DNA from: a virus
Lineage: Duplodnaviria; Caudoviricetes
Length of the DNA stretch: 64,000 nt
Direction: 5' to 3' (one strand)
Virus record (IMG/VR): IMGVR_UViG_3300042507_004106
In this document: positions 1 through 64,000 of the stretch, one piece after another
Layout: every line of letters starts with the position of its first letter
How positions within the stretch are numbered: the first letter of the stretch is position 1
Notes under the pieces: model-generated
Databases searched by the model: none
What the model saw: only the letters and a program-made list of their open reading frames with translations
Told to the model about the DNA's origin: nothing
Translations under genes and position numbers: made by a program

Positions 1-1266
1 ACCATCAACAAACACATCTTCCCACTGAAGACCTGCGAACCAAGACTGACTATCGGTAGCAGCACTTTCAGTACCACTTACAGTATTCCAACCATAACCA
101 CCAGAGATAGAAGGAACCCAACCAGACTGAGTAGGCTGCCAGTATGCGTTCACAGCATAACCGTTGGAAGTTTGACCAGGAACCAGAGTACCAGAAGCAC
201 CATTCAGACCGTTGTAGGTACGAACACGAGTTCCTTCAGTACCATAACGATAACCGAAAGCAGCACCCCAGTTATCACCACGGTAACCAATCTGAGCAAG
301 AGTATTCAGAGCACCAGACTCGTTGAATTCACCAGTTTCACTATTGCTACCATCTTGGGCAACATAGTTTACACCAGCAATCAGACCTTTCTTACCGTAC
401 TGAACACCGAAACCAGAACCAGTTGCCTTGTTATAAACGCCAGGAGCACCAGCAACTTGGAAGAAGTCAAGAATGTTTGACTTATAAGCAGTAGGAACCC
501 AGGACATTTCAGTGTTACGAACCAGAGCACCAGCAGTCAGAGTGGTGCTGTTGTTGAACACAGGGAATGAATAATACAGACGGTCAATAACTACAGTATT
601 ACCCATATCTCCTTGAGTGTTGTCTGCCTTATCCAGTTTGAACAGTGAAGAACTGGAACCAAAAGGATTGCTGCTGAAGTTAGCAGAACGCAGACGAGTG
701 CGGAGAAGATCTTTACCAGTGAATGAAGTATCCAGGTTCAGACGAAGATCGTAATTGAATGCAGTATTGCTTACATCACCACCTTTGGTTTTGTAATCAT
801 CAACATTACCAATCACGAAGTTTGCTTCACCACGCAGTTTGGTGGTAGTGGAAAACTGTTGTGCTTCAAGTGTAGTAACTTGTGCTTCCAGTTTGTCCAC
901 ACGACCACGAAGAACGGCGAGTTCTGCAGCAAATTCTGACTGAAGACGCTTGAGTTCATCAGTAACTTCAGTTACACGGTCAAGGCAAGCATTCAGAAGT
1001 GCTGCTGCCTCAAAACGGGTCATTGCACGACCACCACCAAAGGTTCCATTAGGATAACCAGCAACGCATCCATAACGCTCTACGAGGTTGCTGAGTGCCT
1101 GATATGCCCAATCGGTAGGACGAACATCAGAGAATTGAGTGACGCTAGTGACCTGCTCAGAAGAGTATTGGTTGACTGCTACCATATTGAGATCTGCAGC
1201 ATTCGCAGCAACAGGAGCAACCATTCCCAGAGCAACAGGTGCAAGCATCAGTTGTTTGAGTTTCAT
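1..1266 (-). CDS. som: Cyanobacterial Som-type outer-membrane porin with signal peptide and SLH domain (runs off the window at position 1; missing from ORF track)
   Basis: Manual translation from ATG at 1266: MKLKQLMLAPVALGMVAPVAANAADLN..., SLH motif FSDVRPTDWAYQALSNLVERYGCVAGYPNGTFGGGRAMTRFEAAALL, coiled coil, then FSTTTKLRGEANFVIG and alternating beta-strand pattern; no stop seen before position 1. Confidence 0.92.
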   Translation of the reverse strand, partial: MKLKQLMLAPVALGMVAPVAANAADLNMVAVNQYSSEQVTSVTQFSDVRPTDWAYQALSNLVERYGCVAGYPNGTFGGGRAMTRFEAAALLNACLDRVTEVTDELKRLQSEFAAELAVLRGRVDKLEAQVTTLEAQQFSTTTKLRGEANFVIGNVDDYKTKGGDVSNTAFNYDLRLNLDTSFTGKDLLRTRLRSANFSSNPFGSSSSLFKLDKADNTQGDMGNTVVIDRLYYSFPVFNNSTTLTAGALVRNTEMSWVPTAYKSNILDFFQVAGAPGVYNKATGSGFGVQYGKKGLIAGVNYVAQDGSNSETGEFNESGALNTLAQIGYRGDNWGAAFGYRYGTEGTRVRTYNGLNGASGTLVPGQTSNGYAVNAYWQPTQSGWVPSISGGYGWNTVSGTESAATDSQSWFAGLQWEDVFVDG

Positions 1267-1326
1267 ATAGTTTGTTAAGAATTACAACTACAAGGTTTAT
1301 TTAGACGCCCCAGGAATTATGGAGCA

Positions 1327-1398
1327 AGCGGAAGACGAGATTCGAACTCGCAACAACCTGCTTGGAAGGCAGGGACTCTACCGTTGAGTTACTTCCGC
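1327..1398 (-). tRNA. tRNA-Gly(TCC)
   Basis: GCGGAAG...CTTCCGC acceptor stem, anticodon arm CCTGC-CTTCCAA-GCAGG, T-loop GTTCGAATC; no encoded CCA. Confidence 0.95.
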
Positions 1399-1448
1399 AA
1401 GTGTGGGAGATTGCTCTCCCAACGCACTTCCTTCACACGGACTTAAGA

Positions 1449-1477
1449 AGTATAAGACGAAAATTAAGTTTCGTCAA
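1449..1477 (-). promoter_or_regulatory. sigma70-type promoter TTGACG-N17-TATACT with an inverted repeat across -35 and the spacer
   Basis: -35 at 1477-1472, -10 at 1454-1449; GACGAAA/TTTCGTC inverted repeat at 1456-1475. Confidence 0.75.
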
Positions 1478-1549
1478 GCCCCCGACAAGACTTGAACTTG
1501 CGACATCAGCTTTACAAAAGCTGCGCTCTACCAGCTGAGCTACAAGGGC
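1477..1549 (-). tRNA. tRNA-Thr(TGT)
   Basis: GCCCTTG...CGGGGGC acceptor stem, D-arm AGCTCAGCTGGTAGAGC, anticodon loop TTTGTAA, T-loop GTTCAAGTC. Confidence 0.95.
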
Positions 1550-1639
1550 GAAACAGGGGAGGCCATCCCCCTGACCTAGAAATATTCTAGGTTTTAGTTG
1601 GAAGGAGTGCTCTTGAGGTTATCGCAGGATCACTTCCAA

Positions 1640-1712
1640 CTCCCCCACCTGGACTCGAACCAGGAACCCCAGAGTTAACAGCTCCGTGCTCTGCCAATTG
1701 AGCTATAAGGGA
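1640..1712 (-). tRNA. tRNA-Asn(GTT)
   Basis: TCCCTTA...TGGGGGA acceptor stem, anticodon loop CTGTTAA, T-loop GTTCGAGTC. Confidence 0.95.
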
Positions 1713-1737
1713 ATGGTTTGGAGAATAAATCTCCAAG

Positions 1738-1811
1738 CGTCTTGGGAGGGACTCGAACCCCCGACCAACTCATTAGAAGTGAGTGGCTCTGTCCATCTGA
1801 GCTACCAAGAC
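1738..1811 (-). tRNA. tRNA-Arg(TCT)
   Basis: GTCTTGG...CCAAGAC acceptor stem, anticodon arm ACTCA-CTTCTAA-TGAGT, T-loop GTTCGAGTC. Confidence 0.95.
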
Positions 1812-1816
1812 ATAAA

Positions 1817-1880
1817 GTAGGTTCCTATCGCCGCCACTCCTGAACCTACCGAAGGGGAGTGTCGCAGTTGATCTCTCAAC
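1817..1880 (-). ncRNA. Structured (predicted pseudoknot) leader of the tRNA operon
   Basis: GNRA hairpin GUUGA-GAGA-UCAAC, 8-bp stem GUAGGUUC/GAACCUAC, and loop GGAGUG complementary to upstream CACUCC; lies between a consensus promoter and tRNA-Arg. Confidence 0.55.
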
Positions 1881-1886
1881 TCTGAT

Positions 1887-1915
1887 ATTATAAGGTCTCT
1901 TGTGCTTTAGGTCAA
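1887..1915 (-). promoter_or_regulatory. sigma70-type promoter TTGACC-N17-TATAAT for the tRNA operon
   Basis: -35 at 1915-1910 overlaps the upstream stop codon; -10 at 1892-1887; 17-nt spacer. Confidence 0.85.
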
Positions 1916-2100
1916 GCCTTTGCTTCCTTGCGAGCGTTCTTCTCTTCAGTGATCTCGGTTCTACGTGCCTTGACAAGTTTAGAAATCTCTTGAAGTGCTT
2001 TACGAGCACGGGTTCCTGCTGCACTATTACCAGCAGCAAATTTTTCATCTTCTACTTTCCACGCTTCAACAGCATTCAGTAGTTCTTCTGATACGGACAT
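1912..2100 (-). CDS. Small basic histone H1-like (Hc1-family-like) protein
   Basis: Motif GNSAAGTRARKALQEISKL resembles the Hc1-like nucleoid protein signature; GGAG RBS favours the MSVSEELL start at 2100. Confidence 0.65.
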   Translation of the reverse strand: MSVSEELLNAVEAWKVEDEKFAAGNSAAGTRARKALQEISKLVKARRTEITEEKNARKEAKA

Positions 2101-2139
2101 AATAATCTCCAAAAAATAAGATATGTTTATATAGTAAAG

Positions 2140-2547
2140 TTAGTTACAATCTTCAATCCAAGGAGCACAAATTCTCATTGGTGGTGCGAGTGCCTTACAT
2201 TCGTCAGTATAGCATAAAGTCTCATCATTTTTTTCTTCTATGTATCTTGGTTGATACTTTTTGTCTGCTTCCTTAATAATCCTATCGTATTCTGGTGTTA
2301 CATCACGAATTGCCCTATCAACATCTCTTTCAACTCTACGATTTATTTTATCTGGATCATTAATTATCAAATCATTAATGATCGTTTGTGGGAAAAATTC
2401 TCTCTGAATTTGATCCAACAAATCCCAAAGTGTATTTTCTGATATCTTAGTGCATTGTGAGAGTGCTGCAATAAGAGTTGATAATACAATACCTACAATT
2501 ATAAGTTGTTTTTTTGACCTTTTATTACCGAAATTAAATTTGAACAT
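2140..2547 (-). CDS. Hypothetical protein with N-terminal hydrophobic segment and Cys-rich C-terminus
   Basis: TM-like LIIVGIVLSTLIAALSQC; C-terminal CYTDEC..CAPW..C; start MFKF at 2547 chosen because the longer ORF runs through a hairpin (2552-2578). Confidence 0.6.
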   Translation of the reverse strand: MFKFNFGNKRSKKQLIIVGIVLSTLIAALSQCTKISENTLWDLLDQIQREFFPQTIINDLIINDPDKINRRVERDVDRAIRDVTPEYDRIIKEADKKYQPRYIEEKNDETLCYTDECKALAPPMRICAPWIEDCN

Positions 2548-2582
2548 AAGAAAGGGGAGTTCTGCAGCACTCCCCTTATGTA

Positions 2583-3251
2583 TCAAACTTCTACCGTGAT
2601 CAGTCGGTTAGCATAATCATGAGCATACGAAGTGCGAGCACCATGATGCCCCCAACCAATCCAACTATACGCATAGTCCATGTAACGATTGATAGACTTA
2701 CCAGGAGTCTTCATTCGATCTTCAATCTGTTTCCATTGAACCTCATTCGTAAGATAACGAAGTTGCGTGTGAAGAGATGATGGAGAACCACCAAACTTCT
2801 TAGCAAAATCACCCAATCCATAATAACGGTTGGCAGATGTCCATTGAATCAGTCCGTAACCGCCACCGCAGTTACTCCAACTGGTTCTGCTACCACCTTC
2901 GCAAATGTTAGGAACAAAAGTTGATTCCTGACGAATATTGCCCATGATGGTAGCAAGGGCGTTTTTGTCTTTAATACCACGCTCCTGGAAAAACGCCAGG
3001 GTAGCATTTTCATGTTCATTACACCCTTTACAAATTAGCCTTTTCTCTTTTGGCTTTGGTAGTGCAACCTCGCGGATTGCTGTCTTCTTTTCATCTACAA
3101 GATCAAACTCTTTGATAATAGCAAATGGTTTGGTTGTTGGTTCCACTGGTGGTGGAGGTCCTTGCATCTTGTAGTTGACGAATGGCAGTGATGCCGTACT
3201 GGTTGTAACCGTTGCCACGAGAGGCAGGGCTACTGTAAAGAAATTTTGCAT
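2583..3251 (-). CDS. Lysozyme-like cell-wall hydrolase (phage tail lysozyme-type) with N-terminal signal/anchor
   Basis: ALATIMGNIRQES catalytic-Glu motif, GYGLIQWT, QLRYL; hydrophobic N-terminus and Pro-rich linker. Confidence 0.75.
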   Translation of the reverse strand: MQNFFTVALPLVATVTTSTASLPFVNYKMQGPPPPVEPTTKPFAIIKEFDLVDEKKTAIREVALPKPKEKRLICKGCNEHENATLAFFQERGIKDKNALATIMGNIRQESTFVPNICEGGSRTSWSNCGGGYGLIQWTSANRYYGLGDFAKKFGGSPSSLHTQLRYLTNEVQWKQIEDRMKTPGKSINRYMDYAYSWIGWGHHGARTSYAHDYANRLITVEV

Positions 3252-3378
3252 TAATTTTAATTGAACTCTACATCCGTATAGGAAAAGCGCACTTCCCCGT
3301 CTCAGGGGCAGATCCCACGGCTCTAAATCAAAGTCAAAGACTCATAAAAAAGACCCTGCTCATAACAGGGATTTCTAC

Positions 3379-3428
3379 ATAATAAGTTAATATTTAGTAA
3401 AAGTCAAGTAGTCCAATTTTCAAAGTGG
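3379..3428 (-). promoter_or_regulatory. 18-bp box plus sigma70 promoter TTGACT-N17-TATTAT, with late-type CTAAATA in the spacer
   Basis: Box CCACTTTGAAAATTGGAC at 3428-3411, 3-nt gap, -35 at 3407-3402, -10 at 3384-3379. Confidence 0.7.
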
Positions 3429-3458
3429 CACATAAATATAAAGTATACTAATACTAAA

Positions 3459-3650
3459 ATGCCAAGGGAATGGAATACTCCCAAAAGGGAACCTTGGAAT
3501 GCACCAATACATAATATACTTAAAGCAGTAGATAACCACACTCAAGAATACTTCAAGAGTGGCGATACTTGGCATCTACAAAAAGCAGATATGCTAAGAA
3601 AATATCTACATGAACTTAAAACTTGGATTCATCATCAAGAAGAAAGATGA
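3459..3650 (+). CDS. Hypothetical protein
   Basis: 63-aa ORF after late-type CATAAATA (3431-3438); ATGA-coupled to the next ORF. Confidence 0.75.
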   Translation: MPREWNTPKREPWNAPIHNILKAVDNHTQEYFKSGDTWHLQKADMLRKYLHELKTWIHHQEER

Positions 3651-3886
3651 AAATTAATCTCACAAAACTTATTTTTATTGTATGCTTTGCATCGATTAGT
3701 TTTGTTGGGATAAATTTCGTTGCATGTAATTTTATGATTCCAGGAACAATTAATACGGAAAACGTAAACGGCAGACTAAAAAATCCCCCTCCTTTAGATT
3801 GCAAAGAATCTGAAAGAAGAGGGTATGAAATTCTATTATCAATCTTAACTACAGTAATTGCATTGAGAACTAAACTAGAAGATTAG
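3647..3886 (+). CDS. Small membrane protein (two hydrophobic segments; holin/spanin candidate)
   Basis: LIFIVCFASISFVGINFVAC and YEILLSILTTVIAL; ATG overlaps the previous TGA; convergent with the endolysin. Confidence 0.6.
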   Translation: MKINLTKLIFIVCFASISFVGINFVACNFMIPGTINTENVNGRLKNPPPLDCKESERRGYEILLSILTTVIALRTKLED

Positions 3887-4497
3887 GAGTTCCAGATCTT
3901 ACCTTCTGCCTTTCTTCTTCTAAGTAATCCTGCCTCTACACTAGAACCAGGATTACGGTAGAGTTCTAATGCTTTTGGAACTTCGTTCCATTTCTTTTCT
4001 TTAAGAACTTTAGTTATAGTATTAAAATTGGAAGACCCGTAAAAACCAGCACCAAGATTATAAGCAAAAGAAAGAAGTGCTCCTTGTTGATTTTCATTCA
4101 TTTCATTCCAATAGGGGATTTTTTGTAGAGAAGGAAGAAACTCACGACGAAGTTGGAAATACAATAGATCATCTGCTTCTTCTTGAGTAATAGTATTTCC
4201 AATTAAGAACCTAGTACCATCTTTTCTACGAGTACTTCCCCATCCAATCGTAATCGGAAGTCCTCCAGTCAGAGGATCATAATACGCCTTCAAGTGGCAT
4301 CCTTCAAACTCCTTGATTAAATCCACTCCTGGAAGTGGGAGACCATCAAGAGTTGGTTCTACTTTTTGATTACGATATCTTCTAGCAAACTCATCAAGAA
4401 TTTCTTTATGCACAGATGCCTGAAGAAAATTCCAGGCATCGTTTTGATGTGGAAGATCTTTGTAATTTTTTACTGCATCAATAAATTTAATACTCAT
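3883..4497 (-). CDS. GH24 (T4/P21-type) lysozyme, endolysin
   Basis: LIKEFEG..KAYYDP...ITIGWG catalytic E/D/T region, ALLSFAYNLG, GLLRRRKAE. Confidence 0.9.
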   Translation of the reverse strand: MSIKFIDAVKNYKDLPHQNDAWNFLQASVHKEILDEFARRYRNQKVEPTLDGLPLPGVDLIKEFEGCHLKAYYDPLTGGLPITIGWGSTRRKDGTRFLIGNTITQEEADDLLYFQLRREFLPSLQKIPYWNEMNENQQGALLSFAYNLGAGFYGSSNFNTITKVLKEKKWNEVPKALELYRNPGSSVEAGLLRRRKAEGKIWNS

Positions 4498-5186
4498 AAG
4501 AACACTCTACCCCATCCTGATTTTGGACCATCAACAGTCCATCTTTTTTCCAGTACAGATCTCTTATATACAGCACCCTTACCATTTGTTACTGGTCCTG
4601 TGTAACTATCATTGAGAGATCCATAAGGATCATTCACAACATAGTCTCCAGATGCAGTCTTACCAATTACAACGAGAATGTGACCGCCAGTAGGAGCAGA
4701 CAGAGTGCCTCTATGTAGAATGCCGATACAAACTGGCCTTGCAGAATCAAGCTCACGATCAATATCTGCAAAAGAGAGATTGTACCTAAACTCAGAATTG
4801 ACTCCATACGATTTAAGTATACGAGTCTGAACTGCATGATCTGTTGTATCGCCCACTGCGAAAACCTTGCGAATATATTCATCATCGCCTTTAGGTCCTT
4901 TTAAAGTGCCTGGTTTGAAATATTCAAGACACATTGCACAAGATGATGAGTTACAAGTTCTTTGAGCGTCCCTGTAATTATCTGTCTGTGGGTAGAAAGG
5001 GACTTTAAGAATATTTGACTTCGGTGCTTCGACTTGCGTTCTGAAAATTCTAACCCAGTTCGCATCATCTTGCATTAAGTCATTTGCCCTAGCAAGTAAA
5101 TCCTTTTCAAGTTGCTCTACTGCTGCAACGTGCTTTGGATTTTTCTCATCATAAAACTTAAAAAAGTTATGAAGATCGATTTGCAT
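4494..5186 (-). CDS. Peptidase C39-like cysteine protease, probable cell-wall peptidase
   Basis: VPFYPQ..RTCNSSSCAM (Cys), GGHILVVIG (His), VNDPYG (Asp). Confidence 0.8.
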   Translation of the reverse strand: MQIDLHNFFKFYDEKNPKHVAAVEQLEKDLLARANDLMQDDANWVRIFRTQVEAPKSNILKVPFYPQTDNYRDAQRTCNSSSCAMCLEYFKPGTLKGPKGDDEYIRKVFAVGDTTDHAVQTRILKSYGVNSEFRYNLSFADIDRELDSARPVCIGILHRGTLSAPTGGHILVVIGKTASGDYVVNDPYGSLNDSYTGPVTNGKGAVYKRSVLEKRWTVDGPKSGWGRVFL

Positions 5187-5187
5187 T

Positions 5188-5364
5188 TTAGTCCCCTATG
5201 TATTCTAGTGAAAAAACATCATGCTCGGGAATATCAGGATTTAACCATTCACTAAATTCATTTTGAATTGCATATGCAGATTCAATATCATACTCAGATA
5301 ACTCATGAATGCGGTCAACTGCCCAATCATGGGAGTCACGAAGAGTCTCTTCCAAAGTTACCAT
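5188..5364 (-). CDS. Small acidic hypothetical protein (58 aa, not in ORF track)
   Basis: Manual translation MVTLEETLRDSHDWAVDRIHELSEYDIESAYAIQNEFSEWLNPDIPEHDVFSLEYIGD*; fills the gap between co-oriented genes. Confidence 0.75.
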   Translation of the reverse strand: MVTLEETLRDSHDWAVDRIHELSEYDIESAYAIQNEFSEWLNPDIPEHDVFSLEYIGD

Positions 5365-5776
5365 AATCTTTTCGCAAATAGCGTCCTAGAATATTGCTAT
5401 TATAGAACGCTGGAGTCCCATCGTCAAGTGATTCTCTTAGTACATTATTTAGAAAAAGTTGTTTTGTCTCTTCATAATTACAATCACCTTTAGTCTTATG
5501 CAGGCTTATAATTTCTCTACTGAAGAACTCTTTTCCGTATTTTTTAATATCATCCTTTAATTCTGGACAAGAACCATAATACTTCTTCCAGTCTGATTCT
5601 TGTTTTACTTTTCTCTTCTTTCCTGGAGGAGTTCTAAAAGACCAAAAATATTTTCTACCCCAGTACTTACGATTAGTTTTATCACAAGATATAAGGTATA
5701 CAAAACCAAAATAATCTTGAATATCAGAAGACTCAAAAATTTCTCCATTGAATCTCCAAGGATTCTCATAGCTCAT
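5336..5776 (-). CDS. GIY-YIG-family endonuclease (Seg-like)
   Basis: GFVYLI...RKYWGRK variant GIY-YIG motif, YYGS, conserved Glu helix (YEETKQ), YN near the C-terminus. Confidence 0.7.
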   Translation of the reverse strand: MSYENPWRFNGEIFESSDIQDYFGFVYLISCDKTNRKYWGRKYFWSFRTPPGKKRKVKQESDWKKYYGSCPELKDDIKKYGKEFFSREIISLHKTKGDCNYEETKQLFLNNVLRESLDDGTPAFYNSNILGRYLRKDYGNFGRDSS

Positions 5777-5824
5777 ATAGTAATCTTATAGAGCTATTAT
5801 TTATCCTTCAACCTTAGCAAAGCG

Positions 5825-5859
5825 ATTCTAGCAATAAAAAAGAGGGTTGTCAACCCTCT
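5825..5859 (-). terminator. Intrinsic terminator fused with sigma70 promoter TTGACA-N17-TAGAAT
   Basis: AGAGGGT-TGACA-ACCCTCT-TTTTT; the -35 lies in the hairpin and the -10 at 5830-5825. Confidence 0.75.
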
Positions 5860-5869
5860 AGATCTTATA

Positions 5870-7546
5870 TTAGACTCCTGGAAGTTGGATACCAGATCCA
5901 CCCATTCGTTTTACTGCTGCTCCAGCCGCTTGAGATTCAGAACCAGTTGATCCTTGTTGGAGTTTGGTTGCCTTTTCAATTCTCTGTAAGCGTCTGTGAG
6001 CCTCTGGATTGATTGGCTCGGGCATTGCACCTTCAACAATATCTTGAATGGTTTCCGAACTCAGCTCCATCATTACATAGAGAGCCTCTTCTAAGGTGTC
6101 TACGTGCCCCTGTGAGAAGAGATAATCAAGAATAATATCATAGGAGTCTTTGAGACCTAACATCGTCTTTGTTCTTGAACTCATCTTGGATTTCACGTCT
6201 GGAGAAGAATACATAGGACCAGATTGTGCTGCTTGACGTTCTTGAGATGCCTTTTGCATTTTTTTCAAATCCTCAATATCTTTTGAAATTGGTCTTGGTG
6301 CAGGCATTGCAGAACCACTCTTTGCAGCAGCAAGAATTGCACGTTGTTGCGAAGTACCAACTTTAGAAATCATAGGTTCGTTTGCCTTTGCCCAAGTTGA
6401 TAAATTCTTGGTTCTATCACCAGTTTGTGCTACAGGTTCTGCTTTTGTTGCTGCTGGTTTAGCAGGTTCTGGTTTTGTTGCTGCTGGTTTAGCAGGTTCT
6501 GGTTTTGTTGCTGCTGGTTTAGCAGGTTCTGGTTTTGTTGCTGCTGGTTTTTGTTGCGCTGCTTTCCTTGCAGCATCTTGCTTTGCTTTTTCTGCTTTAT
6601 GAGTTTCAATATCTTTTTCTATTTGTTTAGAACCTCTTCTTCTAGCATAATCTGCAGTAAGACGGTCTAACTCCTTTTTATCAAATGTTTTTGTATCAAT
6701 AGGAAACCAACCTTTAGGTGTTATAAAACCAGGTCTTCCACCTTTTAATGCAAAATCTCTACCTGTTGCCTCATCAAGCAATTCTCCACTATGATTATCA
6801 ACCATATCAAAATGATCATAACCTACAACTTTACCACCTAAAATTTTAAGGGATTTTTGGCTTGTTGGTTTTGGTTTTGCTGTTGCTGGTAGTTCTGGTA
6901 GTTTTGGTGGTTTAACATTTTTAATAGCATCTGCCGCTTTTTGTGGACTTGGGATATTGTGTGCCGCTTGCCTTGCACTTTGAACAGCTGCACCAACATA
7001 CTCTCTTCCTTTACCACCACTTATAAATTGATCCGCTGCAGCTGCTATACCAGTAGGAACTCCCCACTTACCCAATGTTTGAAGTGCTTTTTTAGCAGGT
7101 TCTTTTGCACCCTTCAATACATTACCTAAAACTTTTCCGCCAAGTCTTGCAGCACCCGAGAGTGCCCCTTTTGCTGCTTGTCTAGCACCTGCACCAAATA
7201 AAGTTCTACCAATTGCAGGAAGCACTGCACGGGCAGCAGCTCCTAAACCCAATCCAACCAAAGGTGCAATTTCATAAAGTTTTTGCATCTGCTCTTCAAT
7301 ATATTCTTCCGAAGATAAATTCTCAACAATCAAATCATCACTAGAATAATGATTAATATCCTCTATAAAAGTTTCATAATCAACATTTGCAAAATATTCA
7401 AGAACCTCAACCGCACTAGATCCATTAGAAATCAAGGTATATGCTATTGATTCAATTATTTGATTTTCTGTTACTTCTACATTTTCATAAATTGAAGCAT
7501 ATGTTTCTTTCAAACTACCAATTTCACCACCAGTAAGTCTAGACAT
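5870..7546 (-). CDS. Late accessory protein, modular, with conserved helical domain (candidate head-packaged polyprotein)
   Basis: TATAAATA at 7579-7572; domain YDIILDYLFSQGHVDTLEEALYVMMELS shared with 7629-8333 and 35201-36103; KPEPAKPAAT repeats. Confidence 0.8.
   Translation of the reverse strand: MSRLTGGEIGSLKETYASIYENVEVTENQIIESIAYTLISNGSSAVEVLEYFANVDYETFIEDINHYSSDDLIVENLSSEEYIEEQMQKLYEIAPLVGLGLGAAARAVLPAIGRTLFGAGARQAAKGALSGAARLGGKVLGNVLKGAKEPAKKALQTLGKWGVPTGIAAAADQFISGGKGREYVGAAVQSARQAAHNIPSPQKAADAIKNVKPPKLPELPATAKPKPTSQKSLKILGGKVVGYDHFDMVDNHSGELLDEATGRDFALKGGRPGFITPKGWFPIDTKTFDKKELDRLTADYARRRGSKQIEKDIETHKAEKAKQDAARKAAQQKPAATKPEPAKPAATKPEPAKPAATKPEPAKPAATKAEPVAQTGDRTKNLSTWAKANEPMISKVGTSQQRAILAAAKSGSAMPAPRPISKDIEDLKKMQKASQERQAAQSGPMYSSPDVKSKMSSRTKTMLGLKDSYDIILDYLFSQGHVDTLEEALYVMMELSSETIQDIVEGAMPEPINPEAHRRLQRIEKATKLQQGSTGSESQAAGAAVKRMGGSGIQLPGV
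6433..6550 (-). repeat. 30-bp coding tandem repeat x4 (KPEPAKPAAT)
   Basis: Plus-strand unit caggttctggttttgttgctgctggtttag starting at 6433, 6463, 6493 and 6523. Confidence 0.95.
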
Positions 7547-7628
7547 TTTTTGTTTTAGTTTCTTATAAAAATATTTATAAAAAAAGAGGGTGGTGAAACC
7601 CTCTTATATACCGGTTTGGAAAGTGATG

Positions 7629-8333
7629 TCAACCTTCAATAATAGACTTTTTCCAAGACTCACTCATATTTGCCATAATAACAAGTGCTGCTTCTTCAGT
7701 ATCAGCATAACCTTCATCAAGAAGGTGTCCTTTGATTACATCAAAAATATCAAAACTAGATTTTTGCAATTTAGATACAGCAGCGATAGCATCTTTCTCA
7801 ACATCTGCAGCACTTTTACCAGCAGATCTTGCCGCTGCTCTTGCTGCTGTTGCTGCTTTCAATTCTGCCGAAGTTAAAGTTCTTGGGGTAAAACCAAGAG
7901 GCTTAGGTGCTTCTGGTTTTGTTTTTGTTGTAGCGGGGGAAGAAGCAGGTCTAGGTGCTGTAGCAGCAGGTCTAGGTGCTGTAGCAGCAGGTCTTGTTGG
8001 TGCTGTAGCAGCAGGTCTTGTTGGTGCTGTAGCAGCAGGTCTTGTTGGTGCTGGTTGTCCAGGTCTCTGAAAAATAGGTGATAGTCCAGGTTGAACTGGC
8101 TTACCACCAACATTAAATCCACCAGGTCCAACAGTAACACCTTTAGGAGGGGGAGTAGTAGAAGGTCTTTTAAAAATAGGAGAAGGTCCAGATTTAACTG
8201 GTTTACCACCAATATTAAATCCACCAGGTCCAATTGTAAGACCTGTAGCTTCATCAATTTGCTCGACTTCTTCTTTTGTAGAGACTATATTATCCCACGC
8301 TTCGGATAAGTTACGAAGATCCTTTGAATCCAT
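7629..8333 (-). CDS. Late accessory protein with internal repeats and C-terminal EGYADT...MANMSE domain
   Basis: TATAAATA at 8361-8354; duplicated (I/V)GPGGFN(I/V)GGKPV..G.SPIF.RP; ends FDIFDVIKGHLLDEGYADTEEAALVIMANMSESWKKSIIEG. Confidence 0.8.
   Translation of the reverse strand: MDSKDLRNLSEAWDNIVSTKEEVEQIDEATGLTIGPGGFNIGGKPVKSGPSPIFKRPSTTPPPKGVTVGPGGFNVGGKPVQPGLSPIFQRPGQPAPTRPAATAPTRPAATAPTRPAATAPRPAATAPRPASSPATTKTKPEAPKPLGFTPRTLTSAELKAATAARAAARSAGKSAADVEKDAIAAVSKLQKSSFDIFDVIKGHLLDEGYADTEEAALVIMANMSESWKKSIIEG
7945..8052 (-). repeat. 21/24-bp coding tandem repeats (ATAPTRPA / ATAPRPA)
   Basis: gcaggtctaggtgctgtagca x2, then gcaggtcttgttggtgctgtagca x2 plus a partial copy. Confidence 0.95.
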
Positions 8334-8374
8334 TTTTACAAATACTTTTTAGTTATTTATAAAAAAAGAGGGTC

Positions 8375-8521
8375 TTAGCGACCCCCCATCCATTCTTTAA
8401 TGTAATCATAATCACCGAACAGAAATTCATCAGATTCTGCTGCTTCTTTATATGCGTTCAGGATTTCCTGTTCGCACCATTCATCATAATTGGAATCCTG
8501 AGAAAGTATCTTTGGTAACAT
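8375..8521 (-). CDS. Small acidic hypothetical protein (48 aa)
   Basis: MLPKILSQDSNYDEWCEQEILNAYKEAAESDEFLFGDYDYIKEWMGGR; the 114-aa track ORF is an upstream extension inside nrdB. Confidence 0.65.
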   Translation of the reverse strand: MLPKILSQDSNYDEWCEQEILNAYKEAAESDEFLFGDYDYIKEWMGGR

Positions 8522-9668
8522 CTTGTTTAATTCCTCCGACAATATAGGACTCAACTTCCGTTTCCTGGGGTGCGACTTGAAGTCCCTTAGAGGAAATCCA
8601 ATGTTCTGTCCATGGAAGGGGATTATTCTTTGCTGGAATATCATAAAGTGGACGAAGACCGATTGCTCGCATTCTGCGATTTGCAATCCACTCAACATAC
8701 TGCTGTAGAAGTTTATCATTCAGTCCGATCATCGATCCATCTTTGAACAGGTACTCTGCCCAAAGTTTCTCTTGATTGACTGCAGTTTCAAAGGTCTTAT
8801 AGAACCATTGCTCTTCTTCTTTAGCAATTTGAACCATTTCTGGATCGTCACCTTCCTTCCATTTGTTTAGAATATTCTGAGTAATAACCAGATGCTGGTT
8901 CTCATCACGGGCGATCAGTGAGATGATTTTTGCACTTCCTTCCATAAGCTTGAGTTCGCCAAAAGCAAAACTGCAAGCGAAACTGACATAAAAGCGAATA
9001 CCTTCAAGAATATTAACGTTTGCAACTGCTCTAAACAGTTTTCGTTTGAGTTCATATCGTGCCTCTTTTGCGTATGGAACTTGTTCTAATGCATGAACCC
9101 ATTCATTAGATGTACCATAATGTTGAGCACCGTTAATGAAGTCATTGTATGCTTGAGTTACACTCACAGCACGTTCTAAAATACGATCATCTTTGAGAAT
9201 AGTATCAAAAACTTCAGATGGGTCTGAATAAACGTTTTTGATAATGTAAGTGTATGAGCGGCTATGGATCATCTCCATAAACTCCCATACTTTCATACAC
9301 GCCTCCAGTTCGGGAAGGGAGCAGTATGGTGCAAACGCCATACCAGGACCGCGACCCTGAACAGAATCAAGCATAACCTGATACTTCAGGTTACTTGTGA
9401 AGATGTGCTTTTGTTCAGAACGAAGAGATTGATAATCTCCCCTGTCCTTTTGAAGGGAGACCTCTTCAGGTCTCCAGAAGTATCCTAGTTGTTGTGTTGT
9501 TAGTTTGTCGAAGATTGGGTATTTGTAAGAATCATATCTTTGAATTCCTAATGGTTGACCAAAAAACATAGGTTGCTTTTTGGTATCTACTTCTTGGGAA
9601 TTGAAAACGGTCATTGACTCGACCATTGGTTTCTCCTCCGAATTTGTTTTAAATCTTACAAGACTCAC
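8484..9668 (-). CDS. nrdB: Ribonucleotide reductase class Ia beta subunit
   Basis: FWRPEEV, DSVQGR, EMIHSRSY, LEGIRFYVSFA, RDENQH di-iron ligands; C-terminal PQETEVESY. Confidence 0.98.
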   Translation of the reverse strand: MSLVRFKTNSEEKPMVESMTVFNSQEVDTKKQPMFFGQPLGIQRYDSYKYPIFDKLTTQQLGYFWRPEEVSLQKDRGDYQSLRSEQKHIFTSNLKYQVMLDSVQGRGPGMAFAPYCSLPELEACMKVWEFMEMIHSRSYTYIIKNVYSDPSEVFDTILKDDRILERAVSVTQAYNDFINGAQHYGTSNEWVHALEQVPYAKEARYELKRKLFRAVANVNILEGIRFYVSFACSFAFGELKLMEGSAKIISLIARDENQHLVITQNILNKWKEGDDPEMVQIAKEEEQWFYKTFETAVNQEKLWAEYLFKDGSMIGLNDKLLQQYVEWIANRRMRAIGLRPLYDIPAKNNPLPWTEHWISSKGLQVAPQETEVESYIVGGIKQDVTKDTFSGFQL

Positions 9669-11949
9669 AATCTTCCTCCTCTGATTCTAGAATTTGATCA
9701 ATTAACGAATCCAATTTTTGTATTTTATCATCACTTACTTCGTCAGATTTGTTATCATAAGTGTTTTGATAATAGCTGGTTTTCCAGCCGTACTTATATG
9801 TAGTCAAAAGATCTTGAGCCATTACTGAAGTTGGAACTTCATTGTCTGGATAATTTTCAGGATTATAAGACCAGTTTCCAGAGATAGCTTGGTCAAAGAA
9901 CTTTTGCATTACCGCAACAATGTTAATATAACCACGGTTGCTAGACATATCCCAAAGAAGCGTATAGTTGTTCTTGAGAGTTTGATATTGTGGGACAATT
10001 TGCTTAAGAGGTCCCTTCTTCGATTTTTTAACGGACAAGTATCCTCTAGGAGGTTCGATTCCATTGGTAGCGTTTGACACAACGGAACTGCTCTCTGAAG
10101 GCATTTGTGCGGACAGTGTTGAGTTCCTAACTCCATACTGTTTAACCTGTTCTCTAAGACCTTCCCAATCATACTTCAATTCGTTTGGAACAATTTCATC
10201 AACATCCTTTTTGTATGTATCAATCGGAAGAATACCCTGAGAATACTTAGTACGGTGCGAATATTCGCAAGCACCTTTTTCTTTTGCAAGATTTACAGTT
10301 GCTTGGATAAGGTAATACTGGAATGCCTCAGTCAAATCATGGACCAGTTTCCAGGCGCGAGGATCATCATAGTGTTCACCGTGCTTGGCGAGATAATGAG
10401 CAAGACCAATATACCCAATACCAAGCGAACGACGTGCTCTGGTGGCGATTTCCGCTGCTCTAACGGGATATCCTTGGAAGTCAATCAATTCGTCTAGAGA
10501 GCGCACTGAGAGGTCACAGAGGGTCTCCAATTCATCAAGAGACTTCAACTTACCAATGTTGATAGCACTCAAAATACAAAGGGCAATTTCCCCATCAGCA
10601 TCATCAATATGTTGGAGTGGTTTAGTTGGCAGAGTAATTTCTTGACAGAGATTACTCATCTCAACTTTATCCAAGAAAGATGAGTGAGAGTTGCAGTGGT
10701 CGATGTTCATAATATAAACACGACCAGTCTCAGCACGTTCTTTCAGAAGGTCCAGAATGAGTTCTTGAGCTCCGATAGTCTTTCTTGGAATAGACTCATC
10801 TCGTTCATAACGTACATATAGATCGTCAAATCTATCAGTGCCAAAAGCATCATAAAGACCAGGAACTGAGTGGGGGGAGAAGAGTGAAATCTCTTGGTTG
10901 TGGATGAATCGCTCATAGAAGAGTTTAGAGATTTGGATACTGTAGTCTAACTTACGAACACGGTTATCTTCAGTTCCTTTATTATTTTTTAGTACTAGGA
11001 TATCTTCGATTTCTTGGTGCCAGATTGGGAAGTGGACAGTTGCTGATCCACCACGGATGCCATTTTGAGTACAGCATCGGACAGTTGCTTCAAACTTCTT
11101 GAGGAATGGGACAACACCTGTGTGCTGAACTTCTCCGCCTCTGATTTTGCTGTTGATACCACGGATTCTGCCTGCGTTGATACCAATCCCCGCCCTTTGT
11201 GCAACATAACGGCCAATTGCCATATCACTAGTAAAGATACTATCGAGGGTGTCATCAACATCAACAAGGACACAGCTAGCATATTGTCTAAGTGGCGTTC
11301 GCACTCCCGCCATGATGGGGGTTGGAATGTTGATTTTGTGCTTTGAGATTGCGTCATAATACCTCTTAACGTAATCTAAACGTGTTTCTTTAGGATATTT
11401 GGAGAAAATAGTTGCCGCGATCAAGAGATACATGAATTGAGGAGTTTCATAGAGTTCTCCAGAACTTCTATCTTGTACAAGATACTTGTCTACGACTTGT
11501 CTAAGACCAGCATAAGTGAACAAGTAATCACGACCATGATCAATAAAAGAATCAAGTTTTTCAAACTCTTCATCGGAGTAGAGAGAAAGAATTTCAGGAT
11601 CGTAGACTCCTTTCTCAACACAATTGATCGTATGATCTTTCACAGATGGTGTTTCATGCATACGCCCATAGATCTGCTTACGGATTGCAAACAGAAGTAA
11701 ACGTGCTGCAACGAATTGATAATTTGGATGCTCCAGGTCAATCAAGTCAGAAGCAGAACGAATCAAGATTTCCTGAATCTCTGCGGTTGTAATACCATCA
11801 TAGAATTGGATTCCAGACTGCATCTCAACTTGACTTGCAGACACACCAGCAAGATCTTTACACGCTTCTTCTACCATTACATGAAGTTTATTTAACTCCA
11901 ATACTTCGGTAGCACCATTTCTTTTAACGACTTTTGTTCCGTTGCTCAT
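9649..11949 (-). CDS. nrdA: Ribonucleotide reductase class Ia alpha subunit
   Basis: N-terminal ATP cone (VVKRNG), ASCVL, SNLCQEI, CILSA, MPSESSS..SNATNGIEP, C-terminal CESCKI. Confidence 0.98.
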   Translation of the reverse strand: MSNGTKVVKRNGATEVLELNKLHVMVEEACKDLAGVSASQVEMQSGIQFYDGITTAEIQEILIRSASDLIDLEHPNYQFVAARLLLFAIRKQIYGRMHETPSVKDHTINCVEKGVYDPEILSLYSDEEFEKLDSFIDHGRDYLFTYAGLRQVVDKYLVQDRSSGELYETPQFMYLLIAATIFSKYPKETRLDYVKRYYDAISKHKINIPTPIMAGVRTPLRQYASCVLVDVDDTLDSIFTSDMAIGRYVAQRAGIGINAGRIRGINSKIRGGEVQHTGVVPFLKKFEATVRCCTQNGIRGGSATVHFPIWHQEIEDILVLKNNKGTEDNRVRKLDYSIQISKLFYERFIHNQEISLFSPHSVPGLYDAFGTDRFDDLYVRYERDESIPRKTIGAQELILDLLKERAETGRVYIMNIDHCNSHSSFLDKVEMSNLCQEITLPTKPLQHIDDADGEIALCILSAINIGKLKSLDELETLCDLSVRSLDELIDFQGYPVRAAEIATRARRSLGIGYIGLAHYLAKHGEHYDDPRAWKLVHDLTEAFQYYLIQATVNLAKEKGACEYSHRTKYSQGILPIDTYKKDVDEIVPNELKYDWEGLREQVKQYGVRNSTLSAQMPSESSSVVSNATNGIEPPRGYLSVKKSKKGPLKQIVPQYQTLKNNYTLLWDMSSNRGYINIVAVMQKFFDQAISGNWSYNPENYPDNEVPTSVMAQDLLTTYKYGWKTSYYQNTYDNKSDEVSDDKIQKLDSLIDQILESEEEDCESCKI

Positions 11950-12917
11950 ATTTTCTTCCAGTTGTTAAACTTAATTTTTGCTTCTAAACCTGAGTAGGTA
12001 TTTGATTTTAACACATCCATAACGTTAAGTCCAGCCAAAACCATATCATTAATATCTTTTTGCTGGATACTTGTTGGCCAAATAATCACTTTGTCGCCTC
12101 TATCGATGGTTTTTGATATTCGGTTGACGATTTCTCGATTGCGAGGTTCGTTATCAAAAACGTAAATATAATCGCGCCAATTAAACGACCTAATATCAAC
12201 GTCGGACCCACACATAGCAACAGCATTTTGTACAAACGTGGAGTCGAAGGGTCCCTCAACAATGTAAATGGGTTCCGAAGAATCCACTTGGTCCAGTCCA
12301 TAAAGTTTGGGCGATTCATCAGAAAGCATCACAGTGATATATTTAACAGAGTTTGGTCCGAGTGCTCTTCCTTGGAAACCAATCAAATTACTTTCACTAT
12401 CATACATTGGTATAATAATGCGACTCTCATCTTTGCTAACGGCATCAAAAGTAAGTTTTTGCGTGTTTGTCCACTCTTTGAATTTGTTAGCGAAATAAAA
12501 CTTTTCGGGATTTAGTTTTCTCTTTTCTAGATATTCTCTAGCAACTGGAACTTCAGATGCTTTGGGTAAATCCAGTTTCTTCTTAAAGACTGGTTTTACA
12601 AACTCAAACTTAGGTTCTTCAACCACAAAGTTTCTACCCGTATGACCCTCTTTAAACTTCTCTAACGTGTATTGCTTATGTAGTGTTGGATCTATCTCTT
12701 TGAGAAAGTTATTGAAGGATAAACTTGCCCCACAATTATGACACTTAAAATTTGTATTATTCTTCACAGAATATAAGTATCCTCTAGTTTTATTCTTATT
12801 TTTTTGAGAGTCACCGCAAATGGGACAGCGGAAGTTGTAGAGATCCGATTTAACCCTTTTAAATTTTTGCAGTCGTGACGAAACTAGTCCAATATACTTG
12901 GAGTCAATCAGATCCAT
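11946..12917 (-). CDS. gp61: DNA primase
   Basis: Zn finger NFRCPICGDS..CHNCG, TOPRIM IVEGPFDS, FDNEPRN, KDIND. Confidence 0.96.
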   Translation of the reverse strand: MDLIDSKYIGLVSSRLQKFKRVKSDLYNFRCPICGDSQKNKNKTRGYLYSVKNNTNFKCHNCGASLSFNNFLKEIDPTLHKQYTLEKFKEGHTGRNFVVEEPKFEFVKPVFKKKLDLPKASEVPVAREYLEKRKLNPEKFYFANKFKEWTNTQKLTFDAVSKDESRIIIPMYDSESNLIGFQGRALGPNSVKYITVMLSDESPKLYGLDQVDSSEPIYIVEGPFDSTFVQNAVAMCGSDVDIRSFNWRDYIYVFDNEPRNREIVNRISKTIDRGDKVIIWPTSIQQKDINDMVLAGLNVMDVLKSNTYSGLEAKIKFNNWKKI

Positions 12918-12930
12918 TATGAAGAGGTTA

Positions 12931-13344
12931 TTACTTCGTGGTCTCTATCTTAGCAGGTTGTGTATCAGGAGTCAAGATATCTACTACCATATGGGACTGA
13001 GAAACTGCAAATGATAATAGAATTGCTGCACCTGCGATAATCCAACGAAACTTAACAAGATCTTCCACTTTTGTTTCCAACGATTGAATTTTCTCAGATA
13101 CCTGCCTATGTTGTTCTTTATTTTCATCTTTCATCTCATGAATCATATTTGAAATCATCTCATCCGTCTTACCACAATGCTCTATCTTCTCTTCGTGGAC
13201 TGCCAACATCTTACTGATATTTTGACTAGTCTTACCCATTATTTGTATTGCTTCGTCAATTTTTCTCATCATAACCTCATATGATGATAGACGCTCTTCT
13301 AGTACGGCAATTTTAGTGTCGGATGAAGTGTTTTGGTTAAACAT
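12931..13344 (-). CDS. Coiled-coil protein with C-terminal transmembrane helix
   Basis: Heptad-rich body, WIIAGAAILLSFAVS; late-type AATAAATA at 13402-13395. Confidence 0.75.
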   Translation of the reverse strand: MFNQNTSSDTKIAVLEERLSSYEVMMRKIDEAIQIMGKTSQNISKMLAVHEEKIEHCGKTDEMISNMIHEMKDENKEQHRQVSEKIQSLETKVEDLVKFRWIIAGAAILLSFAVSQSHMVVDILTPDTQPAKIETTK

Positions 13345-13406
13345 GATTGGAAGATATGAGATTTGCTACATAAATCACATAACAAATCTATTAATATTTA
13401 TTTTTA

Positions 13407-13622
13407 TTATTTTTGCTTAAGATATTGCAACCACCACTTACGGGAATTTTTACCACCCTTAGCATAAGTCCTTTTTTTATCTTTTTTCCACACAGGAGGA
13501 GTACCAGTTTGAATATTATATCCAAGAGACTTTTCACCATTACCAACTACATTGGCAATTGCTCCTTCACCTTCCTCTTTAATAATGTGAATGATTTGAA
13601 TTAGTTTATCTACCTTATCCAT
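13407..13622 (-). CDS. Small hypothetical protein, basic C-terminus
   Basis: Start MDKVDKL overlaps the upstream stop (TGATG); IIKE|EG junction. Confidence 0.7.
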   Translation of the reverse strand: MDKVDKLIQIIHIIKEEGEGAIANVVGNGEKSLGYNIQTGTPPVWKKDKKRTYAKGGKNSRKWWLQYLKQK

Positions 13623-13993
13623 CAGATTGCTTGTAGTTGTTTTAAACACTCTTCATCAATATTGACATCATGCATTTGAGTTCTTGGATATTCTGGAAAT
13701 CTATTTAAGAATACTAAGAAACTTTTTATTGCCGACCACAAATCCCTGTCCAAGTTGTAAAATAACAAAGGAACTGCTGCGTCATTAAAAACGTTAAAAA
13801 GTATAGTTAAGTGATTCAAAATAAGGTGAGTTTTAAGCTCACCCGTATTTTTATATCTTTTTAACAGTCTCTTGACATAGCGTATTCTTTTCAAATCAGA
13901 TTCAAAATCCTCCATTGTTAATGCTTGAGGATTATCATAGAATTTTATAGCAAATAACAAATAGTTATCTTCATTCAATTCATCAAATCTCAT
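13622..13993 (-). CDS. Conserved T4-like hypothetical protein
   Basis: MRFDELNEDNYLLFAIKFYDNP...LILNHLTILFNVF; in a co-oriented late operon. Confidence 0.8.
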   Translation of the reverse strand: MRFDELNEDNYLLFAIKFYDNPQALTMEDFESDLKRIRYVKRLLKRYKNTGELKTHLILNHLTILFNVFNDAAVPLLFYNLDRDLWSAIKSFLVFLNRFPEYPRTQMHDVNIDEECLKQLQAI

Positions 13994-14002
13994 ACCATAT
14001 TA

Positions 14003-14770
14003 TCAGCTGTCTGGGAATAATGTATCATCAGGAGCATCAGTTGTGGTTAAAATTCCACCAGCAACTAATACTTCAGATTTAACTCTTAAGTTTCCGTGAG
14101 TATCAATATAAGTCATAATTCCAACCCACCCACTGTGAGCAACAGCATATTTAGTAGTTCTAGCAACTCCAACTTCAATCTGGTCTACACCAAAGACATC
14201 TCTAAAATATCCATCAGTCTTTCTTACAAATTGAATCACATCTCCGGTGGAAATTCCAACAGAGGTTGTCGATGCAAGACTTACAGTTGTTGCACCAATT
14301 GTAGAAATGACTAAGTTGCTTCCGCCATTTACAATTGCGTCACCTACAATTACATCTTTAGTTCCGACGACAACTGGAATAACATTAGTACCAATGCCAG
14401 CGTTAGTAGTGGCAGTTCCAGTTACACCAAAATTTTTGAAAGTAGCAACAGCATCATTTCTGTTGTTAAAACTACTATCACCTAAAGTATAAATTGGTTG
14501 CTCGTTAATGTTATATGCAACCGCAGGAATTGTAGTAATTCCAGTAATAAAATTAGCAGTGCTAGCTAATGAAATAGTTGTGGAAGTAAATCCAGTAATA
14601 ACTGCTTGACCGTAAGTGCCTCCAGTTCCTACACTGATAACATCGCCCGTTCGAATACCAGCAGAAGTCCAAGTTACGACTCCAACAACTCCAGTACCAA
14701 TTCCAGTAGAAAGATTTACTGCGATTGTTCCAAGACTATAAACCGAATCGTTATTGCCCCAAAGAGACAT
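14003..14770 (-). CDS. Probable virion structural protein
   Basis: TATAAATA at 14809-14802; Thr/Gly/Val-rich beta composition; C-terminal AHSGWVG..RVKSEVLVA. Confidence 0.65.
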   Translation of the reverse strand: MSLWGNNDSVYSLGTIAVNLSTGIGTGVVGVVTWTSAGIRTGDVISVGTGGTYGQAVITGFTSTTISLASTANFITGITTIPAVAYNINEQPIYTLGDSSFNNRNDAVATFKNFGVTGTATTNAGIGTNVIPVVVGTKDVIVGDAIVNGGSNLVISTIGATTVSLASTTSVGISTGDVIQFVRKTDGYFRDVFGVDQIEVGVARTTKYAVAHSGWVGIMTYIDTHGNLRVKSEVLVAGGILTTTDAPDDTLFPDS

Positions 14771-14861
14771 GTTTCCTTACCTATGAATTCTTTTCTAGAG
14801 ATATTTATAAAAAAAGGAGACCTCATAAAAAGATCTCCTAGTTATATTAAAGATTTAACTC

Positions 14862-15047
14862 TCAGGGAGTTAAATCTTTAGCACCTCTTTTCTTTAGATG
14901 TTGTTGTGCTTGAATGAGAAGGAATGAAACAATTCCATTTGCTTTAACTTTTGGATTAGCACCTGCCGCTTCTGAAATAAGAAGCAAAATAGTTGCGATT
15001 AATCCTTCATTTGCGGCAACCCAAGCCCAGATAGCTGCGAGTGTCAT
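14862..15047 (-). CDS. Small membrane protein (holin-like)
   Basis: 61 aa, two hydrophobic stretches separated by ANPKVKAN, basic C-terminus. Confidence 0.6.
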   Translation of the reverse strand: MTLAAIWAWVAANEGLIATILLLISEAAGANPKVKANGIVSFLLIQAQQHLKKRGAKDLTP

Positions 15048-15086
15048 GATGTCCTCCGTGTGAAGAGTATCCTGTGCTATTTAGGA

Positions 15087-16682
15087 TCAGTCAAATCTTG
15101 ATGACATATTATCTTGCGCTCTTTGAGCAGCAGCACGACGCTTTGCTACTTTTTGAGCGGGAGATCTTGGTCCACCATATTCACCAGCTGCAGGTGGTTT
15201 TTTACCAGGAACTTTTTTACGCTGCCCTTCTGGTTTACCTTCCATTTTACGAATACCTTTTTTCACAATACGATATGCTTCATCAGGATTACCGCCACTT
15301 TTCCTTCCCTGTTCCCTTTCAAGACGGTTTAACTCATCAATTTGATCACCTTCTAGATCATAAGAACACTTAAGACCAATTGCTCTCAGTTTGTTTTTAG
15401 CAAGATTCATAGCAGTTGGAATTGAACGGGGATCCATTTCATCCTGTTCTTTCTTTGCTTTTTTATCTGCCTGAGCAACTGTTTCTTCTTTTACTGGTTT
15501 TGTTGGTTTTGTTTTTGCACTACCGAAAGTTTTTTGAAGTTTTTGTGGAAGTTCATCTACAAATTTATAAACCGAAGCTGGGACATTAGGAGCACTTCCA
15601 CCACCTTTTGGTTCTGCTGCTTCCTTATGAACTGGAAGTCCTTTGTGCTTGGTTTTTGCAAATTTCTTTGCTTCTTTTTTACTCATTCCTGCTGCTGCTT
15701 TTGCAACTTCAGGAGATGCTGGTTTTTCACCTTTCTTTGCAGCATAAACCATCCCCATAAACTTTTGTTGTGCCTGACTTACAGCCTTCTCAACAATGAA
15801 TGGACCTTCCATTTCGTGGTGAGCCATCATTGTTCCAACAGCTGCAGAATTTCTAGAAGCGCCAGGAATTGGTGGATTAATTACAACTTTATTTTTCCCA
15901 CTCATTGGTTTAATTTGCTTGTTATTAGCATCAGGATTTGATGCCTCACTATCCGCCTCACGAATAAACTCTTCCTTTTGAGTCTTTCTAGAAGCAATCG
16001 CAGCGCCGCGAGCCTTTCTACGATTCAAAAGATACTTATCAGACTTATCATGATCACCATCATTATCAATGTCCTTGTCTTCCTTACCAACTGGATCTAA
16101 ACCTTTACCTGCTTTTGCTCTTGCAGTTTGCTCACCTTTCTTTTTTTCACCCTCATAAGGTTCGCCATATCCAGTCATTTCAACAGATTCAATGTTTGGA
16201 TTTGCACGAAGATCATTAATTTTTTCACGAGTTGCATATCTTACATATGAGCGACCATCCTTTCCAGTAACCCTTACCTTATATTTTCTGTGCTCAGCAG
16301 TTTCTAACTTTTCCATGTAAGTTAGAACGATTGGTTCCTCTTCTTTCTGAACACCTTCCACAAATACTTTATAAAGTGCGTTAGCAACATTATCAGATGC
16401 AAACTCTCCGATATTAAAATCTTCTGCTTTCATTCCACCTTTACCAAATAACTTTTGCTTTACCAAAGTTTTTTCTTGCTGACTCATGCTGCTATTAGAC
16501 ATATATTGAGAATATGCCTGCTGAAGAGGTAATTCTTCTCTTCTAGCACGATAACGAATATCGTAAATCGCCTGCTTTACTCTTTTTTCTGGTGTCTTTC
16601 CACCTTTTTTGTCTTCTTTATCACCGGCAGCAGCTTGTGGGAACTTTCTTGCGGGAAGTTCTTCAGCAATATGTTTTTTCAT
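15087..16682 (-). CDS. Late, highly charged modular protein (candidate head-packaged polyprotein)
   Basis: Late-type CATAAATA at 16722-16715; Lys/Arg-rich modules separated by HIAE, FIRE, FIVE, PVKE and QIDE junctions. Confidence 0.8.
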   Translation of the reverse strand: MKKHIAEELPARKFPQAAAGDKEDKKGGKTPEKRVKQAIYDIRYRARREELPLQQAYSQYMSNSSMSQQEKTLVKQKLFGKGGMKAEDFNIGEFASDNVANALYKVFVEGVQKEEEPIVLTYMEKLETAEHRKYKVRVTGKDGRSYVRYATREKINDLRANPNIESVEMTGYGEPYEGEKKKGEQTARAKAGKGLDPVGKEDKDIDNDGDHDKSDKYLLNRRKARGAAIASRKTQKEEFIREADSEASNPDANNKQIKPMSGKNKVVINPPIPGASRNSAAVGTMMAHHEMEGPFIVEKAVSQAQQKFMGMVYAAKKGEKPASPEVAKAAAGMSKKEAKKFAKTKHKGLPVHKEAAEPKGGGSAPNVPASVYKFVDELPQKLQKTFGSAKTKPTKPVKEETVAQADKKAKKEQDEMDPRSIPTAMNLAKNKLRAIGLKCSYDLEGDQIDELNRLEREQGRKSGGNPDEAYRIVKKGIRKMEGKPEGQRKKVPGKKPPAAGEYGGPRSPAQKVAKRRAAAQRAQDNMSSRFD

Positions 16683-16691
16683 GAGTAAACT

Positions 16692-18008
16692 TTACTTCTT
16701 ACTTTTTCTATACTTATTTATGAAATCTCTTATATTATACCCGCGATATGCCTTTCCACCCGACTGAAGATTCTCTTCTCCAGTTCCAACAGCGCCTGGA
16801 GTCATATCAGAAGCGTATTTAAAATACCCAGAAGTTCCAACAAGAGTGTTTGGTTTACCAGGAAGTCTCATTTTTTTATCCATTCTAACTTCAGTATATT
16901 CGCTCAAATCTTTAATCCAAGACTTAAACATCTGACCAGATTCGGTTACACAAATTAGATAGTTAGTTCCTCTACGAATAATTCTACCGATTAAACCAGT
17001 ATTCAAATTCTCAACTTTCTCACCAAGTTTAAAAATAGATTCAGTAATATAATTTTCGCGGAGAGATTGGAAATCAAGCTTAGGGGCAATTTGCCAAATA
17101 TCCCAACCTTCTTTGATGCTCATTGCACCACGAAGAATATTAAAAAGTTCTTTTGCTTCTGCTGGTTTTACTTCTGGAGGAAGACCTGAACGGAAGGTTT
17201 TGAAATCATTCTCTGCTGCAGCAAGTCTCATTCTTGAAGCAGACATTCCTTCTACACCCTTTGCATCAGGGTCTCTATCGCCAGCAGAAACTACTTCAAT
17301 ATTATCAAAGTTATAAAGTTGACCATTATACTGATTGGAAAGTTTCTCAAATTCTTTTACTCTATCAGCACCACCGATAATTCTTACACCAGCATATCCA
17401 TTATTATGAGCCATTTTCAAGACATCAAAGATTGTCTTGGTATTTGCATCATTTACAATATTACCAGCATGTTGTGGATAAAATTTCTGCATATAACCAA
17501 TCTTAGTATCAGGATCCAATGGATTCTTTTTCTTGTCCTGACTCCTTGATGGAAAAATTAAATACTCACCATCTTTATCTTGAGATGCAGATTGTGCAGC
17601 AACGTCCATCAGTTGCTGGTGCCCAATTGTAGGTGGATTGAATCTACCAAAGGCAATAGTCAAAGTTCCTTTGGTTTTAGGAACAGGAAGATACTGTGCT
17701 GGTGGTTGCTCTTGTGCTGCTACCTGTGCTTCGGGAGCGGGTGCCTGTTGCTGTGGTTCCTGCTGTTGAGTAAGTGCAGGATCATTGTATCCAGGAGATG
17801 CAATTGTTTTTTCCTTTTCAGTCTGTGCCGGATCTTTACCGCCGACTTTTTGACGCTTATTATAGAATTTTAATTTTCCACCTTCAGTTTTTGCTACAAA
17901 TTCCCCTTGGCGGTCATACCATCCACCATGCCCATCACCGACAAGACCAAGACGCTGCGCCTGTTGAGATGCAGTTGCTTCTGATATGAATTGGAAAAAA
18001 TTTTTCAT
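16692..18008 (-). CDS. HIGH-superfamily nucleotidyltransferase (cytidylyltransferase/NMNAT-like) with CTS-like N-terminus
   Basis: FGRFNPPTIGH, IIGGADR, SAGDRDPD, GMSASRMR; N-terminus MKNFFQFISEA. Confidence 0.85.
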   Translation of the reverse strand: MKNFFQFISEATASQQAQRLGLVGDGHGGWYDRQGEFVAKTEGGKLKFYNKRQKVGGKDPAQTEKEKTIASPGYNDPALTQQQEPQQQAPAPEAQVAAQEQPPAQYLPVPKTKGTLTIAFGRFNPPTIGHQQLMDVAAQSASQDKDGEYLIFPSRSQDKKKNPLDPDTKIGYMQKFYPQHAGNIVNDANTKTIFDVLKMAHNNGYAGVRIIGGADRVKEFEKLSNQYNGQLYNFDNIEVVSAGDRDPDAKGVEGMSASRMRLAAAENDFKTFRSGLPPEVKPAEAKELFNILRGAMSIKEGWDIWQIAPKLDFQSLRENYITESIFKLGEKVENLNTGLIGRIIRRGTNYLICVTESGQMFKSWIKDLSEYTEVRMDKKMRLPGKPNTLVGTSGYFKYASDMTPGAVGTGEENLQSGGKAYRGYNIRDFINKYRKSKK

Positions 18009-18055
18009 TATCTACTTAAGATATGTATCCAGTTGCGCTTAATATAATGTATTTA

Positions 18056-19189
18056 TTATATTAAGAACATTCCAGGTTGCGCTTCTAGGTAATTCCTAGG
18101 ATAAAATCTATACATTTTCATTCCACCAGAAGTTCCACTAGCAACTTCCATTTTATATCTAATTTGAATTATCAAATTAGTATTCCCACTTAATTTAGTT
18201 CCATCTGGTTTTGATAGATAAATTTCAATCTTGGGATCACCAGATGCATTAATTCTTGCATTGAATCTACTATTTGCCAGTATTTCTCTAAACTCTCTAT
18301 TAGCAACTCTGGTTTTAACTTTACCATCTCCAGCAAATTTAACAAGTTCAGTATTAACATTTCTTGATAGACCGTAGATAATATAATCGGCAAATTTGGA
18401 TTTTACATCAGTTTTTTCTTCAGTATCTAATCCTTCATTTAATTTTTGAGTAGCATAAGTGTAAACTAACCTAGCAGCTTTTTTTAAATATTCGCCACCA
18501 CCGGTGCTTTTTGCATTATCTCTAGAAGTATATTTTTTAGTAAAAACTTCTTTATCAAAAAATTCATCTATAAAATCTTGATATTTTTCTGCTATTGGTG
18601 AAACATCTAGACCCATCTCACCAAATATATTCAAAAATTTATCAAAACCTTGCCCAGAAACTTGGTGAAATTGCTCACCCCCCTCAACCTTTAGAGAGTA
18701 ATCAATATTTCTAAATCTTTTATCTGGGTTTGTTGGAGAATTAACCTCCACCTTAACATCCGCTTTTGTTCCTTTTTGATCTTCAGTTCCGGCAGCAGTT
18801 ACTCTAATAAAGTCTTCACGCGCATTAATAGAAAGACCTCTTGCTTGTGCGTTAAGTCTACTATGAGAATTTACAAAAGATACTGCACCATTTCTTAAAT
18901 CAGAAACTTTTGTCCAATTTGCTTTCGTTGCTAAAAAATCTTGTGCTTTTTTTGGAACAGAAACTGATACAGATACCGTATCAATTACAGCACTACCAAC
19001 ATCATTAACTTGTTTTACATATCCCTTCTTCATCATTTCAGTTAGAATAGCATCAACATCGGATACATTAACTGTTGGTAAAGTTCTTGAAGTTTTTGTT
19101 TTTGCTCTTTTTACAAATCTAGCAGCAACAGCTGCAGCAAAAAATACTTCAAATAAATCACCTCTATTTGCTGATATTTTTTCTGCCAT
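18056..19189 (-). CDS. Putative PD-(D/E)xK restriction-like endonuclease
   Basis: GDLFEVFFAAA helix, GTKADVKVEV, DYSLK; start MAEKIS at 19189 after TCTAAATA (19205-19198). The track start overlaps tRNA-Leu. Confidence 0.6.
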   Translation of the reverse strand: MAEKISANRGDLFEVFFAAAVAARFVKRAKTKTSRTLPTVNVSDVDAILTEMMKKGYVKQVNDVGSAVIDTVSVSVSVPKKAQDFLATKANWTKVSDLRNGAVSFVNSHSRLNAQARGLSINAREDFIRVTAAGTEDQKGTKADVKVEVNSPTNPDKRFRNIDYSLKVEGGEQFHQVSGQGFDKFLNIFGEMGLDVSPIAEKYQDFIDEFFDKEVFTKKYTSRDNAKSTGGGEYLKKAARLVYTYATQKLNEGLDTEEKTDVKSKFADYIIYGLSRNVNTELVKFAGDGKVKTRVANREFREILANSRFNARINASGDPKIEIYLSKPDGTKLSGNTNLIIQIRYKMEVASGTSGGMKMYRFYPRNYLEAQPGMFLI

Positions 19190-19207
19190 TTTATTTTTAT
19201 TTAGAAG

Positions 19208-19289
19208 TGCCCAAAAGAGGACTTGAACCTCCACTCCTTACGGAACAAGTGCCTAAAACTTGCGTGGCTACCAATTACACCATTTGGGC
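19208..19289 (-). tRNA. tRNA-Leu(TAG)
   Basis: GCCCAAA/TTTGGGC acceptor stem, anticodon arm CAAGT-TTTAGGC-ACTTG, long variable arm, T-loop GTTCAAGTC. Confidence 0.95.
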
Positions 19290-19292
19290 AAG

Positions 19293-19365
19293 TGGAGAAT
19301 AGCGGATTCGAACCGCTGACCTTCTGCGTGCAAAGCAGACGCTCTACCAACTAAGCTAATTCCCC
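19293..19365 (-). tRNA. tRNA-Ala(TGC)
   Basis: GGGGAAT/ATTCTCC acceptor stem with the G3:U70 alanine identity pair, anticodon loop TTTGCAC. Confidence 0.95.
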
Positions 19366-19375
19366 AAGTAAGACC

Positions 19376-19404
19376 ATTATATCACCTAACAGGCATGAGG
19401 TCAA
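19376..19404 (-). promoter_or_regulatory. sigma70-type promoter TTGACC-N17-TATAAT for tRNA-Ala/Leu
   Basis: -35 at 19404-19399, -10 at 19381-19376. Confidence 0.85.
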
Positions 19405-19789
19405 ATAGTTCTGGATAAAGTTGTCCATATTTTCTCATCAGTTCTCCTGCTTTTGCATTTGCCTGATTTTCTATTGGACTGCCGGCATGAGAACTCTTGC
19501 GGTCTAGACCTTTTTCCATATGTTGTTTGTAATGGATAAATTCATGGGCAAGAGTTCTCAGTATATCCATAGGATGACGATTGATGATACTCAAATGAAT
19601 TACATTTTCTTTTGAAATTTCACCAAATGCAGCGATGTGTTTAGCAAAATCTGCATCATCCACAAGAATGATTGGAATATCATAAGTAAGACGAAGTTCT
19701 CTTTTTAAGAAAGATTTAAACCTCTTAAGAATCAAATCTAATTGAATTCTTGTAGTCGGTCTTCCTTTATTTTTTCCAATCAAAGACAT
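19382..19789 (-). CDS. HExxH zinc metallopeptidase-like protein
   Basis: RTLAHEFIHYKQ and downstream IENQANA; late-type AATAAATA at 19807-19800. Confidence 0.65.
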   Translation of the reverse strand: MSLIGKNKGRPTTRIQLDLILKRFKSFLKRELRLTYDIPIILVDDADFAKHIAAFGEISKENVIHLSIINRHPMDILRTLAHEFIHYKQHMEKGLDRKSSHAGSPIENQANAKAGELMRKYGQLYPELFDLMPVR

Positions 19790-19805
19790 TTTTTAAAATT
19801 ATTTA

Positions 19806-19991
19806 TTATTCACCAATAGAAGTACTAATCTTTCCGTCAATATCTTGAATTACTTCACGAATATCAGTAATTCTAGTAGGAACACATACATCATCATATG
19901 TATATCCTTTTTGAGAATCAAAAAGGATTTGGCGTACTGCTGCTGCAGTGCGGATATCCATTTTTAGAGTTATTTGTTTTTCTTTAGTCAT
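19806..19991 (-). CDS. Small hypothetical protein
   Basis: 61-aa ORF ATGA-coupled to mazG. Confidence 0.75.
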   Translation of the reverse strand: MTKEKQITLKMDIRTAAAVRQILFDSQKGYTYDDVCVPTRITDIREVIQDIDGKISTSIGE

Positions 19992-20401
19992 CGGTCATCA
20001 GCAGCACGGTTTTCGGAGAAGTAAACATCGAAAGCACCTTCGGGATAACGCTTGAGAAGTTTCTGCACATTTTTAGCAACCACATCATCAAGAGTTACAT
20101 CAAGTGCAATACATGCCTGAGCAACATACCACATAATATCACCAAGTTCAATAATCAGGTGCTCACGATTGTCTTCATTATAGGGTTTTCCTTGGAAAAT
20201 CATTTTTTTAACGATCTCCATAAACTCACCACCTTCGGCATTAATACCAACAGAGGCAGTCAAGAGTCGCTCAATATTAGCACCTTTCTCATCCAGTGCA
20301 ACAAGACGATCTGAAAGAGCGAGGAAGTCCTTGGATGCATCAGAAGTTACGGCATCCACAAACTCAGCATACTTATCAAAATTAACGTGTTTTTGTTCCA
20401 T
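19988..20401 (-). CDS. mazG: MazG-like nucleoside triphosphate pyrophosphohydrolase
   Basis: GINAEGGEFMEIVKK, ELGDIMWYVAQ, NVQKLLKRYP. Confidence 0.92.
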   Translation of the reverse strand: MEQKHVNFDKYAEFVDAVTSDASKDFLALSDRLVALDEKGANIERLLTASVGINAEGGEFMEIVKKMIFQGKPYNEDNREHLIIELGDIMWYVAQACIALDVTLDDVVAKNVQKLLKRYPEGAFDVYFSENRAADDR

Positions 20402-21780
20402 TAAAATTTAAATCCTTCGAATGACTTTTTGGGTTTTTTGTCTTCATTATCATTATACTCGTCTTCCTGTCCAGAGTCAAGTATGTCCTTCTGAGCAGTC
20501 TGCTCACAATCATAAAGACGCATTTTTGCACGATCAATTCCAACAATAAATCTCTTGTAGATTGTTGGATCATTATAACGATTCTTAAGTTGTTTCACCA
20601 TAATCTGCCCAAGTTGCTCCAATTCTTCAGTGCTAATCAGAGCAAACATCAGGTCAGCAGTAGCAGGCAAACCAAATGATTCCGAAGTATCAGTCAATTC
20701 GACATCAGAAGATCCAAAACCACTACGGGTAGTCTGAGTTGCACTCACAATCGGAACATTAAATTCTACAGCAAGACCACGAAGTTCTTCAGCAATTGCC
20801 TTAATATAAGAATATGAATTCACAGAAAGGTTTGATTTATATCGACTTGAAGCACAGATATTCAGATAGTCAATAAAAATAATATCAGGTTTAAATGATT
20901 TCTTCAGAGACAATTCATTCAAAAGTGCCTTGAAGTGACCAGCGTGAGCAGAAGCAGTTGGATATTCTTTGATGACCAAAGAACCTTGTGTCTTTTTTGC
21001 AATACCATTTACCTTGTTCTCAAATGTTGAACGCGGAAGATCAACCAGTTGCTGAATCGGAACATTGAGGAGGTTTGCATCAATTCTTTCAGCAATTCGT
21101 TCCTCCGCCATTTCAAGAGTGATATAGAGAACGGACCTGCCTTGCAGTAAGACGGAACTAGCCACATGGCACATGAATAACGATTTACCAACACCGGTTC
21201 CAGCGAGAGCAATATTGAGAGTCTTATTAGGGAGACCACCTTTTGTGATTTTGTTGAAATATTCCAGATCAAACTCGATCTTATCCTCTTTACGATGATA
21301 AAACTCATAACGCTCCTCATAATTACCCAAATAATCGTGACCGATATTATTATCGAAACTTACGGCAAGAGCATCTGAAAGAATGCTTGGAATTGCATCA
21401 CGATTTTTCTTTTCATTATTACCATCTGCAATATGAATTGATTCCATAAGTGCAAGATAAATTGCACGATCACGACACCATTTTTCAGTGGTATCAAGCA
21501 ACCACTGCTTATCAACTGGAGAATCGTTAAGGGAATTAATTACTTCTCTTGTTTCTTTGATCTCAGTTTCATTAAGACCAGTTCTATTCTCTATTTCAAT
21601 GGAGAGTGCTTCAACTGTAATTGCTGAACCATATTTGACAATGAATTGAACAGTTTCCTCAAAAATAATCTTTTCCGATTTCTGCTCAAAATAATCTGGT
21701 TGTATGAAAGGTATGACCTTGCGCGAGTAGTCTTCATTGAATATTAAGTTTCTTAAAATAGTTGTTTCAATTCGTTCCAT
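20401..21780 (-). CDS. gp41: Replicative DNA helicase
   Basis: Walker A AGTGVGKS, YITLEMAE, IFIDYLNI, SESFGLPATAD, KNRY; start MERIET chosen. Confidence 0.97.
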   Translation of the reverse strand: MERIETTILRNLIFNEDYSRKVIPFIQPDYFEQKSEKIIFEETVQFIVKYGSAITVEALSIEIENRTGLNETEIKETREVINSLNDSPVDKQWLLDTTEKWCRDRAIYLALMESIHIADGNNEKKNRDAIPSILSDALAVSFDNNIGHDYLGNYEERYEFYHRKEDKIEFDLEYFNKITKGGLPNKTLNIALAGTGVGKSLFMCHVASSVLLQGRSVLYITLEMAEERIAERIDANLLNVPIQQLVDLPRSTFENKVNGIAKKTQGSLVIKEYPTASAHAGHFKALLNELSLKKSFKPDIIFIDYLNICASSRYKSNLSVNSYSYIKAIAEELRGLAVEFNVPIVSATQTTRSGFGSSDVELTDTSESFGLPATADLMFALISTEELEQLGQIMVKQLKNRYNDPTIYKRFIVGIDRAKMRLYDCEQTAQKDILDSGQEDEYNDNEDKKPKKSFEGFKF

Positions 21781-22774
21781 AAGAGAATTGTTGTTTCGCG
21801 GCAGCATCAAGTTGCTGCATTACTTCTTCGGTAAAATATTGTTCTGGATTTTTCAGTATTTCCTTCCCATATATTTTCTTACCGTTAATTTCATATCTAC
21901 CAGCAACATTTTTCCACATTCCCGCTTCTTCACCAAGTTCAAGTAGTCCATAATAGCGATCAAGACCGCGTTCATCATAGAACAGACGAACTTCAACATC
22001 TTGATTTTCTTTACTCAAACGTGATTTAGCAGTCTTTGCCTTGATAATGTTTCCAACGATTTCTGTTCCATCCTTTTCTTTCTTTTTGCTGAGATAAATG
22101 ATAGTAGAAGCGGCGTACTTAAGACCACTACCACCTCCCATCTCCTTAGTGGGAACATAAGCGCCGATAACATCATAAGTGTGGTTGGTAACGATCATTG
22201 GAATGTTTGCTTGACCCAACTTAAGGGTAAGCATACGAAAGGCACCTTTCACAAGTTGAGATTTAGTCATATCACGAACTTGCTTGTCATTGAGGGCATC
22301 CGTGATCTCCTTTTCAGTTGAAAGCATACCTAAAGAGTCTAGCACAAACATACAAGGTTTGCGTTCCTCCATAGGTTTTTTCATATAAAGGTCCACCGCT
22401 TTGAGTGCTTTTCCACGAAACTCCTCTACAGTAACAACATTGACCACTACCAAACGGGAAGTATCAATTCCACGAGATTCTACAAGAGATTTAGTGATAG
22501 CAGCCTCAGTGTCAAAGTAGAGACAGTAACCATCGGGATTATTATTAAGAAAGTTCTTAACCACGGCGAGAGAGAAAAAAGTCTTTCCAGTAGAAGACTC
22601 TCCAGCAATAGCAGTAATCTTATTCCCAGATACACCGCCAAATATGCTACCTGAAACCAGTGCATTAAAAATATATGAACCCGTATCAACATAAGTTTCC
22701 GTCTCGTCAATGTCTGATGCTAGTTTTGTATACTCCCCACCTACTTCTTTTACGATTTCTTTAAGAAAGTCCAT
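21767..22774 (-). CDS. uvsX: RecA-like recombinase
   Basis: AGESSTGKT, YFDTEAA, VLDSLGML, MGGGSGLKYAAS. Confidence 0.97.
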   Translation of the reverse strand: MDFLKEIVKEVGGEYTKLASDIDETETYVDTGSYIFNALVSGSIFGGVSGNKITAIAGESSTGKTFFSLAVVKNFLNNNPDGYCLYFDTEAAITKSLVESRGIDTSRLVVVNVVTVEEFRGKALKAVDLYMKKPMEERKPCMFVLDSLGMLSTEKEITDALNDKQVRDMTKSQLVKGAFRMLTLKLGQANIPMIVTNHTYDVIGAYVPTKEMGGGSGLKYAASTIIYLSKKKEKDGTEIVGNIIKAKTAKSRLSKENQDVEVRLFYDERGLDRYYGLLELGEEAGMWKNVAGRYEINGKKIYGKEILKNPEQYFTEEVMQQLDAAAKQQFSYGTN

Positions 22775-22910
22775 TGTTCTTCTCCTTGTTCCTAATAATG
22801 TAATTCATTTTGTATGACCATAGTTTAGCATAAAGGGAAGGTTGTGTCCCCTTTAACATATTAATTATTATTTCGAGTTCTTTCTCGGTTATAGGCAATT
22901 CCATCGCCAT
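22761..22910 (-). CDS. 49-aa hypothetical protein (not in ORF track)
   Basis: MAMELPITEKELEIIINMLKGTQPSLYAKLWSYKMNYIIRNKEKNNGLS*; TAATG-coupled to the upstream ORF. Confidence 0.75.
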   Translation of the reverse strand: MAMELPITEKELEIIINMLKGTQPSLYAKLWSYKMNYIIRNKEKNNGLS

Positions 22911-23074
22911 TAAATCACTATCCCATACTCTTCACGTAATACTTCTTTATAGGGTAAATCTTGGTCCCTAAGTTCTTTAACTAATTTAAGCTTATGATAC
23001 AGAGCAGCATCTCCACCAAATCCAAGTGCCTTTACAATTGTATTGAGTTCTTTATCATTAATAGGTAGATCCAT
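22910..23074 (-). CDS. 54-aa hypothetical protein (not in ORF track)
   Basis: MDLPINDKELNTIVKALGFGGDAALYHKLKLVKELRDQDLPYKEVLREEYGIVI*; TAATG-coupled to gp43. Confidence 0.8.
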   Translation of the reverse strand: MDLPINDKELNTIVKALGFGGDAALYHKLKLVKELRDQDLPYKEVLREEYGIVI

Positions 23075-25575
23075 TAGGCAAAAAATAGTTCAAGGTTTAC
23101 AGTTTTTTCTACGTTCCATCCAATAGAGTCGAGAATAGACTTCAATGGTTCTACGAAACTCTTCTCAAATTGTAGTTCATAGTCTATGTATTTGTCAAGA
23201 CCAAGTTCCTTGGGGAAATCTTGAATGAAAGAAATAACATTTTCCTGAATTATGTTTGGTTTTTTCAGAAAAATATACTTTACCTTCTCACCGTTATTAA
23301 TCAGAGAGTACTTGTTTGTTAATTTCTTTTCCTTGATGTAATGGTTAAAGAGAAGTGCTCCTCGAATATGGATAGGAGTTTTGAAAGCATAGATATTTGA
23401 AGAAGAATGATACTTTCTAACATCTGATGCAGTTCTGGGGAACGCAACTTGTTCTGGCGGTAAAGATTTAAATTCAGCACGACACCTATCGATAAATTCA
23501 ATTACTTCTTCTTCCGTACCACTCATCATCAATTTTAAAGCATCCTTAATCATTTTGCGACAAGGTGCTGGTGTAGAAGACTTTACTGCCTCAATTCCCA
23601 TCATTTTGAGTTTAGGTTCTTCATAACGAACACCCTCACTATCCCAAACGTTAAGAATGTAACGCTTTTTAGCAGTCCAGATTCCACGCTCGGCAATGTT
23701 CTCACGCTTCATCTGCATCTTCTGGTCATAAGCATTCACATACTCAGCCAATTCTTGGTAGCAACCTTCAATATACTTTTCAAATTCCACCTGACAGACC
23801 TTATCAAGGAACGAAACAACGCTTTGAGTAGTTTTCTCTCTTCCCTTGTATACACTTTCAACCAAAGGACCCATATTAAGATAAATGGAATCAGTATCAG
23901 AAGCAATGACATAATCAACACCGTCAGTTTTAAGAATTTTGTTTAGATAGGCATTCATCTTGTTCTCAATCCAACGAATAGACACCTGACCAGACAAGGT
24001 GATTGCCTCAGCATTTGCTAGTTTGTAATAGCGGAAATACTGGTTGCCGATAGCACCATAAGCAGAGTTAAGTTGAATCTTCCTCGCCATCTGGATGTTG
24101 TTGCACCGAGCAATCTCTTTTTCCAACTCTTTCGTCTTTTTCTTTTCATACTCCTGTTTCGCAGCAAGCATCTTCTTTTTGTAAATGGTACGATCTTTGT
24201 AGATCTTCTCCATCAACTCTGGAAGGAAACCACGCACATCCTTGCGGAACATTGCCCCATTAGCACAAACTGCATAATCCTTGTATAACTCAAAATTAGT
24301 TTCTTGATTTAGGATTTTATCAACAGTCACACTTGGATGCCTCTCATCCAGAAGAGTTTCTGGTGAGATGTTATATTGCATAATGAGGTGAGGGTATAGG
24401 GAGTTCAAGTCAAAACTCACCACCCAGTCATATTTTCCAGGAATCGGTTCTTTTACATAAGCACCAGCATACTTAGAATCTTTATCAGAACGTTCTTTTG
24501 GAGGAATCACAATGTTCCTCCTTTTCAGGTAATTGTAGATAATGGTATCCCACATACGGACCTGAGAAAATACGTCAGCATAATTTGCTTTCGCATCATA
24601 CGCCATCGTAATTGCAAGTTCAATCAGTTTCATCTTGTCTTCCAGACGGTCAACAAGTTCTACGTCAACGATGTTATATTCAACAAACTTTTGCCAACCT
24701 TTTGTATAGAAGTCCTTAAACGTATCAAACTCAGAGTGATCAAGTTTTTTCTGATTGAGTTCAACGCTTGCAATATAATCCAGACGATAAGATTCCTGTG
24801 CTTTATAAGTAAACTTTTTATAAAGATTCAGATAATCTAGTTGTGTAATTCCACCAACATCATAAGAAATATGTTTACGTCCAGCAATGTAAATCTCACT
24901 CTCAGTCACCAGACCCCAAGGAGACATACGCTTCATCAATTTTTCACCCAGAACACGATCAAGACGGCGAACAAGATATGGAATATCATACAGTTCACTA
25001 TTCCATCCAGTTACAACTTCTGGAGTATTTCCTTCTACCATCCACCAGTTAATGAAATCCATTAGGAGATCATATTCTGTAGAAAAAGATTTGTAAATTA
25101 CGTTCTGCTGCTTATTCTGGAATGGACCAAGACCCCAAGTGCGAATCTGTTTAGAAGAGTAATCTTGAATTGTAATCAAAAGAACTTCTTCAGCAGCAGA
25201 TTCTACATCGGGAAATCCATTCTCAGATGCAACCTCAATATCCAAAGTTGCAACTTTAATTTTGTTGATATCAAATCTTATTTCATCCTCAGGATACATT
25301 TCAGAAATATACTGATAGATGTATCCAGTATTACCATAGATTTTAAAGTTTTCTACACCTTCATATTTTTTAATAAATTCCCTACAATCACGAACAGAAC
25401 CAGGTTGTATTGGTTCAACATATTCTCCACTAAGAGTTTGATATTTAGTTTTTTTATTGGAAGGAACAAAAAGGGTCGGGTTGAACTTCTCCCGAGTCAT
25501 AAAGTGTTTACCATCTTCATAACCTCGGACAAGGAAGTGATCCCCGACCATTTGCACGTTTGTGTAGAATCTCAT
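23074..25575 (-). CDS. gp43: Family B DNA polymerase
   Basis: Exonuclease LDIEV, GWNSELYDIPY; polymerase SFDLNSLYPH, KIQLNSAYG, ASDTDS, KKRY. Confidence 0.98.
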   Translation of the reverse strand: MRFYTNVQMVGDHFLVRGYEDGKHFMTREKFNPTLFVPSNKKTKYQTLSGEYVEPIQPGSVRDCREFIKKYEGVENFKIYGNTGYIYQYISEMYPEDEIRFDINKIKVATLDIEVASENGFPDVESAAEEVLLITIQDYSSKQIRTWGLGPFQNKQQNVIYKSFSTEYDLLMDFINWWMVEGNTPEVVTGWNSELYDIPYLVRRLDRVLGEKLMKRMSPWGLVTESEIYIAGRKHISYDVGGITQLDYLNLYKKFTYKAQESYRLDYIASVELNQKKLDHSEFDTFKDFYTKGWQKFVEYNIVDVELVDRLEDKMKLIELAITMAYDAKANYADVFSQVRMWDTIIYNYLKRRNIVIPPKERSDKDSKYAGAYVKEPIPGKYDWVVSFDLNSLYPHLIMQYNISPETLLDERHPSVTVDKILNQETNFELYKDYAVCANGAMFRKDVRGFLPELMEKIYKDRTIYKKKMLAAKQEYEKKKTKELEKEIARCNNIQMARKIQLNSAYGAIGNQYFRYYKLANAEAITLSGQVSIRWIENKMNAYLNKILKTDGVDYVIASDTDSIYLNMGPLVESVYKGREKTTQSVVSFLDKVCQVEFEKYIEGCYQELAEYVNAYDQKMQMKRENIAERGIWTAKKRYILNVWDSEGVRYEEPKLKMMGIEAVKSSTPAPCRKMIKDALKLMMSGTEEEVIEFIDRCRAEFKSLPPEQVAFPRTASDVRKYHSSSNIYAFKTPIHIRGALLFNHYIKEKKLTNKYSLINNGEKVKYIFLKKPNIIQENVISFIQDFPKELGLDKYIDYELQFEKSFVEPLKSILDSIGWNVEKTVNLELFFA

Positions 25576-25829
25576 TAGGCAGTTAGTTCAAGATACTTTT
25601 CAATAATGTCTTCTTTAGGTGTAACAATAGTCAAAATACTATCCGAATGGATCATCATTTCTCTTTGGTCAGTAACATCTGGCCAAGGAGTTAAGTTTCC
25701 ATCCCCATCAATTTTATATGGATTAATGAGTTTACAATCTGGTTCACCAAGTTCAGATCCAACTTCAATAATTTCGGTGATGATTACGTTATCAACTTTC
25801 AGTAAAAGACACTTGATTGATTTCACCAT
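25575..25829 (-). CDS. Hypothetical protein, possible Sm-like fold
   Basis: LLLK..VIITE..KLINP..LTPW pattern shared with 25792-26124 and 40584-40994. Confidence 0.7.
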   Translation of the reverse strand: MVKSIKCLLLKVDNVIITEIIEVGSELGEPDCKLINPYKIDGDGNLTPWPDVTDQREMMIHSDSILTIVTPKEDIIEKYLELTA

Positions 25830-26124
25830 TTACTTTTTCCTCATACATTTGTTTAATTGTTTCTATTGGTTCCACAATAGTAACCACCCAATCAGGCGGG
25901 ACTGGGATTTGATCATCGCTAGTCAGAATAATCCAAGGAGATAGTGATACTTCCAAATCTCCCTGTGCATTCTCATTTTCTTCCACTAGCAAAACTGTTT
26001 TTCTGGCTTCAACTTTATGAGGTTTAGTGAATAGGTATCCACAGACCTTATCATCAGAAATAAGTTCTTTAGCGTCAGAAATAATTGTCTCGCCCGATTT
26101 TAGTAGTGCTAACTTGATTGACAT
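25792..26124 (-). CDS. Hypothetical protein, possible Sm-like fold
   Basis: IKLALLKSGETIIS..LFTKPH..LSPW..WVVTIVEP. Confidence 0.75.
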   Translation of the reverse strand: MSIKLALLKSGETIISDAKELISDDKVCGYLFTKPHKVEARKTVLLVEENENAQGDLEVSLSPWIILTSDDQIPVPPDWVVTIVEPIETIKQMYEEKVNGEINQVSFTES

Positions 26125-26145
26125 TTTCCCAATTATCCTCTACCC

Positions 26146-26197
26146 ATTATACCAATAAAAAGGGGAGGCGTCAACTGGATTTTGCCAGTTGCCTCCC
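26146..26197 (-). terminator. hsp20 terminator fused with sigma70 promoter TTGACG-N17-TATAAT
   Basis: GGGAGGC-AACTGG/CCAGTT-GA-CGCCTCCC stem then a U-tract; -35 at 26174-26169, -10 at 26151-26146. Confidence 0.8.
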
Positions 26198-26220
26198 GCG
26201 CCGACGATATTCGGAACTAT

Positions 26221-26655
26221 TTATAAGTAATCTTTGCGAGCATGATGCTCTGGTACTATTTTCCCAAGTACGATCCGTAGAAGTCCGTCTTCAAATGTGA
26301 CTTCGCGAACTTCTGTGTCGTCGGATAAAGTCCACGCTCGTTTAAAACTTCTGCTAGCCACTCCCTTGTGGATAAACGTCCTATCCGATTCGGTATCTGC
26401 TTTTTGTCCCTCGACAAAAAGTTTTCCATACTCTGTGAACACATTTACTTCTCCTTTCTTGAATCCCGCTAATGCTAGTTCCAAATGAGACTCAACATTA
26501 TTTATTTGAACTAAGTTATATGGAGGATAATTGGTTGTAGTTTCATGAAGATTAAATAAACGATCAAAATATTCGTCCATTCCAATGCTATTGCGCGTAA
26601 TTCTTTCCATTAAGGCAGGAAGATCCGCAGCAGTATACCTTGTAAGGTTAGTCAT
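26221..26655 (-). CDS. hsp20: Small heat-shock protein
   Basis: NYPPYNLV, LELALAGF, FIHKGVASRSFKRAW, FEDGLLRI. Confidence 0.95.
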   Translation of the reverse strand: MTNLTRYTAADLPALMERITRNSIGMDEYFDRLFNLHETTTNYPPYNLVQINNVESHLELALAGFKKGEVNVFTEYGKLFVEGQKADTESDRTFIHKGVASRSFKRAWTLSDDTEVREVTFEDGLLRIVLGKIVPEHHARKDYL

Positions 26656-26735
26656 TATGGTAGCTCCTTCTTTAAAAGCGAGTTTGTGTTTTGTGGACCC
26701 TTACGGCATCCGTATATAATTATAATACTTCTTAC

Positions 26736-26767
26736 AAAAAAGGCGGGTGTAAAACCCGCTCTTTTTT
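26736..26767 (-). terminator. Intrinsic terminator after regA (potentially bidirectional)
   Basis: GCGGGT/ACCCGC stem flanked by A6 and T6 runs. Confidence 0.8.
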
Positions 26768-27206
26768 ATTCGGCATCCTCTACCTTTTTCTTTTTAGCAC
26801 CAATATTATACTTGGTTTCCAGAATCCAATCTCCCTTGTCCTTATAGGAAAGAACTTTGATTTGATTCAAAGGAGCAATGTCCTGGATCTTCTTTACATC
26901 AACAATCTCAATCAGACCCCAATCAGCAAGAAGTTGGGCAATACGATTGCGACGTTGAACATCATTCACAGTTAGGTTTGCATGTTTGCCGTCAAGGGCA
27001 AATAGTTCTTTAAAGTGAACAAGATAATATCTACCTTGCTTATGTAAAATATGGCAAGATTGATAGATTTTCTTTTCCTTTCTTGAAGCAACTCCGATGC
27101 GGGTCAAAGTCTCACGAACCTTAAGAAAATCATCAGGTTCATTAAGGATCACTTCCACCATTTGGTCGGGCGTCCACTTCACTTCAGGTTCTTGAACGAC
27201 ACTCAT
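26766..27206 (-). CDS. regA: Translational repressor RegA
   Basis: FLKVRETLTRIG, QSCHILHKQGRYYLVHFKELFALDG, RRNRIAQLLADWGL. Confidence 0.97.
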   Translation of the reverse strand: MSVVQEPEVKWTPDQMVEVILNEPDDFLKVRETLTRIGVASRKEKKIYQSCHILHKQGRYYLVHFKELFALDGKHANLTVNDVQRRNRIAQLLADWGLIEIVDVKKIQDIAPLNQIKVLSYKDKGDWILETKYNIGAKKKKVEDAE

Positions 27207-27583
27207 TTTGTTCCTCCAGTTTCAAATTTCGATTTTATAAATGTTAGTTGTTCTTTGGTAAGAATCCTCAAAGCCTGCTTTGCCTTTTCATTACTATATC
27301 CATAATAACGTTTGACATAATCAAGATCTTTGATTTTATCTTGTCGGAGCCAGGAAGAAAATCTCTTCTTTTTCCTCAGACTATTTATAAAGAAGTCATA
27401 TTGCATCTTTTTTGATAGAAAATGATACCGATTCATTTCATTAGCAAACATAATGCAATCAAGATGCCCAGAAAGACAACGATTAATAATATAGGGTGCA
27501 TATTCCTTCTCAAGTGAAGGATCTTCATCAATCAGATGTTGCTTCGTCTGATTGATCGAGTTTAACCAGTCCTTCAATTCCAT
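27203..27583 (-). CDS. gp62: Clamp loader small subunit
   Basis: LKDWLNSIN, YAPYIINRCLS, ANEMN, YYGYSNEKA; start MELKD chosen. Confidence 0.92.
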   Translation of the reverse strand: MELKDWLNSINQTKQHLIDEDPSLEKEYAPYIINRCLSGHLDCIMFANEMNRYHFLSKKMQYDFFINSLRKKKRFSSWLRQDKIKDLDYVKRYYGYSNEKAKQALRILTKEQLTFIKSKFETGGTK

Positions 27584-28400
27584 AATTAAAAAGCAAGAGT
27601 TCTTTACGTTGTTTTTGCTCACGCATATATTCACCCACAGAACGCATCGTGTAAGTCAAATCAAACTCAGCGGCGTTCCAATTTTTAAACCTATCTTTGA
27701 CTAGTTGATCAGAATTGTAACTAATGAGTTGATCCATATTACAAACGTCGCAATCAGCAGCAAACTTATCGTGATCAAATCCTTTGTGCATTGATCCTTT
27801 ACGCCCATAGAGATTATCCTTAATATCATAAGGAGGATCGAGATACATAAAAGCACCTTTGTTTCCATCCATCAGATAATCATAGGAGTAATTAGTTATA
27901 CGCCATTTTTCGATTAGTTTAGAATATTCGGGAAGTTTTTCAATGCCTCTCATGGAGAAGTTATTAATTGATGCCTGTGGAGAAAAAGAAGAGCTTTCGG
28001 TAAGACCACTAAAAGAACATTTGTTAACAATATAGAAAGCGACAGCACGATTAAGGTTCGTTTGAGACTCATCATTGATATTCTCCTTTGACTTTGCGAA
28101 TAATTCTCTTGCTAATTCTGGAGTATTGTGTGCAAGTTTATAATCAACTAACTGATTTTTCAAATCATTTCCAAACATCTGGAGTTGCTGCCAGAAGTTT
28201 ACTAATGGTTCATATAAATCGTTTACCCAAATATCTAGGCTTGGATATTTCTTAGTAATATAAATTGCAACACTTCCGCCGCCAAGAAATGGTTCACGGA
28301 ATTCATCATAGTTGCGAAGATCTGGAAAATATGGATCCATTTTGGTGCAAGCGCGGGACTTGCCCCCAGGATACCTTAAACAGGTTTTAAGAGACTTCAT
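27528..28400 (-). CDS. dam: DNA adenine methyltransferase (Dam/D12 class)
   Basis: LRYPGGKS, EPFLGGGSV, NDL, YLDPPY, ISYN. Confidence 0.9.
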   Translation of the reverse strand: MKSLKTCLRYPGGKSRACTKMDPYFPDLRNYDEFREPFLGGGSVAIYITKKYPSLDIWVNDLYEPLVNFWQQLQMFGNDLKNQLVDYKLAHNTPELARELFAKSKENINDESQTNLNRAVAFYIVNKCSFSGLTESSSFSPQASINNFSMRGIEKLPEYSKLIEKWRITNYSYDYLMDGNKGAFMYLDPPYDIKDNLYGRKGSMHKGFDHDKFAADCDVCNMDQLISYNSDQLVKDRFKNWNAAEFDLTYTMRSVGEYMREQKQRKELLLFNYGIEGLVKLDQSDEATSD

Positions 28401-28596
28401 AATCAGGTTGGTTATACTTCAAATACTCAAGAAAGGTCATTTTCATTTCTTTATGAGTCATACCACAATGCTTAGCAGCAGCGGGAAGAGTCATCTTTGC
28501 ACGAAATAATGCTTCGTTTGCCTCTTTCACATTCTCAGGAGTAGTCTTGACTGGTTCTTCTTTTAGAGTCTTATAATCAATTTTGTAAAGGTTCAT
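28387..28596 (-). CDS. Small hypothetical protein (possible HTH)
   Basis: MTLPAAAKHCGMTHKEM helix-turn-helix-like segment; coupled between gp44 and dam. Confidence 0.65.
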   Translation of the reverse strand: MNLYKIDYKTLKEEPVKTTPENVKEANEALFRAKMTLPAAAKHCGMTHKEMKMTFLEYLKYNQPDYEVS

Positions 28597-29537
28597 CGGA
28601 ATTCACATTCAACCATAAGTTCAGTTAGTGCTGCTAGGAGGTTAATTTCTTGGTCAGCCACGAAACAACATTGGTATTGATACTTAGCAATAACAAGAAC
28701 GGCAGCAGGAATAGAGGCGGGCACAAGAGAGTCATAACAGGAGTCATAAACCCTGCGAAGTAAGCTAGAAGCATCGTTGTCCAAGTTGGAGACCACCCAC
28801 TTTCTGACTTCCGTAAAGTTCTTTTCCTTGAGGAATTTGATAAGTTCATTTACAGAGATGTCTGAGAAAGATGCAAGAATGCCCGAGTCAATTTTCCCTC
28901 CCGTAGCATACCTTTGACATTCGTTGAGGACCCTACGAAAATCTGGGAAGTGTTTTGATACAAGTTCAACAAGGACTTTTTGATCATATTCAACCCTTTC
29001 CTGGTCCAGGATTGATTGAAGTCGCTGAAAGAAACTTCCCGCAAGTTGAACTCTTTGCTTCCCTTTGATGGTGAAGTCAATGACTGCACATCGGGAGTGA
29101 AGAGGTTCAATAATTTTGTTCTTATAGTTGCAGGTGAAGATGAATCGGCAGTTGTTATAAAATGCCTCAATATTCGCCCGTAGTAAGAGTTGTACGTCGT
29201 TCCCTGTGTTATCCGCCTCATCGATGATGATGACTTTGTGTTTAGAAGATCCCGTAAGTGAGACGGTCGAAGCGAAGTTCTTTGCTTGGTTCCGTACAGT
29301 ATCCAAGAAACGTCCTTCGTCGGATCCGTTAATGACATAATAGTCTGCTCCTAATTCATTACACAATGCCTTTGCAATTGTTGTTTTACCAATACCAGGA
29401 GGTCCCGCGAGAAGGAGATTTGGAATCTCACCCTTCTCTACAAACTCCTTAAATGTTTTTTTAGTATCATCAGGAAGAATACAATCCTCAATCACTTGAG
29501 GACGGTATTTCTCACAGAATAAGAATTCACTTGTCAT
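28593..29537 (-). CDS. gp44: Clamp loader large subunit
   Basis: EKYRP, GPPGIGKTT, INGSD, IIIDEADN, CNY..KIIEPLHSRC. Confidence 0.97.
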   Translation of the reverse strand: MTSEFLFCEKYRPQVIEDCILPDDTKKTFKEFVEKGEIPNLLLAGPPGIGKTTIAKALCNELGADYYVINGSDEGRFLDTVRNQAKNFASTVSLTGSSKHKVIIIDEADNTGNDVQLLLRANIEAFYNNCRFIFTCNYKNKIIEPLHSRCAVIDFTIKGKQRVQLAGSFFQRLQSILDQERVEYDQKVLVELVSKHFPDFRRVLNECQRYATGGKIDSGILASFSDISVNELIKFLKEKNFTEVRKWVVSNLDNDASSLLRRVYDSCYDSLVPASIPAAVLVIAKYQYQCCFVADQEINLLAALTELMVECEFR

Positions 29538-29544
29538 AATTTAG

Positions 29545-30066
29545 TTATACCCAATCAGGTTTTCTTTGCGGCATACGAAGATAATTAGATGCAACCCAAG
29601 GTTTGGATGCGATATACATCTTGTAAGCAGTAAAAGTGTCAATGCTTGCGTCAAATTTATATTCATCTGGCATAGCACGAACAAAGTTTTCTACCTTGTT
29701 TATTTTACCACGAGGGAACAAATAAAAGGCATCTACAAGGGTCTTGTAGCAAGAATGAATTTTATCATAGCGAAGTGTATACTCGTCGCATAGATTCAAT
29801 CCATGTTTGATTAACCAATAAGCATTATCGATATTTTCAAGTGCCCATTTTGTACAGGGGTGGTTACGAAACGCACCTTTTTCAGTTCTGTATGGTGTAC
29901 CATCAGTTTTATAAAGATTGCCGTAACCATGACCCCATTTTTCAGAAGCAACAATAGAAAGCATTTGACAGCATTCTAAAGGCATTTTGACGACATGTTT
30001 ATCGGGAAGACAAATAGCACTTTCCGCAGGCCAAGGAGAAGTAACGAATATATTCATTAGAGACAA
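29545..30066 (-). CDS. Pyrimidine-dimer DNA glycosylase-like protein
   Basis: MNIF..DKHVVKMPLECCQMLS, NHPCTKW, EY..RY.K.H, AMPDEYK. Confidence 0.75.
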   Translation of the reverse strand: MSLMNIFVTSPWPAESAICLPDKHVVKMPLECCQMLSIVASEKWGHGYGNLYKTDGTPYRTEKGAFRNHPCTKWALENIDNAYWLIKHGLNLCDEYTLRYDKIHSCYKTLVDAFYLFPRGKINKVENFVRAMPDEYKFDASIDTFTAYKMYIASKPWVASNYLRMPQRKPDWV

Positions 30067-30482
30067 TACTTTTGAATAACGTATTTTACTTTTTCTGGTT
30101 TATCTTCCATCCAATAAGCTTCATGTTCCATATTTGCAGAAGCATTAGAAGACTTTACTGAATTTTTAATATCTTGATATTTGAAAGACTCAAGAATCAT
30201 ATCCTTTTTGGAAATACCAAAAGCTTTATTTCCGTTGCAGGAATGTGCTACATGGACTGCTTCATGATAAAGAGTTTCATTAACATAAAATTTTACATCA
30301 AATCCACTTTTTTTAATGTTCTTAGTGCAGATTACGAATTTTTTTCCTAGATCCACATATCCAAATATTTCAGTATTACTCCTACAAAAATCAACATTTT
30401 CGCGAACAGAAAACTTTGCCTGATAAATTTGATTGAGAATGTCTTTTGCTTGGGGAGTAAGATACAGTAAGAATTCCATCAT
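30057..30482 (-). CDS. HExxH zinc metallopeptidase-like protein
   Basis: ETLYHEAVHVAH and distal MEHEAY. Confidence 0.65.
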   Translation of the reverse strand: MMEFLLYLTPQAKDILNQIYQAKFSVRENVDFCRSNTEIFGYVDLGKKFVICTKNIKKSGFDVKFYVNETLYHEAVHVAHSCNGNKAFGISKKDMILESFKYQDIKNSVKSSNASANMEHEAYWMEDKPEKVKYVIQKYCL

Positions 30483-31165
30483 CCAAAAGTAGAGTCTGGT
30501 TCTAGAGCAATATAATAGTGCAAATTATATTTGGGATTTGTGAATTGAGACAGAAGTTTAGAAGAAACTACAACATCATAAGCACCAGGAATAATCTTGA
30601 TGTTTTCTACCTTAAAGTTAAAGGTAAACTCGGCGTCGGTCTCACCAACTACAATAGAATATTCGTTAGAGGTATCGTTCTTCTTATCACGAACTACCAA
30701 TTTGACTACACCTGCTTCCCCAACAGCAGAAAGATCAGGAAGTTGATAAACTGCTGCTGCCTTAAGAAGTTTTTCTAGAGTTACGCTATCAAGTTGGAAA
30801 CAAACATCCTGAGAGGGAAGTTGAATTTCTTTTTCTGGAGGAGAAATAATAACGTTAGGATCAGCGTAGAAGTACTTCACACGACGCTTACCTTCTTTAA
30901 TACTGAGGTAAGATTGTTCAGTAAAATCAAGATCAGGATCCTGATGAAGACTCAAACCATTCAGGAACTGATTCAGATCATAGATAGCAAAATCACGGGG
31001 GAACTCTTCACTAATCTCTGCTTCAGCAAGAATATTCTTTGCTACAGAAATAGTGCGGAGACGCTTACCACTCTTCACAAGAATCGAGTTATTGATACCA
31101 GCAAAGTTCTTGAGAAGAGCGAGAGTATTATCAGAGAGTTTCATAGTTTTGTCTTTGAGTTTCAT
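30479..31165 (-). CDS. gp45: Sliding clamp
   Basis: MKLSDNTLALLKNFAGINNSI, FAIYDLNQFL, C-terminal YYIALE. Confidence 0.96.
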   Translation of the reverse strand: MKLKDKTMKLSDNTLALLKNFAGINNSILVKSGKRLRTISVAKNILAEAEISEEFPRDFAIYDLNQFLNGLSLHQDPDLDFTEQSYLSIKEGKRRVKYFYADPNVIISPPEKEIQLPSQDVCFQLDSVTLEKLLKAAAVYQLPDLSAVGEAGVVKLVVRDKKNDTSNEYSIVVGETDAEFTFNFKVENIKIIPGAYDVVVSSKLLSQFTNPKYNLHYYIALEPDSTFG

Positions 31166-31167
31166 AA

Positions 31168-31521
31168 TCAACGGAATTCGGTCAGACCATTATTTTTGCG
31201 GGAATAATGCCTATCAAAGTGGAGCAAAAGCATTGCATAGTGAATCACTTTGAGAAGGTCACGCTTATTGCGACCATCCTTATCACCATAGCGACTCCCA
31301 TACTTGAGGATATTTGCTTGACAGAATCCAGCAGCAAGTTTCTTCGCTGCCATCAAGTCAATAGTTTGAATATCATTGTAACCATCTTCATCTCCACAGT
31401 AATGACCGTGATAGGTGCTGGTTACATAATCTTCAACATCCTTGAGAATTTTATCTTCGTTGTATTTCCAGAGATGATTTGTGTTTTCAGTCATAGTAAT
31501 AGTAAAGGTTGAATCACTCAT
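31168..31521 (-). CDS. Conserved phage protein (DUF3310-like)
   Basis: YVTSTYHGHY, GFCQANILKYGSRYGDKDG, DLLKVIHY; start uncertain (31521 or 31494). Confidence 0.7.
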   Translation of the reverse strand: MSDSTFTITMTENTNHLWKYNEDKILKDVEDYVTSTYHGHYCGDEDGYNDIQTIDLMAAKKLAAGFCQANILKYGSRYGDKDGRNKRDLLKVIHYAMLLLHFDRHYSRKNNGLTEFR

Positions 31522-31550
31522 AAAGGGAAGGCACATTTTTACCTTCCCCA

Positions 31551-31579
31551 ATTATATCAGAAGGGGGCGGGTTGGTCAA
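31551..31579 (-). promoter_or_regulatory. sigma70-type promoter TTGACC-N17-TATAAT for the gp45 operon
   Basis: -35 at 31579-31574 within the cobS 3' end, -10 at 31556-31551. Confidence 0.8.
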
Positions 31580-32678
31580 CGTATTCGGGACCAGTAGAAG
31601 GCATTTTGAAATCAGCATCCACTTTATCATAGAGTTCAAGGAATGCTTGCTTGGTTTCCTCATCAAAGCGATTCACACACACTTGAATTGCCTTTGCCTT
31701 GTCTTGGAAGATGCTGTAGGCACGGATAATGTGAGTCAGACGACGGGTGCTGATGATTTCCTCAATACCACCATCGTAGAACGTTTTACGGATGATATCC
31801 GCCCAATCAACCAACCGCTTGCAGAAGTCACGGTCTTCCACGCCAAGGTCCAGAGCGATGCCTTCCAGAATCTTCTGCTCAGTGGTAGGAGCGGGATAGG
31901 ATTGCTCAAAGGTTACAGGGAAACGCTCAAGGAATGCCTCATTCAGCACGTTGGTGCCGATAAAGCGACCGTCATCAGAACCCTTACCCTTGGTGTTGGC
32001 GGTGGCGAACACATTGAAACCAGCGGAGGGTTTCACGAACCGACCGATTTTCTTCAGGAAGACACCCTTACCTTCCAGAACAGATTGCAGGCACAGAATC
32101 TTGTTGGAAGCAAGGTCAATCTCATCCAGCAAGAGGATTGCACCACGCTCCAGTGCCTCAATCACAGGACCATTGTGCCAAACAGTCTCACCATTCACAA
32201 GACGGAAACCACCGATAAGGTCGTCTTCATCGGTCTCAATCGTGATGTTGACGCGAATCAGTTCACGCTTAAGTTGGGCACACGCTTGCTCCACCGAGAA
32301 CGTTTTACCGTTACCCGAAAGACCCGTAATGAACGTAGGATAAAAGAGACGGGACTGAACAATTTTTTTGATATCGTTAAAATTACCAAACTTGACGAAG
32401 GTATCATCTTTATCAGGAATAAGGTTTTGTTCCACAGCGGGGAGAGCAGCGGGGGCTTGATAAGAACGCTCAATCTCTTCAACACGTTCTTGAGTCACTT
32501 CCAGATTCCAACGCCCACGAGAAGTCTTGAAAGGTTCCAGGCGACGGGTCACGGTCTGGTAGTTGAGACTACGAGAAGCACAGAAACCCTTCAGGTCACC
32601 AGAAGTAATTTCAGAACCGTACAGTTCTTTGATGGATTCAATCAGTTGGGCGTCGTTCACAGAAGATTTGCGAGGCAT
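31557..32678 (-). CDS. cobS: CobS/MoxR-like AAA+ ATPase
   Basis: GLSGNGKT, LLLDEID, ATANTKG, LNEAFLERF, ISTRRL. Confidence 0.9.
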   Translation of the reverse strand: MPRKSSVNDAQLIESIKELYGSEITSGDLKGFCASRSLNYQTVTRRLEPFKTSRGRWNLEVTQERVEEIERSYQAPAALPAVEQNLIPDKDDTFVKFGNFNDIKKIVQSRLFYPTFITGLSGNGKTFSVEQACAQLKRELIRVNITIETDEDDLIGGFRLVNGETVWHNGPVIEALERGAILLLDEIDLASNKILCLQSVLEGKGVFLKKIGRFVKPSAGFNVFATANTKGKGSDDGRFIGTNVLNEAFLERFPVTFEQSYPAPTTEQKILEGIALDLGVEDRDFCKRLVDWADIIRKTFYDGGIEEIISTRRLTHIIRAYSIFQDKAKAIQVCVNRFDEETKQAFLELYDKVDADFKMPSTGPEYVDQPAPF

Positions 32679-32710
32679 GGTGTAGTTGGGTCGTTTGTTT
32701 CAACAGACTT

Positions 32711-32766
32711 ATTATACACACAAAAAAGGGGCAACCGAGTGCCCCTTGTGACGGTTTGGAAAGTGG
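32711..32766 (-). promoter_or_regulatory. 18-bp box + stem-loop + TATAAT (no canonical -35)
   Basis: CCACTTTCCAAACCGTCA at 32766-32749, AAGGGGCA/TGCCCCTT stem, TGTG-TATAAT at 32716-32711. Confidence 0.7.
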
Positions 32767-32770
32767 TTGC

Positions 32771-32941
32771 TCAGAGATCAACCTTTTTAGGGGCTTCAGC
32801 AACTGCTGGTGTTGGTGCTGGAGCAACTACTGGAGCTGGAGCAACCACTGGAGCTGGGGCAACGACTTGTTCAACTTTTGGAGTTTCTACAACAACTGGA
32901 GCTGCTGGTTTTGGTTGGAATAAATCGGTAAATCTACTCAT
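32771..32941 (-). CDS. 56-aa Pro/Ala/Val-rich late peptide (not in ORF track)
   Basis: MSRFTDLFQPKPAAPVVVETPKVEQVVAPAPVVAPAPVVAPAPTPAVAEAPKKVDL*; GATAAATA overlaps the stop of the upstream gene. Confidence 0.7.
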   Translation of the reverse strand: MSRFTDLFQPKPAAPVVVETPKVEQVVAPAPVVAPAPVVAPAPTPAVAEAPKKVDL

Positions 32942-32971
32942 CGTCGGTAATAGAATTCGGCAAAGTATTTA

Positions 32972-35122
32972 TCAGGCGACCAATTCCACAAACTCACCCA
33001 GAATTTTCTTGTTCATCTTTTTAGTTTTGAGACTCTTCACAAAAGCAGATTTGATTTGTGCCTTTGTTGCATCCTCCGCAACGGCAAACTCAGAATCTTG
33101 AGAAAGAGTGCTCGCAGACAGACCGAAATAGGAATGATACCCAGAGTTCTTGAGGGTAAATGCCTTCTCTTTTTTCCAAGCATTCATCACCTTATCATAC
33201 TCCGAACCATAATATCCACAATAACGGCGAATAAAATGACCAGCATCACGGGACTCAAGAACACGAATACCGATAAAGTTAATATCAGTAAACTTGTCCC
33301 GCAGATTGTGAAGAAGAACCTCAGTGAATTCTTGCTTCTCAGAATCACAAGAATAAGTCATTCCAGTCTTACGGTCACGAAGGAAGGCATTGAAACCAAT
33401 GTGAGCAGTGCCCATAAAAGGGTCATCCTCCCAGCGGCGTTGAACCTCACGATGATATTTCACAAGGCAACCCTCCCCGTCAGTCAGAACCACACACTGA
33501 ACTTTCTGAAGTTTGTTCTCCTTCTGGAACTTAGGGAGAATCTGATGAAGAGAAATCAGTGCCTCATTCAAAGGAGTGCCTGAAAGATTCATTCCCAGAG
33601 GGGCAGAATAGTAGCAGTGAGAGTTATAGCAGAAAGATTTAGCAAGACGGAAGATGTTCTTCATCTGTTCTTCCAGAGTGTTTGCATTCACTTTGCTGGT
33701 GAGAAGGTTCATCATAGAGAACCATTCACCAACCTGAACAAGACCATCCCTCTTCTTATAGGCAAGTTCACGAATGTTTGCCTTACCATCCTCGTCATAC
33801 CTCACCAGAGGATAATCGCTGGTGAAGGCATAAACCTCAAACGGAATCGCAACTTTCTTACAGAACCAAATCAGGTTGAAGAGTTGCTTGACTGTATCCA
33901 GCATCACATTGGACATAGAACCAGACCAGTCCAGAACGAACACCAGACCGTGATTCTTGCCGTCAGCGAGAGTTGTAACCTTGCGGAAGATATCTTCATT
34001 GTACTTGTAGGTATGCAGTTTGGAGCAGTCCAAAACACCAGTACGGGCAGTTGATGCACGGGCATAGGAGTCTGCTGCCTTGCGGCACTCAAACTCTTTC
34101 ACCAGATAGTTGACTTCCTTCTGAGCAGAACGCTTGAATTCCACATACTGCTTATCAACTTCACCAAAGATATTTTCATATGTCCATTCGCGTTCTTCAA
34201 GAAAATTACTCCAATATTCTTTACACTTGGAATGAATCTCCGAATTAGGAACAATCACCTTATCCAAGTCAAGTTGAGGCAGTTCAAGGTAAACATTCTC
34301 AGAAGAATCATTACCCACAAGTTCTTTCAGTGCCTCTTCCAGAGAGTCCATCGTCTTGACTTCAGGTTCTTCATTCTTCTCACCACCTTCATTTGTGGGT
34401 TGCTGTTGCTGCTGAGAATTCTCATCAGAAGTAGCAGCACCATCAGAACCTTCAGATTCAGGTTGCTCACTTTCACCTTGCTCCTGGTCAGTAAAATCAG
34501 AAGCGGGTTGATTATCAGCACCACCCTGCTGCGACTCAAGATTGTCCAGAGAAGTCTTTGTTTCTTCCTGTTGCTTCTGCTTACAATACTTATAGAGTGC
34601 CTCTGCAGCAATCAGAACATCGGCAAAGGTCTCAGTATCGGCAATCAGATTGATGATTTCAGTCTCTTCACCACGCTCAACAGGAATATCTACATAGTTA
34701 CCAATCTTGAACCACAGGTTTGCACGGTCAGCAAGATTATAAGTTTCCAGATTATCATCTTTGATTTGAAAGAAGTCATCATCGGCAAGTTCCTTGTAAC
34801 CGTTATAGAAAGTCTTGGCGAGACCAGCATAACGACGCTTCATCAGTTTCTCAATACGAGCATCCTCCACCACATTCACAAACTGTGGCGGAATCTTGTG
34901 CTCCTTCAACCAATCCTCATCAGGCGTATAGAGAGCGTGACCCACCTCGTGACCCACCAGAAGGTCATAGACGGTGTTGCTTGCCTTCTCCCACATCGGC
35001 AGAGTCAGCACACGGGTGTGAACATTGAAGCAAGCAGTCTCCACTTTCTTGTGCTCAACCACAAGATCTTCGGTAGCAAGAAGTTTGGCGAGTTGAGACT
35101 TGATTTCGTGGCGGACGGTCAT
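32972..35122 (-). CDS. CobT-like vWA-domain protein with N-terminal metallopeptidase-like domain
   Basis: GHEVGHALYT, NVVEDARIE, acidic linker, MIDAS VLDWSGSM, GTPL, LTDGEG; start MTVRHE follows TATAAT. Confidence 0.85.
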   Translation of the reverse strand: MTVRHEIKSQLAKLLATEDLVVEHKKVETACFNVHTRVLTLPMWEKASNTVYDLLVGHEVGHALYTPDEDWLKEHKIPPQFVNVVEDARIEKLMKRRYAGLAKTFYNGYKELADDDFFQIKDDNLETYNLADRANLWFKIGNYVDIPVERGEETEIINLIADTETFADVLIAAEALYKYCKQKQQEETKTSLDNLESQQGGADNQPASDFTDQEQGESEQPESEGSDGAATSDENSQQQQQPTNEGGEKNEEPEVKTMDSLEEALKELVGNDSSENVYLELPQLDLDKVIVPNSEIHSKCKEYWSNFLEEREWTYENIFGEVDKQYVEFKRSAQKEVNYLVKEFECRKAADSYARASTARTGVLDCSKLHTYKYNEDIFRKVTTLADGKNHGLVFVLDWSGSMSNVMLDTVKQLFNLIWFCKKVAIPFEVYAFTSDYPLVRYDEDGKANIRELAYKKRDGLVQVGEWFSMMNLLTSKVNANTLEEQMKNIFRLAKSFCYNSHCYYSAPLGMNLSGTPLNEALISLHQILPKFQKENKLQKVQCVVLTDGEGCLVKYHREVQRRWEDDPFMGTAHIGFNAFLRDRKTGMTYSCDSEKQEFTEVLLHNLRDKFTDINFIGIRVLESRDAGHFIRRYCGYYGSEYDKVMNAWKKEKAFTLKNSGYHSYFGLSASTLSQDSEFAVAEDATKAQIKSAFVKSLKTKKMNKKILGEFVELVA

Positions 35123-35143
35123 AGATTTGTTGCGTATGAAGTC

Positions 35144-35197
35144 ATTATACAAAAAAAGAGGGTGGTGAGACCCTCTAATGGACAGTTTGGAAAGTGG
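35144..35197 (-). promoter_or_regulatory. 18-bp box + stem-loop + TATAAT (no canonical -35)
   Basis: CCACTTTCCAAACTGTCC at 35197-35180, AGAGGGT/ACCCTCT stem with U-tract, TATAAT at 35149-35144. Confidence 0.7.
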
Positions 35198-35200
35198 TTT

Positions 35201-36103
35201 CTAGTCGTGCTCACCCATTGCCTTTTGTTTACGGAGTTTCTTAGCACTCTTAGTTACACCACCAGGACCCTCTGAAGGATAATCGTGGTCTTGACGAGTA
35301 CTTACACCATGAGCAGCACCTGCTCTTGCTCTCTCCCTATCATCAGAAGTCATTCCTTTTCTTGGGGAATCATCTGGAGTTCTATTAGCAGGATTAGTTC
35401 TTCTTAACATTTTCTTGAGGAAAGGCTTTCTCTTTGCAGTCATTCTAGTTTGTCTTGCTGCACCATATGCCTTTGGAGTAGCACCGTAGGAACCTTCTTC
35501 TTCATCTAGAACTTCTTCAACAATACTCTGCTTCCACTCTTCACTCATATTCGCCATAATAGCAAGAGCTGCCTTATTGGTGTCTGCGTAACCTTCGGCA
35601 ACTAGGTGCTCAAGGATGTAGTCAAAAAGGTCGGTTTCTTCTGCACGAAGTTTTGCTAATACTGCACCAGCAACTTTCTTACCACGCTCTTCGGAACCAT
35701 AACGCTTACCTGCTTCTTTAGCAATCTTTGCAAATGCTTTACCAGGCTTACCAATATCTTCGCCTGCCCTTGCTGCTTTTGCAGAGTATGTTGCTTCATC
35801 AAGTTCTCCAAGTGCTTTTGCTTTACGAACTTTATTTGGTCTTAACGCACCACCGTGTCCAGTTTCCCCATAAGCAGCATCTCTTCTTGCCGCTCTTTCT
35901 GGTGCTTTTTCTGGATTGTGAATACCTGCTCTGCGAGTAGGTGAAGTCTTTTCTGCTTCACGCTTATCTTTTTGCTTTTGACGACTTCTTTGTTGCTTGA
36001 AGTCTTTCATCGTCATACCTTCATCAAGTTGCTCTACTTCCTGTGAAGTATAAACAGAATTAAAGGCTTCTAGCAACCCAGCGTATTCTTTTTGAATATC
36101 CAT
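35201..36103 (-). CDS. Late accessory protein with EGYADT...MANMSEEW domain
   Basis: TATAAATA at 36131-36124; DLFDYILEHLVAEGYADTNKAALAIMANMSEEWKQSIVEE; basic modules after LDE sites. Confidence 0.8.
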   Translation of the reverse strand: MDIQKEYAGLLEAFNSVYTSQEVEQLDEGMTMKDFKQQRSRQKQKDKREAEKTSPTRRAGIHNPEKAPERAARRDAAYGETGHGGALRPNKVRKAKALGELDEATYSAKAARAGEDIGKPGKAFAKIAKEAGKRYGSEERGKKVAGAVLAKLRAEETDLFDYILEHLVAEGYADTNKAALAIMANMSEEWKQSIVEEVLDEEEGSYGATPKAYGAARQTRMTAKRKPFLKKMLRRTNPANRTPDDSPRKGMTSDDRERARAGAAHGVSTRQDHDYPSEGPGGVTKSAKKLRKQKAMGEHD

Positions 36104-36126
36104 TTTTATAAAGACTTTTTAGATAT

Positions 36127-36261
36127 TTATAAAAAAGAAGCGTCCCGTGAGAGACGCTTCTTGAGTGCTTGGCGACGTGCCTTTGCTTGTCGGAGTGCTT
36201 GCGGTTTGAGTTTCCGCTTCTGCTCCTTTTTACTGTGATGCTGCCAGTTTGGAGTGTTCAT
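36127..36261 (-). CDS. 44-aa very basic peptide (not in ORF track)
   Basis: MNTPNWQHHSKKEQKRKLKPQALRQAKARRQALKKRLSRDASFL*; has its own box plus promoter (36283-36332); the stop lies inside TATAAATA. Confidence 0.75.
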   Translation of the reverse strand: MNTPNWQHHSKKEQKRKLKPQALRQAKARRQALKKRLSRDASFL

Positions 36262-36917
36262 TGGTCTTGTGTTGATGTGGATAGATTACTATCTGCATTT
36301 ACGGAAGTCAAGGAGTCCAGTTGAGAAAGTGTCCTATTCTTATATCTGTTTAGTGCTGCCTGCCTTATTTTTTCTTTTGCTTCTGGTGAGTGGGTTTTAC
36401 CTTTCATAGGATTATTCTCACACATTTTTAAACTCATATTTTTTTTAAACTCATCACTTTGAGTTTTACCATACATTCCATTTTTTTCTCCAGAATTTTT
36501 TCTTCTGGGATCACCTTTCATTTTTTCAATAGTTTCTTGGGAATGTTTTTTTCCCAACATAGGTGGCGTCTTTTCTTTTAATTTTTCTATTGTTTCTGGG
36601 GAGTGTTTCCAACCAGAATTTATAGTCATTCCTCCACCACCAAGAGAAACATTTAATAAATTAGAATTTTCAGAAATATATTTTATTTCTAAGTTTTCAA
36701 TATAAGAAGCATCTTCACTTTGTTCCAAAATAGATAGTTCAAAATTTTCAATCCCGTATTTTCTAATAGAATTATAAAATTTGGGACAGTCATTTTTCTT
36801 TTTTTCAGTTTTATATGCATACTGATGTTTTTTCCACCTTTCTTCTGGTTTAAGAGAAGTTATACCGATGTATTTTTGCCCTGTAATTTTATTCTCAATG
36901 CAATAAAGACTATACAC
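36258..36917 (-). mobile_element. Free-standing GIY-YIG homing endonuclease with NUMOD3-like repeats
   Basis: SLYCI..KYIGIT..RWKKH, FYNSIRKYG, LNVSLGG; repeats GWKHSPETIEK, GKKHSQETIEK, GKTHSPEAKEK; GTG start after TATAAATA; AT-rich. Confidence 0.88.
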
Positions 36918-36957
36918 TGAACTAAATGAGAACTGAACTATAATTATTTATAAAATA

Positions 36958-38673
36958 CTAAAGTTCAGTTTTATATGAAAACCCACTTTTCTTCTCAAAT
37001 TTAATAGTGGAATCAAACTTATCTTGAAGATCTGTTTTATGAGAAATTACAAAAACATTAGTATCTTTAACTACATATCTAATAATTTTTAAAAATTCAT
37101 CGGCACCAAAACCATCAAGAGAAGAGTCAAAAACTTCATCAAATAAAAGAATATTACAATTTACGGAGTTTTTGACTCTTGCAACTTCACGCCAAGCAAA
37201 CAGCAAACTCAAATCAATTCTTGCCTTTTCACCTTCAGAAAATGAAGAGTATGAGAAATCTTCGTGAATAGGAGACTTAACACTTTCATTAAATTCTGAA
37301 TCCAATTCAAAATTAATGTAAAAATCCATCATCTGAAGATAACGATTCACCTGCTGATTTATGAAAGGAAGATACTTCTTGATGATCTTTGTCTTTACGC
37401 CATCATCCTTGAGTAAGGAATAGGCAAAATCGTAATAAACGATTTCTTCTTTTTTCTTTGAAAGGTCTTCAAATGTTTTTTGGAGATTTTCTTTGAATTC
37501 TTCTAACTTCTCATGCTCAGTATTTCGGTTTTCAAGTTGATTGGTAATAGTTTGAATTTCATTTTCAAGATCTCGGATTTGTCTCTGGTTGAGGGAAATC
37601 CTAGTATTGTTTTGAGAAATCTCATGATTGAGTTTCGTAATCTCCTTAGATAGAGCAGTGAATTGACGCTCTCGTTCCTGTTCTAACTTTATAGTCTCCT
37701 CAAGTTCTTGAAAACCTTTCTGGAGTTCCTTTGCTTTATTTTGAGCGTCTGCAATTCTATCTAGGCGAAATCTTTCATCAATATCCTGAGTGCAGGTAGG
37801 GCAGACCGTATTTTCTGTAAAAAACTTATGCTCTTTAGTAATAACAGATACTTTCTGGGAAATTTTACCTTTGAGATTGTTTAGTTTTACTAACTTATCA
37901 TCAGCACCAATAAGTTCTTCCTGTTCTGCAGTATACTTAAAAATATCTTCCTCAATACCAGAGTTATCCTTCATATAAACGCCAATTTCTTTGTCTAGAT
38001 TGGTAATCTTTTCCTTATTGGAGTTTATATTGGCGTTACCACGATTCTCCAACTCTTCGATGAAGTTTTGCTGCATCTTCATCTTGTCTTTCAAATTTTC
38101 TTTACGCAACTCAAGAGATTTAACTTGATCTTTCTGTGTGCGAATTCTATCCTTGATGAGATTATTCATCGCAGAGAAGATGCGAATATCCAAAAGATCT
38201 TCAATCACTTCACGACGATGTGCCGTTGGAAGTTGCATAAACGGTACAAAGGTACTGCTACCCAGAATCACAATCTGAGTAAAAGACTTGTAGTTTACCT
38301 TGAGAATATTCTCTTCCAGAATTCTCTGATTCGCACGGTCATCTGCTTCCTTATGCAGAGATTGACCATTTACTTCAATATCAAAAACATTTGGTTTGAT
38401 ACCGCGACGAACAAGATAATCACGATTATTCGCAGAAAACTCAATTTCAACCAGACAATCCTTTTCGTTAGTTGTGTTGACTAGTTGAGGTTTATTAATT
38501 TTTCTAAATGGTTTATTGAAAAGAACAAAAGTAAGTGCATCCAGGATTGTAGATTTACCTGCACCATTTGTTCCAATAATCAAATTGGTATTGTTTTTTT
38601 CAAAATCAACTTCAGTCCACTGATTTCCCGTGGAGAGAAAGTTTTTCCATTTAATCTTGTGAAATACTAACAT
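36958..38673 (-). CDS. gp46: Recombination endonuclease ATPase subunit (Rad50/SbcC-like)
   Basis: WKNFLS, GTNGAGKST, CPTC zinc hook, FSEGEKARID, LFDEVFDSSLD, ISH. Confidence 0.97.
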   Translation of the reverse strand: MLVFHKIKWKNFLSTGNQWTEVDFEKNNTNLIIGTNGAGKSTILDALTFVLFNKPFRKINKPQLVNTTNEKDCLVEIEFSANNRDYLVRRGIKPNVFDIEVNGQSLHKEADDRANQRILEENILKVNYKSFTQIVILGSSTFVPFMQLPTAHRREVIEDLLDIRIFSAMNNLIKDRIRTQKDQVKSLELRKENLKDKMKMQQNFIEELENRGNANINSNKEKITNLDKEIGVYMKDNSGIEEDIFKYTAEQEELIGADDKLVKLNNLKGKISQKVSVITKEHKFFTENTVCPTCTQDIDERFRLDRIADAQNKAKELQKGFQELEETIKLEQERERQFTALSKEITKLNHEISQNNTRISLNQRQIRDLENEIQTITNQLENRNTEHEKLEEFKENLQKTFEDLSKKKEEIVYYDFAYSLLKDDGVKTKIIKKYLPFINQQVNRYLQMMDFYINFELDSEFNESVKSPIHEDFSYSSFSEGEKARIDLSLLFAWREVARVKNSVNCNILLFDEVFDSSLDGFGADEFLKIIRYVVKDTNVFVISHKTDLQDKFDSTIKFEKKSGFSYKTEL

Positions 38674-38926
38674 TTTTAGGAGGAATTACGATATCGTCAG
38701 GAGTGATCACAGCATACTTGTAATTATACAGTTTACAAGTCTTTATTGCAAGGTCGTCGTCAACTTCAACGACATCCATTTCTTGATCTTCTTGGTCTTC
38801 AAGCATCAATGCATAACGAGTAGCATCGTCTTCTTCTTCAAAGAGAAATAAGACTTTATGCCCATATTGATCTTGAACGGCATAGGCACCATCGTCCTTT
38901 CTATCTTTGAGAGTGAGAAGAAACAT
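38651..38926 (-). CDS. Conserved hypothetical protein between gp47 and gp46
   Basis: 91 aa acidic ORF, translationally coupled on both sides. Confidence 0.8.
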   Translation of the reverse strand: MFLLTLKDRKDDGAYAVQDQYGHKVLFLFEEEDDATRYALMLEDQEDQEMDVVEVDDDLAIKTCKLYNYKYAVITPDDIVIPPKNVSISQD

Positions 38927-39961
38927 TTATTCTACCTCGCAAGCTTGTCGATAAAGATCTTGAAAAATACCTTTGATAACATTCTTATCAAATTCAAATT
39001 CTGCTTCGTCAATATAGCGATTTAGAATAGACATTGTATTTTCTTCTTCATCAATCTCAAAATCTTCGTTCTCTTGAATTTCAAAATTTTCTACGATTTT
39101 GAGATCTTGGATTCCCGCAGTGTAAAGTTTATCAATAAACTTCTCAAAATCTTTTGGTTTGGATTTTTTGCGGACAATCACCTTTACAATTTTGTTTTCA
39201 TATTCAGTTGTATCAAATATTTGATACGGAGTATCCTCATAATAAATGTTATAGAATAATTTATAAGGATTGTTGATTGGAGTATGCTCTAGAGTTTCGG
39301 TATCAAAAATATGAAATCCCCGAGTATCGTTTACATCCGTCCAATACATTTCATAAGGATTGCCTAGATAGAAGACTTTTCCATTGTTTGATCGAGTGTG
39401 ATAGTGTCCCGAGTAGACCCGTTCGAACTTCTCAAATAGTTTGCTTTCCAAACCATGCTCCATGATGAGTTGTCGATTAACTCTAAATCCTTGGAGCTCC
39501 AAGTGCCCCAACGACACCCGGCAAGTAGTCTTTTCAATAGTTTTGAGAGTTTTTGTTTCATTTTCTTGATTAATCCACGGTAAAAATAAAATGTCTAGTC
39601 CACCAATATTAACTTCTGCCGCGTCACTATAAGTCCTTATATTAGAGTAAGTCTGAAGAAGAAGTTCTGGAGAGTTTACACTATTGGTATTCTTATAGTA
39701 AGTATCATGATTACCAATAATCATATGAACTTCATATTTTTTAAGGGGGTCAAACACAACCCTCTTTGCCCATTCAAGACTTTGATAGTCAATTGATTTG
39801 CGACTATCAAAGGCATCTCCCATATGAATGACTGCCTCTACTCCATGCTCTTCAAGGGCGGGGAAAAATACATTCTTGTAAAAAGTTTCAAAATAATCAT
39901 GAAGATGTTTAGATCCTTTTTTCGCACCGTAATGGGTATCGGTGATGATTGCTACCTTCAT
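38927..39961 (-). CDS. gp47: Recombination endonuclease nuclease subunit (Mre11/SbcD-like)
   Basis: ITDTHYG, HMGDAFD, IGNHD, GHLE, SGHYH, YLGNPY. Confidence 0.97.
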   Translation of the reverse strand: MKVAIITDTHYGAKKGSKHLHDYFETFYKNVFFPALEEHGVEAVIHMGDAFDSRKSIDYQSLEWAKRVVFDPLKKYEVHMIIGNHDTYYKNTNSVNSPELLLQTYSNIRTYSDAAEVNIGGLDILFLPWINQENETKTLKTIEKTTCRVSLGHLELQGFRVNRQLIMEHGLESKLFEKFERVYSGHYHTRSNNGKVFYLGNPYEMYWTDVNDTRGFHIFDTETLEHTPINNPYKLFYNIYYEDTPYQIFDTTEYENKIVKVIVRKKSKPKDFEKFIDKLYTAGIQDLKIVENFEIQENEDFEIDEEENTMSILNRYIDEAEFEFDKNVIKGIFQDLYRQACEVE

Positions 39962-40473
39962 TTATTGCGGTATTGAATGGCGTCTTTGATGCTATTATAC
40001 TCCGAACTGTGCCCAGAAAGCAAGCTGTCGTCAACCATCATAACCTCATCAAACCCAGTTCGTTCGATGATCTTGGTCTTAATATCCAGTTGCTTCTTTT
40101 CCTTTTGAATTCTCCTCAGGAATGCGTAGTGAATAATCTGAGTGAAATAAGCGAAAGGATTCTTAGACTTTTCTGGATCAAAGTTATGAATGTACTGGAC
40201 ACAGTTTTCAATTCCATCAGAAATCATATCCTCACGGAACATATAATTCACAAAGTTTGGTTTATATGAAAGGTGAGTGGCGATCTTGAGAAAACATTCG
40301 CCAAGATAATTCGGAATCGGTGGTTTACCTTCCCAATGCTTACCCCTATCTTCCTTAGTGGGGTTTCTATTGAATTTCTCATTGAATGACTTTTCAACTT
40401 TAGAGCGATAAACGACCATCGCTTCTAAAAGTTCTTTGTTATTCACATAATGTTCAGTTTTCTTCTTAGGCAT
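39958..40473 (-). CDS. gp55: Late-transcription sigma factor
   Basis: HYVNNKELL, FLKIATHLSYKPNFVNY, DMISDGIENC, NPFAYFTQI. Confidence 0.96.
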   Translation of the reverse strand: MPKKKTEHYVNNKELLEAMVVYRSKVEKSFNEKFNRNPTKEDRGKHWEGKPPIPNYLGECFLKIATHLSYKPNFVNYMFREDMISDGIENCVQYIHNFDPEKSKNPFAYFTQIIHYAFLRRIQKEKKQLDIKTKIIERTGFDEVMMVDDSLLSGHSSEYNSIKDAIQYRNK

Positions 40474-40505
40474 AGCATTGGATTTATATCATATAGGTTA
40501 TGCTT

Positions 40506-40556
40506 ATTATACCACAACTATGGGGGCTTGACAAGTGGTGAAAATGTGTGTAGACT
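40506..40556. promoter_or_regulatory. Overlapping divergent sigma70 promoters
   Basis: Minus: TTGTCA(40534-40529)-N17-TATAAT(40511-40506). Plus: TTGACA(40528-40533)-N17-TAGACT(40551-40556). Confidence 0.7.
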
Positions 40557-40583
40557 ACCTTTGTCCCGGTTGAAGATCAGATT

Positions 40584-40994
40584 CTAGCTTTCTTTAAGAC
40601 CCTTAAAGATTCTCTCAAGTTTCTTGCGAGCATCTTCGACTGAAGAGACATATCCCATCTTAGAAGAGGGTTTTACCTTTCCTGTTGGACTATAAACATC
40701 TACAGTATCGTTATCTTCAATGTAGTTGTTGTAAATATCAAGAATTCTTTTATCTTTAGTTTCAGTCATAGTGATAATCTTATCAAGTTTTACAATAAAG
40801 AAATCATCATCAGACATTTCCATCCATGGTTTAACTTTAAGATAAGTTCCTTGTTGACTATTATTGTATATCTTCATTGTAACTGGATTCTGAAGCACTA
40901 AAACTGGATCTCCATCGTTTTCATCTATAAAGACTAACGATAGAATTTCTTCACCTGATACCAGTTTTATAATTGCGTAAAACTCTTCTCCCAT
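40584..40994 (-). CDS. Hypothetical protein, possible Sm-like fold
   Basis: IIKLVSGEEILS..LVLQNP..VKPW..KIITMTE. Confidence 0.75.
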   Translation of the reverse strand: MGEEFYAIIKLVSGEEILSLVFIDENDGDPVLVLQNPVTMKIYNNSQQGTYLKVKPWMEMSDDDFFIVKLDKIITMTETKDKRILDIYNNYIEDNDTVDVYSPTGKVKPSSKMGYVSSVEDARKKLERIFKGLKES

Positions 40995-42457
40995 CAGTTC
41001 TTAAAAGGTATAGTTACAATATCGTAATTAAAGTTTTCTTCATTATAGACTTTGATTCGTTCAATTAAATGATTAAGAGTATAATTTTTTCTTGACTTAT
41101 AACTGATATCATCAGCAATATCATATAGAGTTGCTTTTGTTTTATTATTTCCTTTTCTTAAGACTCGTCCGATTGATTGGAGGTTTCTGATTCTTGATTT
41201 ACTAGGGGAAGCAAAGATAACATTATGTAAATTTCGGATGTTAATACCAGTAGAAAAAGTGCCGTAAGAAGCAACGATGATAGCATTGTTTTCCTTTTCA
41301 GTAATTTCCCTGACCTTTTCTCGATCTTCGGTATCAACACCACCATGTACAAAGAATACATGACGATTTTCAGCGATACTCTTATTTATGAGATCATATA
41401 AAGGTTGACCATGACCTTCGACTCTCGAAAATAGAATCAGAGTATTTCCTTTAAGATCAAGCGCAAGATTCTTGATAAACTTATTGCGTTTTTCGTGATT
41501 AATAATATATTGAACTTCTTCCTCAAAGTTCTCAAACTTATTCGGTGGGTGTTTCAATAGAAGAATGTTGATGTCTAGTTTTGCAACATGACCCTTCTGC
41601 ATCAGTTCGTCAGTTCTGATGATTTTGTATGATGGTCCGAATAATCCTTCCAAAACCCACTTATGAGTTTGTGATCCATCCAGTGTTCCTGTAAATCCAA
41701 ACCGATACTTACAATCGGAAAGTTTGGACATTATAGATACTAATGACTTCGATTTGAACTGGTGTGCTTCATCTCCGACGACCACATTAAATCTTGAAAA
41801 GTATTGACGGGGAAGTTTGTAGATGGACTGCCAGGTTGTGATAATCACCTGAGAGTCAGTTTCTCTTTCTTTTCCAGCGTAAATTTTGTGGCAAAATGAA
41901 CCCACGTCCCATCCATAATCTGCAAAGTCTTTATACATCTGCTCTACAAGGGATGTCGTTGGAACGACTATCAGAGTATTTTGCCCTTTCTCAACGTAAT
42001 ATCTCACAATCGAATATATCATCAACGACTTTCCAGAAGCAGTTGGAGATATCAACAACTTTCTATTATGTCGTAAAGCGTCGTATACTCCCTCAACTTG
42101 ATATTCCCGAGGGGCGTATTTGCTAATTGAATGCATATAATCTTTCACACCTTCTTTGGAAATCATTTCATTGATTTCAAAGGGAAGACCATAGAATTTA
42201 TTATCTAAAAACTCATATGTATATTCGTGATTCTCGCAAAAGCGAATGAGTTTGTCTAGAAGACCTACGTATATTTCACCAGTTTGTGTGTTAAATAAGC
42301 GAATTTTTCCATCCCAGTGCCTACTTCTATACTGGGGCATAAAACGACTATTGGGGACTTCAAAAGTAAATTGGTCCGCCAATTCATAGTAAACGTGAGG
42401 TTCCGCCTTTACTTCAAGATAAACCTCATTTTTTTTAGATATCACCAAATGAGACAT
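40994..42457 (-). CDS. uvsW: SF2 DNA/RNA-DNA helicase
   Basis: PREYQ, SPTASGKS, GDEAH, GFTGTL, STGINI, QSIGRVLR. Confidence 0.97.
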   Translation of the reverse strand: MSHLVISKKNEVYLEVKAEPHVYYELADQFTFEVPNSRFMPQYRSRHWDGKIRLFNTQTGEIYVGLLDKLIRFCENHEYTYEFLDNKFYGLPFEINEMISKEGVKDYMHSISKYAPREYQVEGVYDALRHNRKLLISPTASGKSLMIYSIVRYYVEKGQNTLIVVPTTSLVEQMYKDFADYGWDVGSFCHKIYAGKERETDSQVIITTWQSIYKLPRQYFSRFNVVVGDEAHQFKSKSLVSIMSKLSDCKYRFGFTGTLDGSQTHKWVLEGLFGPSYKIIRTDELMQKGHVAKLDINILLLKHPPNKFENFEEEVQYIINHEKRNKFIKNLALDLKGNTLILFSRVEGHGQPLYDLINKSIAENRHVFFVHGGVDTEDREKVREITEKENNAIIVASYGTFSTGINIRNLHNVIFASPSKSRIRNLQSIGRVLRKGNNKTKATLYDIADDISYKSRKNYTLNHLIERIKVYNEENFNYDIVTIPFKN

Positions 42458-42486
42458 ACATATAGTTCACTTCTATACATATTTAT

Positions 42487-43014
42487 TCATCTCTTATAAC
42501 CTTGCGATCTCCTCTCAGCGTAATATTTTTTAAGAGACTCACTTTTCTTTCTTTTTTCTTCTTCACTTTGTTTTTGACCTGTTCTACTTTTATTACCTTT
42601 CCCTATTTCAGATAATTTTTGTCTTGTTTCTTCACTGTGAGTTTGTGCGCCGACTAGACCTTTATTCCATACTGACCTGCCTTTGTGCGCCTCAGACATT
42701 TTTTTCTTACTTTCTTCTGTATGTTTTTTTCCTTTCATACAAGCAAACCCCCTTTCTCCACCCTCAGTAACATTTACTAATATTCCTCCATCAATTTTTC
42801 TACCATATTTTAAAATAAGTTCTTTTTCTTTTTCAAGAGCAAGTTCTTCTGTAAGGTTATTCAATAAAATAACTATTCTATCTTTTTCTGGAATATTTAC
42901 AAATTTGTGTGTTTTTTTATTTTTTTGGTACGCTCTTCTTCCAGTACCTTTTCCAATATAATAAGGACTTCCATCTTCTCTTAAATAAGCATAAACATAA
43001 AAATCGCTTCTCAT
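42487..43014 (-). mobile_element. Free-standing GIY-YIG homing endonuclease with NUMOD3-like repeats
   Basis: FYVYAY..PYYIGKG, LVNVTEGG, GKKHTEESKKKMSEAHKG, THSEETRQK, GQKQSEEEKRK; own TATAAATA at 43043-43036. Confidence 0.88.
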
Positions 43015-43065
43015 TTGAGGTTTCAGTCGCTAATGTATTTATAATAAAAAAGAGGCATTTCTACC

Positions 43066-43497
43066 TCAATTATATCCTGCGGTAAACTTCGACCATTCTA
43101 TGCTATTCTTAATTTGATAAGTTCTGTTAGATATGCACTTAATAATCTCTTCAAGAAATTTGAGCATAATATCGTAGTATCTTATCTTCAACTCCACTTT
43201 ATTTAACTTCTCATCTGCGTCCATATACCTCTGTATGGCGTCCTTTTCTCTTACCTTATACGGAAATGGTTCTTCGACGTAAACCTCTGCTGGTGCCTTT
43301 CCTGTGTAGTAGTTATAGCGTTCTAGTTTTACTCTGTTGAAAGTTTCTCTTGCCTTTTCTCTCAGCAGAGTGATTGTATTGTAGATTGTATAATACTTTG
43401 CATGTAGTTGTGGAATTTTTAAAGATTCATCATGTAAATTATCAGGATCAATGACAGAATCTTTCTGCCACATCTCCTGTATTTGCTCAAGATTCAT
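43066..43497 (-). CDS. uvsY: Recombination mediator UvsY
   Basis: LHDESLKIPQLHAKY, YYTGKA, RTYQIKNSIEW. Confidence 0.92.
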   Translation of the reverse strand: MNLEQIQEMWQKDSVIDPDNLHDESLKIPQLHAKYYTIYNTITLLREKARETFNRVKLERYNYYTGKAPAEVYVEEPFPYKVREKDAIQRYMDADEKLNKVELKIRYYDIMLKFLEEIIKCISNRTYQIKNSIEWSKFTAGYN

Positions 43498-44039
43498 AAA
43501 GCTTGACCGTCAGTGCCTAGGATGTTATAGACAGTATACTTGAAAGTCACGTCTGCTGTAAAGTACTGGATATCAGTTTGTGTTGAATCAAATTCAAGAG
43601 ATGATAATCCTACTGGGAAAAGATCTTTAAATTTAACAATAGCACTCGTATTATAGCTGCTGTCGAGAACGTACAGACTACCATCACTAAATGCTTCTTT
43701 TGGATCGAGAATATCATCTCTATCTGTAATTAAATCTTTGTATTGCTGTGTAGTTTCTGGAAAACCAAGACCAGTTAACCAATTATGAATCGCCATATAA
43801 TTTTCCATATTTTCATCAACAATAAATCTCAGAATTAAATCACCATATTGCAACTTGCCTCCAGGAACATCCAGATCCTTAAGGTAAGTCGGTTGTTGTA
43901 GAACAGAAAGAGTGATTTCTGGTATTCTTGCCGAGTTACAAAAAAATGGAACAGTTGGTTCCTTTGCTAGAGTGAACTTAAAACCAACTGGCGATAAAAA
44001 ATTTCTATTCGTAATTTGGTTTGGGAAATTACAAGCCAT
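43494..44039 (-). CDS. gp3: Tail tube terminator / tail completion protein
   Basis: NFLSPVGFKF, FIVDENMENY, SDGSL, FKDLFPVGLS; position after gp23. Confidence 0.88.
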   Translation of the reverse strand: MACNFPNQITNRNFLSPVGFKFTLAKEPTVPFFCNSARIPEITLSVLQQPTYLKDLDVPGGKLQYGDLILRFIVDENMENYMAIHNWLTGLGFPETTQQYKDLITDRDDILDPKEAFSDGSLYVLDSSYNTSAIVKFKDLFPVGLSSLEFDSTQTDIQYFTADVTFKYTVYNILGTDGQAL

Positions 44040-44042
44040 TTT

Positions 44043-44573
44043 TTACCTCTTATTGGGTTTTACCTTTGCTGTTTGCGAATCTTGAGCAGTTTTCACATAA
44101 ATTGTTTTCTTTCCAAAATCTCTTGATGTAATTTTTGGATTTCCCGAAACATCTCTAGCTGTCTGTAACGCTAAATCGTAACTTGTTGACTTATTATAGT
44201 TTCCAGCAGGTCCAAAATTACCAGTGTCTGATACTTTAGTTGTTGCTATGGGTGCCTTTGTCCCTGGAGCCATCGTCATTTGTAGTTTTGTACCAAATGG
44301 AGTTGATGGTTTATTACTAGTTCTAGATGCATATGGGACAGCGACTAATCGTTGCTTATCATTAAAACGTTCTCCACTAGCAGTTAATGAACCTGGGGTG
44401 TCTGCTTTACTATAAGAACTAACATTTACGGGTTTCCACCCATATCTCTTTTGCTCAACATCGCTATGAGGTTTTGATGTAAATTTTCCAGTTTTCTTAT
44501 CAAGAACTCCTGGTTTATAGTTTTTATATGCTAAAACTTGAGCTTCTGATAAAAACTCTTTAAACGTTTTCAT
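44043..44573 (-). CDS. RlpA-like (double-psi beta-barrel) protein with CTS-like N-terminus
   Basis: MKTFKEFLSEA; SSY..LTASGERFN..VAVP..PFGTKL..KVSDTG..YDLA; TCTAAATA at 44592-44585. Confidence 0.7.
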   Translation of the reverse strand: MKTFKEFLSEAQVLAYKNYKPGVLDKKTGKFTSKPHSDVEQKRYGWKPVNVSSYSKADTPGSLTASGERFNDKQRLVAVPYASRTSNKPSTPFGTKLQMTMAPGTKAPIATTKVSDTGNFGPAGNYNKSTSYDLALQTARDVSGNPKITSRDFGKKTIYVKTAQDSQTAKVKPNKR

Positions 44574-44593
44574 CTTTTTATTTGTATTTAGAT

Positions 44594-44621
44594 AAAAAAA
44601 AAGAGGGTCCAAAGACCCTCT
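44594..44621 (-). terminator. gp23 terminator abutting a late promoter
   Basis: AGAGGGTC-TTTG-GACCCTCT followed by a long U-tract, then TCTAAATA. Confidence 0.85.
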
Positions 44622-44641
44622 AGATCGAGTTGTGAATTAAA

Positions 44642-46045
44642 TCACATCAGGTTAGCAACCTTGACTCTTCTGTAGTAGGTGTTAGCATTGGTGGTCAGAG
44701 CACCAGCGCCTGGGGTAAGACCCTCAGCGAATGGGTTAGCAACCATTCCGTAACGGGTCTTAAAGCCGATCTTAGGCTGGAAGGTGTTCTCGCCAACGGC
44801 ACGTACCATCTGGAGAGGTACATATGGGCAATAGAACAGACCAGCATCGTATGGGCTAGAACCCTTATAACCAACAACATAGAACTGGTTAGGTGCTACG
44901 TTTGCCGAATATGGGTCAATGTATACGCGATACTTACCTTGGAGAACACCAGCGAAGGTGTTACCGGTGTCGTCAACGTTCAGGTTAGCGTTGAGTGCAG
45001 GGGTGTAATCGAGAACACCAGCCATTGCAAGTGCCGAAGCAACGTCAGCAGAGCAAAGGATAGTGTTACCCTTTCCTCTACGAGTTTGCTGAGCAATCGC
45101 GTTAGCGTCGCGCTCGATCTGGAAGATCAGACCCTTGAACTTCTCAACCGACCAACGACCGTTGGAGTCAACGTCGAGGTCAAAAGTACCAGCGGTAGCG
45201 GTATTGACTTGAGCACCAGGCTTAGCAATCTTGTAGATGGTTCTGATAACTTCGCGGTTGATCTCAGCAAGAATCTCAGTTGAGAGAATGTTTGCGAGTT
45301 CAGCCTCAGCATTCAGACCGTGGATTGCCTTGAGGTCCTGAGCAAGCTCAAGTGAGTACTCAGCCTTGAGGGCGCGTGACTTAGCGGTTACAGTGACCTT
45401 CTCGATTGAGAATGCCATCTGGTTGAACTGATCAGATTCGCCAAGCGATTCTGCGTTGTCAGTTCTCATTCCTTGACCAACGTTATAAGCACTGTCGCCA
45501 GGAGCAGCGTTATTTGCTTGGTTGCTTGGATCTAGAACTGATGGATTTGATCCGCGCTGAGCGGTAGTACCCATACCAACAGCACCGTTTGTCCAACCTT
45601 CGGTCTGGTCGAACGATGCACTTTGACCAGAGAATGCCGAATCTACTTCGTTGTAGAAAGTTTCGGTTCCAGACTGGTTGGTGTAACGTGAACGCATTGC
45701 GAAGATCAGTCCAGTAGGACCGTTCATTGGTTGAACGCCGCAGAGATCATAGGCGATCAGGTTAGGCATCGAACGACGGATCAGTGAGATCAGTACGGGA
45801 TCGAAACCTTGCATAGCACCGGTGCTTGCAGCACTAAATCCAGTACCAGCTCCAGTGCTGGTTCCGGTGCTATTGGTTGGGGACTCATAGAGGAACTCAC
45901 GCTCTTCGCGGATGGTTCTCTCTTGGTTTTCGAGCAGGATTGCGGTTACAGCTCTACGATGTGAATCTTTGATAGGATCAAGACCATCATAGTCGAGGAG
46001 CGGTGCCCACTTCTCCTGCAGATGCTCGGTATTGAACATTTGCAT
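44642..46045 (-). CDS. gp23: Major capsid protein
   Basis: EKWAPLLD, LISLIRRSMP, GVQPMNGPTGLIFAMRSRY, EINREVIR, YCPYVPL, FQPKIGFKTRYG. Confidence 0.98.
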   Translation of the reverse strand: MQMFNTEHLQEKWAPLLDYDGLDPIKDSHRRAVTAILLENQERTIREEREFLYESPTNSTGTSTGAGTGFSAASTGAMQGFDPVLISLIRRSMPNLIAYDLCGVQPMNGPTGLIFAMRSRYTNQSGTETFYNEVDSAFSGQSASFDQTEGWTNGAVGMGTTAQRGSNPSVLDPSNQANNAAPGDSAYNVGQGMRTDNAESLGESDQFNQMAFSIEKVTVTAKSRALKAEYSLELAQDLKAIHGLNAEAELANILSTEILAEINREVIRTIYKIAKPGAQVNTATAGTFDLDVDSNGRWSVEKFKGLIFQIERDANAIAQQTRRGKGNTILCSADVASALAMAGVLDYTPALNANLNVDDTGNTFAGVLQGKYRVYIDPYSANVAPNQFYVVGYKGSSPYDAGLFYCPYVPLQMVRAVGENTFQPKIGFKTRYGMVANPFAEGLTPGAGALTTNANTYYRRVKVANLM

Positions 46046-46092
46046 TGGATTTTACCTCTTTAGAAGTGTTAGTTTGATTTATGATTTAAAAA

Positions 46093-47247
46093 TCACTTTT
46101 TAGAAACTCTTTGGAGAGTCTGAAGATATGCACTCATTGTGCTTCCAACTTCTTGAGCATTGCTCATATCTGTTGATTCAGACAGATTTTCACTAGCGTT
46201 TCTTTGAGTACCAGCAGTTCTGGTTGAGAAATAAGATTCTCTCAGAGTTACTAGCTTCTCACGATAGCTCTCTTCACCATCAAACTCAACATTTTCGGCA
46301 AGAGAAGCGAGTTTGTCCTTCTGAGAAAGTGCAAGACCCTCAGCGACTTCTGCAAAGATTACATCAGCAACCGACTCGGCTAATCTTCTATTCAGAGCAA
46401 CATTTCTTTCAATTTGCTCGTTGAGTTTTTCTTCCATTTCATCAAGTTTATCTACCATACTCTCGATAACATCATATCTATCTTCAGGGATTGTTACATA
46501 ATGATCTTCAAAAAGACTCTTCATTCCTGCAAGGAATGATTCGGTCATTTCAGTCTTAAGACCGTGCTCAACTGCGAGTGCATTCTCTTGAATCCACTCA
46601 TCAGCAACATACTCAAGGTATGCATCAACACGCTCAGTAAGACCTTCTTTAATTTGAGCAATCTCTTCAATAAGAGTTGCTTCATACTTTGATTCTAGAT
46701 CTTCTTTGATTTCAGCAACCTTAGATTTGATTGCTGCTTCGAAGATGGTACGTGCTTTCTCTTGGAATTCCTCAGAAAGCTCTTCACCTGCAAGAAGAGC
46801 ATTAACATCCTCTTCGATGTCGAACTCTTCTTCCATTTTCTTTTTCTTACCACCCTCTTCCTCTTCTTCTTCCTCCTCTTCTTCTTCCTCTTCCTCTTCT
46901 TCGTGCTTAGCTTCGGTTACTTCCTCTTCACCGATTTCTAGATCTTCTTCATCTTCGACAAGATCCTCTTCATCTTCAACCTCTTCCTTAGCAAGAGATT
47001 TCATTGGCTCGGCAGCTGCTGCTTTAGCATTAACTACATTTCTCACTTGAGCAAGAGTTGCGCCTGGAGTTTTGAGTGCTGCAGACCCGTCATCTGGACG
47101 ATAGTTTTCTGGTGTAGGACCACCAAGATCTTCCCAACCACCAGTCTGTCCTGGAGTTGCTCCATCCAGGTGATGCATTGGTTCGGCAGGTGCAGCCCCT
47201 TTGGTTACTACGTTTTCCATTTCTTGTAAATTTCTACCAACGGACAT
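46093..47247 (-). CDS. gp22: Prohead core scaffold protein
   Basis: Acidic linker, LSEEFQEKARTIFEAA, YLEYVADEW, position between gp21 and gp23. Confidence 0.93.
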   Translation of the reverse strand: MSVGRNLQEMENVVTKGAAPAEPMHHLDGATPGQTGGWEDLGGPTPENYRPDDGSAALKTPGATLAQVRNVVNAKAAAAEPMKSLAKEEVEDEEDLVEDEEDLEIGEEEVTEAKHEEEEEEEEEEEEEEEEGGKKKKMEEEFDIEEDVNALLAGEELSEEFQEKARTIFEAAIKSKVAEIKEDLESKYEATLIEEIAQIKEGLTERVDAYLEYVADEWIQENALAVEHGLKTEMTESFLAGMKSLFEDHYVTIPEDRYDVIESMVDKLDEMEEKLNEQIERNVALNRRLAESVADVIFAEVAEGLALSQKDKLASLAENVEFDGEESYREKLVTLRESYFSTRTAGTQRNASENLSESTDMSNAQEVGSTMSAYLQTLQRVSKK

Positions 47248-47286
47248 TTTAGATTGATTGTGTTATAATCTATATTTATTTATAAT

Positions 47287-47937
47287 TTAAAGATTTGAAA
47301 GAAAATCTTGGAACATTTGAACTTTATGTTCCTGGAGTGTTCTTTCATCAATTAGAGTGTTAATTCTACGCTTTGTAGATTCTGCTAGTCTTTCACGAAG
47401 GATTCCTCCTTCCCAGACCCACTCTTTACCTTCCATAATTCCCTGAACAAAAGCGTCAGGGGCAGAAGGATCGGCAACGATGTCAGCAGCAGTTGCTAGC
47501 ATAAAATCTTCGCCAACAATTTTATGACCCTCATTGGTCATCTTGAGTGATCCTACACCACGAGAAGAAACACCTAAGCAAACACCTTCATCGATAAGTG
47601 ATTTTGCAATCTTACCCATCGGGGTTTCAAGAAGTTGTGCTTTTCCTCTGAAATTGTTTCCTTCCCTAGTAAGAGAAACAATCTTATGAGAAACGCGATC
47701 AAGATTTACTGTTGGACCATCTGGGTGTCCAAGTTCTCCAAGAGCGCGACCTTTGTTGATAAAGGATTCTGTATATCTCTGAACTTCGCGAGAGAGTGTC
47801 TCCATAGGATACATTCTTCCGTTACGGTTACAGATATCACCTTGAAGGAAAACACCTTCAATATACATTTTCTTTTGAGATCCTTTTCCTTCGGTAATAA
47901 ATTCTACCTTTGAAATTTCTTCTGTGATGAGTTTCAT
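47287..47937 (-). CDS. gp21: Prohead protease
   Basis: MKLITE, NRNGRMY, GELGHP (His), GVSSRGVGS (Ser), DIVADPSAP. Confidence 0.97.
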   Translation of the reverse strand: MKLITEEISKVEFITEGKGSQKKMYIEGVFLQGDICNRNGRMYPMETLSREVQRYTESFINKGRALGELGHPDGPTVNLDRVSHKIVSLTREGNNFRGKAQLLETPMGKIAKSLIDEGVCLGVSSRGVGSLKMTNEGHKIVGEDFMLATAADIVADPSAPDAFVQGIMEGKEWVWEGGILRERLAESTKRRINTLIDERTLQEHKVQMFQDFLSNL

Positions 47938-47939
47938 TT

Positions 47940-48467
47940 TTATTCGGAAACTAGTTGAACGACTTCTGTAATACTTAGATTTGTTGAACCGCCAACTGCA
48001 AGAGCTGAAACTTTTACACTTCTGGATAAAGTAGATCCTGTTGCTGTAATTACACCAACTACAGTTGAAGTATTTGCGGCAATCGTAACTGTACTATCTG
48101 TTATAGAAGTTACTAATTGATGAACAGTATTAATACCTGCAGGTTGAGCATTTTCAATCGTTACATAATCTCCAACCAGGAATGGATTTCCTGCATTATT
48201 ATCAAAAGTAACCACTGTTGTTGTTCCAGTAGTGATTCCAGCAATTTGCTGCTTTGCAAGTCTCTCTTTCAAAACTTCATTTGCGAAAGGAGAAATAAGC
48301 AATGAATTAACAGTAGCTACAGGATCGCCACCAGTTTCTACATATGCTGCAGTGGATCCAGCAGCAACTCTAATGTAACCACTTTTGAGGGCAATTGGAT
48401 CACTTGTAGTCGCTGTGGAAACCGTTGGTGAAATTCTATTTACATTTTGAACGATTTTTATCGCCAT
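47940..48467 (-). CDS. Probable virion structural protein
   Basis: Thr/Val/Ala-rich beta composition; late-type TATAAATA at 48667-48660. Confidence 0.7.
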   Translation of the reverse strand: MAIKIVQNVNRISPTVSTATTSDPIALKSGYIRVAAGSTAAYVETGGDPVATVNSLLISPFANEVLKERLAKQQIAGITTGTTTVVTFDNNAGNPFLVGDYVTIENAQPAGINTVHQLVTSITDSTVTIAANTSTVVGVITATGSTLSRSVKVSALAVGGSTNLSITEVVQLVSE

Positions 48468-48634
48468 TACGCTTCATCTCCGGATTGATCTTCAGTACCA
48501 AACATTACTGCTGCTATTTCAGGTCTAGCAGCATCTACCTTATCTGCGGCTTTAGCATAAAGTAATTCTTTGATTTTGTCGGAAACATCTGAAGGTGCTC
48601 CATCGGTCGCAATCAAATCGATAAGTTCTTCCAT
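48467..48634 (-). CDS. 55-aa acidic protein, probable prohead core peptide (not in ORF track)
   Basis: MEELIDLIATDGAPSDVSDKIKELLYAKAADKVDAARPEIAAVMFGTEDQSGDEA*; position after the portal, where T4 has gp67/68. Confidence 0.75.
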   Translation of the reverse strand: MEELIDLIATDGAPSDVSDKIKELLYAKAADKVDAARPEIAAVMFGTEDQSGDEA

Positions 48635-48662
48635 AAAAAAATGTGTGCTAATATAAGATTAT

Positions 48663-50357
48663 TTATATCTTCCCACCTTTGGGTTCTTTGATTTCTACTT
48701 CTGGGGCGCTAATAGTTGGTTCAATTGGAACTTCTCCACCTGCTCCTTGTTCTATAGCCTGCCCAGCAGATTCACCAGCTGGTGGTAATGGATTGCCCAT
48801 TTCATCTACTGGAGCATTGGGATCTGGGAGAATACCTTTTTGGATCTCATCCTCAATTTGCTCATCGATTTCAATAATTTCGGAATCAGTTTGGCGAAGA
48901 ATTTTTCTACGAACATATTCTGTAGAATAATACTTACCAATATATGGTTCTACGGTAGTTAAGAGAGTTAGGCGATTGGTGAGTAATTCTGCCTCTTTAA
49001 GTTCTGAGAAATGGTTATCATATAAGAAGTCATATTGAATATGATCCTCCATTCTTTCCCAATCTTCTGGAGTTACTACGTTCTTCAGAAGAAGTTGTGT
49101 ACGAAGCATGTCATTGAACATTTGAGCAAAACGCTTTCTCAAACGTCCAACGAACTTCGAAAACTTAAGTTCATCGCGAAGAATCTCAGATGAGCGACCT
49201 AAGTTAAATCCATCACCGGAACCGGTAATTCTTGATTCTGGAACATTTAAAGATCTATAAAGTTTTCTCTGGAAATAATCAATATCACTAATTTCACCAA
49301 GATTTTGTCCACCAGGAAGAGTAGTAATTTCTGTACCTCTACCACCTTCACGGCGAGGAAGCCAGAAATCCTCAAGCATACTCATGAATTTCCGATCGTC
49401 ACGGATTTCTCCAGTGTTTGCATCGTAGACGAGTTTGTTACGATAGCGACTCATTACCTCTTTAAGATATTGTTCCGCTTTAACTTTTGGGAGATTACCT
49501 ACGTCAATATAAAAAATACGACGTTCTGGTGCTCTAGATAACCTATAGATAACTAATGAATCCTCAATCATTCTCAATTGATTGAGTGCCTTAATTGCTT
49601 TATGGAGATATGAAAGAACCGTTCCCTTATTTCTATCTACAAGACCAGATGTGCAATAAGTAATAGAATCTTTTGCAATCTTAATCGATCCTTTTGATGC
49701 ACCACTCAAAGAACCCATTGGATAGTTCGGCATTGGGCTATAGATAAAATACTCTTCAATATCTGAGTATGATGCTTCAGAATCTAAAGATTGTGCATTA
49801 GAAGTAAGCCTACTTACAATAGGTTCATTCTTAATGCCCGTCATTTTCTTCTCTTGACGAACATGTTTCATTTTCATTGGATCAATATACCTGAGTTCTT
49901 TGATTCCCTCCTCAGGTTTTTTGATATCAATGACTTTTAGATAATATAAACGACCATCTACGTACCAATTTCTAAAAATTTCGTGACTTTTTCTATCAAA
50001 GTCCATCATCTCTTTGATAGACTTAAATTCCTCTCTTATAATTTTCTTTAATTTATCACTAGCATTTAAGTTTGAAAGTTCAATTTCTACTGGAGAATCA
50101 TAGAGATCACTTACAATTGCTTCATTAACAACATCTTCAATGGCGCTATCGCATTCTGGGTGTAAAGCCATTTCGCGATAGCGACGCATCAAATCAAATT
50201 CAGTCCTATAAACACCCTCAATATCTACATATTGTCCATAAAATCCAGATTGAATATAATAATCAACCCCGTCCTCATCGGTTGGAGGGACGGGGGAAAC
50301 TATAGATTTGGATTTGTCTTCGTTATCTTCAATCGAAAAACCAAAAAGTTTCGCCAT
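48663..50357 (-). CDS. gp20: Portal protein
   Basis: MAKLFGFSI, WYVDGR, LRMIEDSLVIYRLSRAPERRIFYIDVGNLP, EDFWLPRREGGRGTEI. Confidence 0.98.
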   Translation of the reverse strand: MAKLFGFSIEDNEDKSKSIVSPVPPTDEDGVDYYIQSGFYGQYVDIEGVYRTEFDLMRRYREMALHPECDSAIEDVVNEAIVSDLYDSPVEIELSNLNASDKLKKIIREEFKSIKEMMDFDRKSHEIFRNWYVDGRLYYLKVIDIKKPEEGIKELRYIDPMKMKHVRQEKKMTGIKNEPIVSRLTSNAQSLDSEASYSDIEEYFIYSPMPNYPMGSLSGASKGSIKIAKDSITYCTSGLVDRNKGTVLSYLHKAIKALNQLRMIEDSLVIYRLSRAPERRIFYIDVGNLPKVKAEQYLKEVMSRYRNKLVYDANTGEIRDDRKFMSMLEDFWLPRREGGRGTEITTLPGGQNLGEISDIDYFQRKLYRSLNVPESRITGSGDGFNLGRSSEILRDELKFSKFVGRLRKRFAQMFNDMLRTQLLLKNVVTPEDWERMEDHIQYDFLYDNHFSELKEAELLTNRLTLLTTVEPYIGKYYSTEYVRRKILRQTDSEIIEIDEQIEDEIQKGILPDPNAPVDEMGNPLPPAGESAGQAIEQGAGGEVPIEPTISAPEVEIKEPKGGKI

Positions 50358-50388
50358 TTTATAAACTTAATACCTTGTTATATACTAT

Positions 50389-50979
50389 TTAGTTGATATC
50401 AGAACCGCCTGCTGCTGAAGAAGTGCCCTTAACTGCTTCCCACCAGTGAACTTGAAGTTCAACTGTGAATTCCTGAATAGAATCAGTTCCATAATCAAGA
50501 GGAATTGAACTGATGCTAGTTGGGAATAAATCGTACATATGATATGATCTTAGGATAGATCCATCACGATTTAATTGGTGGACATAAGCATCTGCTTCAT
50601 ATTGAGTTGGGTCTGTTTGTCCAGTGTTATCAGAAAGGCGGTTGATGTAGTTCATCCACTGCTCAAATGCAGATCTAATCGCAAAATCCGTGTCGTTAAT
50701 GACGGTAATTGTCCAGGACTCAAAGCTGCGATCTCCAGCAAGTTTTAGAGTTCTCCCTCTAAATGCTACCTCAAGAGAGGTTACGTTTGATGATGGGATA
50801 GCAGCTGCCTTTACAAGAAATCTGGACTTATCAAGAACTACATTATCAACGTTGATTGCTGAAGGAAACGCTAATTCAACCTCAAAGAGGTTACTTCTAG
50901 TACCGCCACCGGTTAGTTTACTCTTGAAGTCAGTAATCTTCCTTAAAGGAATATTATTGATTTGTTCTCTGGTTGCCAT
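50389..50979 (-). CDS. gp19: Tail tube protein
   Basis: RSNLFEV, FRGRTLKLAGDRSFESWTITVIND, LFPTSIS. Confidence 0.95.
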   Translation of the reverse strand: MATREQINNIPLRKITDFKSKLTGGGTRSNLFEVELAFPSAINVDNVVLDKSRFLVKAAAIPSSNVTSLEVAFRGRTLKLAGDRSFESWTITVINDTDFAIRSAFEQWMNYINRLSDNTGQTDPTQYEADAYVHQLNRDGSILRSYHMYDLFPTSISSIPLDYGTDSIQEFTVELQVHWWEAVKGTSSAAGGSDIN

Positions 50980-51001
50980 AGTTGTTAAACCTCTAGGTTA
51001 A

Positions 51002-53152
51002 TTAGAATGTTCCGATTACTTCTTCAAAGTCAACACCAGTCTTGGTGGCGATGAAGGTCAGACCGATGAAGTTAATCGATCTGGAAGGTTTAATATAGAT
51101 ATCAGCAACGAATTCATTATTATCTATAATAGCAGCTGTGTTATTTGTTTCATCACAAACAACAACGTAATCAAAAATACCTCTCTTAGCTTGAACATCA
51201 CGGAGGAAAGGTTCAATAGTGTTTACAAAGTTCGTTCTAGTGATCTCGTCATTGAATTCAAAGAGTTGATCTTTTGCTGCCTGGGAAATAGCGTCCTCAA
51301 GATAAACAAAGAGACGACGAACATTGATTCTATCAAATGCTGATGCCTTAGCAAGAGCAGTTCTATCTCCAAAGAGAATAATTCCAGCACCTGGTGAGAA
51401 AATAACTGGATTAACTCTATTGCTATAGAGGCGATCTCTTTGTGATTTTGATGGGTTGTAAGGTAGTTTTACTGCGTTCAGAATTGCGCCTCTTGAAGTT
51501 CCTGCGGGCGAATACCAAGGGAAGTTATTGATATCATTACGAGCACAAAGACCTGCAATGTCTCCATTCAGAGGAACATATCTGAAAGTATTTGAGAATC
51601 TATCATACATGTACTTATATCCACTATCAAATACTGCATATGACGAAGAAGCAATTGAAGAGTAGAATGATAGAACGTTAGATGTGATAGTTTCTGCAGA
51701 ATTTACTGTTACAGCAGTTTGTGATGATGTATCAGTAATTGCTGCTCCCCTATATGGTGAAATGAATGCGATCGAATCTTTTCTAAGTTCTGCTACAGAG
51801 ATTAACTTGTTTGCAAGTGCTTGAGCAGTTTCTTTACCATATCCAGCAGATCCCATTAAGAGGAAGTCTACCTTAAAGTTCTCTGTATTTTCAAAAAGAT
51901 CATATCCAGCAGAGAGATTTGATAGATCTACAGTTAGAGCTCCTGCAGTTGTTAAACCTACTGATCCATCGTAATTTTTGCCGCCAGTTAATGTATTCGT
52001 TGTTGCTCCAGTAGCAGCAAAGGTAATTCCTTCAGCTGGTTGATCCCAACCGATATCGGTAACTTTGGCGAATCCAGAACTAAATCCTGTAGTTACAATA
52101 CCTGCAGGTGCTCCGCCAGCGAAAACATACTCGGAATTAGTTGCAAGATACTTTCTCCAATAGGATGGAGATCCTGCAGAAAATTCAGCATCGGTTGCTT
52201 TAGAAAGACTTAAATGCTTTTCTAGAATGGTTCCTGCATTTCCAGTTACCTCTCCGATAGCATCAATAACTACAACGTGAACTTCATCAAATCTGGAATT
52301 TCTTGCATCAGCGTATGCAGTGGTCGATGGTCTTGGTGCTACATTATTCCAGTTAATTGATGATGTGGTTGTTAGACCAATTGTTTGTTGATCAAACCAA
52401 TCAAACGATAAAGAAACTGCAGTAGTTGAAACTCCAACACTGCTGTTATTGATTACTGTTACATTACCTGTAGTTGTGAATGAATATAAACCATTTGGTT
52501 GATAATCAACTGCAGTTTCGGTTCCTGCAACAGATACCTGACTTAAAACTTTTACGCCGATCGTACCTGAACCAATCTCAGTAATGATTCCTTTTAAATA
52601 TCCAGATGCTGCAGAAGTTGCACCAACACCAGCAACGATACCGGTTAAAGCTTGGGTAATTCCGTAACCTACAACAGCTCCAGTTGTATTGATTCCGAGA
52701 ATTTGGTCTGCCTTAGCATCAATAATCGCTACTTTGAGACCATTTGCCCAAGAACCAGGGTTCTTTGATGCAAATACAACATCAGCAATAGTATTATCGT
52801 CGTAACCAAGTTCTTCGTAATGCTGTAAACTCTTAATTTTTACACTGGATGCAGTTCCAACGAAAGCATTTCTCAGTTGTGCATCATCAGCTCTTACAAC
52901 TCTGAGTGAACCACCATAAGAAAGATATGATGATGCAACTAACCAATGCTCATAGTGCTTATCTACTGAGTATGGTTCTCCAAAATTGTTTAACAATGCA
53001 TTTTCATTTTCTACCAAAGTTGGAGAATCTACAGGTCCTTTAGCAAATGGTGCTACAATTGCACCTATTTTGTTTGATGAAGGAGTAGCTCTTCCAATTG
53101 TTAAATCAACTTCCCTTACTACAATTCCAGGAGATGCTAAATTTAGCGGCAT
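51002..53152 (-). CDS. gp18: Contractile tail sheath protein
   Basis: SPGIVVREVD, NPGSWAN, PWYSPAG, FDRINVRRLF, FEFNDE. Confidence 0.97.
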   Translation of the reverse strand: MPLNLASPGIVVREVDLTIGRATPSSNKIGAIVAPFAKGPVDSPTLVENENALLNNFGEPYSVDKHYEHWLVASSYLSYGGSLRVVRADDAQLRNAFVGTASSVKIKSLQHYEELGYDDNTIADVVFASKNPGSWANGLKVAIIDAKADQILGINTTGAVVGYGITQALTGIVAGVGATSAASGYLKGIITEIGSGTIGVKVLSQVSVAGTETAVDYQPNGLYSFTTTGNVTVINNSSVGVSTTAVSLSFDWFDQQTIGLTTTSSINWNNVAPRPSTTAYADARNSRFDEVHVVVIDAIGEVTGNAGTILEKHLSLSKATDAEFSAGSPSYWRKYLATNSEYVFAGGAPAGIVTTGFSSGFAKVTDIGWDQPAEGITFAATGATTNTLTGGKNYDGSVGLTTAGALTVDLSNLSAGYDLFENTENFKVDFLLMGSAGYGKETAQALANKLISVAELRKDSIAFISPYRGAAITDTSSQTAVTVNSAETITSNVLSFYSSIASSSYAVFDSGYKYMYDRFSNTFRYVPLNGDIAGLCARNDINNFPWYSPAGTSRGAILNAVKLPYNPSKSQRDRLYSNRVNPVIFSPGAGIILFGDRTALAKASAFDRINVRRLFVYLEDAISQAAKDQLFEFNDEITRTNFVNTIEPFLRDVQAKRGIFDYVVVCDETNNTAAIIDNNEFVADIYIKPSRSINFIGLTFIATKTGVDFEEVIGTF

Positions 53153-53212
53153 CTTTATTCTCCGTCTATCCAGAATTATTCTAAAAGTATTTATAATTTC
53201 CTATGGTTTAAT

Positions 53213-54907
53213 CTATCTGTAGTCCCACATATAAGATCTGTCTCCATACTCATCTAAATTCCAAACTTCTAGTGGTTTATTATCGGATGATCCTGCAAAC
53301 ATCCACCTGTCTCCAGTTCCGTGTTCTACAAGAATATCCATTTCATCTAATCCATCAGATATAAAACCGAATGGGGACATATCTTGCTCAATTTGATTTT
53401 TCTGCTCTTCATAAATTCTTTTACGGACATCATTATCCGTCATTTCTTTGAAATAATCCTGAGCAACTAACCAAGAGAAGATTACAAGACACATCGCTAA
53501 GTCGTCATTACAACCTTCTTCTGCTTCAAATGAATTATGCTTTTGTGCAAATGTTGTTAATTCTGATATAATATCATAATCTACCGTAAGGAGTTTATCA
53601 TCCTCTAATAAAGTTTTGAGGTTGGAGCATCCCAACTTTTTAACTGCAGCAGTCATACGAACTCCGAGTTGGGATTTTTTACCACTAAATCCAGATCCAA
53701 CAATTTGCCCAGCACGACCACGCATCGCACACATTAAAACATTATCATACTCAAGATCAAAATGAAGAATATTAGATACCTGATCCCCAATATCATTAAC
53801 TTCAATTAATAACCAAGCATCATTGTATCCTTTTGCTACCTCGTATATAATACTTGGAAATAGCATCGGTTTAATCTCATTATTTCTATACTTCGCTACA
53901 ACTTTATATGGAAAGTTAGTTATATCAAAAACAATAAATGCAGAGTAGTCGTTTCCAAGACCTCTTGCAACGTCAACTGTGATTAGGTAGTTATGCTCCT
54001 CTTTTGGATTTACATATACATCTAATCCAGCATTTCTCTTAATCGGATCTTCATAAACAAGATTTCTCAATTTTGATGGATTAATAAGAGTATTAACCGA
54101 TCCTAAAAACTCACACTCAAACTCAACTTTGAACTGTTGTTCGGAAGTGTTCGCAATCGTCTGTTCCTTCCACGCAGCGTCCCTTCCGGGCACTTCAGAC
54201 CAATGAACATCAGTAGGTACATATTCGTTCTTGCCGCGTTCAGCGTCATGCCACATACGGTAGAAGTGGTTCATACCGCGTGGTGTTGAAACGATGATTA
54301 CCTTCGTGCTCTGTCCAGAAGAAATAGTAGGATAAACAGATGCAAAGAAGTCATCAGCAATGTGATTTGGAATGAACGCGAATTCGTCAAGAAAGATGAC
54401 ATTATAGGATCCGCCTCGGACAGCAGATGAGGAAGTAGAGTTAGATGAAATTTTGGATCCATTTTCTAGTTCCAGAGATCCTTTATTCCAAGATATAATA
54501 CCTTGTTGCATCCATTTTGGTAAGTTCTCATAAGCAAGTTGTAATCTACCAAGTAAATCTCTAGCAGTAGATGCTTTGTTTGCTAAAATAGCTATGTTTA
54601 CATTATCGTTGAATACGGCATAATGTAGTAAGTATGAGACGCAAGTTGTAGATTTACCCGTCTGCCGGGGCATCTTACAAATATTAAATCTGTTCTTGTG
54701 AAAGTTTTCAATCAACTTCTCTTGAAATGGATACATCTCAAAAGGAACTAGACCGTGATCAAGAGATACGATCTTAATATAATTTCTAGCAAAATATACA
54801 GGATCTTCTTTACACTTTAAGAACTCAATAATTTGTTCTTCAGTGAATTGAATTTGTGTATTCGCTTTTTTCAGGTTTGGATTTCCCAAATAGATATTAT
54901 CACTCAT
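53213..54907 (-). CDS. gp17: Terminase large subunit
   Basis: MPRQTGKST, IFLDEFAF, STPRG, TVDVARG, DDLAM. Confidence 0.98.
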   Translation of the reverse strand: MSDNIYLGNPNLKKANTQIQFTEEQIIEFLKCKEDPVYFARNYIKIVSLDHGLVPFEMYPFQEKLIENFHKNRFNICKMPRQTGKSTTCVSYLLHYAVFNDNVNIAILANKASTARDLLGRLQLAYENLPKWMQQGIISWNKGSLELENGSKISSNSTSSSAVRGGSYNVIFLDEFAFIPNHIADDFFASVYPTISSGQSTKVIIVSTPRGMNHFYRMWHDAERGKNEYVPTDVHWSEVPGRDAAWKEQTIANTSEQQFKVEFECEFLGSVNTLINPSKLRNLVYEDPIKRNAGLDVYVNPKEEHNYLITVDVARGLGNDYSAFIVFDITNFPYKVVAKYRNNEIKPMLFPSIIYEVAKGYNDAWLLIEVNDIGDQVSNILHFDLEYDNVLMCAMRGRAGQIVGSGFSGKKSQLGVRMTAAVKKLGCSNLKTLLEDDKLLTVDYDIISELTTFAQKHNSFEAEEGCNDDLAMCLVIFSWLVAQDYFKEMTDNDVRKRIYEEQKNQIEQDMSPFGFISDGLDEMDILVEHGTGDRWMFAGSSDNKPLEVWNLDEYGDRSYMWDYR

Positions 54908-54913
54908 AATAAG

Positions 54914-56224
54914 TTACCTACTAATTTCTTCCCAGTCCATAGACCCGTGAATATCTGCACCATTAGCATTGGAAGAAGCAACGAGAGAAAGTTCATAAGG
55001 TGTCCCATTTAATGCATCTCTTTCTAACTGAAACTTGAATAATGCCTCTTTAAGAATATCAACCGGTGTTGAACCTTGATTAGACCCGTACAAATATCCA
55101 GATGCTAATATTCTTCCACCAGTATAAGTTCCACCATCAATTTTATATTCAACAGAACTATCAAGACCAGCATCATTCCAAGTTCCACCAACAGATGTTC
55201 CAGATGCTCTTACTTGCCAGTTATAAGTTGCATTATTTGTAATACCAAGAATTGAAAGTGCAGTTAGAATTACAATTGCATCCAATCTATTTGGTGTTGC
55301 TTTAAGGCGAATTGATATAACTGTATAATAAGTTCCTGCCGTTGTTAAATCGACTGGTGTTTGAACAGGTGTTCCAACTGCCTGCTGCAATCCACGCAGT
55401 TCATAACCACCTTCTGAGATAACAGTAGAACAAACCTGTTTGAGTGTGCTTGCACTAGTTGTAATTCCAGTGTTAGCAATCTCATATCTCAAAGGAAGAG
55501 ATGCTGTTGTAATATAAGTTGATTGAATTAAGTTTGCGTGATGAAATGAGTGTGCATGAATAAACTTTCCATCAATTACGAATCCAAGTCTTACTGTACC
55601 AAGTCCCAGCCACTCAATATCCATCCAAAGAATTTGTGCTTTGGAGATATCTAATGTAATACCAGAAACACCAGTTCCATCTAATTTATCAATATTCCAA
55701 TCAGATTGTGCAACTGAAGTTGAAGTTCCAGTAGATAAACTTCTTTCTACAAAATAAGGTGTTGTTCCATTAATTTCAAAATACATTCCGTTATCAGCAC
55801 CAAAATATCCAACTCTTTGTCTTAAGTTTGTTTTTGGTGTAGCAGGAATGAAAGTATTTAAAACAAGTAATGATTTCCCTGGTTGATAAGAGAATACTTT
55901 TGTAGTTTCTCTAATAACAGAATCACCACTTGTAGTTCCAATTCCAATATTGACTAATCCTTGAGCAGTTACAAATCCAACTGTAGAACCAGTTCCTACA
56001 ATCAAACTATTCCAAAGATTGTTGTCTCCATATCTATGAGAGGAATCAAATAAGGTAAGTGGTTGAGATGTTCTAGTTCTTCCAAAAGCATCTGGATTTA
56101 CACTTACAGGAAATCTATTATAGTTATCAACAACATTTCCATCCCTCGTTGCGATTAAGGGAACCTCAAAAAGTGTTCTTTCTTGATTTAGAAAGTCTTG
56201 TTCATTTTTATTCCACTGTGCCAT
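54914..56224 (-). CDS. Probable virion structural protein (beta-rich)
   Basis: 436 aa Thr/Gly/Ser-rich; SYQPGKS, QRVGYF, WLGLG motifs; in the late cluster. Confidence 0.65.
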   Translation of the reverse strand: MAQWNKNEQDFLNQERTLFEVPLIATRDGNVVDNYNRFPVSVNPDAFGRTRTSQPLTLFDSSHRYGDNNLWNSLIVGTGSTVGFVTAQGLVNIGIGTTSGDSVIRETTKVFSYQPGKSLLVLNTFIPATPKTNLRQRVGYFGADNGMYFEINGTTPYFVERSLSTGTSTSVAQSDWNIDKLDGTGVSGITLDISKAQILWMDIEWLGLGTVRLGFVIDGKFIHAHSFHHANLIQSTYITTASLPLRYEIANTGITTSASTLKQVCSTVISEGGYELRGLQQAVGTPVQTPVDLTTAGTYYTVISIRLKATPNRLDAIVILTALSILGITNNATYNWQVRASGTSVGGTWNDAGLDSSVEYKIDGGTYTGGRILASGYLYGSNQGSTPVDILKEALFKFQLERDALNGTPYELSLVASSNANGADIHGSMDWEEISR

Positions 56225-56227
56225 AAA

Positions 56228-56536
56228 TTACTCACCCCACGATAATCTTTCTGGTCTGTATCTTTCTGCGTTTTTAACTTTTATAGAAGTAGATTCTGCT
56301 GGATAGATATTATGAACTATCGCTCCAGGATATTCTTTTTGCAGTTGCTCTGCAAGTTGATTTTTATCCATCATCTTACCTTCAACTTCCATACGATATA
56401 ATCTTCCTTGCCAAACTACATCTGCAAGAAAAGATTCGGTTGCTGTCTCTGGTTGAGATGAATTCATATAGAGATTTCCATTGAAATCTCCAGCAATATT
56501 GATACTTTCTGAAATGAATTGTTGAAAAGATTTCAT
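56228..56536 (-). CDS. Small protein with CTS-like N-terminus
   Basis: MKSFQQFISE|S. Confidence 0.75.
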   Translation of the reverse strand: MKSFQQFISESINIAGDFNGNLYMNSSQPETATESFLADVVWQGRLYRMEVEGKMMDKNQLAEQLQKEYPGAIVHNIYPAESTSIKVKNAERYRPERLSWGE

Positions 56537-56537
56537 T

Positions 56538-57962
56538 TTAGTTGCAGTTCCAACGACGGAGGGCTTTGTTGATTCTGGAATCTGGATCTCTTGCAGTTTT
56601 TGTGGAAGTCAGTTTTGATTTCATTCCAGACATACGACGGCAGAATGAAGCACGACGTTTTGCTCTTTTACCTTCTGGATTTTTTTCAGTTACTGCAGTT
56701 TGAAGTTTTGAACCTGGATTCTCGCGACGATATGCATTAACTGCTTTTTGACTTAAACCATCAGTCTTATCTTGACGATTAACTTTTTGCCAGTCTTCCG
56801 ATAATCCAAAGTCTGCTCTCCAGTTTGAATATTCCTCTACCTTCATTTCACCACTATCGATATAATCTGCGGCAGCATCAATATAATCTGCTGCTTTAGT
56901 AATTTTTGATTGAACCCACGCTTCAATATTACCTTCGCCCTTCATTTTTTTACGAAGTCTCTTTGCAGCAGAGATGATTGTAGAAATTTCTGAGCGAGCC
57001 ATTGAGTGCTCATGATCATAAGACTCTGGAAAATTACCAGGATGTACAGTTGCGATATTATATTTTAATTGATTAGTTGTTAGTGCTGAAGGAATTGAGA
57101 ACATATCCCAATACTTTGGTCCATATTTGCACTCACTTCTAGTTTCATCTTTTTTGCATTTTGGACAATATCTGATCATTGATTGTTCCTCCTTTACTGG
57201 TACACAATTTGGGACCATTTTTTTACCTTTTTTCTTCATTCCTTCTTGCTTATATCCATCCCAACAATCTTCTGATTTAGTTCCCCAGTTAGCAGCACCA
57301 ACCTTACGGCACTTAACCAATGCTCCTGATGCATATGCACTTGGCCAAACATCATATCTAGATTTTACTTTTTGATAACAAGCATCTTTCTTACCACTAC
57401 CCTTGCCTGGTTTATCTTTAACTTCTTGTAAGTTCATTTCTTCAGTTCTTACGTTTGTTGGTTTAGCGCCACCAGTTTTTTCTGGTTGATTTGGATCTAA
57501 TCTATTTTTTCTTCTTCTTGCCGCCTCTTCTTCATCTTTAGACAAAGATCTTTTCATTTTTGAACTTCCGCATTTTGGAGTAGAAGTTTGACCTGGTTGA
57601 CGGGCACAAGGTTTACCTGCCCATTTTCCACCTAACTGAACCCACCCCCTTTTACCATCAGATGATTTAGATTTATTAAACCAATCGTGAAGACCTTGAT
57701 CCCCAGAAGTAGTTTCTTCTTTCACATCCTTAAACTTTTTATGATGCTTTTTAGCATCTGACTCCATTTTTTTCAAACGAGTATAATAATCTGGAATTTC
57801 ATCTAGATGTTGAAGAGCAATATCTGTAGCAAGATCTTTATCTCTAGTATGCTCGTGCTCAATAGGAATTCCCATTTCAAGTTGCTTTCTTATGAAAGAA
57901 GCATCTAAGCGATGTTTCTTCGCAATTTCTTCAACTGTTTTATGGGGTTTGACCTTATGCAC
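56538..57962 (-). CDS. Late multi-module basic protein (candidate polyprotein)
   Basis: GTG start after TCTAAATA (57996-57989); several discrete His/Cys-containing modules bounded by x-x-E sites. Confidence 0.8.
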   Translation of the reverse strand: MHKVKPHKTVEEIAKKHRLDASFIRKQLEMGIPIEHEHTRDKDLATDIALQHLDEIPDYYTRLKKMESDAKKHHKKFKDVKEETTSGDQGLHDWFNKSKSSDGKRGWVQLGGKWAGKPCARQPGQTSTPKCGSSKMKRSLSKDEEEAARRRKNRLDPNQPEKTGGAKPTNVRTEEMNLQEVKDKPGKGSGKKDACYQKVKSRYDVWPSAYASGALVKCRKVGAANWGTKSEDCWDGYKQEGMKKKGKKMVPNCVPVKEEQSMIRYCPKCKKDETRSECKYGPKYWDMFSIPSALTTNQLKYNIATVHPGNFPESYDHEHSMARSEISTIISAAKRLRKKMKGEGNIEAWVQSKITKAADYIDAAADYIDSGEMKVEEYSNWRADFGLSEDWQKVNRQDKTDGLSQKAVNAYRRENPGSKLQTAVTEKNPEGKRAKRRASFCRRMSGMKSKLTSTKTARDPDSRINKALRRWNCN

Positions 57963-57977
57963 AATAATAAAAAATTA

Positions 57978-58400
57978 TTACTCTTTATTATTTAGAAAAC
58001 CTTGTTTGAGTAGTTTTGAAAGTTCTGATGTAGATCCAACAAATACCGCATTGTTTGTAACGTTATTGGTTGTTTTAACTACATCTTCTTCAACATCTTT
58101 AAGTTTCTTTTGAAGATCAATTAGTTTATCTGTAACATCTCCAACAGATTTAATTAACTGACCTGCAACTTCATATGCTCTTGGACTCCCTCCCTCTCCA
58201 GCAAGTTCCATTATTCCATTAATCGCCTCTTGACCCTTCTCAATCAATGAATACAAATTTGCACGAGTGTATTCATAGTCTTTTTTTATGTCGTCAGACT
58301 TTAATGGTGCAATATTTAATTGCTCTTTTACTTCGTCTACTTCGACTATTTTACTCTCGATGTTGAGAGCATCGTCCAATCCCTCATAATTATTCTTCAT
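57978..58400 (-). CDS. gp16: Terminase small subunit
   Basis: DYEYTRANLYSLIEKG, SPRAYEVAGQLIK, NNAVFVGSTSEL. Confidence 0.9.
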   Translation of the reverse strand: MKNNYEGLDDALNIESKIVEVDEVKEQLNIAPLKSDDIKKDYEYTRANLYSLIEKGQEAINGIMELAGEGGSPRAYEVAGQLIKSVGDVTDKLIDLQKKLKDVEEDVVKTTNNVTNNAVFVGSTSELSKLLKQGFLNNKE

Positions 58401-58405
58401 AATTC

Positions 58406-59203
58406 TCAAATATCAGTTTGTTGTGTTGGACTAAATGTTTTTGAGTCCGAAAAATCTAACCATTCCTCATCAAATCCAAAATTATCACCAGGTTCTGCAT
58501 CGTAAGGATCTGGTTGAACAGTGTATCTAACTTCTCTCTTAGCAGTTTGTCTATTCGCATCGGTATACATATCAACCTGAACCTTACGAATAAGACCATC
58601 AGTGGTATCTGCAATAGGACCAAACAGATATGCTTTTACTGTAAAATTGAAAGTATAGATCAAAATTCTTCTTGTAGAAAAATCACCTTCATAATCATCG
58701 GTAAAAGATACATTATCTAAAACAACAGGAATATCCCTCTTTTCCCCAATTGAATCAACTAAATCTACAGTTAGATTAAATGAAGGTTGGAAATAAGGCA
58801 AAATTTGCTCAACAACTTGTAGAGCATCATCTTGAAGTTTGGTCATTAGATTCAATTGGAATCCAATATTATATGGAACTGGAAGAAAAACCTTCTTAAG
58901 ATTTGACCCATCACATGCTCTAAATGTTTGTGTTACATTTGCTTTTCGAGTCGGATCATATTGAATGGAATTCATTTCAAATGCCAGTCTAGGCAAAGTC
59001 ATGGCAATTGGTTTATTAAGTTCAGGTTGCTGCTCAATTCTTGCTAAGAATTTTTGAATGGGTCCATATGCTAACGGAACCTTCATCTCACTAATACTAT
59101 CTCCAGAAGAATCTTTATGTCGTATATAAATTTCATTAAATAATGTGCCAAAGGCAATTACTGTTCTTCTTATTATTTCATGATAATAATAGTTTCCTAA
59201 CAT
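58406..59203 (-). CDS. gp15: Tail sheath stabilizer / neck completion protein
   Basis: YYYHEIIRR..AFGTLFN, VPLAYGP, LPRLAFE, PVPYNI, QILPYFQP. Confidence 0.95.
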   Translation of the reverse strand: MLGNYYYHEIIRRTVIAFGTLFNEIYIRHKDSSGDSISEMKVPLAYGPIQKFLARIEQQPELNKPIAMTLPRLAFEMNSIQYDPTRKANVTQTFRACDGSNLKKVFLPVPYNIGFQLNLMTKLQDDALQVVEQILPYFQPSFNLTVDLVDSIGEKRDIPVVLDNVSFTDDYEGDFSTRRILIYTFNFTVKAYLFGPIADTTDGLIRKVQVDMYTDANRQTAKREVRYTVQPDPYDAEPGDNFGFDEEWLDFSDSKTFSPTQQTDI

Positions 59204-60594
59204 TAGAAGGTCCCAAATGGATTAGATTCTGTGAAATCGATGATGCCGTCCGCAGCATTTTCAATTTCTATATTTTCACTATATTTATCATATAGATCCC
59301 AATTATTATAAGATTGTACCGAATATATTGCACTAGATGCTGCTCCAACAACAAGTTCTCCAGGATAGAATCCTTTAGTTGTGACGTTATCTACAAAAGA
59401 AACCTTAAGAATCTTAGTATCACTATCCCAATATTTAACACGAGCTCTTGTTCCAGAACTCGATCCAAATACTTCCTCATTAAACAGATAAGTTCCAATT
59501 CCAGATAAAACTGGTGGTGGAGCAATGATAACTGTTGGGGCAACAGTATATCCAGAACCAGGATTTACAATCCTAATAGAACTAATTGATTGTCCAGCAC
59601 CAACTATTGCGATAGCAGATGCTGTCTGTCCAGAACCAACAGATCCAACAATGCTCACTATTGGTGAATTTACATATCCAATACCATTGTTTGTAACATC
59701 AAATTTCACAATTCCACTTCTAATAGTTTCAATAGAACAAGTGGCTAATGCATCAGATCCACCTCCTCCAACTATAGAAATTATTGGCGCAACTGTATAT
59801 CCTGCACCAGCATTTGTAAGTTGAATAGACTGAATTGAATAAACTCCAGCTCTAGAGGTTGTAATTGCTACAGCAGATGCATTTATGCCACCTATTGGTG
59901 CGGATGAAATTGCTACAGTTGGAGTAGTTGTATAATCATATCCATCATTGTTTAAAAATATTTGACGTATATATCCAGTACCAATTGTCGATGTAGCTTC
60001 TGCTGTAGATCCTAAACCAATTAATTGTAATGTGCTGATATATCCCTGATCTTCTATTTGCGTATCAATTTCATCAATACTTGTATCAATGACCTCATCT
60101 TCATATTCAAATAGTTCACATCTCAATTCATAGACATATAACTTACCTAGTTGATAAAAATTGACTTCATGCTCTACAAATTTTACTTCAAAAAGTCTTT
60201 GTCCCAATGGAAAATAAACCAAATCTCCTTCCCTTGGTCTTGAAGCAAGAACAATTTCATCATCATTTAAACCATCTAAAAATGGAGATATAAAGTCTTC
60301 AAAACGTTCTTTTGAAATAATCAGACTTAATTCATCCTTTAAACTAACACCAAATTTAGTTAATAAGTCTCCCTGACCAGTATATCCATCATAGTTATTA
60401 ATATATGCTTCAATTGCGAAATTATCATCAAATCTTGATGATTGGATTTCTTTTAAGATAGTTTGTTTCCTTACAAATTTTCTGGGTATATAAGTCACCT
60501 CTATACCATAAATTCTCAACTGCTCGTTAATTAATTCTTGAACGAGTCTCTGTTCATTTTGTGATCCCTGTAAGAAAAATGGATTAAGAGTCAT
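59203..60594 (-). CDS. gp14: Neck protein with inserted PGSGYT repeats
   Basis: NPFFLQG, EQLRIYG..YIPR, RPREGDL, FYQLGK; central GxGY(T) repeats. Confidence 0.92.
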   Translation of the reverse strand: MTLNPFFLQGSQNEQRLVQELINEQLRIYGIEVTYIPRKFVRKQTILKEIQSSRFDDNFAIEAYINNYDGYTGQGDLLTKFGVSLKDELSLIISKERFEDFISPFLDGLNDDEIVLASRPREGDLVYFPLGQRLFEVKFVEHEVNFYQLGKLYVYELRCELFEYEDEVIDTSIDEIDTQIEDQGYISTLQLIGLGSTAEATSTIGTGYIRQIFLNNDGYDYTTTPTVAISSAPIGGINASAVAITTSRAGVYSIQSIQLTNAGAGYTVAPIISIVGGGGSDALATCSIETIRSGIVKFDVTNNGIGYVNSPIVSIVGSVGSGQTASAIAIVGAGQSISSIRIVNPGSGYTVAPTVIIAPPPVLSGIGTYLFNEEVFGSSSGTRARVKYWDSDTKILKVSFVDNVTTKGFYPGELVVGAASSAIYSVQSYNNWDLYDKYSENIEIENAADGIIDFTESNPFGTF

Positions 60595-61436
60595 TATCCA
60601 ATAAAGTCGTAAGGTGGAAGTTCATAATCCATAGACATTCTCTGTCTAATACTTTCTATTTCTTTCTCAGCATCGTCATATATTTCTCTACCATTTAGTT
60701 CAATTCCTCCAGGAAGCTTAACTCCTCTGAATTTAATTAAATTTTGTCCCCATTGTCTTTTCATTAATGCAGTTAAATAACGCTTCAAGAAACTATCGTT
60801 ATAAACTCTAGTAAAATCATTTGGGTCTAAAATTCTATAGCAATCAATTACAATAAATGTATCTTTTGCCTTTGAATCCCAATCTATATCCAAATATAAT
60901 CTATCTTGCCTTTTATTAAATCTAATTTGTTTGTCAGTAGAAAGGAGGAAGTCAATATCTTCAAGGTAAGTTTTTACCATTGCATATTGTAAAAGTTCAA
61001 CGGAATTAAAATAATATAAATCATTTAGGAATAATTGATATTTAATGCTCCACATACCAGCGGAGATTGAACTAGTATCAAATTTAAAGATTTTTTCTAT
61101 ACCTATAACACTATCAGGAACCTGAATGAAGTTAGAATTCTCATAAAAATTAAAAGTTGTTGAACCTATACCAGATATATTTCCAGTTGTTGTAGTTGTT
61201 ACAATTCCAACTCCATTTGTACCTTTTGCTTTTCCTCTATCAATATCTTCTTGAGTGATTTTGTATTTCAAATACATTCTTTCCACACCATCAAAGTGTC
61301 TTTCCTGGAAATATTGTAAAGCATCATCAACTAAGTCATCAATTTGTTCATCCGCCAAATTAATTTCTAGTACTGGAGCACCTAACTGTCTTAAGCAATA
61401 ATCAATAAGTTGTTGTCTACTTGCCGGTTTTGACAT
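60594..61436 (-). CDS. gp13: Neck protein
   Basis: YCLRQLGAPVLEIN, QWGQNLIKF.GVKLPGG..LNG, YELPP; start MSKPAS chosen. Confidence 0.95.
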   Translation of the reverse strand: MSKPASRQQLIDYCLRQLGAPVLEINLADEQIDDLVDDALQYFQERHFDGVERMYLKYKITQEDIDRGKAKGTNGVGIVTTTTTGNISGIGSTTFNFYENSNFIQVPDSVIGIEKIFKFDTSSISAGMWSIKYQLFLNDLYYFNSVELLQYAMVKTYLEDIDFLLSTDKQIRFNKRQDRLYLDIDWDSKAKDTFIVIDCYRILDPNDFTRVYNDSFLKRYLTALMKRQWGQNLIKFRGVKLPGGIELNGREIYDDAEKEIESIRQRMSMDYELPPYDFIG

Positions 61437-61438
61437 TT

Positions 61439-61891
61439 TTAATAGGATCCTCCATCTATAACACTTGCCCAAGAGGGAATTCCTGAGCTATTGGTTGAAA
61501 GTATATAGTTTGTTTCCGATATTGCTGAAAAAGTTGATGCAGTAGAAACGAGTTGATCATTGGCATCAAAATAAGCGATTCCATATGGTTCGCCCGCTGG
61601 ATAATAAAATGATTGTCCAACAGTAAGAATACCTGTTACATTGGCGTTTCTAGCAGTAAATTCATCAAATCTTAAATCATCGCTGATATATAAATCGCCA
61701 TCAATATATACATCATTTTTAAAGGTTGCAACTCCAACAAATGTCGATATCCCACTCACATTTAATTGAGTGACGGATGCTATACCACCAATAACATTAA
61801 ATGATGTTGCAGATGAATCTGACGATCCTCCAAGACTCGAAACTACTTTAATTGTATTTTGTTGTCCAACTCTAACTTTGATATCGGACAT
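61439..61891 (-). CDS. Hypothetical virion-associated protein
   Basis: GISTFVGVATF, NVTGILT beta repeats; ends IDGGSY. Confidence 0.7.
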   Translation of the reverse strand: MSDIKVRVGQQNTIKVVSSLGGSSDSSATSFNVIGGIASVTQLNVSGISTFVGVATFKNDVYIDGDLYISDDLRFDEFTARNANVTGILTVGQSFYYPAGEPYGIAYFDANDQLVSTASTFSAISETNYILSTNSSGIPSWASVIDGGSY

Positions 61892-62232
61892 TATCGAGTA
61901 ACTCCTTCTCTTACAAGAACCATTCCTTCAATTACTCTTGTTTTTACCCCAGATTTGGTAATCACAACATCATAAACGTATCTTCCAGGTTTTAAACTTT
62001 CAGTTTGGCTGGAAGTTAGAGAAATGGTTATTTTACCCAAAGATGCTGGAGAAGAAATTAATGTTGTAAAAGTAGTTGCCGTCGAACTTCCAGCATATTT
62101 TCTCATTTGAGCAGAAACTGTATAGTCAGATAAATCAAGAGAGGAGTTTGAATCACTTTCTTCCAAATCGAATGTTTGATTAAAGTCTGCTCCAGAGTTA
62201 ACTACAATATTACTGACATATACTGCCGCCAT
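61891..62232 (-). CDS. Small Ig-like structural/adaptor protein
   Basis: SGADFNQTF, SAQMRK, LKPGRYVYDVVI, RVIEG; TATAAATA at 62263-62256. Confidence 0.7.
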   Translation of the reverse strand: MAAVYVSNIVVNSGADFNQTFDLEESDSNSSLDLSDYTVSAQMRKYAGSSTATTFTTLISSPASLGKITISLTSSQTESLKPGRYVYDVVITKSGVKTRVIEGMVLVREGVTR

Positions 62233-62258
62233 TTATCTTTTTAAGCTCTACTTTTTAT

Positions 62259-62435
62259 TTATATCTCGATAGAACCTATAGATTTAATAACCTCTTGTTG
62301 CTTTAAGTATAGTTTGCAATACATCTTTGAAAACTTTTTCAATTCTTCATGACTAAGTTCATCAATCATTCTTGAATACTTTTCAAATTCAAACATTTTA
62401 TCTATACATTCAAGTTCAATATCATTTAGATCCAT
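62259..62435 (-). CDS. Small hypothetical protein
   Basis: MDLNDIELECIDKMFEFEKYSR..YLKQQEVI. Confidence 0.7.
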   Translation of the reverse strand: MDLNDIELECIDKMFEFEKYSRMIDELSHEELKKFSKMYCKLYLKQQEVIKSIGSIEI

Positions 62436-62625
62436 TAATAATCTCCTTAAGTAATGATTTAATCTCATCAATATCTTTTTTCATTTGATCAAGCTCTCTT
62501 TTCTGAGAATCTCTATTGTTTAAACTATTTACGTACTGGGTGTATGAATAATTATCACAATTAATTATAGCACCCGAGATCTCATCGCGGTATAAGTTCG
62601 GGTGCCCTTTTACTGGTATCATCAT
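62422..62625 (-). CDS. Small hypothetical protein
   Basis: IPVKGHPNLYRDEISGAIIN, C-terminal coiled coil; ATGA-coupled. Confidence 0.75.
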   Translation of the reverse strand: MMIPVKGHPNLYRDEISGAIINCDNYSYTQYVNSLNNRDSQKRELDQMKKDIDEIKSLLKEIINGSK

Positions 62626-64000
62626 CTAATTGCAATACTCCTTAAATCTTTGAATCTTGGTGCATACGCTTGATTAGTTCCAGACATTACAATCTTAATT
62701 GTATATCCAGTGAACTCCCCAAGATTGTTAGCAGTAAAATCATATTCTAGGAACTGATTTTCCAAACTTGATGGTACAAATGTATCTGGTAATCCGCTGT
62801 TATTTGCGGGATTAATTACATCTGGATATCCATCTTGGTTAGCATCAATAGTTAGATTATTATATCCAGGGAACAATTCAAATGATTGTTCAACTTCACT
62901 AGAATCTGGTCTAATCAAACTGTATAGGACTCTAAAGTCCGCTGATGCGTGTCTGTATGCACCTATAATTACTTTCAGTGATGTTGCTGGTTGAGATAGT
63001 CTTACTGTATTTGAAACGTATACAGCAGCATGTGGATCGTCTAAGAAAGAGTTAACTCTATTATCCACAATGTAATTAGAGACTGGACTATTCAATCTGC
63101 TGCTAAGAAGTTGTGCAAAACAATTCTTCCAGAAGATCATTGGTGAAAGATTATTATCAGATGTTGATAGATTTATCTTCGCAGTAAATGATTTGTTTCT
63201 CAGTAATCCACCAAGATAAGTCTGCTCATTAACATTTGAGCAAATAATTCTTGTAGAAGAAAGTTTGTTTTCAACTCCAATTTCAACATCTTCGTATCCT
63301 TGATCTTGGAATGAAATTTCAGAACCATCCACACTTGTTCCACTTACAGATCTAATTTGTGCCGAAACTTCAGTTGACGCTCCAGGAACCAATGTTGCTA
63401 TTACGGGAATGATATTATCATATTGAATATTCTCTGTTGCCTGTACTAAACTTCCACCGCCAGAGTATTCTGCACTAAATGATAGTTGTGGTGTAGAATC
63501 TAAACTTGCGTCAGAACTTCTGTCAGTTACATTTGAATCAAAGTTTGATCTATCAAATTCAATGTAGTAACTATCAATATCATTACCAACGTCACTGATA
63601 TCATGAGTTTTATTAATTCTCCTCAGAGAAACTCCACTTACTTCATACTTGTAAACTGTAGAACCTGATGGATGATCCAGGATCAGAGTGGAATCAACTC
63701 CTCTTGTGATAGTTAAGAGCTGTCCTACACCAATACTTTCATATCTTATGATTTCATTTTCAATCTTAATATAACCTGGATTGGTAGCACTAACTATTAC
63801 TCCCTCAAATGTTGTGAAGTTTGATGTTGAAGCAACACTAACAGAAGTTCCAGTTGATTCAAGTGTTGCCGACAATGTTGTTGGGGCAACGTCTGATTCT
63901 ACATTATAAAGTGTTAGTTTATTGTTAGCTGCGTACATTCCATGATCAAAATGGTTTACTTTCATAAAGTTACCATTATAAATTCCACCTACAGCAGTTG
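62622..64000 (-). CDS. C-terminal part of a large virion structural protein (begins beyond the window)
   Basis: The frame stays open from 63965 to the window edge (..TAVGGIYNGNFMKVNH); ends EFTGYTIKIVMSGTNQAYAPRFKDLRSIAIR. Confidence 0.85.
   Translation of the reverse strand, partial: TAVGGIYNGNFMKVNHFDHGMYAANNKLTLYNVESDVAPTTLSATLESTGTSVSVASTSNFTTFEGVIVSATNPGYIKIENEIIRYESIGVGQLLTITRGVDSTLILDHPSGSTVYKYEVSGVSLRRINKTHDISDVGNDIDSYYIEFDRSNFDSNVTDRSSDASLDSTPQLSFSAEYSGGGSLVQATENIQYDNIIPVIATLVPGASTEVSAQIRSVSGTSVDGSEISFQDQGYEDVEIGVENKLSSTRIICSNVNEQTYLGGLLRNKSFTAKINLSTSDNNLSPMIFWKNCFAQLLSSRLNSPVSNYIVDNRVNSFLDDPHAAVYVSNTVRLSQPATSLKVIIGAYRHASADFRVLYSLIRPDSSEVEQSFELFPGYNNLTIDANQDGYPDVINPANNSGLPDTFVPSSLENQFLEYDFTANNLGEFTGYTIKIVMSGTNQAYAPRFKDLRSIAIR

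Follow-up and report, generated by a model that had tools for sequence, protein, structure and literature searches.

The 64,000-nucleotide stretch of viral DNA analyzed here (the window) belongs to a T4-like cyanomyovirus whose nearest isolate is S-SRM01. An initial annotation had singled out eight accessory open reading frames (ORFs) as candidate prohead cargo and sorted them into three classes. All eight are present with the coordinates, minus-strand orientation and N-termini that it gave. They are listed below, named in the text by their start coordinates, with a slash marking candidate cleavage sites.

5870..7546, minus strand: class II protein, 558 aa, with an MSRLTG-type leader, PAATK repeats and an EGH-type C-terminal domain
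7629..8333, minus strand: class II protein, 234 aa, leader MDSKDLRNLSEAWDNIVSTKEEVEQIDE/A, with Pro/Ala-rich repeats and a C-terminal EGYADT domain
15087..16682, minus strand: class III protein, 531 aa, with DUF3008 and DPVGxEDxDxDNDGD modules and N-terminus MKKHIAE/E; Pfam DUF3008 and several PHROGs match separate stretches
16692..18008, minus strand: class I NMNAT/cytidylyltransferase-like protein, 438 aa, leader MKNFFQFISE/A (Pfam CTP_transf_like 3e-05, phrog_395 4e-101)
35201..36103, minus strand: class II protein, 300 aa, leader MDIQKEYAGLLEAFNSVYTSQEVEQLDE/G, with modules GMTMKDF, SYSAKAARAG, EGYADT and GSYGATPKAY
44043..44573, minus strand: class I double-psi beta-barrel protein (RlpA-like fold), 176 aa, leader MKTFKEFLSE/A, directly after gp23
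56228..56536, minus strand: class I protein, 102 aa (phrog_1742), leader MKSFQQFISE/S, one base past the class III gene's stop
56538..57962, minus strand: class III protein, 474 aa, with about seven small basic or Cys-pair modules (DUF5661 through DUF6321) and Pfam and PHROG matches to separate modules

The class I leader had been likened to the T4 capsid targeting sequence, and it is a genuine counterpart. Only the three named ORFs start with MK[NTS]FxxF[IL]SE in a six-frame regular-expression search of the window at every possible start, and M-K-x-F-x-x-F-[ILVFM]-x-E, searched as a DNA pattern, gives 3 matches vs 0.00 expected from 100 shuffles. The ORF at 44573 matches T4 IPI at every one of residues 1-7, and its FLSE/A leader end resembles the FIAE/A of T4 IPII and IPIII. 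In T4, mutagenesis has tied leader residues 4 and 7 to targeting, and residues 8 and 10 to processing; an Asp at position 10 blocks processing while targeting is kept (PMC9026906). Among 21 homologues of the 102-aa protein, M1, K2, F4, F7 and E10 are invariant; the RlpA-like family keeps M1, K2 and F7 without exception and has either F or Y at position 4. Residue 8 or 10 is non-canonical in 99 of 119 RlpA-like sequences, mostly Cys8 with Asp or Gln10, and 97 of those 99 have a replacement hydrophobic-x-E at residues 13-16, where Cys was also accepted at the first (hydrophobic) position.

The same leader is widespread in metagenomes. An IMG/VR sample yielded 122 matches on 120 contigs, about 95% of them at ORF starts and preceding about 45 unrelated cargo clusters; 94 of the 120 contigs carry other T4-like cyanophage genes. 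We considered whether an MKxFxxF start might instead reflect an expression or translation-start context, or binding to another shared partner, for example a chaperone, given that codon 2 is nearly always AAA and the leader region is A/T-rich, as is typical of efficient translation starts. This explanation is very improbable. The leader is conserved as protein while its codons vary synonymously (TTT/TTC, CAA/CAG/GAG, ATA/ATT/TTA), its invariant positions are those mapped genetically for T4 targeting, and neither the compensatory shift of the cleavage site nor the leader remnants found at internal junctions (see below) would make sense for a translation signal. Moreover, all nine matches to a relaxed leader pattern in three other phage genomes lie on the coding strand, whereas a reversed control pattern gave 1 match in the five genomes searched.

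The head genes of the window are arranged as in T4, with the protease gene adjoining those for scaffold and capsid.

44642..46045, minus strand: gp23 major capsid protein, candidate maturation site EFLYE/S (Pfam Gp23 3e-152, domain from residue 79)
46093..47247, minus strand: gp22 scaffold (prohead core), with 29 hydrophobic-x-E sites (Pfam T4_CASP 3e-81)
47287..47937, minus strand: gp21 prohead protease, N-terminus MKLITE/E (Pfam Peptidase_S77 1e-36)

The His of GELxHP and the Ser of GVSSRG in gp21 align with T4 gp21 H85 and S140, and gp21 is the presumed processing enzyme. The sites that had been noted in gp23 ([FI]L.E) and at the gp21 N-terminus (LI[TA]E) are kept in S-SRM01 and S-SM1, the former appearing in relatives as FLSE/A, ILTE/T and FLYE/S.

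The proposal that all eight genes lie behind late-type promoters or in late operons stands only in part. A perfect TATAAATA lies 20-25 nt upstream of each class II gene, as listed below, and NATAAATA lies upstream of the ORFs at 18008 and 16682. The ORF at 44573 has only CTAAATA, behind a terminator, and no separate promoter precedes those at 56536 and 57962, which lie within the gp16-gp17 operon. TATAAATA occurs in 12 copies on the coding strand and 0 on the other, and also precedes gp22 and gp18.

7572..7579, minus strand: late-type promoter TATAAATA of the ORF at 7546, 25 nt from its start and preceded by a hairpin and T-run
8354..8361, minus strand: late-type promoter TATAAATA of the ORF at 8333, 20 nt from its start and preceded by a hairpin and T-run
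36124..36131, minus strand: late-type promoter TATAAATA of the ORF at 36103, 20 nt from its start and preceded by a hairpin and T-run

In class I, the ORF at 18008 has the Pfam and PHROG matches of a nucleotidyltransferase given above, and 119 of 120 close metagenomic relatives start with MK[SNTR]F..F. For the ORF at 44573 the RlpA-like call is correct at the level of fold: a Pfam search gave no match, and the predicted structure (AF2 pLDDT 82) has Foldseek matches to double-psi beta-barrels, with 4avr_A (PA4485; E 8e-6, TMt 0.76) ranking first and kiwellin and expansin next. This family shows no variation in TASG and DTGNFG, and the leader is present in 119 of 120 homologues.

Virion proteomes of related cyanophages, which do not separate head from tail, include homologues of the window's nucleotidyltransferase and of each of its class III proteins. 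In S-SM1 the cytidylyltransferase SSM1_190 was recovered with 25 peptide counts, SSM1_115 with 13, SSM1_191 with 10 and SSM1_192 (MLSFKELQE...) with 7 (PMC3037559, Table S8); the virion proteins of S-SCSM1 include ORF29, ORF91, ORF92 and ORF93 (PMC9602691 and record notes). SSM1_190 and ORF91 are homologues of the nucleotidyltransferase and bear the leaders MKKFSAFLNE/A and MKSFLQFLKE/A, respectively. SSM1_115 and ORF29 are homologues of the ORF at 57962, and a module related to the 102-aa protein is fused to the C-termini of class III polyproteins elsewhere, including ORF29. Modules of the ORF at 16682, which directly follows the nucleotidyltransferase gene, recur in SSM1_191, ORF92 and ORF93. 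The virion-detected class III homologues SSM1_115, ORF29 and ORF93 have no class I leader, and the leader is therefore not the sole way in. A homologue of the 102-aa ORF that does bear the leader, ORF30, is not among the proteins flagged in the S-SCSM1 virion list.

Both class III proteins of the window likewise lack a class I leader; the ORF at 57962, located between gp16 and gp17, has a GTG start. Leader-bearing orthologues of this ORF do occur (L103 and L107, with 62% and 57% identity to its first 230 residues), and single class III modules stand behind a class I leader in other phages (DUF6321 alone in L106/L093; also L063 and L102). In other contexts, the DUF3008 and DPVGxEDxDxDNDGD modules are each mostly preceded by hydrophobic-x-E. 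The motifs on which the three classes were based were all found as described, but classes II and III are not separate. Metagenomic members of the family (P0119, P0076) combine class II modules with DUF3008, a module of SSM1_115 and the N-terminal part of S-SCSM1 ORF92. Judged by sequence comparison, class II and III modules are drawn from one shuffled pool and occur in varying orders, alone, behind either tag or untagged.

The initial annotation had cautioned that x-x-E is frequent by chance in acidic proteins, and the caution was apt: hydrophobic-x-E occurs in 472 copies in all 78 window ORFs, 1.19 times the shuffled value, with about 7 internal copies in the NMNAT-like protein, and its presence therefore does not predict cutting. 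At the module boundaries of homologues the motif is enriched over composition-preserving shuffles. For class III, where the count covers six unrelated modules, it is present at 82 of 99 distinct junction windows vs 38.8 ± 4.6 and, with related contexts thinned, within 12 residues before the module in 64 of 74 junctions vs 29.5 ± 3.8; for class II the latter figure is 48 of 60 vs 31.0 ± 3.4, all of these windows being drawn from related sequences, so that the statistics overstate independence. In a control window 19-30 residues upstream of class III modules, only 9 of 74 have the motif, and the reverse motif reaches only 37 of 74 at the junctions themselves. The RlpA-like domain alone avoids hydrophobic-x-E (3 observed vs 67 expected in 119 related sequences). 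Remnants of the class I leader are found at internal junctions, as in S-SM1_115 (...LSFQDFQE/KAMKCW) and L078 (ITFQQFQE/KCW).

The junction Glu could be part of the module fold or of an acidic linker, and we consider it rather unlikely that these proteins are virion components whose chains stay intact, with at most N-terminal leaders removed. The junction motif would then be a feature of acidic linkers, helix starts or a module recombination sequence. Such a reading draws on the abundance of the motif in all proteins of the phage, on junctions so Glu-rich that the shuffled baseline is 40-50%, and on mild enrichment of the reverse motif (37 of 74 vs 29.4 in class III; 42 of 60 vs 30.9 in class II). 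It does not readily account for a motif that is found ahead of six unrelated class III and five class II modules, next to many different neighbors, and becomes rare a short distance upstream, or for leader cleavage sites that hold the same place when a module stands alone and leader remnants that persist at internal junctions. The junction sequence also varies (VKE, LQE, IDE, FPE), as would not be expected of a recombination linker at the DNA level.

As the initial annotation had proposed, all three class II ORFs share the N-terminal motif and an EGYA[DE]T domain; the two occur together in 93 of the 120 homologues listed, of more than 2,700. GLMEAYxxVY lies exactly 7 or 10 residues past the start Met in 117 of 123 metagenomic occurrences, and the MSRLTG...GL.EAY subtype is strictly N-terminal. 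Each module of the ORF at 36103 is also found directly behind the leader in other proteins, and its internal junctions read [LI]xE. The ORF at 7546 is homologous to S-SRM01 gp271, and that at 8333 is 67% identical to the S-SRM01 gp269 C-terminal domain.

For these three proteins (5870-7546, 7629-8333 and 35201-36103) a different role has to be weighed, namely that they are abundant late proteins other than head cargo. They might act as accessories of the tail or baseplate, in lysis, at the membrane or in assembly, with a conserved N-terminus that serves another purpose. The family is found in only 11 phage records of the collection and has no homologues in the phages whose virion protein lists were compared (S-CREM1, a phage with a proteome, does carry one), its leader has no demonstrated T4 counterpart, and the ORF at 7546 contains a Gly/Ala-rich hydrophobic segment (residues 94-125; Kyte-Doolittle maximum 1.58). 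We regard this role as unlikely, though worth serious thought, since P0119 and P0076 join class II modules to those of virion proteins (ORF92, the DUF3008 of ORF93, SSM1_115), the leader ends in the same [LI][DE]E that separates class II modules, the late promoters are perfect, and class II genes adjoin the virion-protein cluster around the NMNAT gene in 36 of 120 loci.

We therefore favor, with moderate confidence, a model in which a T4-like cyanomyovirus applies the T4 head-loading and maturation scheme to a large, shuffled set of accessory proteins; the earlier interpretation is, overall, partly supported. Sequence comparison shows that the N-terminal tag MK[TSN][FY]xxF, behind which a hydrophobic-x-Glu site lies at residues 8-10 or else 13-16, corresponds to the capsid targeting sequence of T4. 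By analogy with T4 genetics, it would bind the prohead core during assembly and be removed after the Glu by the S77 protease gp21. A second tag of about 25 residues, strictly N-terminal (M[DS]..., GL.EAY..VY.PQE..[LI][DE]E), starts the class II proteins, which like class III are chains of small modules. Inside the prohead, gp21 may cut the chains at their junctions, leaving small, mostly basic proteins, the NMNAT-like transferase and the RlpA-like beta-barrel with the DNA to enter the next host, a fate modeled on that of the T4 internal proteins and Alt. The phage would thus probably pack, cut and deliver to its next host a kit made up of small proteins and enzymes.

A close parallel is with T4 IPI, IPII, IPIII and Alt, processed by gp21, which share the N-terminal tag MKT[YF].EF... 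(IPI MKTFKEF; IPII/III MKTYQEFIAE/A), its critical positions 4 and 7, the (L/I)-x-E type of Glu cleavage site, short (10 aa) and long (19 aa, IPI) tag forms, and diverse, fast-evolving cargo behind one tag. In contrast to T4, the tag here stands on dozens of cargo families, enzymes and multi-module chains among them; there is a second, unrelated leader; modules are fused into polyproteins with repeated sites, as known here from sequence; and some virion-detected homologues are untagged.

A head-packaged RlpA-like protein would parallel gp16 of T7, a protein of the internal core that has a lytic transglycosylase domain and is ejected ahead of the DNA, in that a putative peptidoglycan-active domain would be carried in the capsid. 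The T7 protein has a different fold and belongs to another phage family, and in T4-type phages the wall-cutting enzyme, gp5, is located at the tip of the tail. Long chains of many unrelated small domains also recall the polyvalent proteins of phages and conjugative elements, reportedly described by Iyer and colleagues in 2017 as strings of unrelated small effector domains, for which delivery with the DNA and occasional processing are said to have been proposed. Those proteins differ in being very large, with recognizable enzymatic domains and often their own protease, and we know of no T4-type address tag or regular hydrophobic-x-Glu junction described for them.

In the giant phages phiKZ, 201phi2-1 and SPN3US, many head and ejection proteins are cleaved behind the Glu of [A/S/G]-x-E by a prohead protease of the T4 type, and the propeptides may serve cargo incorporation (PMC5694885). 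The P3 residue there is small rather than hydrophobic, the propeptides often exceed 100 residues, and large proteins, not mini-module strings, make up the cargo. T4 gp22, gp67 and gp68 are cut by gp21 into small peptides in the prohead (PMC5694885) and, like the chains described here, hold many (L/I)-x-E sites in one gene product. Those fragments are assembly debris that mostly leaves the head, whereas the pieces here are conserved, folded-looking modules (Cys pairs, DUF5661, DUF6321, DUF3008) that also occur as separate genes.

Three ORFs of the window begin with a leader that resembles the capsid-targeting sequence of the T4 internal proteins, in line with the initial annotation (a slash marks the predicted cut):

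16692-18008, minus strand: ORF 18008, nucleotidyltransferase-like, MKNFFQFISE/A
44043-44573, minus strand: ORF 44573, RlpA-like, MKTFKEFLSE/A
56228-56536, minus strand: 102-residue ORF, MKSFQQFISE/S

A six-frame scan of the 64-kb window with all possible starts, which sets the scope of our leader census, places this class I tag at these three ORFs only, and its DNA pattern matches three times against 0.00 expected in 100 shuffles. Since T4 IPI starts MKTFKEFTSTTTPVSTITE, residues 1-7 of ORF 44573 are identical to those of IPI, and the FLSE/A end of its leader resembles the FIAE/A of IPII and IPIII (MKTYQEFIAE/A in the T4 record). The T4 internal proteins have propeptides of 10-19 residues starting MKT[YF].EF, a pattern to which MKNFFQF, MKTFKEF and MKSFQQF of the window conform.

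The T4 capsid-targeting sequence and its processing by gp21 are textbook knowledge. Ten residues of the T4 tag are enough for packaging; residues 4 and 7 chiefly determine targeting and residues 8 and 10 processing, and Asp10 blocks processing while targeting is kept (PMC9026906). Judged by their sequences, the cyanophage families obey the T4 rules at these positions. M1, K2, F4, F7 and E10 are invariant among 21 homologues of the 102-residue protein, and 119 of 120 homologues of ORF 44573 start MK[TS][FY]xxF, with [FY]4 and F7 in 119/119. The processing site at residues 8-10 of the window leaders reads ISE, LSE and ISE. In the 44573 family, 18 of 119 leaders have hydrophobic-x-E at 8-10, two residues ahead of the mature domain. 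In a further 99, residue 8 or 10 is non-canonical, mostly as Cys8 combined with Asp or Gln10; a replacement site at 13-16 (NIQE, QVQE) is present in 97 of these, in a count that also accepted Cys at the first position. T4 propeptides show a corresponding division into a short form (IPII/III) and a long form (IPI). In one homologue of the 102-residue ORF an 8-residue insertion duplicates the site (FINE-SKAETLSE/SVNIAGDF). A predicted docking of the 102-residue leader protein on the gp22 scaffold domain scored 0.00 and weighs neither way.

In phage DSL-LC03, the annotated start of the RlpA-like gene (WJZ47987.1, L003:1291-1974) overlaps the end of gp23; by comparison with the 119 of 120 homologues, the true start is almost certainly the internal MKSFNQFCKDANIQE.

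Scanning IMG/VR with the back-translated tag gave at least 122 matches on at least 120 contigs. About 95% of those listed coincide with an ORF start, preceded by no more than a short open stretch, and 94 of the 120 listed contigs carry other T4-like cyanophage genes. The cargo behind the tag forms about 45 BLAST clusters among the matches listed, including NMNAT-like enzymes, the 102-residue family, small nucleotidyltransferases, HAD-like proteins and many unknown proteins. Whole records contain four tagged genes in S-SRM01, three in DSL-LC03 and two in S-SCSM1, all on the coding strand, with 0-1 control matches.

ORF 18008 is a predicted nucleotidyltransferase of the NMNAT/cytidylyltransferase-like superfamily, as first annotated: PF01467 (CTP_transf_like) matches residues 118-220 at 24.7 bits against a cut-off of 21, TIGH within FGRFNPPTIGH is the (H/T)xGH motif, and phrog_395 matches at 4e-101. 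The protein has a conserved domain at its N-terminus and a small one at its C-terminus, the latter also found as a separate tagged gene at two other loci (L139, L065). The protein search gave at least 8,000 candidates, and the relatives listed are all at least 79% identical. For ORF 44573, the earlier RlpA-like call holds at the level of fold only, because no sequence profile matches. Its AF2 model (pLDDT 82) is a double-psi beta-barrel, for which Foldseek ranks PA4485 (4avr_A, E 8e-6, TMt 0.76) first, ahead of kiwellin, expansin, cerato-platanin, designed DPBBs and a cyanophage A-1(L) baseplate protein, and no Pfam family, DPBB_1/RlpA models included, matches at E <= 1; lytic transglycosylase activity is putative. 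TASG and DTGNFG, which we presume to be akin to RlpA motifs, are invariant in the family. The 102-residue protein is a small alpha/beta domain, and a fold search with its mature form gave no significant neighbour (best T7 Gp2, E 0.12, 47 residues). The match to Gp2, an RNA polymerase inhibitor, reaches TM 0.64 by target, and the Gp2-like YkzG also appears; binding of the host polymerase is a weak lead from these models.

The remaining candidates are chains of modules, in two classes:

start at 57962, minus strand: class III chain
start at 16682, minus strand: class III chain
start at 36103, minus strand: class II
start at 8333, minus strand: class II
5870-7546, minus strand: class II

Along both class III proteins, distinct short segments match Pfam families (DUF5661, DUF6321, DUF3008) and many small PHROGs. 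Six modules of ORF 57962 were traced by anchor motifs, with every frame searched in S-SRM01, S-SM1, the window and the fetched loci. Of the 99 distinct junction windows, taken as the 12 residues that lead up to a module, 82 contain [LIVMF]-x-E; composition-preserving shuffles give 38.8 +/- 4.6 (maximum 51 in 500). The z-scores overstate independence because these sequences are related; the adjoining modules are nonetheless highly diverse. With junctions thinned to less than 40% alike, the counts are 64/74 and 29.5 +/- 3.8 (maximum 43 in 1,000), so that the proposed link of x-x-E with module boundaries withstands comparison with shuffled controls in homologues. As further controls, the reverse motif occurs at 37/74 junctions and the same motif 19-30 residues upstream at 9/74. 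The junction Glu mostly lies 1-3 residues before the first conserved residue, and the DUF3008 and DPVGxEDxDxDNDGD modules of ORF 16682 show a like pattern (FVVE/K, SLEE/K, AVEE/A, KVSE/A).

These modules also occur independently. The tag precedes DUF6321 alone at two loci (L106, L093) and the DHEHSM module alone at two others (L063, L102), and it stands immediately ahead of the CWxGY module in L102 and L119. The chains of L103 and L107, 62% and 57% identical to residues 4-230 of ORF 57962, start MK[PT]FSQF[IL].E/ATDP. Because two polyproteins hold tag remnants at internal junctions (...GNLSFQDFQE/KAMKCWKGYE in S-SM1_115, ...GITFQQFQE/KCWKGYE in L078), the sequences suggest that fusion of tagged genes gives rise to the chains. 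In the window, the 102-residue ORF begins one base after the class III gene; in L103, L107, L020 and S-SCSM1 ORF29, the class III chain carries a related module fused at its C-terminal end, preceded by VEE/, VSE/, VDE/ or IEE/.

The free-standing DUF3008 virion protein of S-SCSM1, ORF93 (L141:5127-5336), ends ...KKKRTFKEFLEYIE, a tag-like C-terminus, as though a stop codon had severed a downstream tagged module.

Class II has its own leader. A database search with ORF 36103 gave more than 2,700 relatives, Pfam assigns it to no family, and the N-terminal motif and EGYA domain occur together in 93 of the best 120 relatives. An IMG/VR scan for GLMEAYxxVY listed 123 occurrences on at least 120 contigs; the motif lies 7 (MDxKELRGL...) or 10 (MSRLTGxDAxGL...) residues after the start Met in 117 of those listed, and 117 of the 120 listed contigs carry other genes of T4-like cyanophage type. 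The genes often adjoin mazG, gp41 or an NMNAT gene. The leader ends in [LIV]-[DE]-E, and GMTMKDF, SYSAKAARAG, GSYGxTPKAY, TAMAKRGYDE and LDTPEKANEY are each leader-adjacent in one protein and internal after [LI]-x-E in others. Thinned class II junctions carry the motif in 48/60 cases against 31.0 +/- 3.4 in shuffles (maximum 40), those of the EGYA domain being less regular than the rest. Two class II relatives, P0119 and P0076, join a class II module with DUF3008, a module of S-SM1_115 and the N-terminal 120 residues of S-SCSM1 ORF92. Because modules of both kinds mix in these proteins, classes II and III share one module pool. The original separation of the two classes therefore stands for the leader and falls for the modules, and by sequence class II appears to be the same phenomenon as class III with a different leader.

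In the class II protein at 5870-7546 (minus strand), residues 94-125 form a hydrophobic segment (Kyte-Doolittle 1.58) rich in Gly and Ala. A stretch of comparable composition is found in S-SRM01 gp271 and in two proteins that bear the class I tag, S-SRM01 gp270 and a DSL-LC03 ORF. Between the 7546 segment and those of gp270 and the DSL-LC03 ORF we found no sequence homology, the architecture alone being alike; such segments may be membrane-active pieces of ejected proteins.

Several homologues are present in virions of related phages. S-SM1 virions contain a putative cytidylyltransferase, T4-GC190, at 25 counts (Sullivan et al. 2010, PMC3037559), together with T4-GC119 (13), T4-GC1454 (10) and T4-GC1455 (7 counts; PMC3037559). 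The S-SM1 record links these four clusters to SSM1_190, SSM1_115, SSM1_191 and SSM1_192. SSM1_190 starts MKKFSAFLNE/A and is 41% identical to ORF 18008; SSM1_191 lies directly after this transferase and has a DNDGD module in common with ORF 16682; SSM1_115 is a homologue of ORF 57962 with a different module order; and SSM1_192 starts MLSFKELQE. NMNAT is reported in the S-SCSM1 virion proteome, and NMNAT-like proteins in those of S-CBWM1 and a second estuarine Synechococcus phage (PMC9602691). Among the proteins flagged as virion proteins in S-SCSM1 are ORF91 (start MKSFLQFLKE/A, 47% identity to ORF 18008), ORF29 (42% identity to ORF 57962 over 471 residues), ORF92 (DNDGD module) and ORF93, the free-standing DUF3008 module. 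ORF30, the tagged homologue of the 102-residue ORF, has no virion flag in the S-SCSM1 record. The class III homologues detected in virions lack the tag, and we found no class II homologue in phages whose virion protein lists were readable; S-CREM1 ORF219 is a class II homologue. The detection of nucleotidyltransferase homologues in S-SM1 and S-SCSM1 comes from whole virions, with head and tail undivided. That cyanophage virions contain an NMNAT-like enzyme, along with many unknown proteins, has repeatedly puzzled authors (PMC3037559, PMC9602691), and the tag explains a possible route by which such proteins enter.

Two further ORFs of the window are also related to virion proteins:

14003-14770, minus strand: 255-residue Gly/Thr/Val-rich ORF behind a perfect TATAAATA, without leader
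13407-13622, minus strand: 71-residue ORF, MDKVDKLIQIIHIIKEE/GEGAIANVVGNG...KKDKKR

The first has a homologue in S-SCSM1 ORF95, a flagged virion protein with a tail fiber annotation, and the N-terminus of the window ORF resembles that of SSM1_195 (T4-GC425, 17 counts). The second resembles small tagged ORFs at two loci (L026, L075) and the small virion proteins S-SCSM1 ORF97 and SSM1_197; in its relatives, a Gly/Thr-rich stretch ending ...GFDPVL/YDPLL copies the mature N-terminal arm of gp23 (here the slash separates variants). The 71-residue ORF may be a further small head protein.

Every long ORF of the window lies on the minus strand, and the gene order matches that of S-SRM01 and S-SM1: gp13-gp16, an insert, gp17-gp23, uvsY/uvsW, gp46/47, gp43, uvsX, gp41, mazG, a variable cluster, primase and nrdAB. 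Over the gp21-gp22-gp23 block, DNA identity is 80.6% with Synechococcus phage S-SRM01 and about 72% with P-SSM2, S-SKS1 and other Kyanoviridae. The products of the block are:

47287-47937, minus strand: gp21, prohead protease, Pfam Peptidase_S77 (1e-36)
gp22, scaffold: Pfam T4_CASP (3e-81)
gp23, major capsid protein: Pfam Gp23 (3e-152)

The protease assignment is borne out by the His (GELxHP) and Ser (GVSSRG) of gp21, which align with the T4 residues that we take to be numbered H85 and S140; the catalytic triad of T4 gp21 is His/Ser/Asp (PMC5694885). As an alternative processing enzyme we considered a 716-residue ORF (32972-35122) annotated "peptidase" in relatives, and dropped it because it has no Pfam match. 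At the T4 gp68 position, a 175-residue ORF (47940-48467, minus strand) is not gp68-like; its match is to DUF7243 (1e-37), and on visual comparison it resembles SSM1_114 (T4-GC403), a protein abundant in S-SM1 virions (60 peptide counts) and absent from T4. It is probably capsid-associated.

The RlpA-like domain contains hydrophobic-x-E 3 times against 67 expected in 119 related sequences. The ratios for the window proteins and for the 102-residue and NMNAT-like families, 0.7-2.8, show no such depletion. The early caveat that x-x-E is frequent by chance was well placed: since the motif is common throughout the proteome and avoided by the RlpA-like domain only, it cannot alone predict cutting.

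The best-supported reading is that the T4 scheme is applied to a much larger, modular cargo set, with probable cutting of the junctions by gp21. The tag would bind the core and bring cargo into it within the prohead, and would be removed after entry; gp21 would probably cut the chains at their junctions, and cargo located in the head would be injected along with the DNA. The data demonstrate the homology of the tag, the protease, the junction motif, the independence of the modules and, in relatives, presence in virions, while core binding, cleavage, placement in the head and injection are inferred. In open-access papers we found no link between the capsid-targeting sequence and cyanophages. 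The tag amounts to a simple sequence rule by which packaged cargo can be predicted in metagenomes, one that would give a role to very large unnamed families (more than 2,700 class II matches, at least 8,000 nucleotidyltransferase candidates), and it might load foreign proteins into cyanophage heads, as done in T4. If the junctions are cut, the polyproteins would mature inside the capsid, an unusual way for a DNA phage to express its genes, and would be a likely reservoir of early-acting host-takeover or anti-defence proteins. Polyvalent proteins are reportedly very long, with many enzymatic effector domains and often a Zn-protease, whereas the class II and III proteins of the window have 234-558 residues and small non-enzymatic modules; the likeness is one of analogy only.

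T4-like cyanophages are among the most abundant viruses of the ocean and lakes. A wider proposal, which we put forward tentatively and think rather improbable, is that their genomes hold a combinatorial repertoire of small effectors for injection. Loading of the effectors into the prohead would rely on two interchangeable N-terminal address tags, genes would fuse and split at the tag or cleavage site, as the internal leader remnants suggest, and the head protease would free each module. The virion would then carry a shuffled, strain-specific cocktail of mini-proteins and enzymes (NMNAT-like transferase, wall-active beta-barrel, Cys-pair modules) acting in the first minutes of infection, for example against host defences or on NAD metabolism.

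The claim that the candidate genes follow late promoters is upheld in part. In the window, all 12 copies of TATAAATA lie on the coding strand, 9 of them 20-35 nt before a start codon, and the sequence precedes all three class II genes, gp22, gp18 and a gp67-like gene. ORFs 18008 and 16682 have NATAAATA as promoter and ORF 44573 an imperfect CTAAATA behind a terminator; for ORFs 56536 and 57962 we found no promoter of their own in the window. Upstream of the class II genes lies a cassette of G+C-rich hairpin, T-run and then TATAAATA about 20 nt before the start codon:

7547-7628, minus strand: cassette of ORF 7546
8334-8375, minus strand: cassette of ORF 8333
36104-36160, minus strand: cassette of ORF 36103

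This terminator-promoter unit seems to travel with the class II genes.

Beside mazG, a 135-residue ORF (19382-19789, minus strand) has a sub-threshold Peptidase_M78/IrrE match (21.7 bits against a cut-off of 22). Three GIY-YIG/NUMOD3 or SegE-type homing endonuclease genes (36258-36917, 42487-43014 and 5336-5776, minus strand) are inserted beside candidate cargo genes and structural genes, and the one starting at 43014 has its own TATAAATA.
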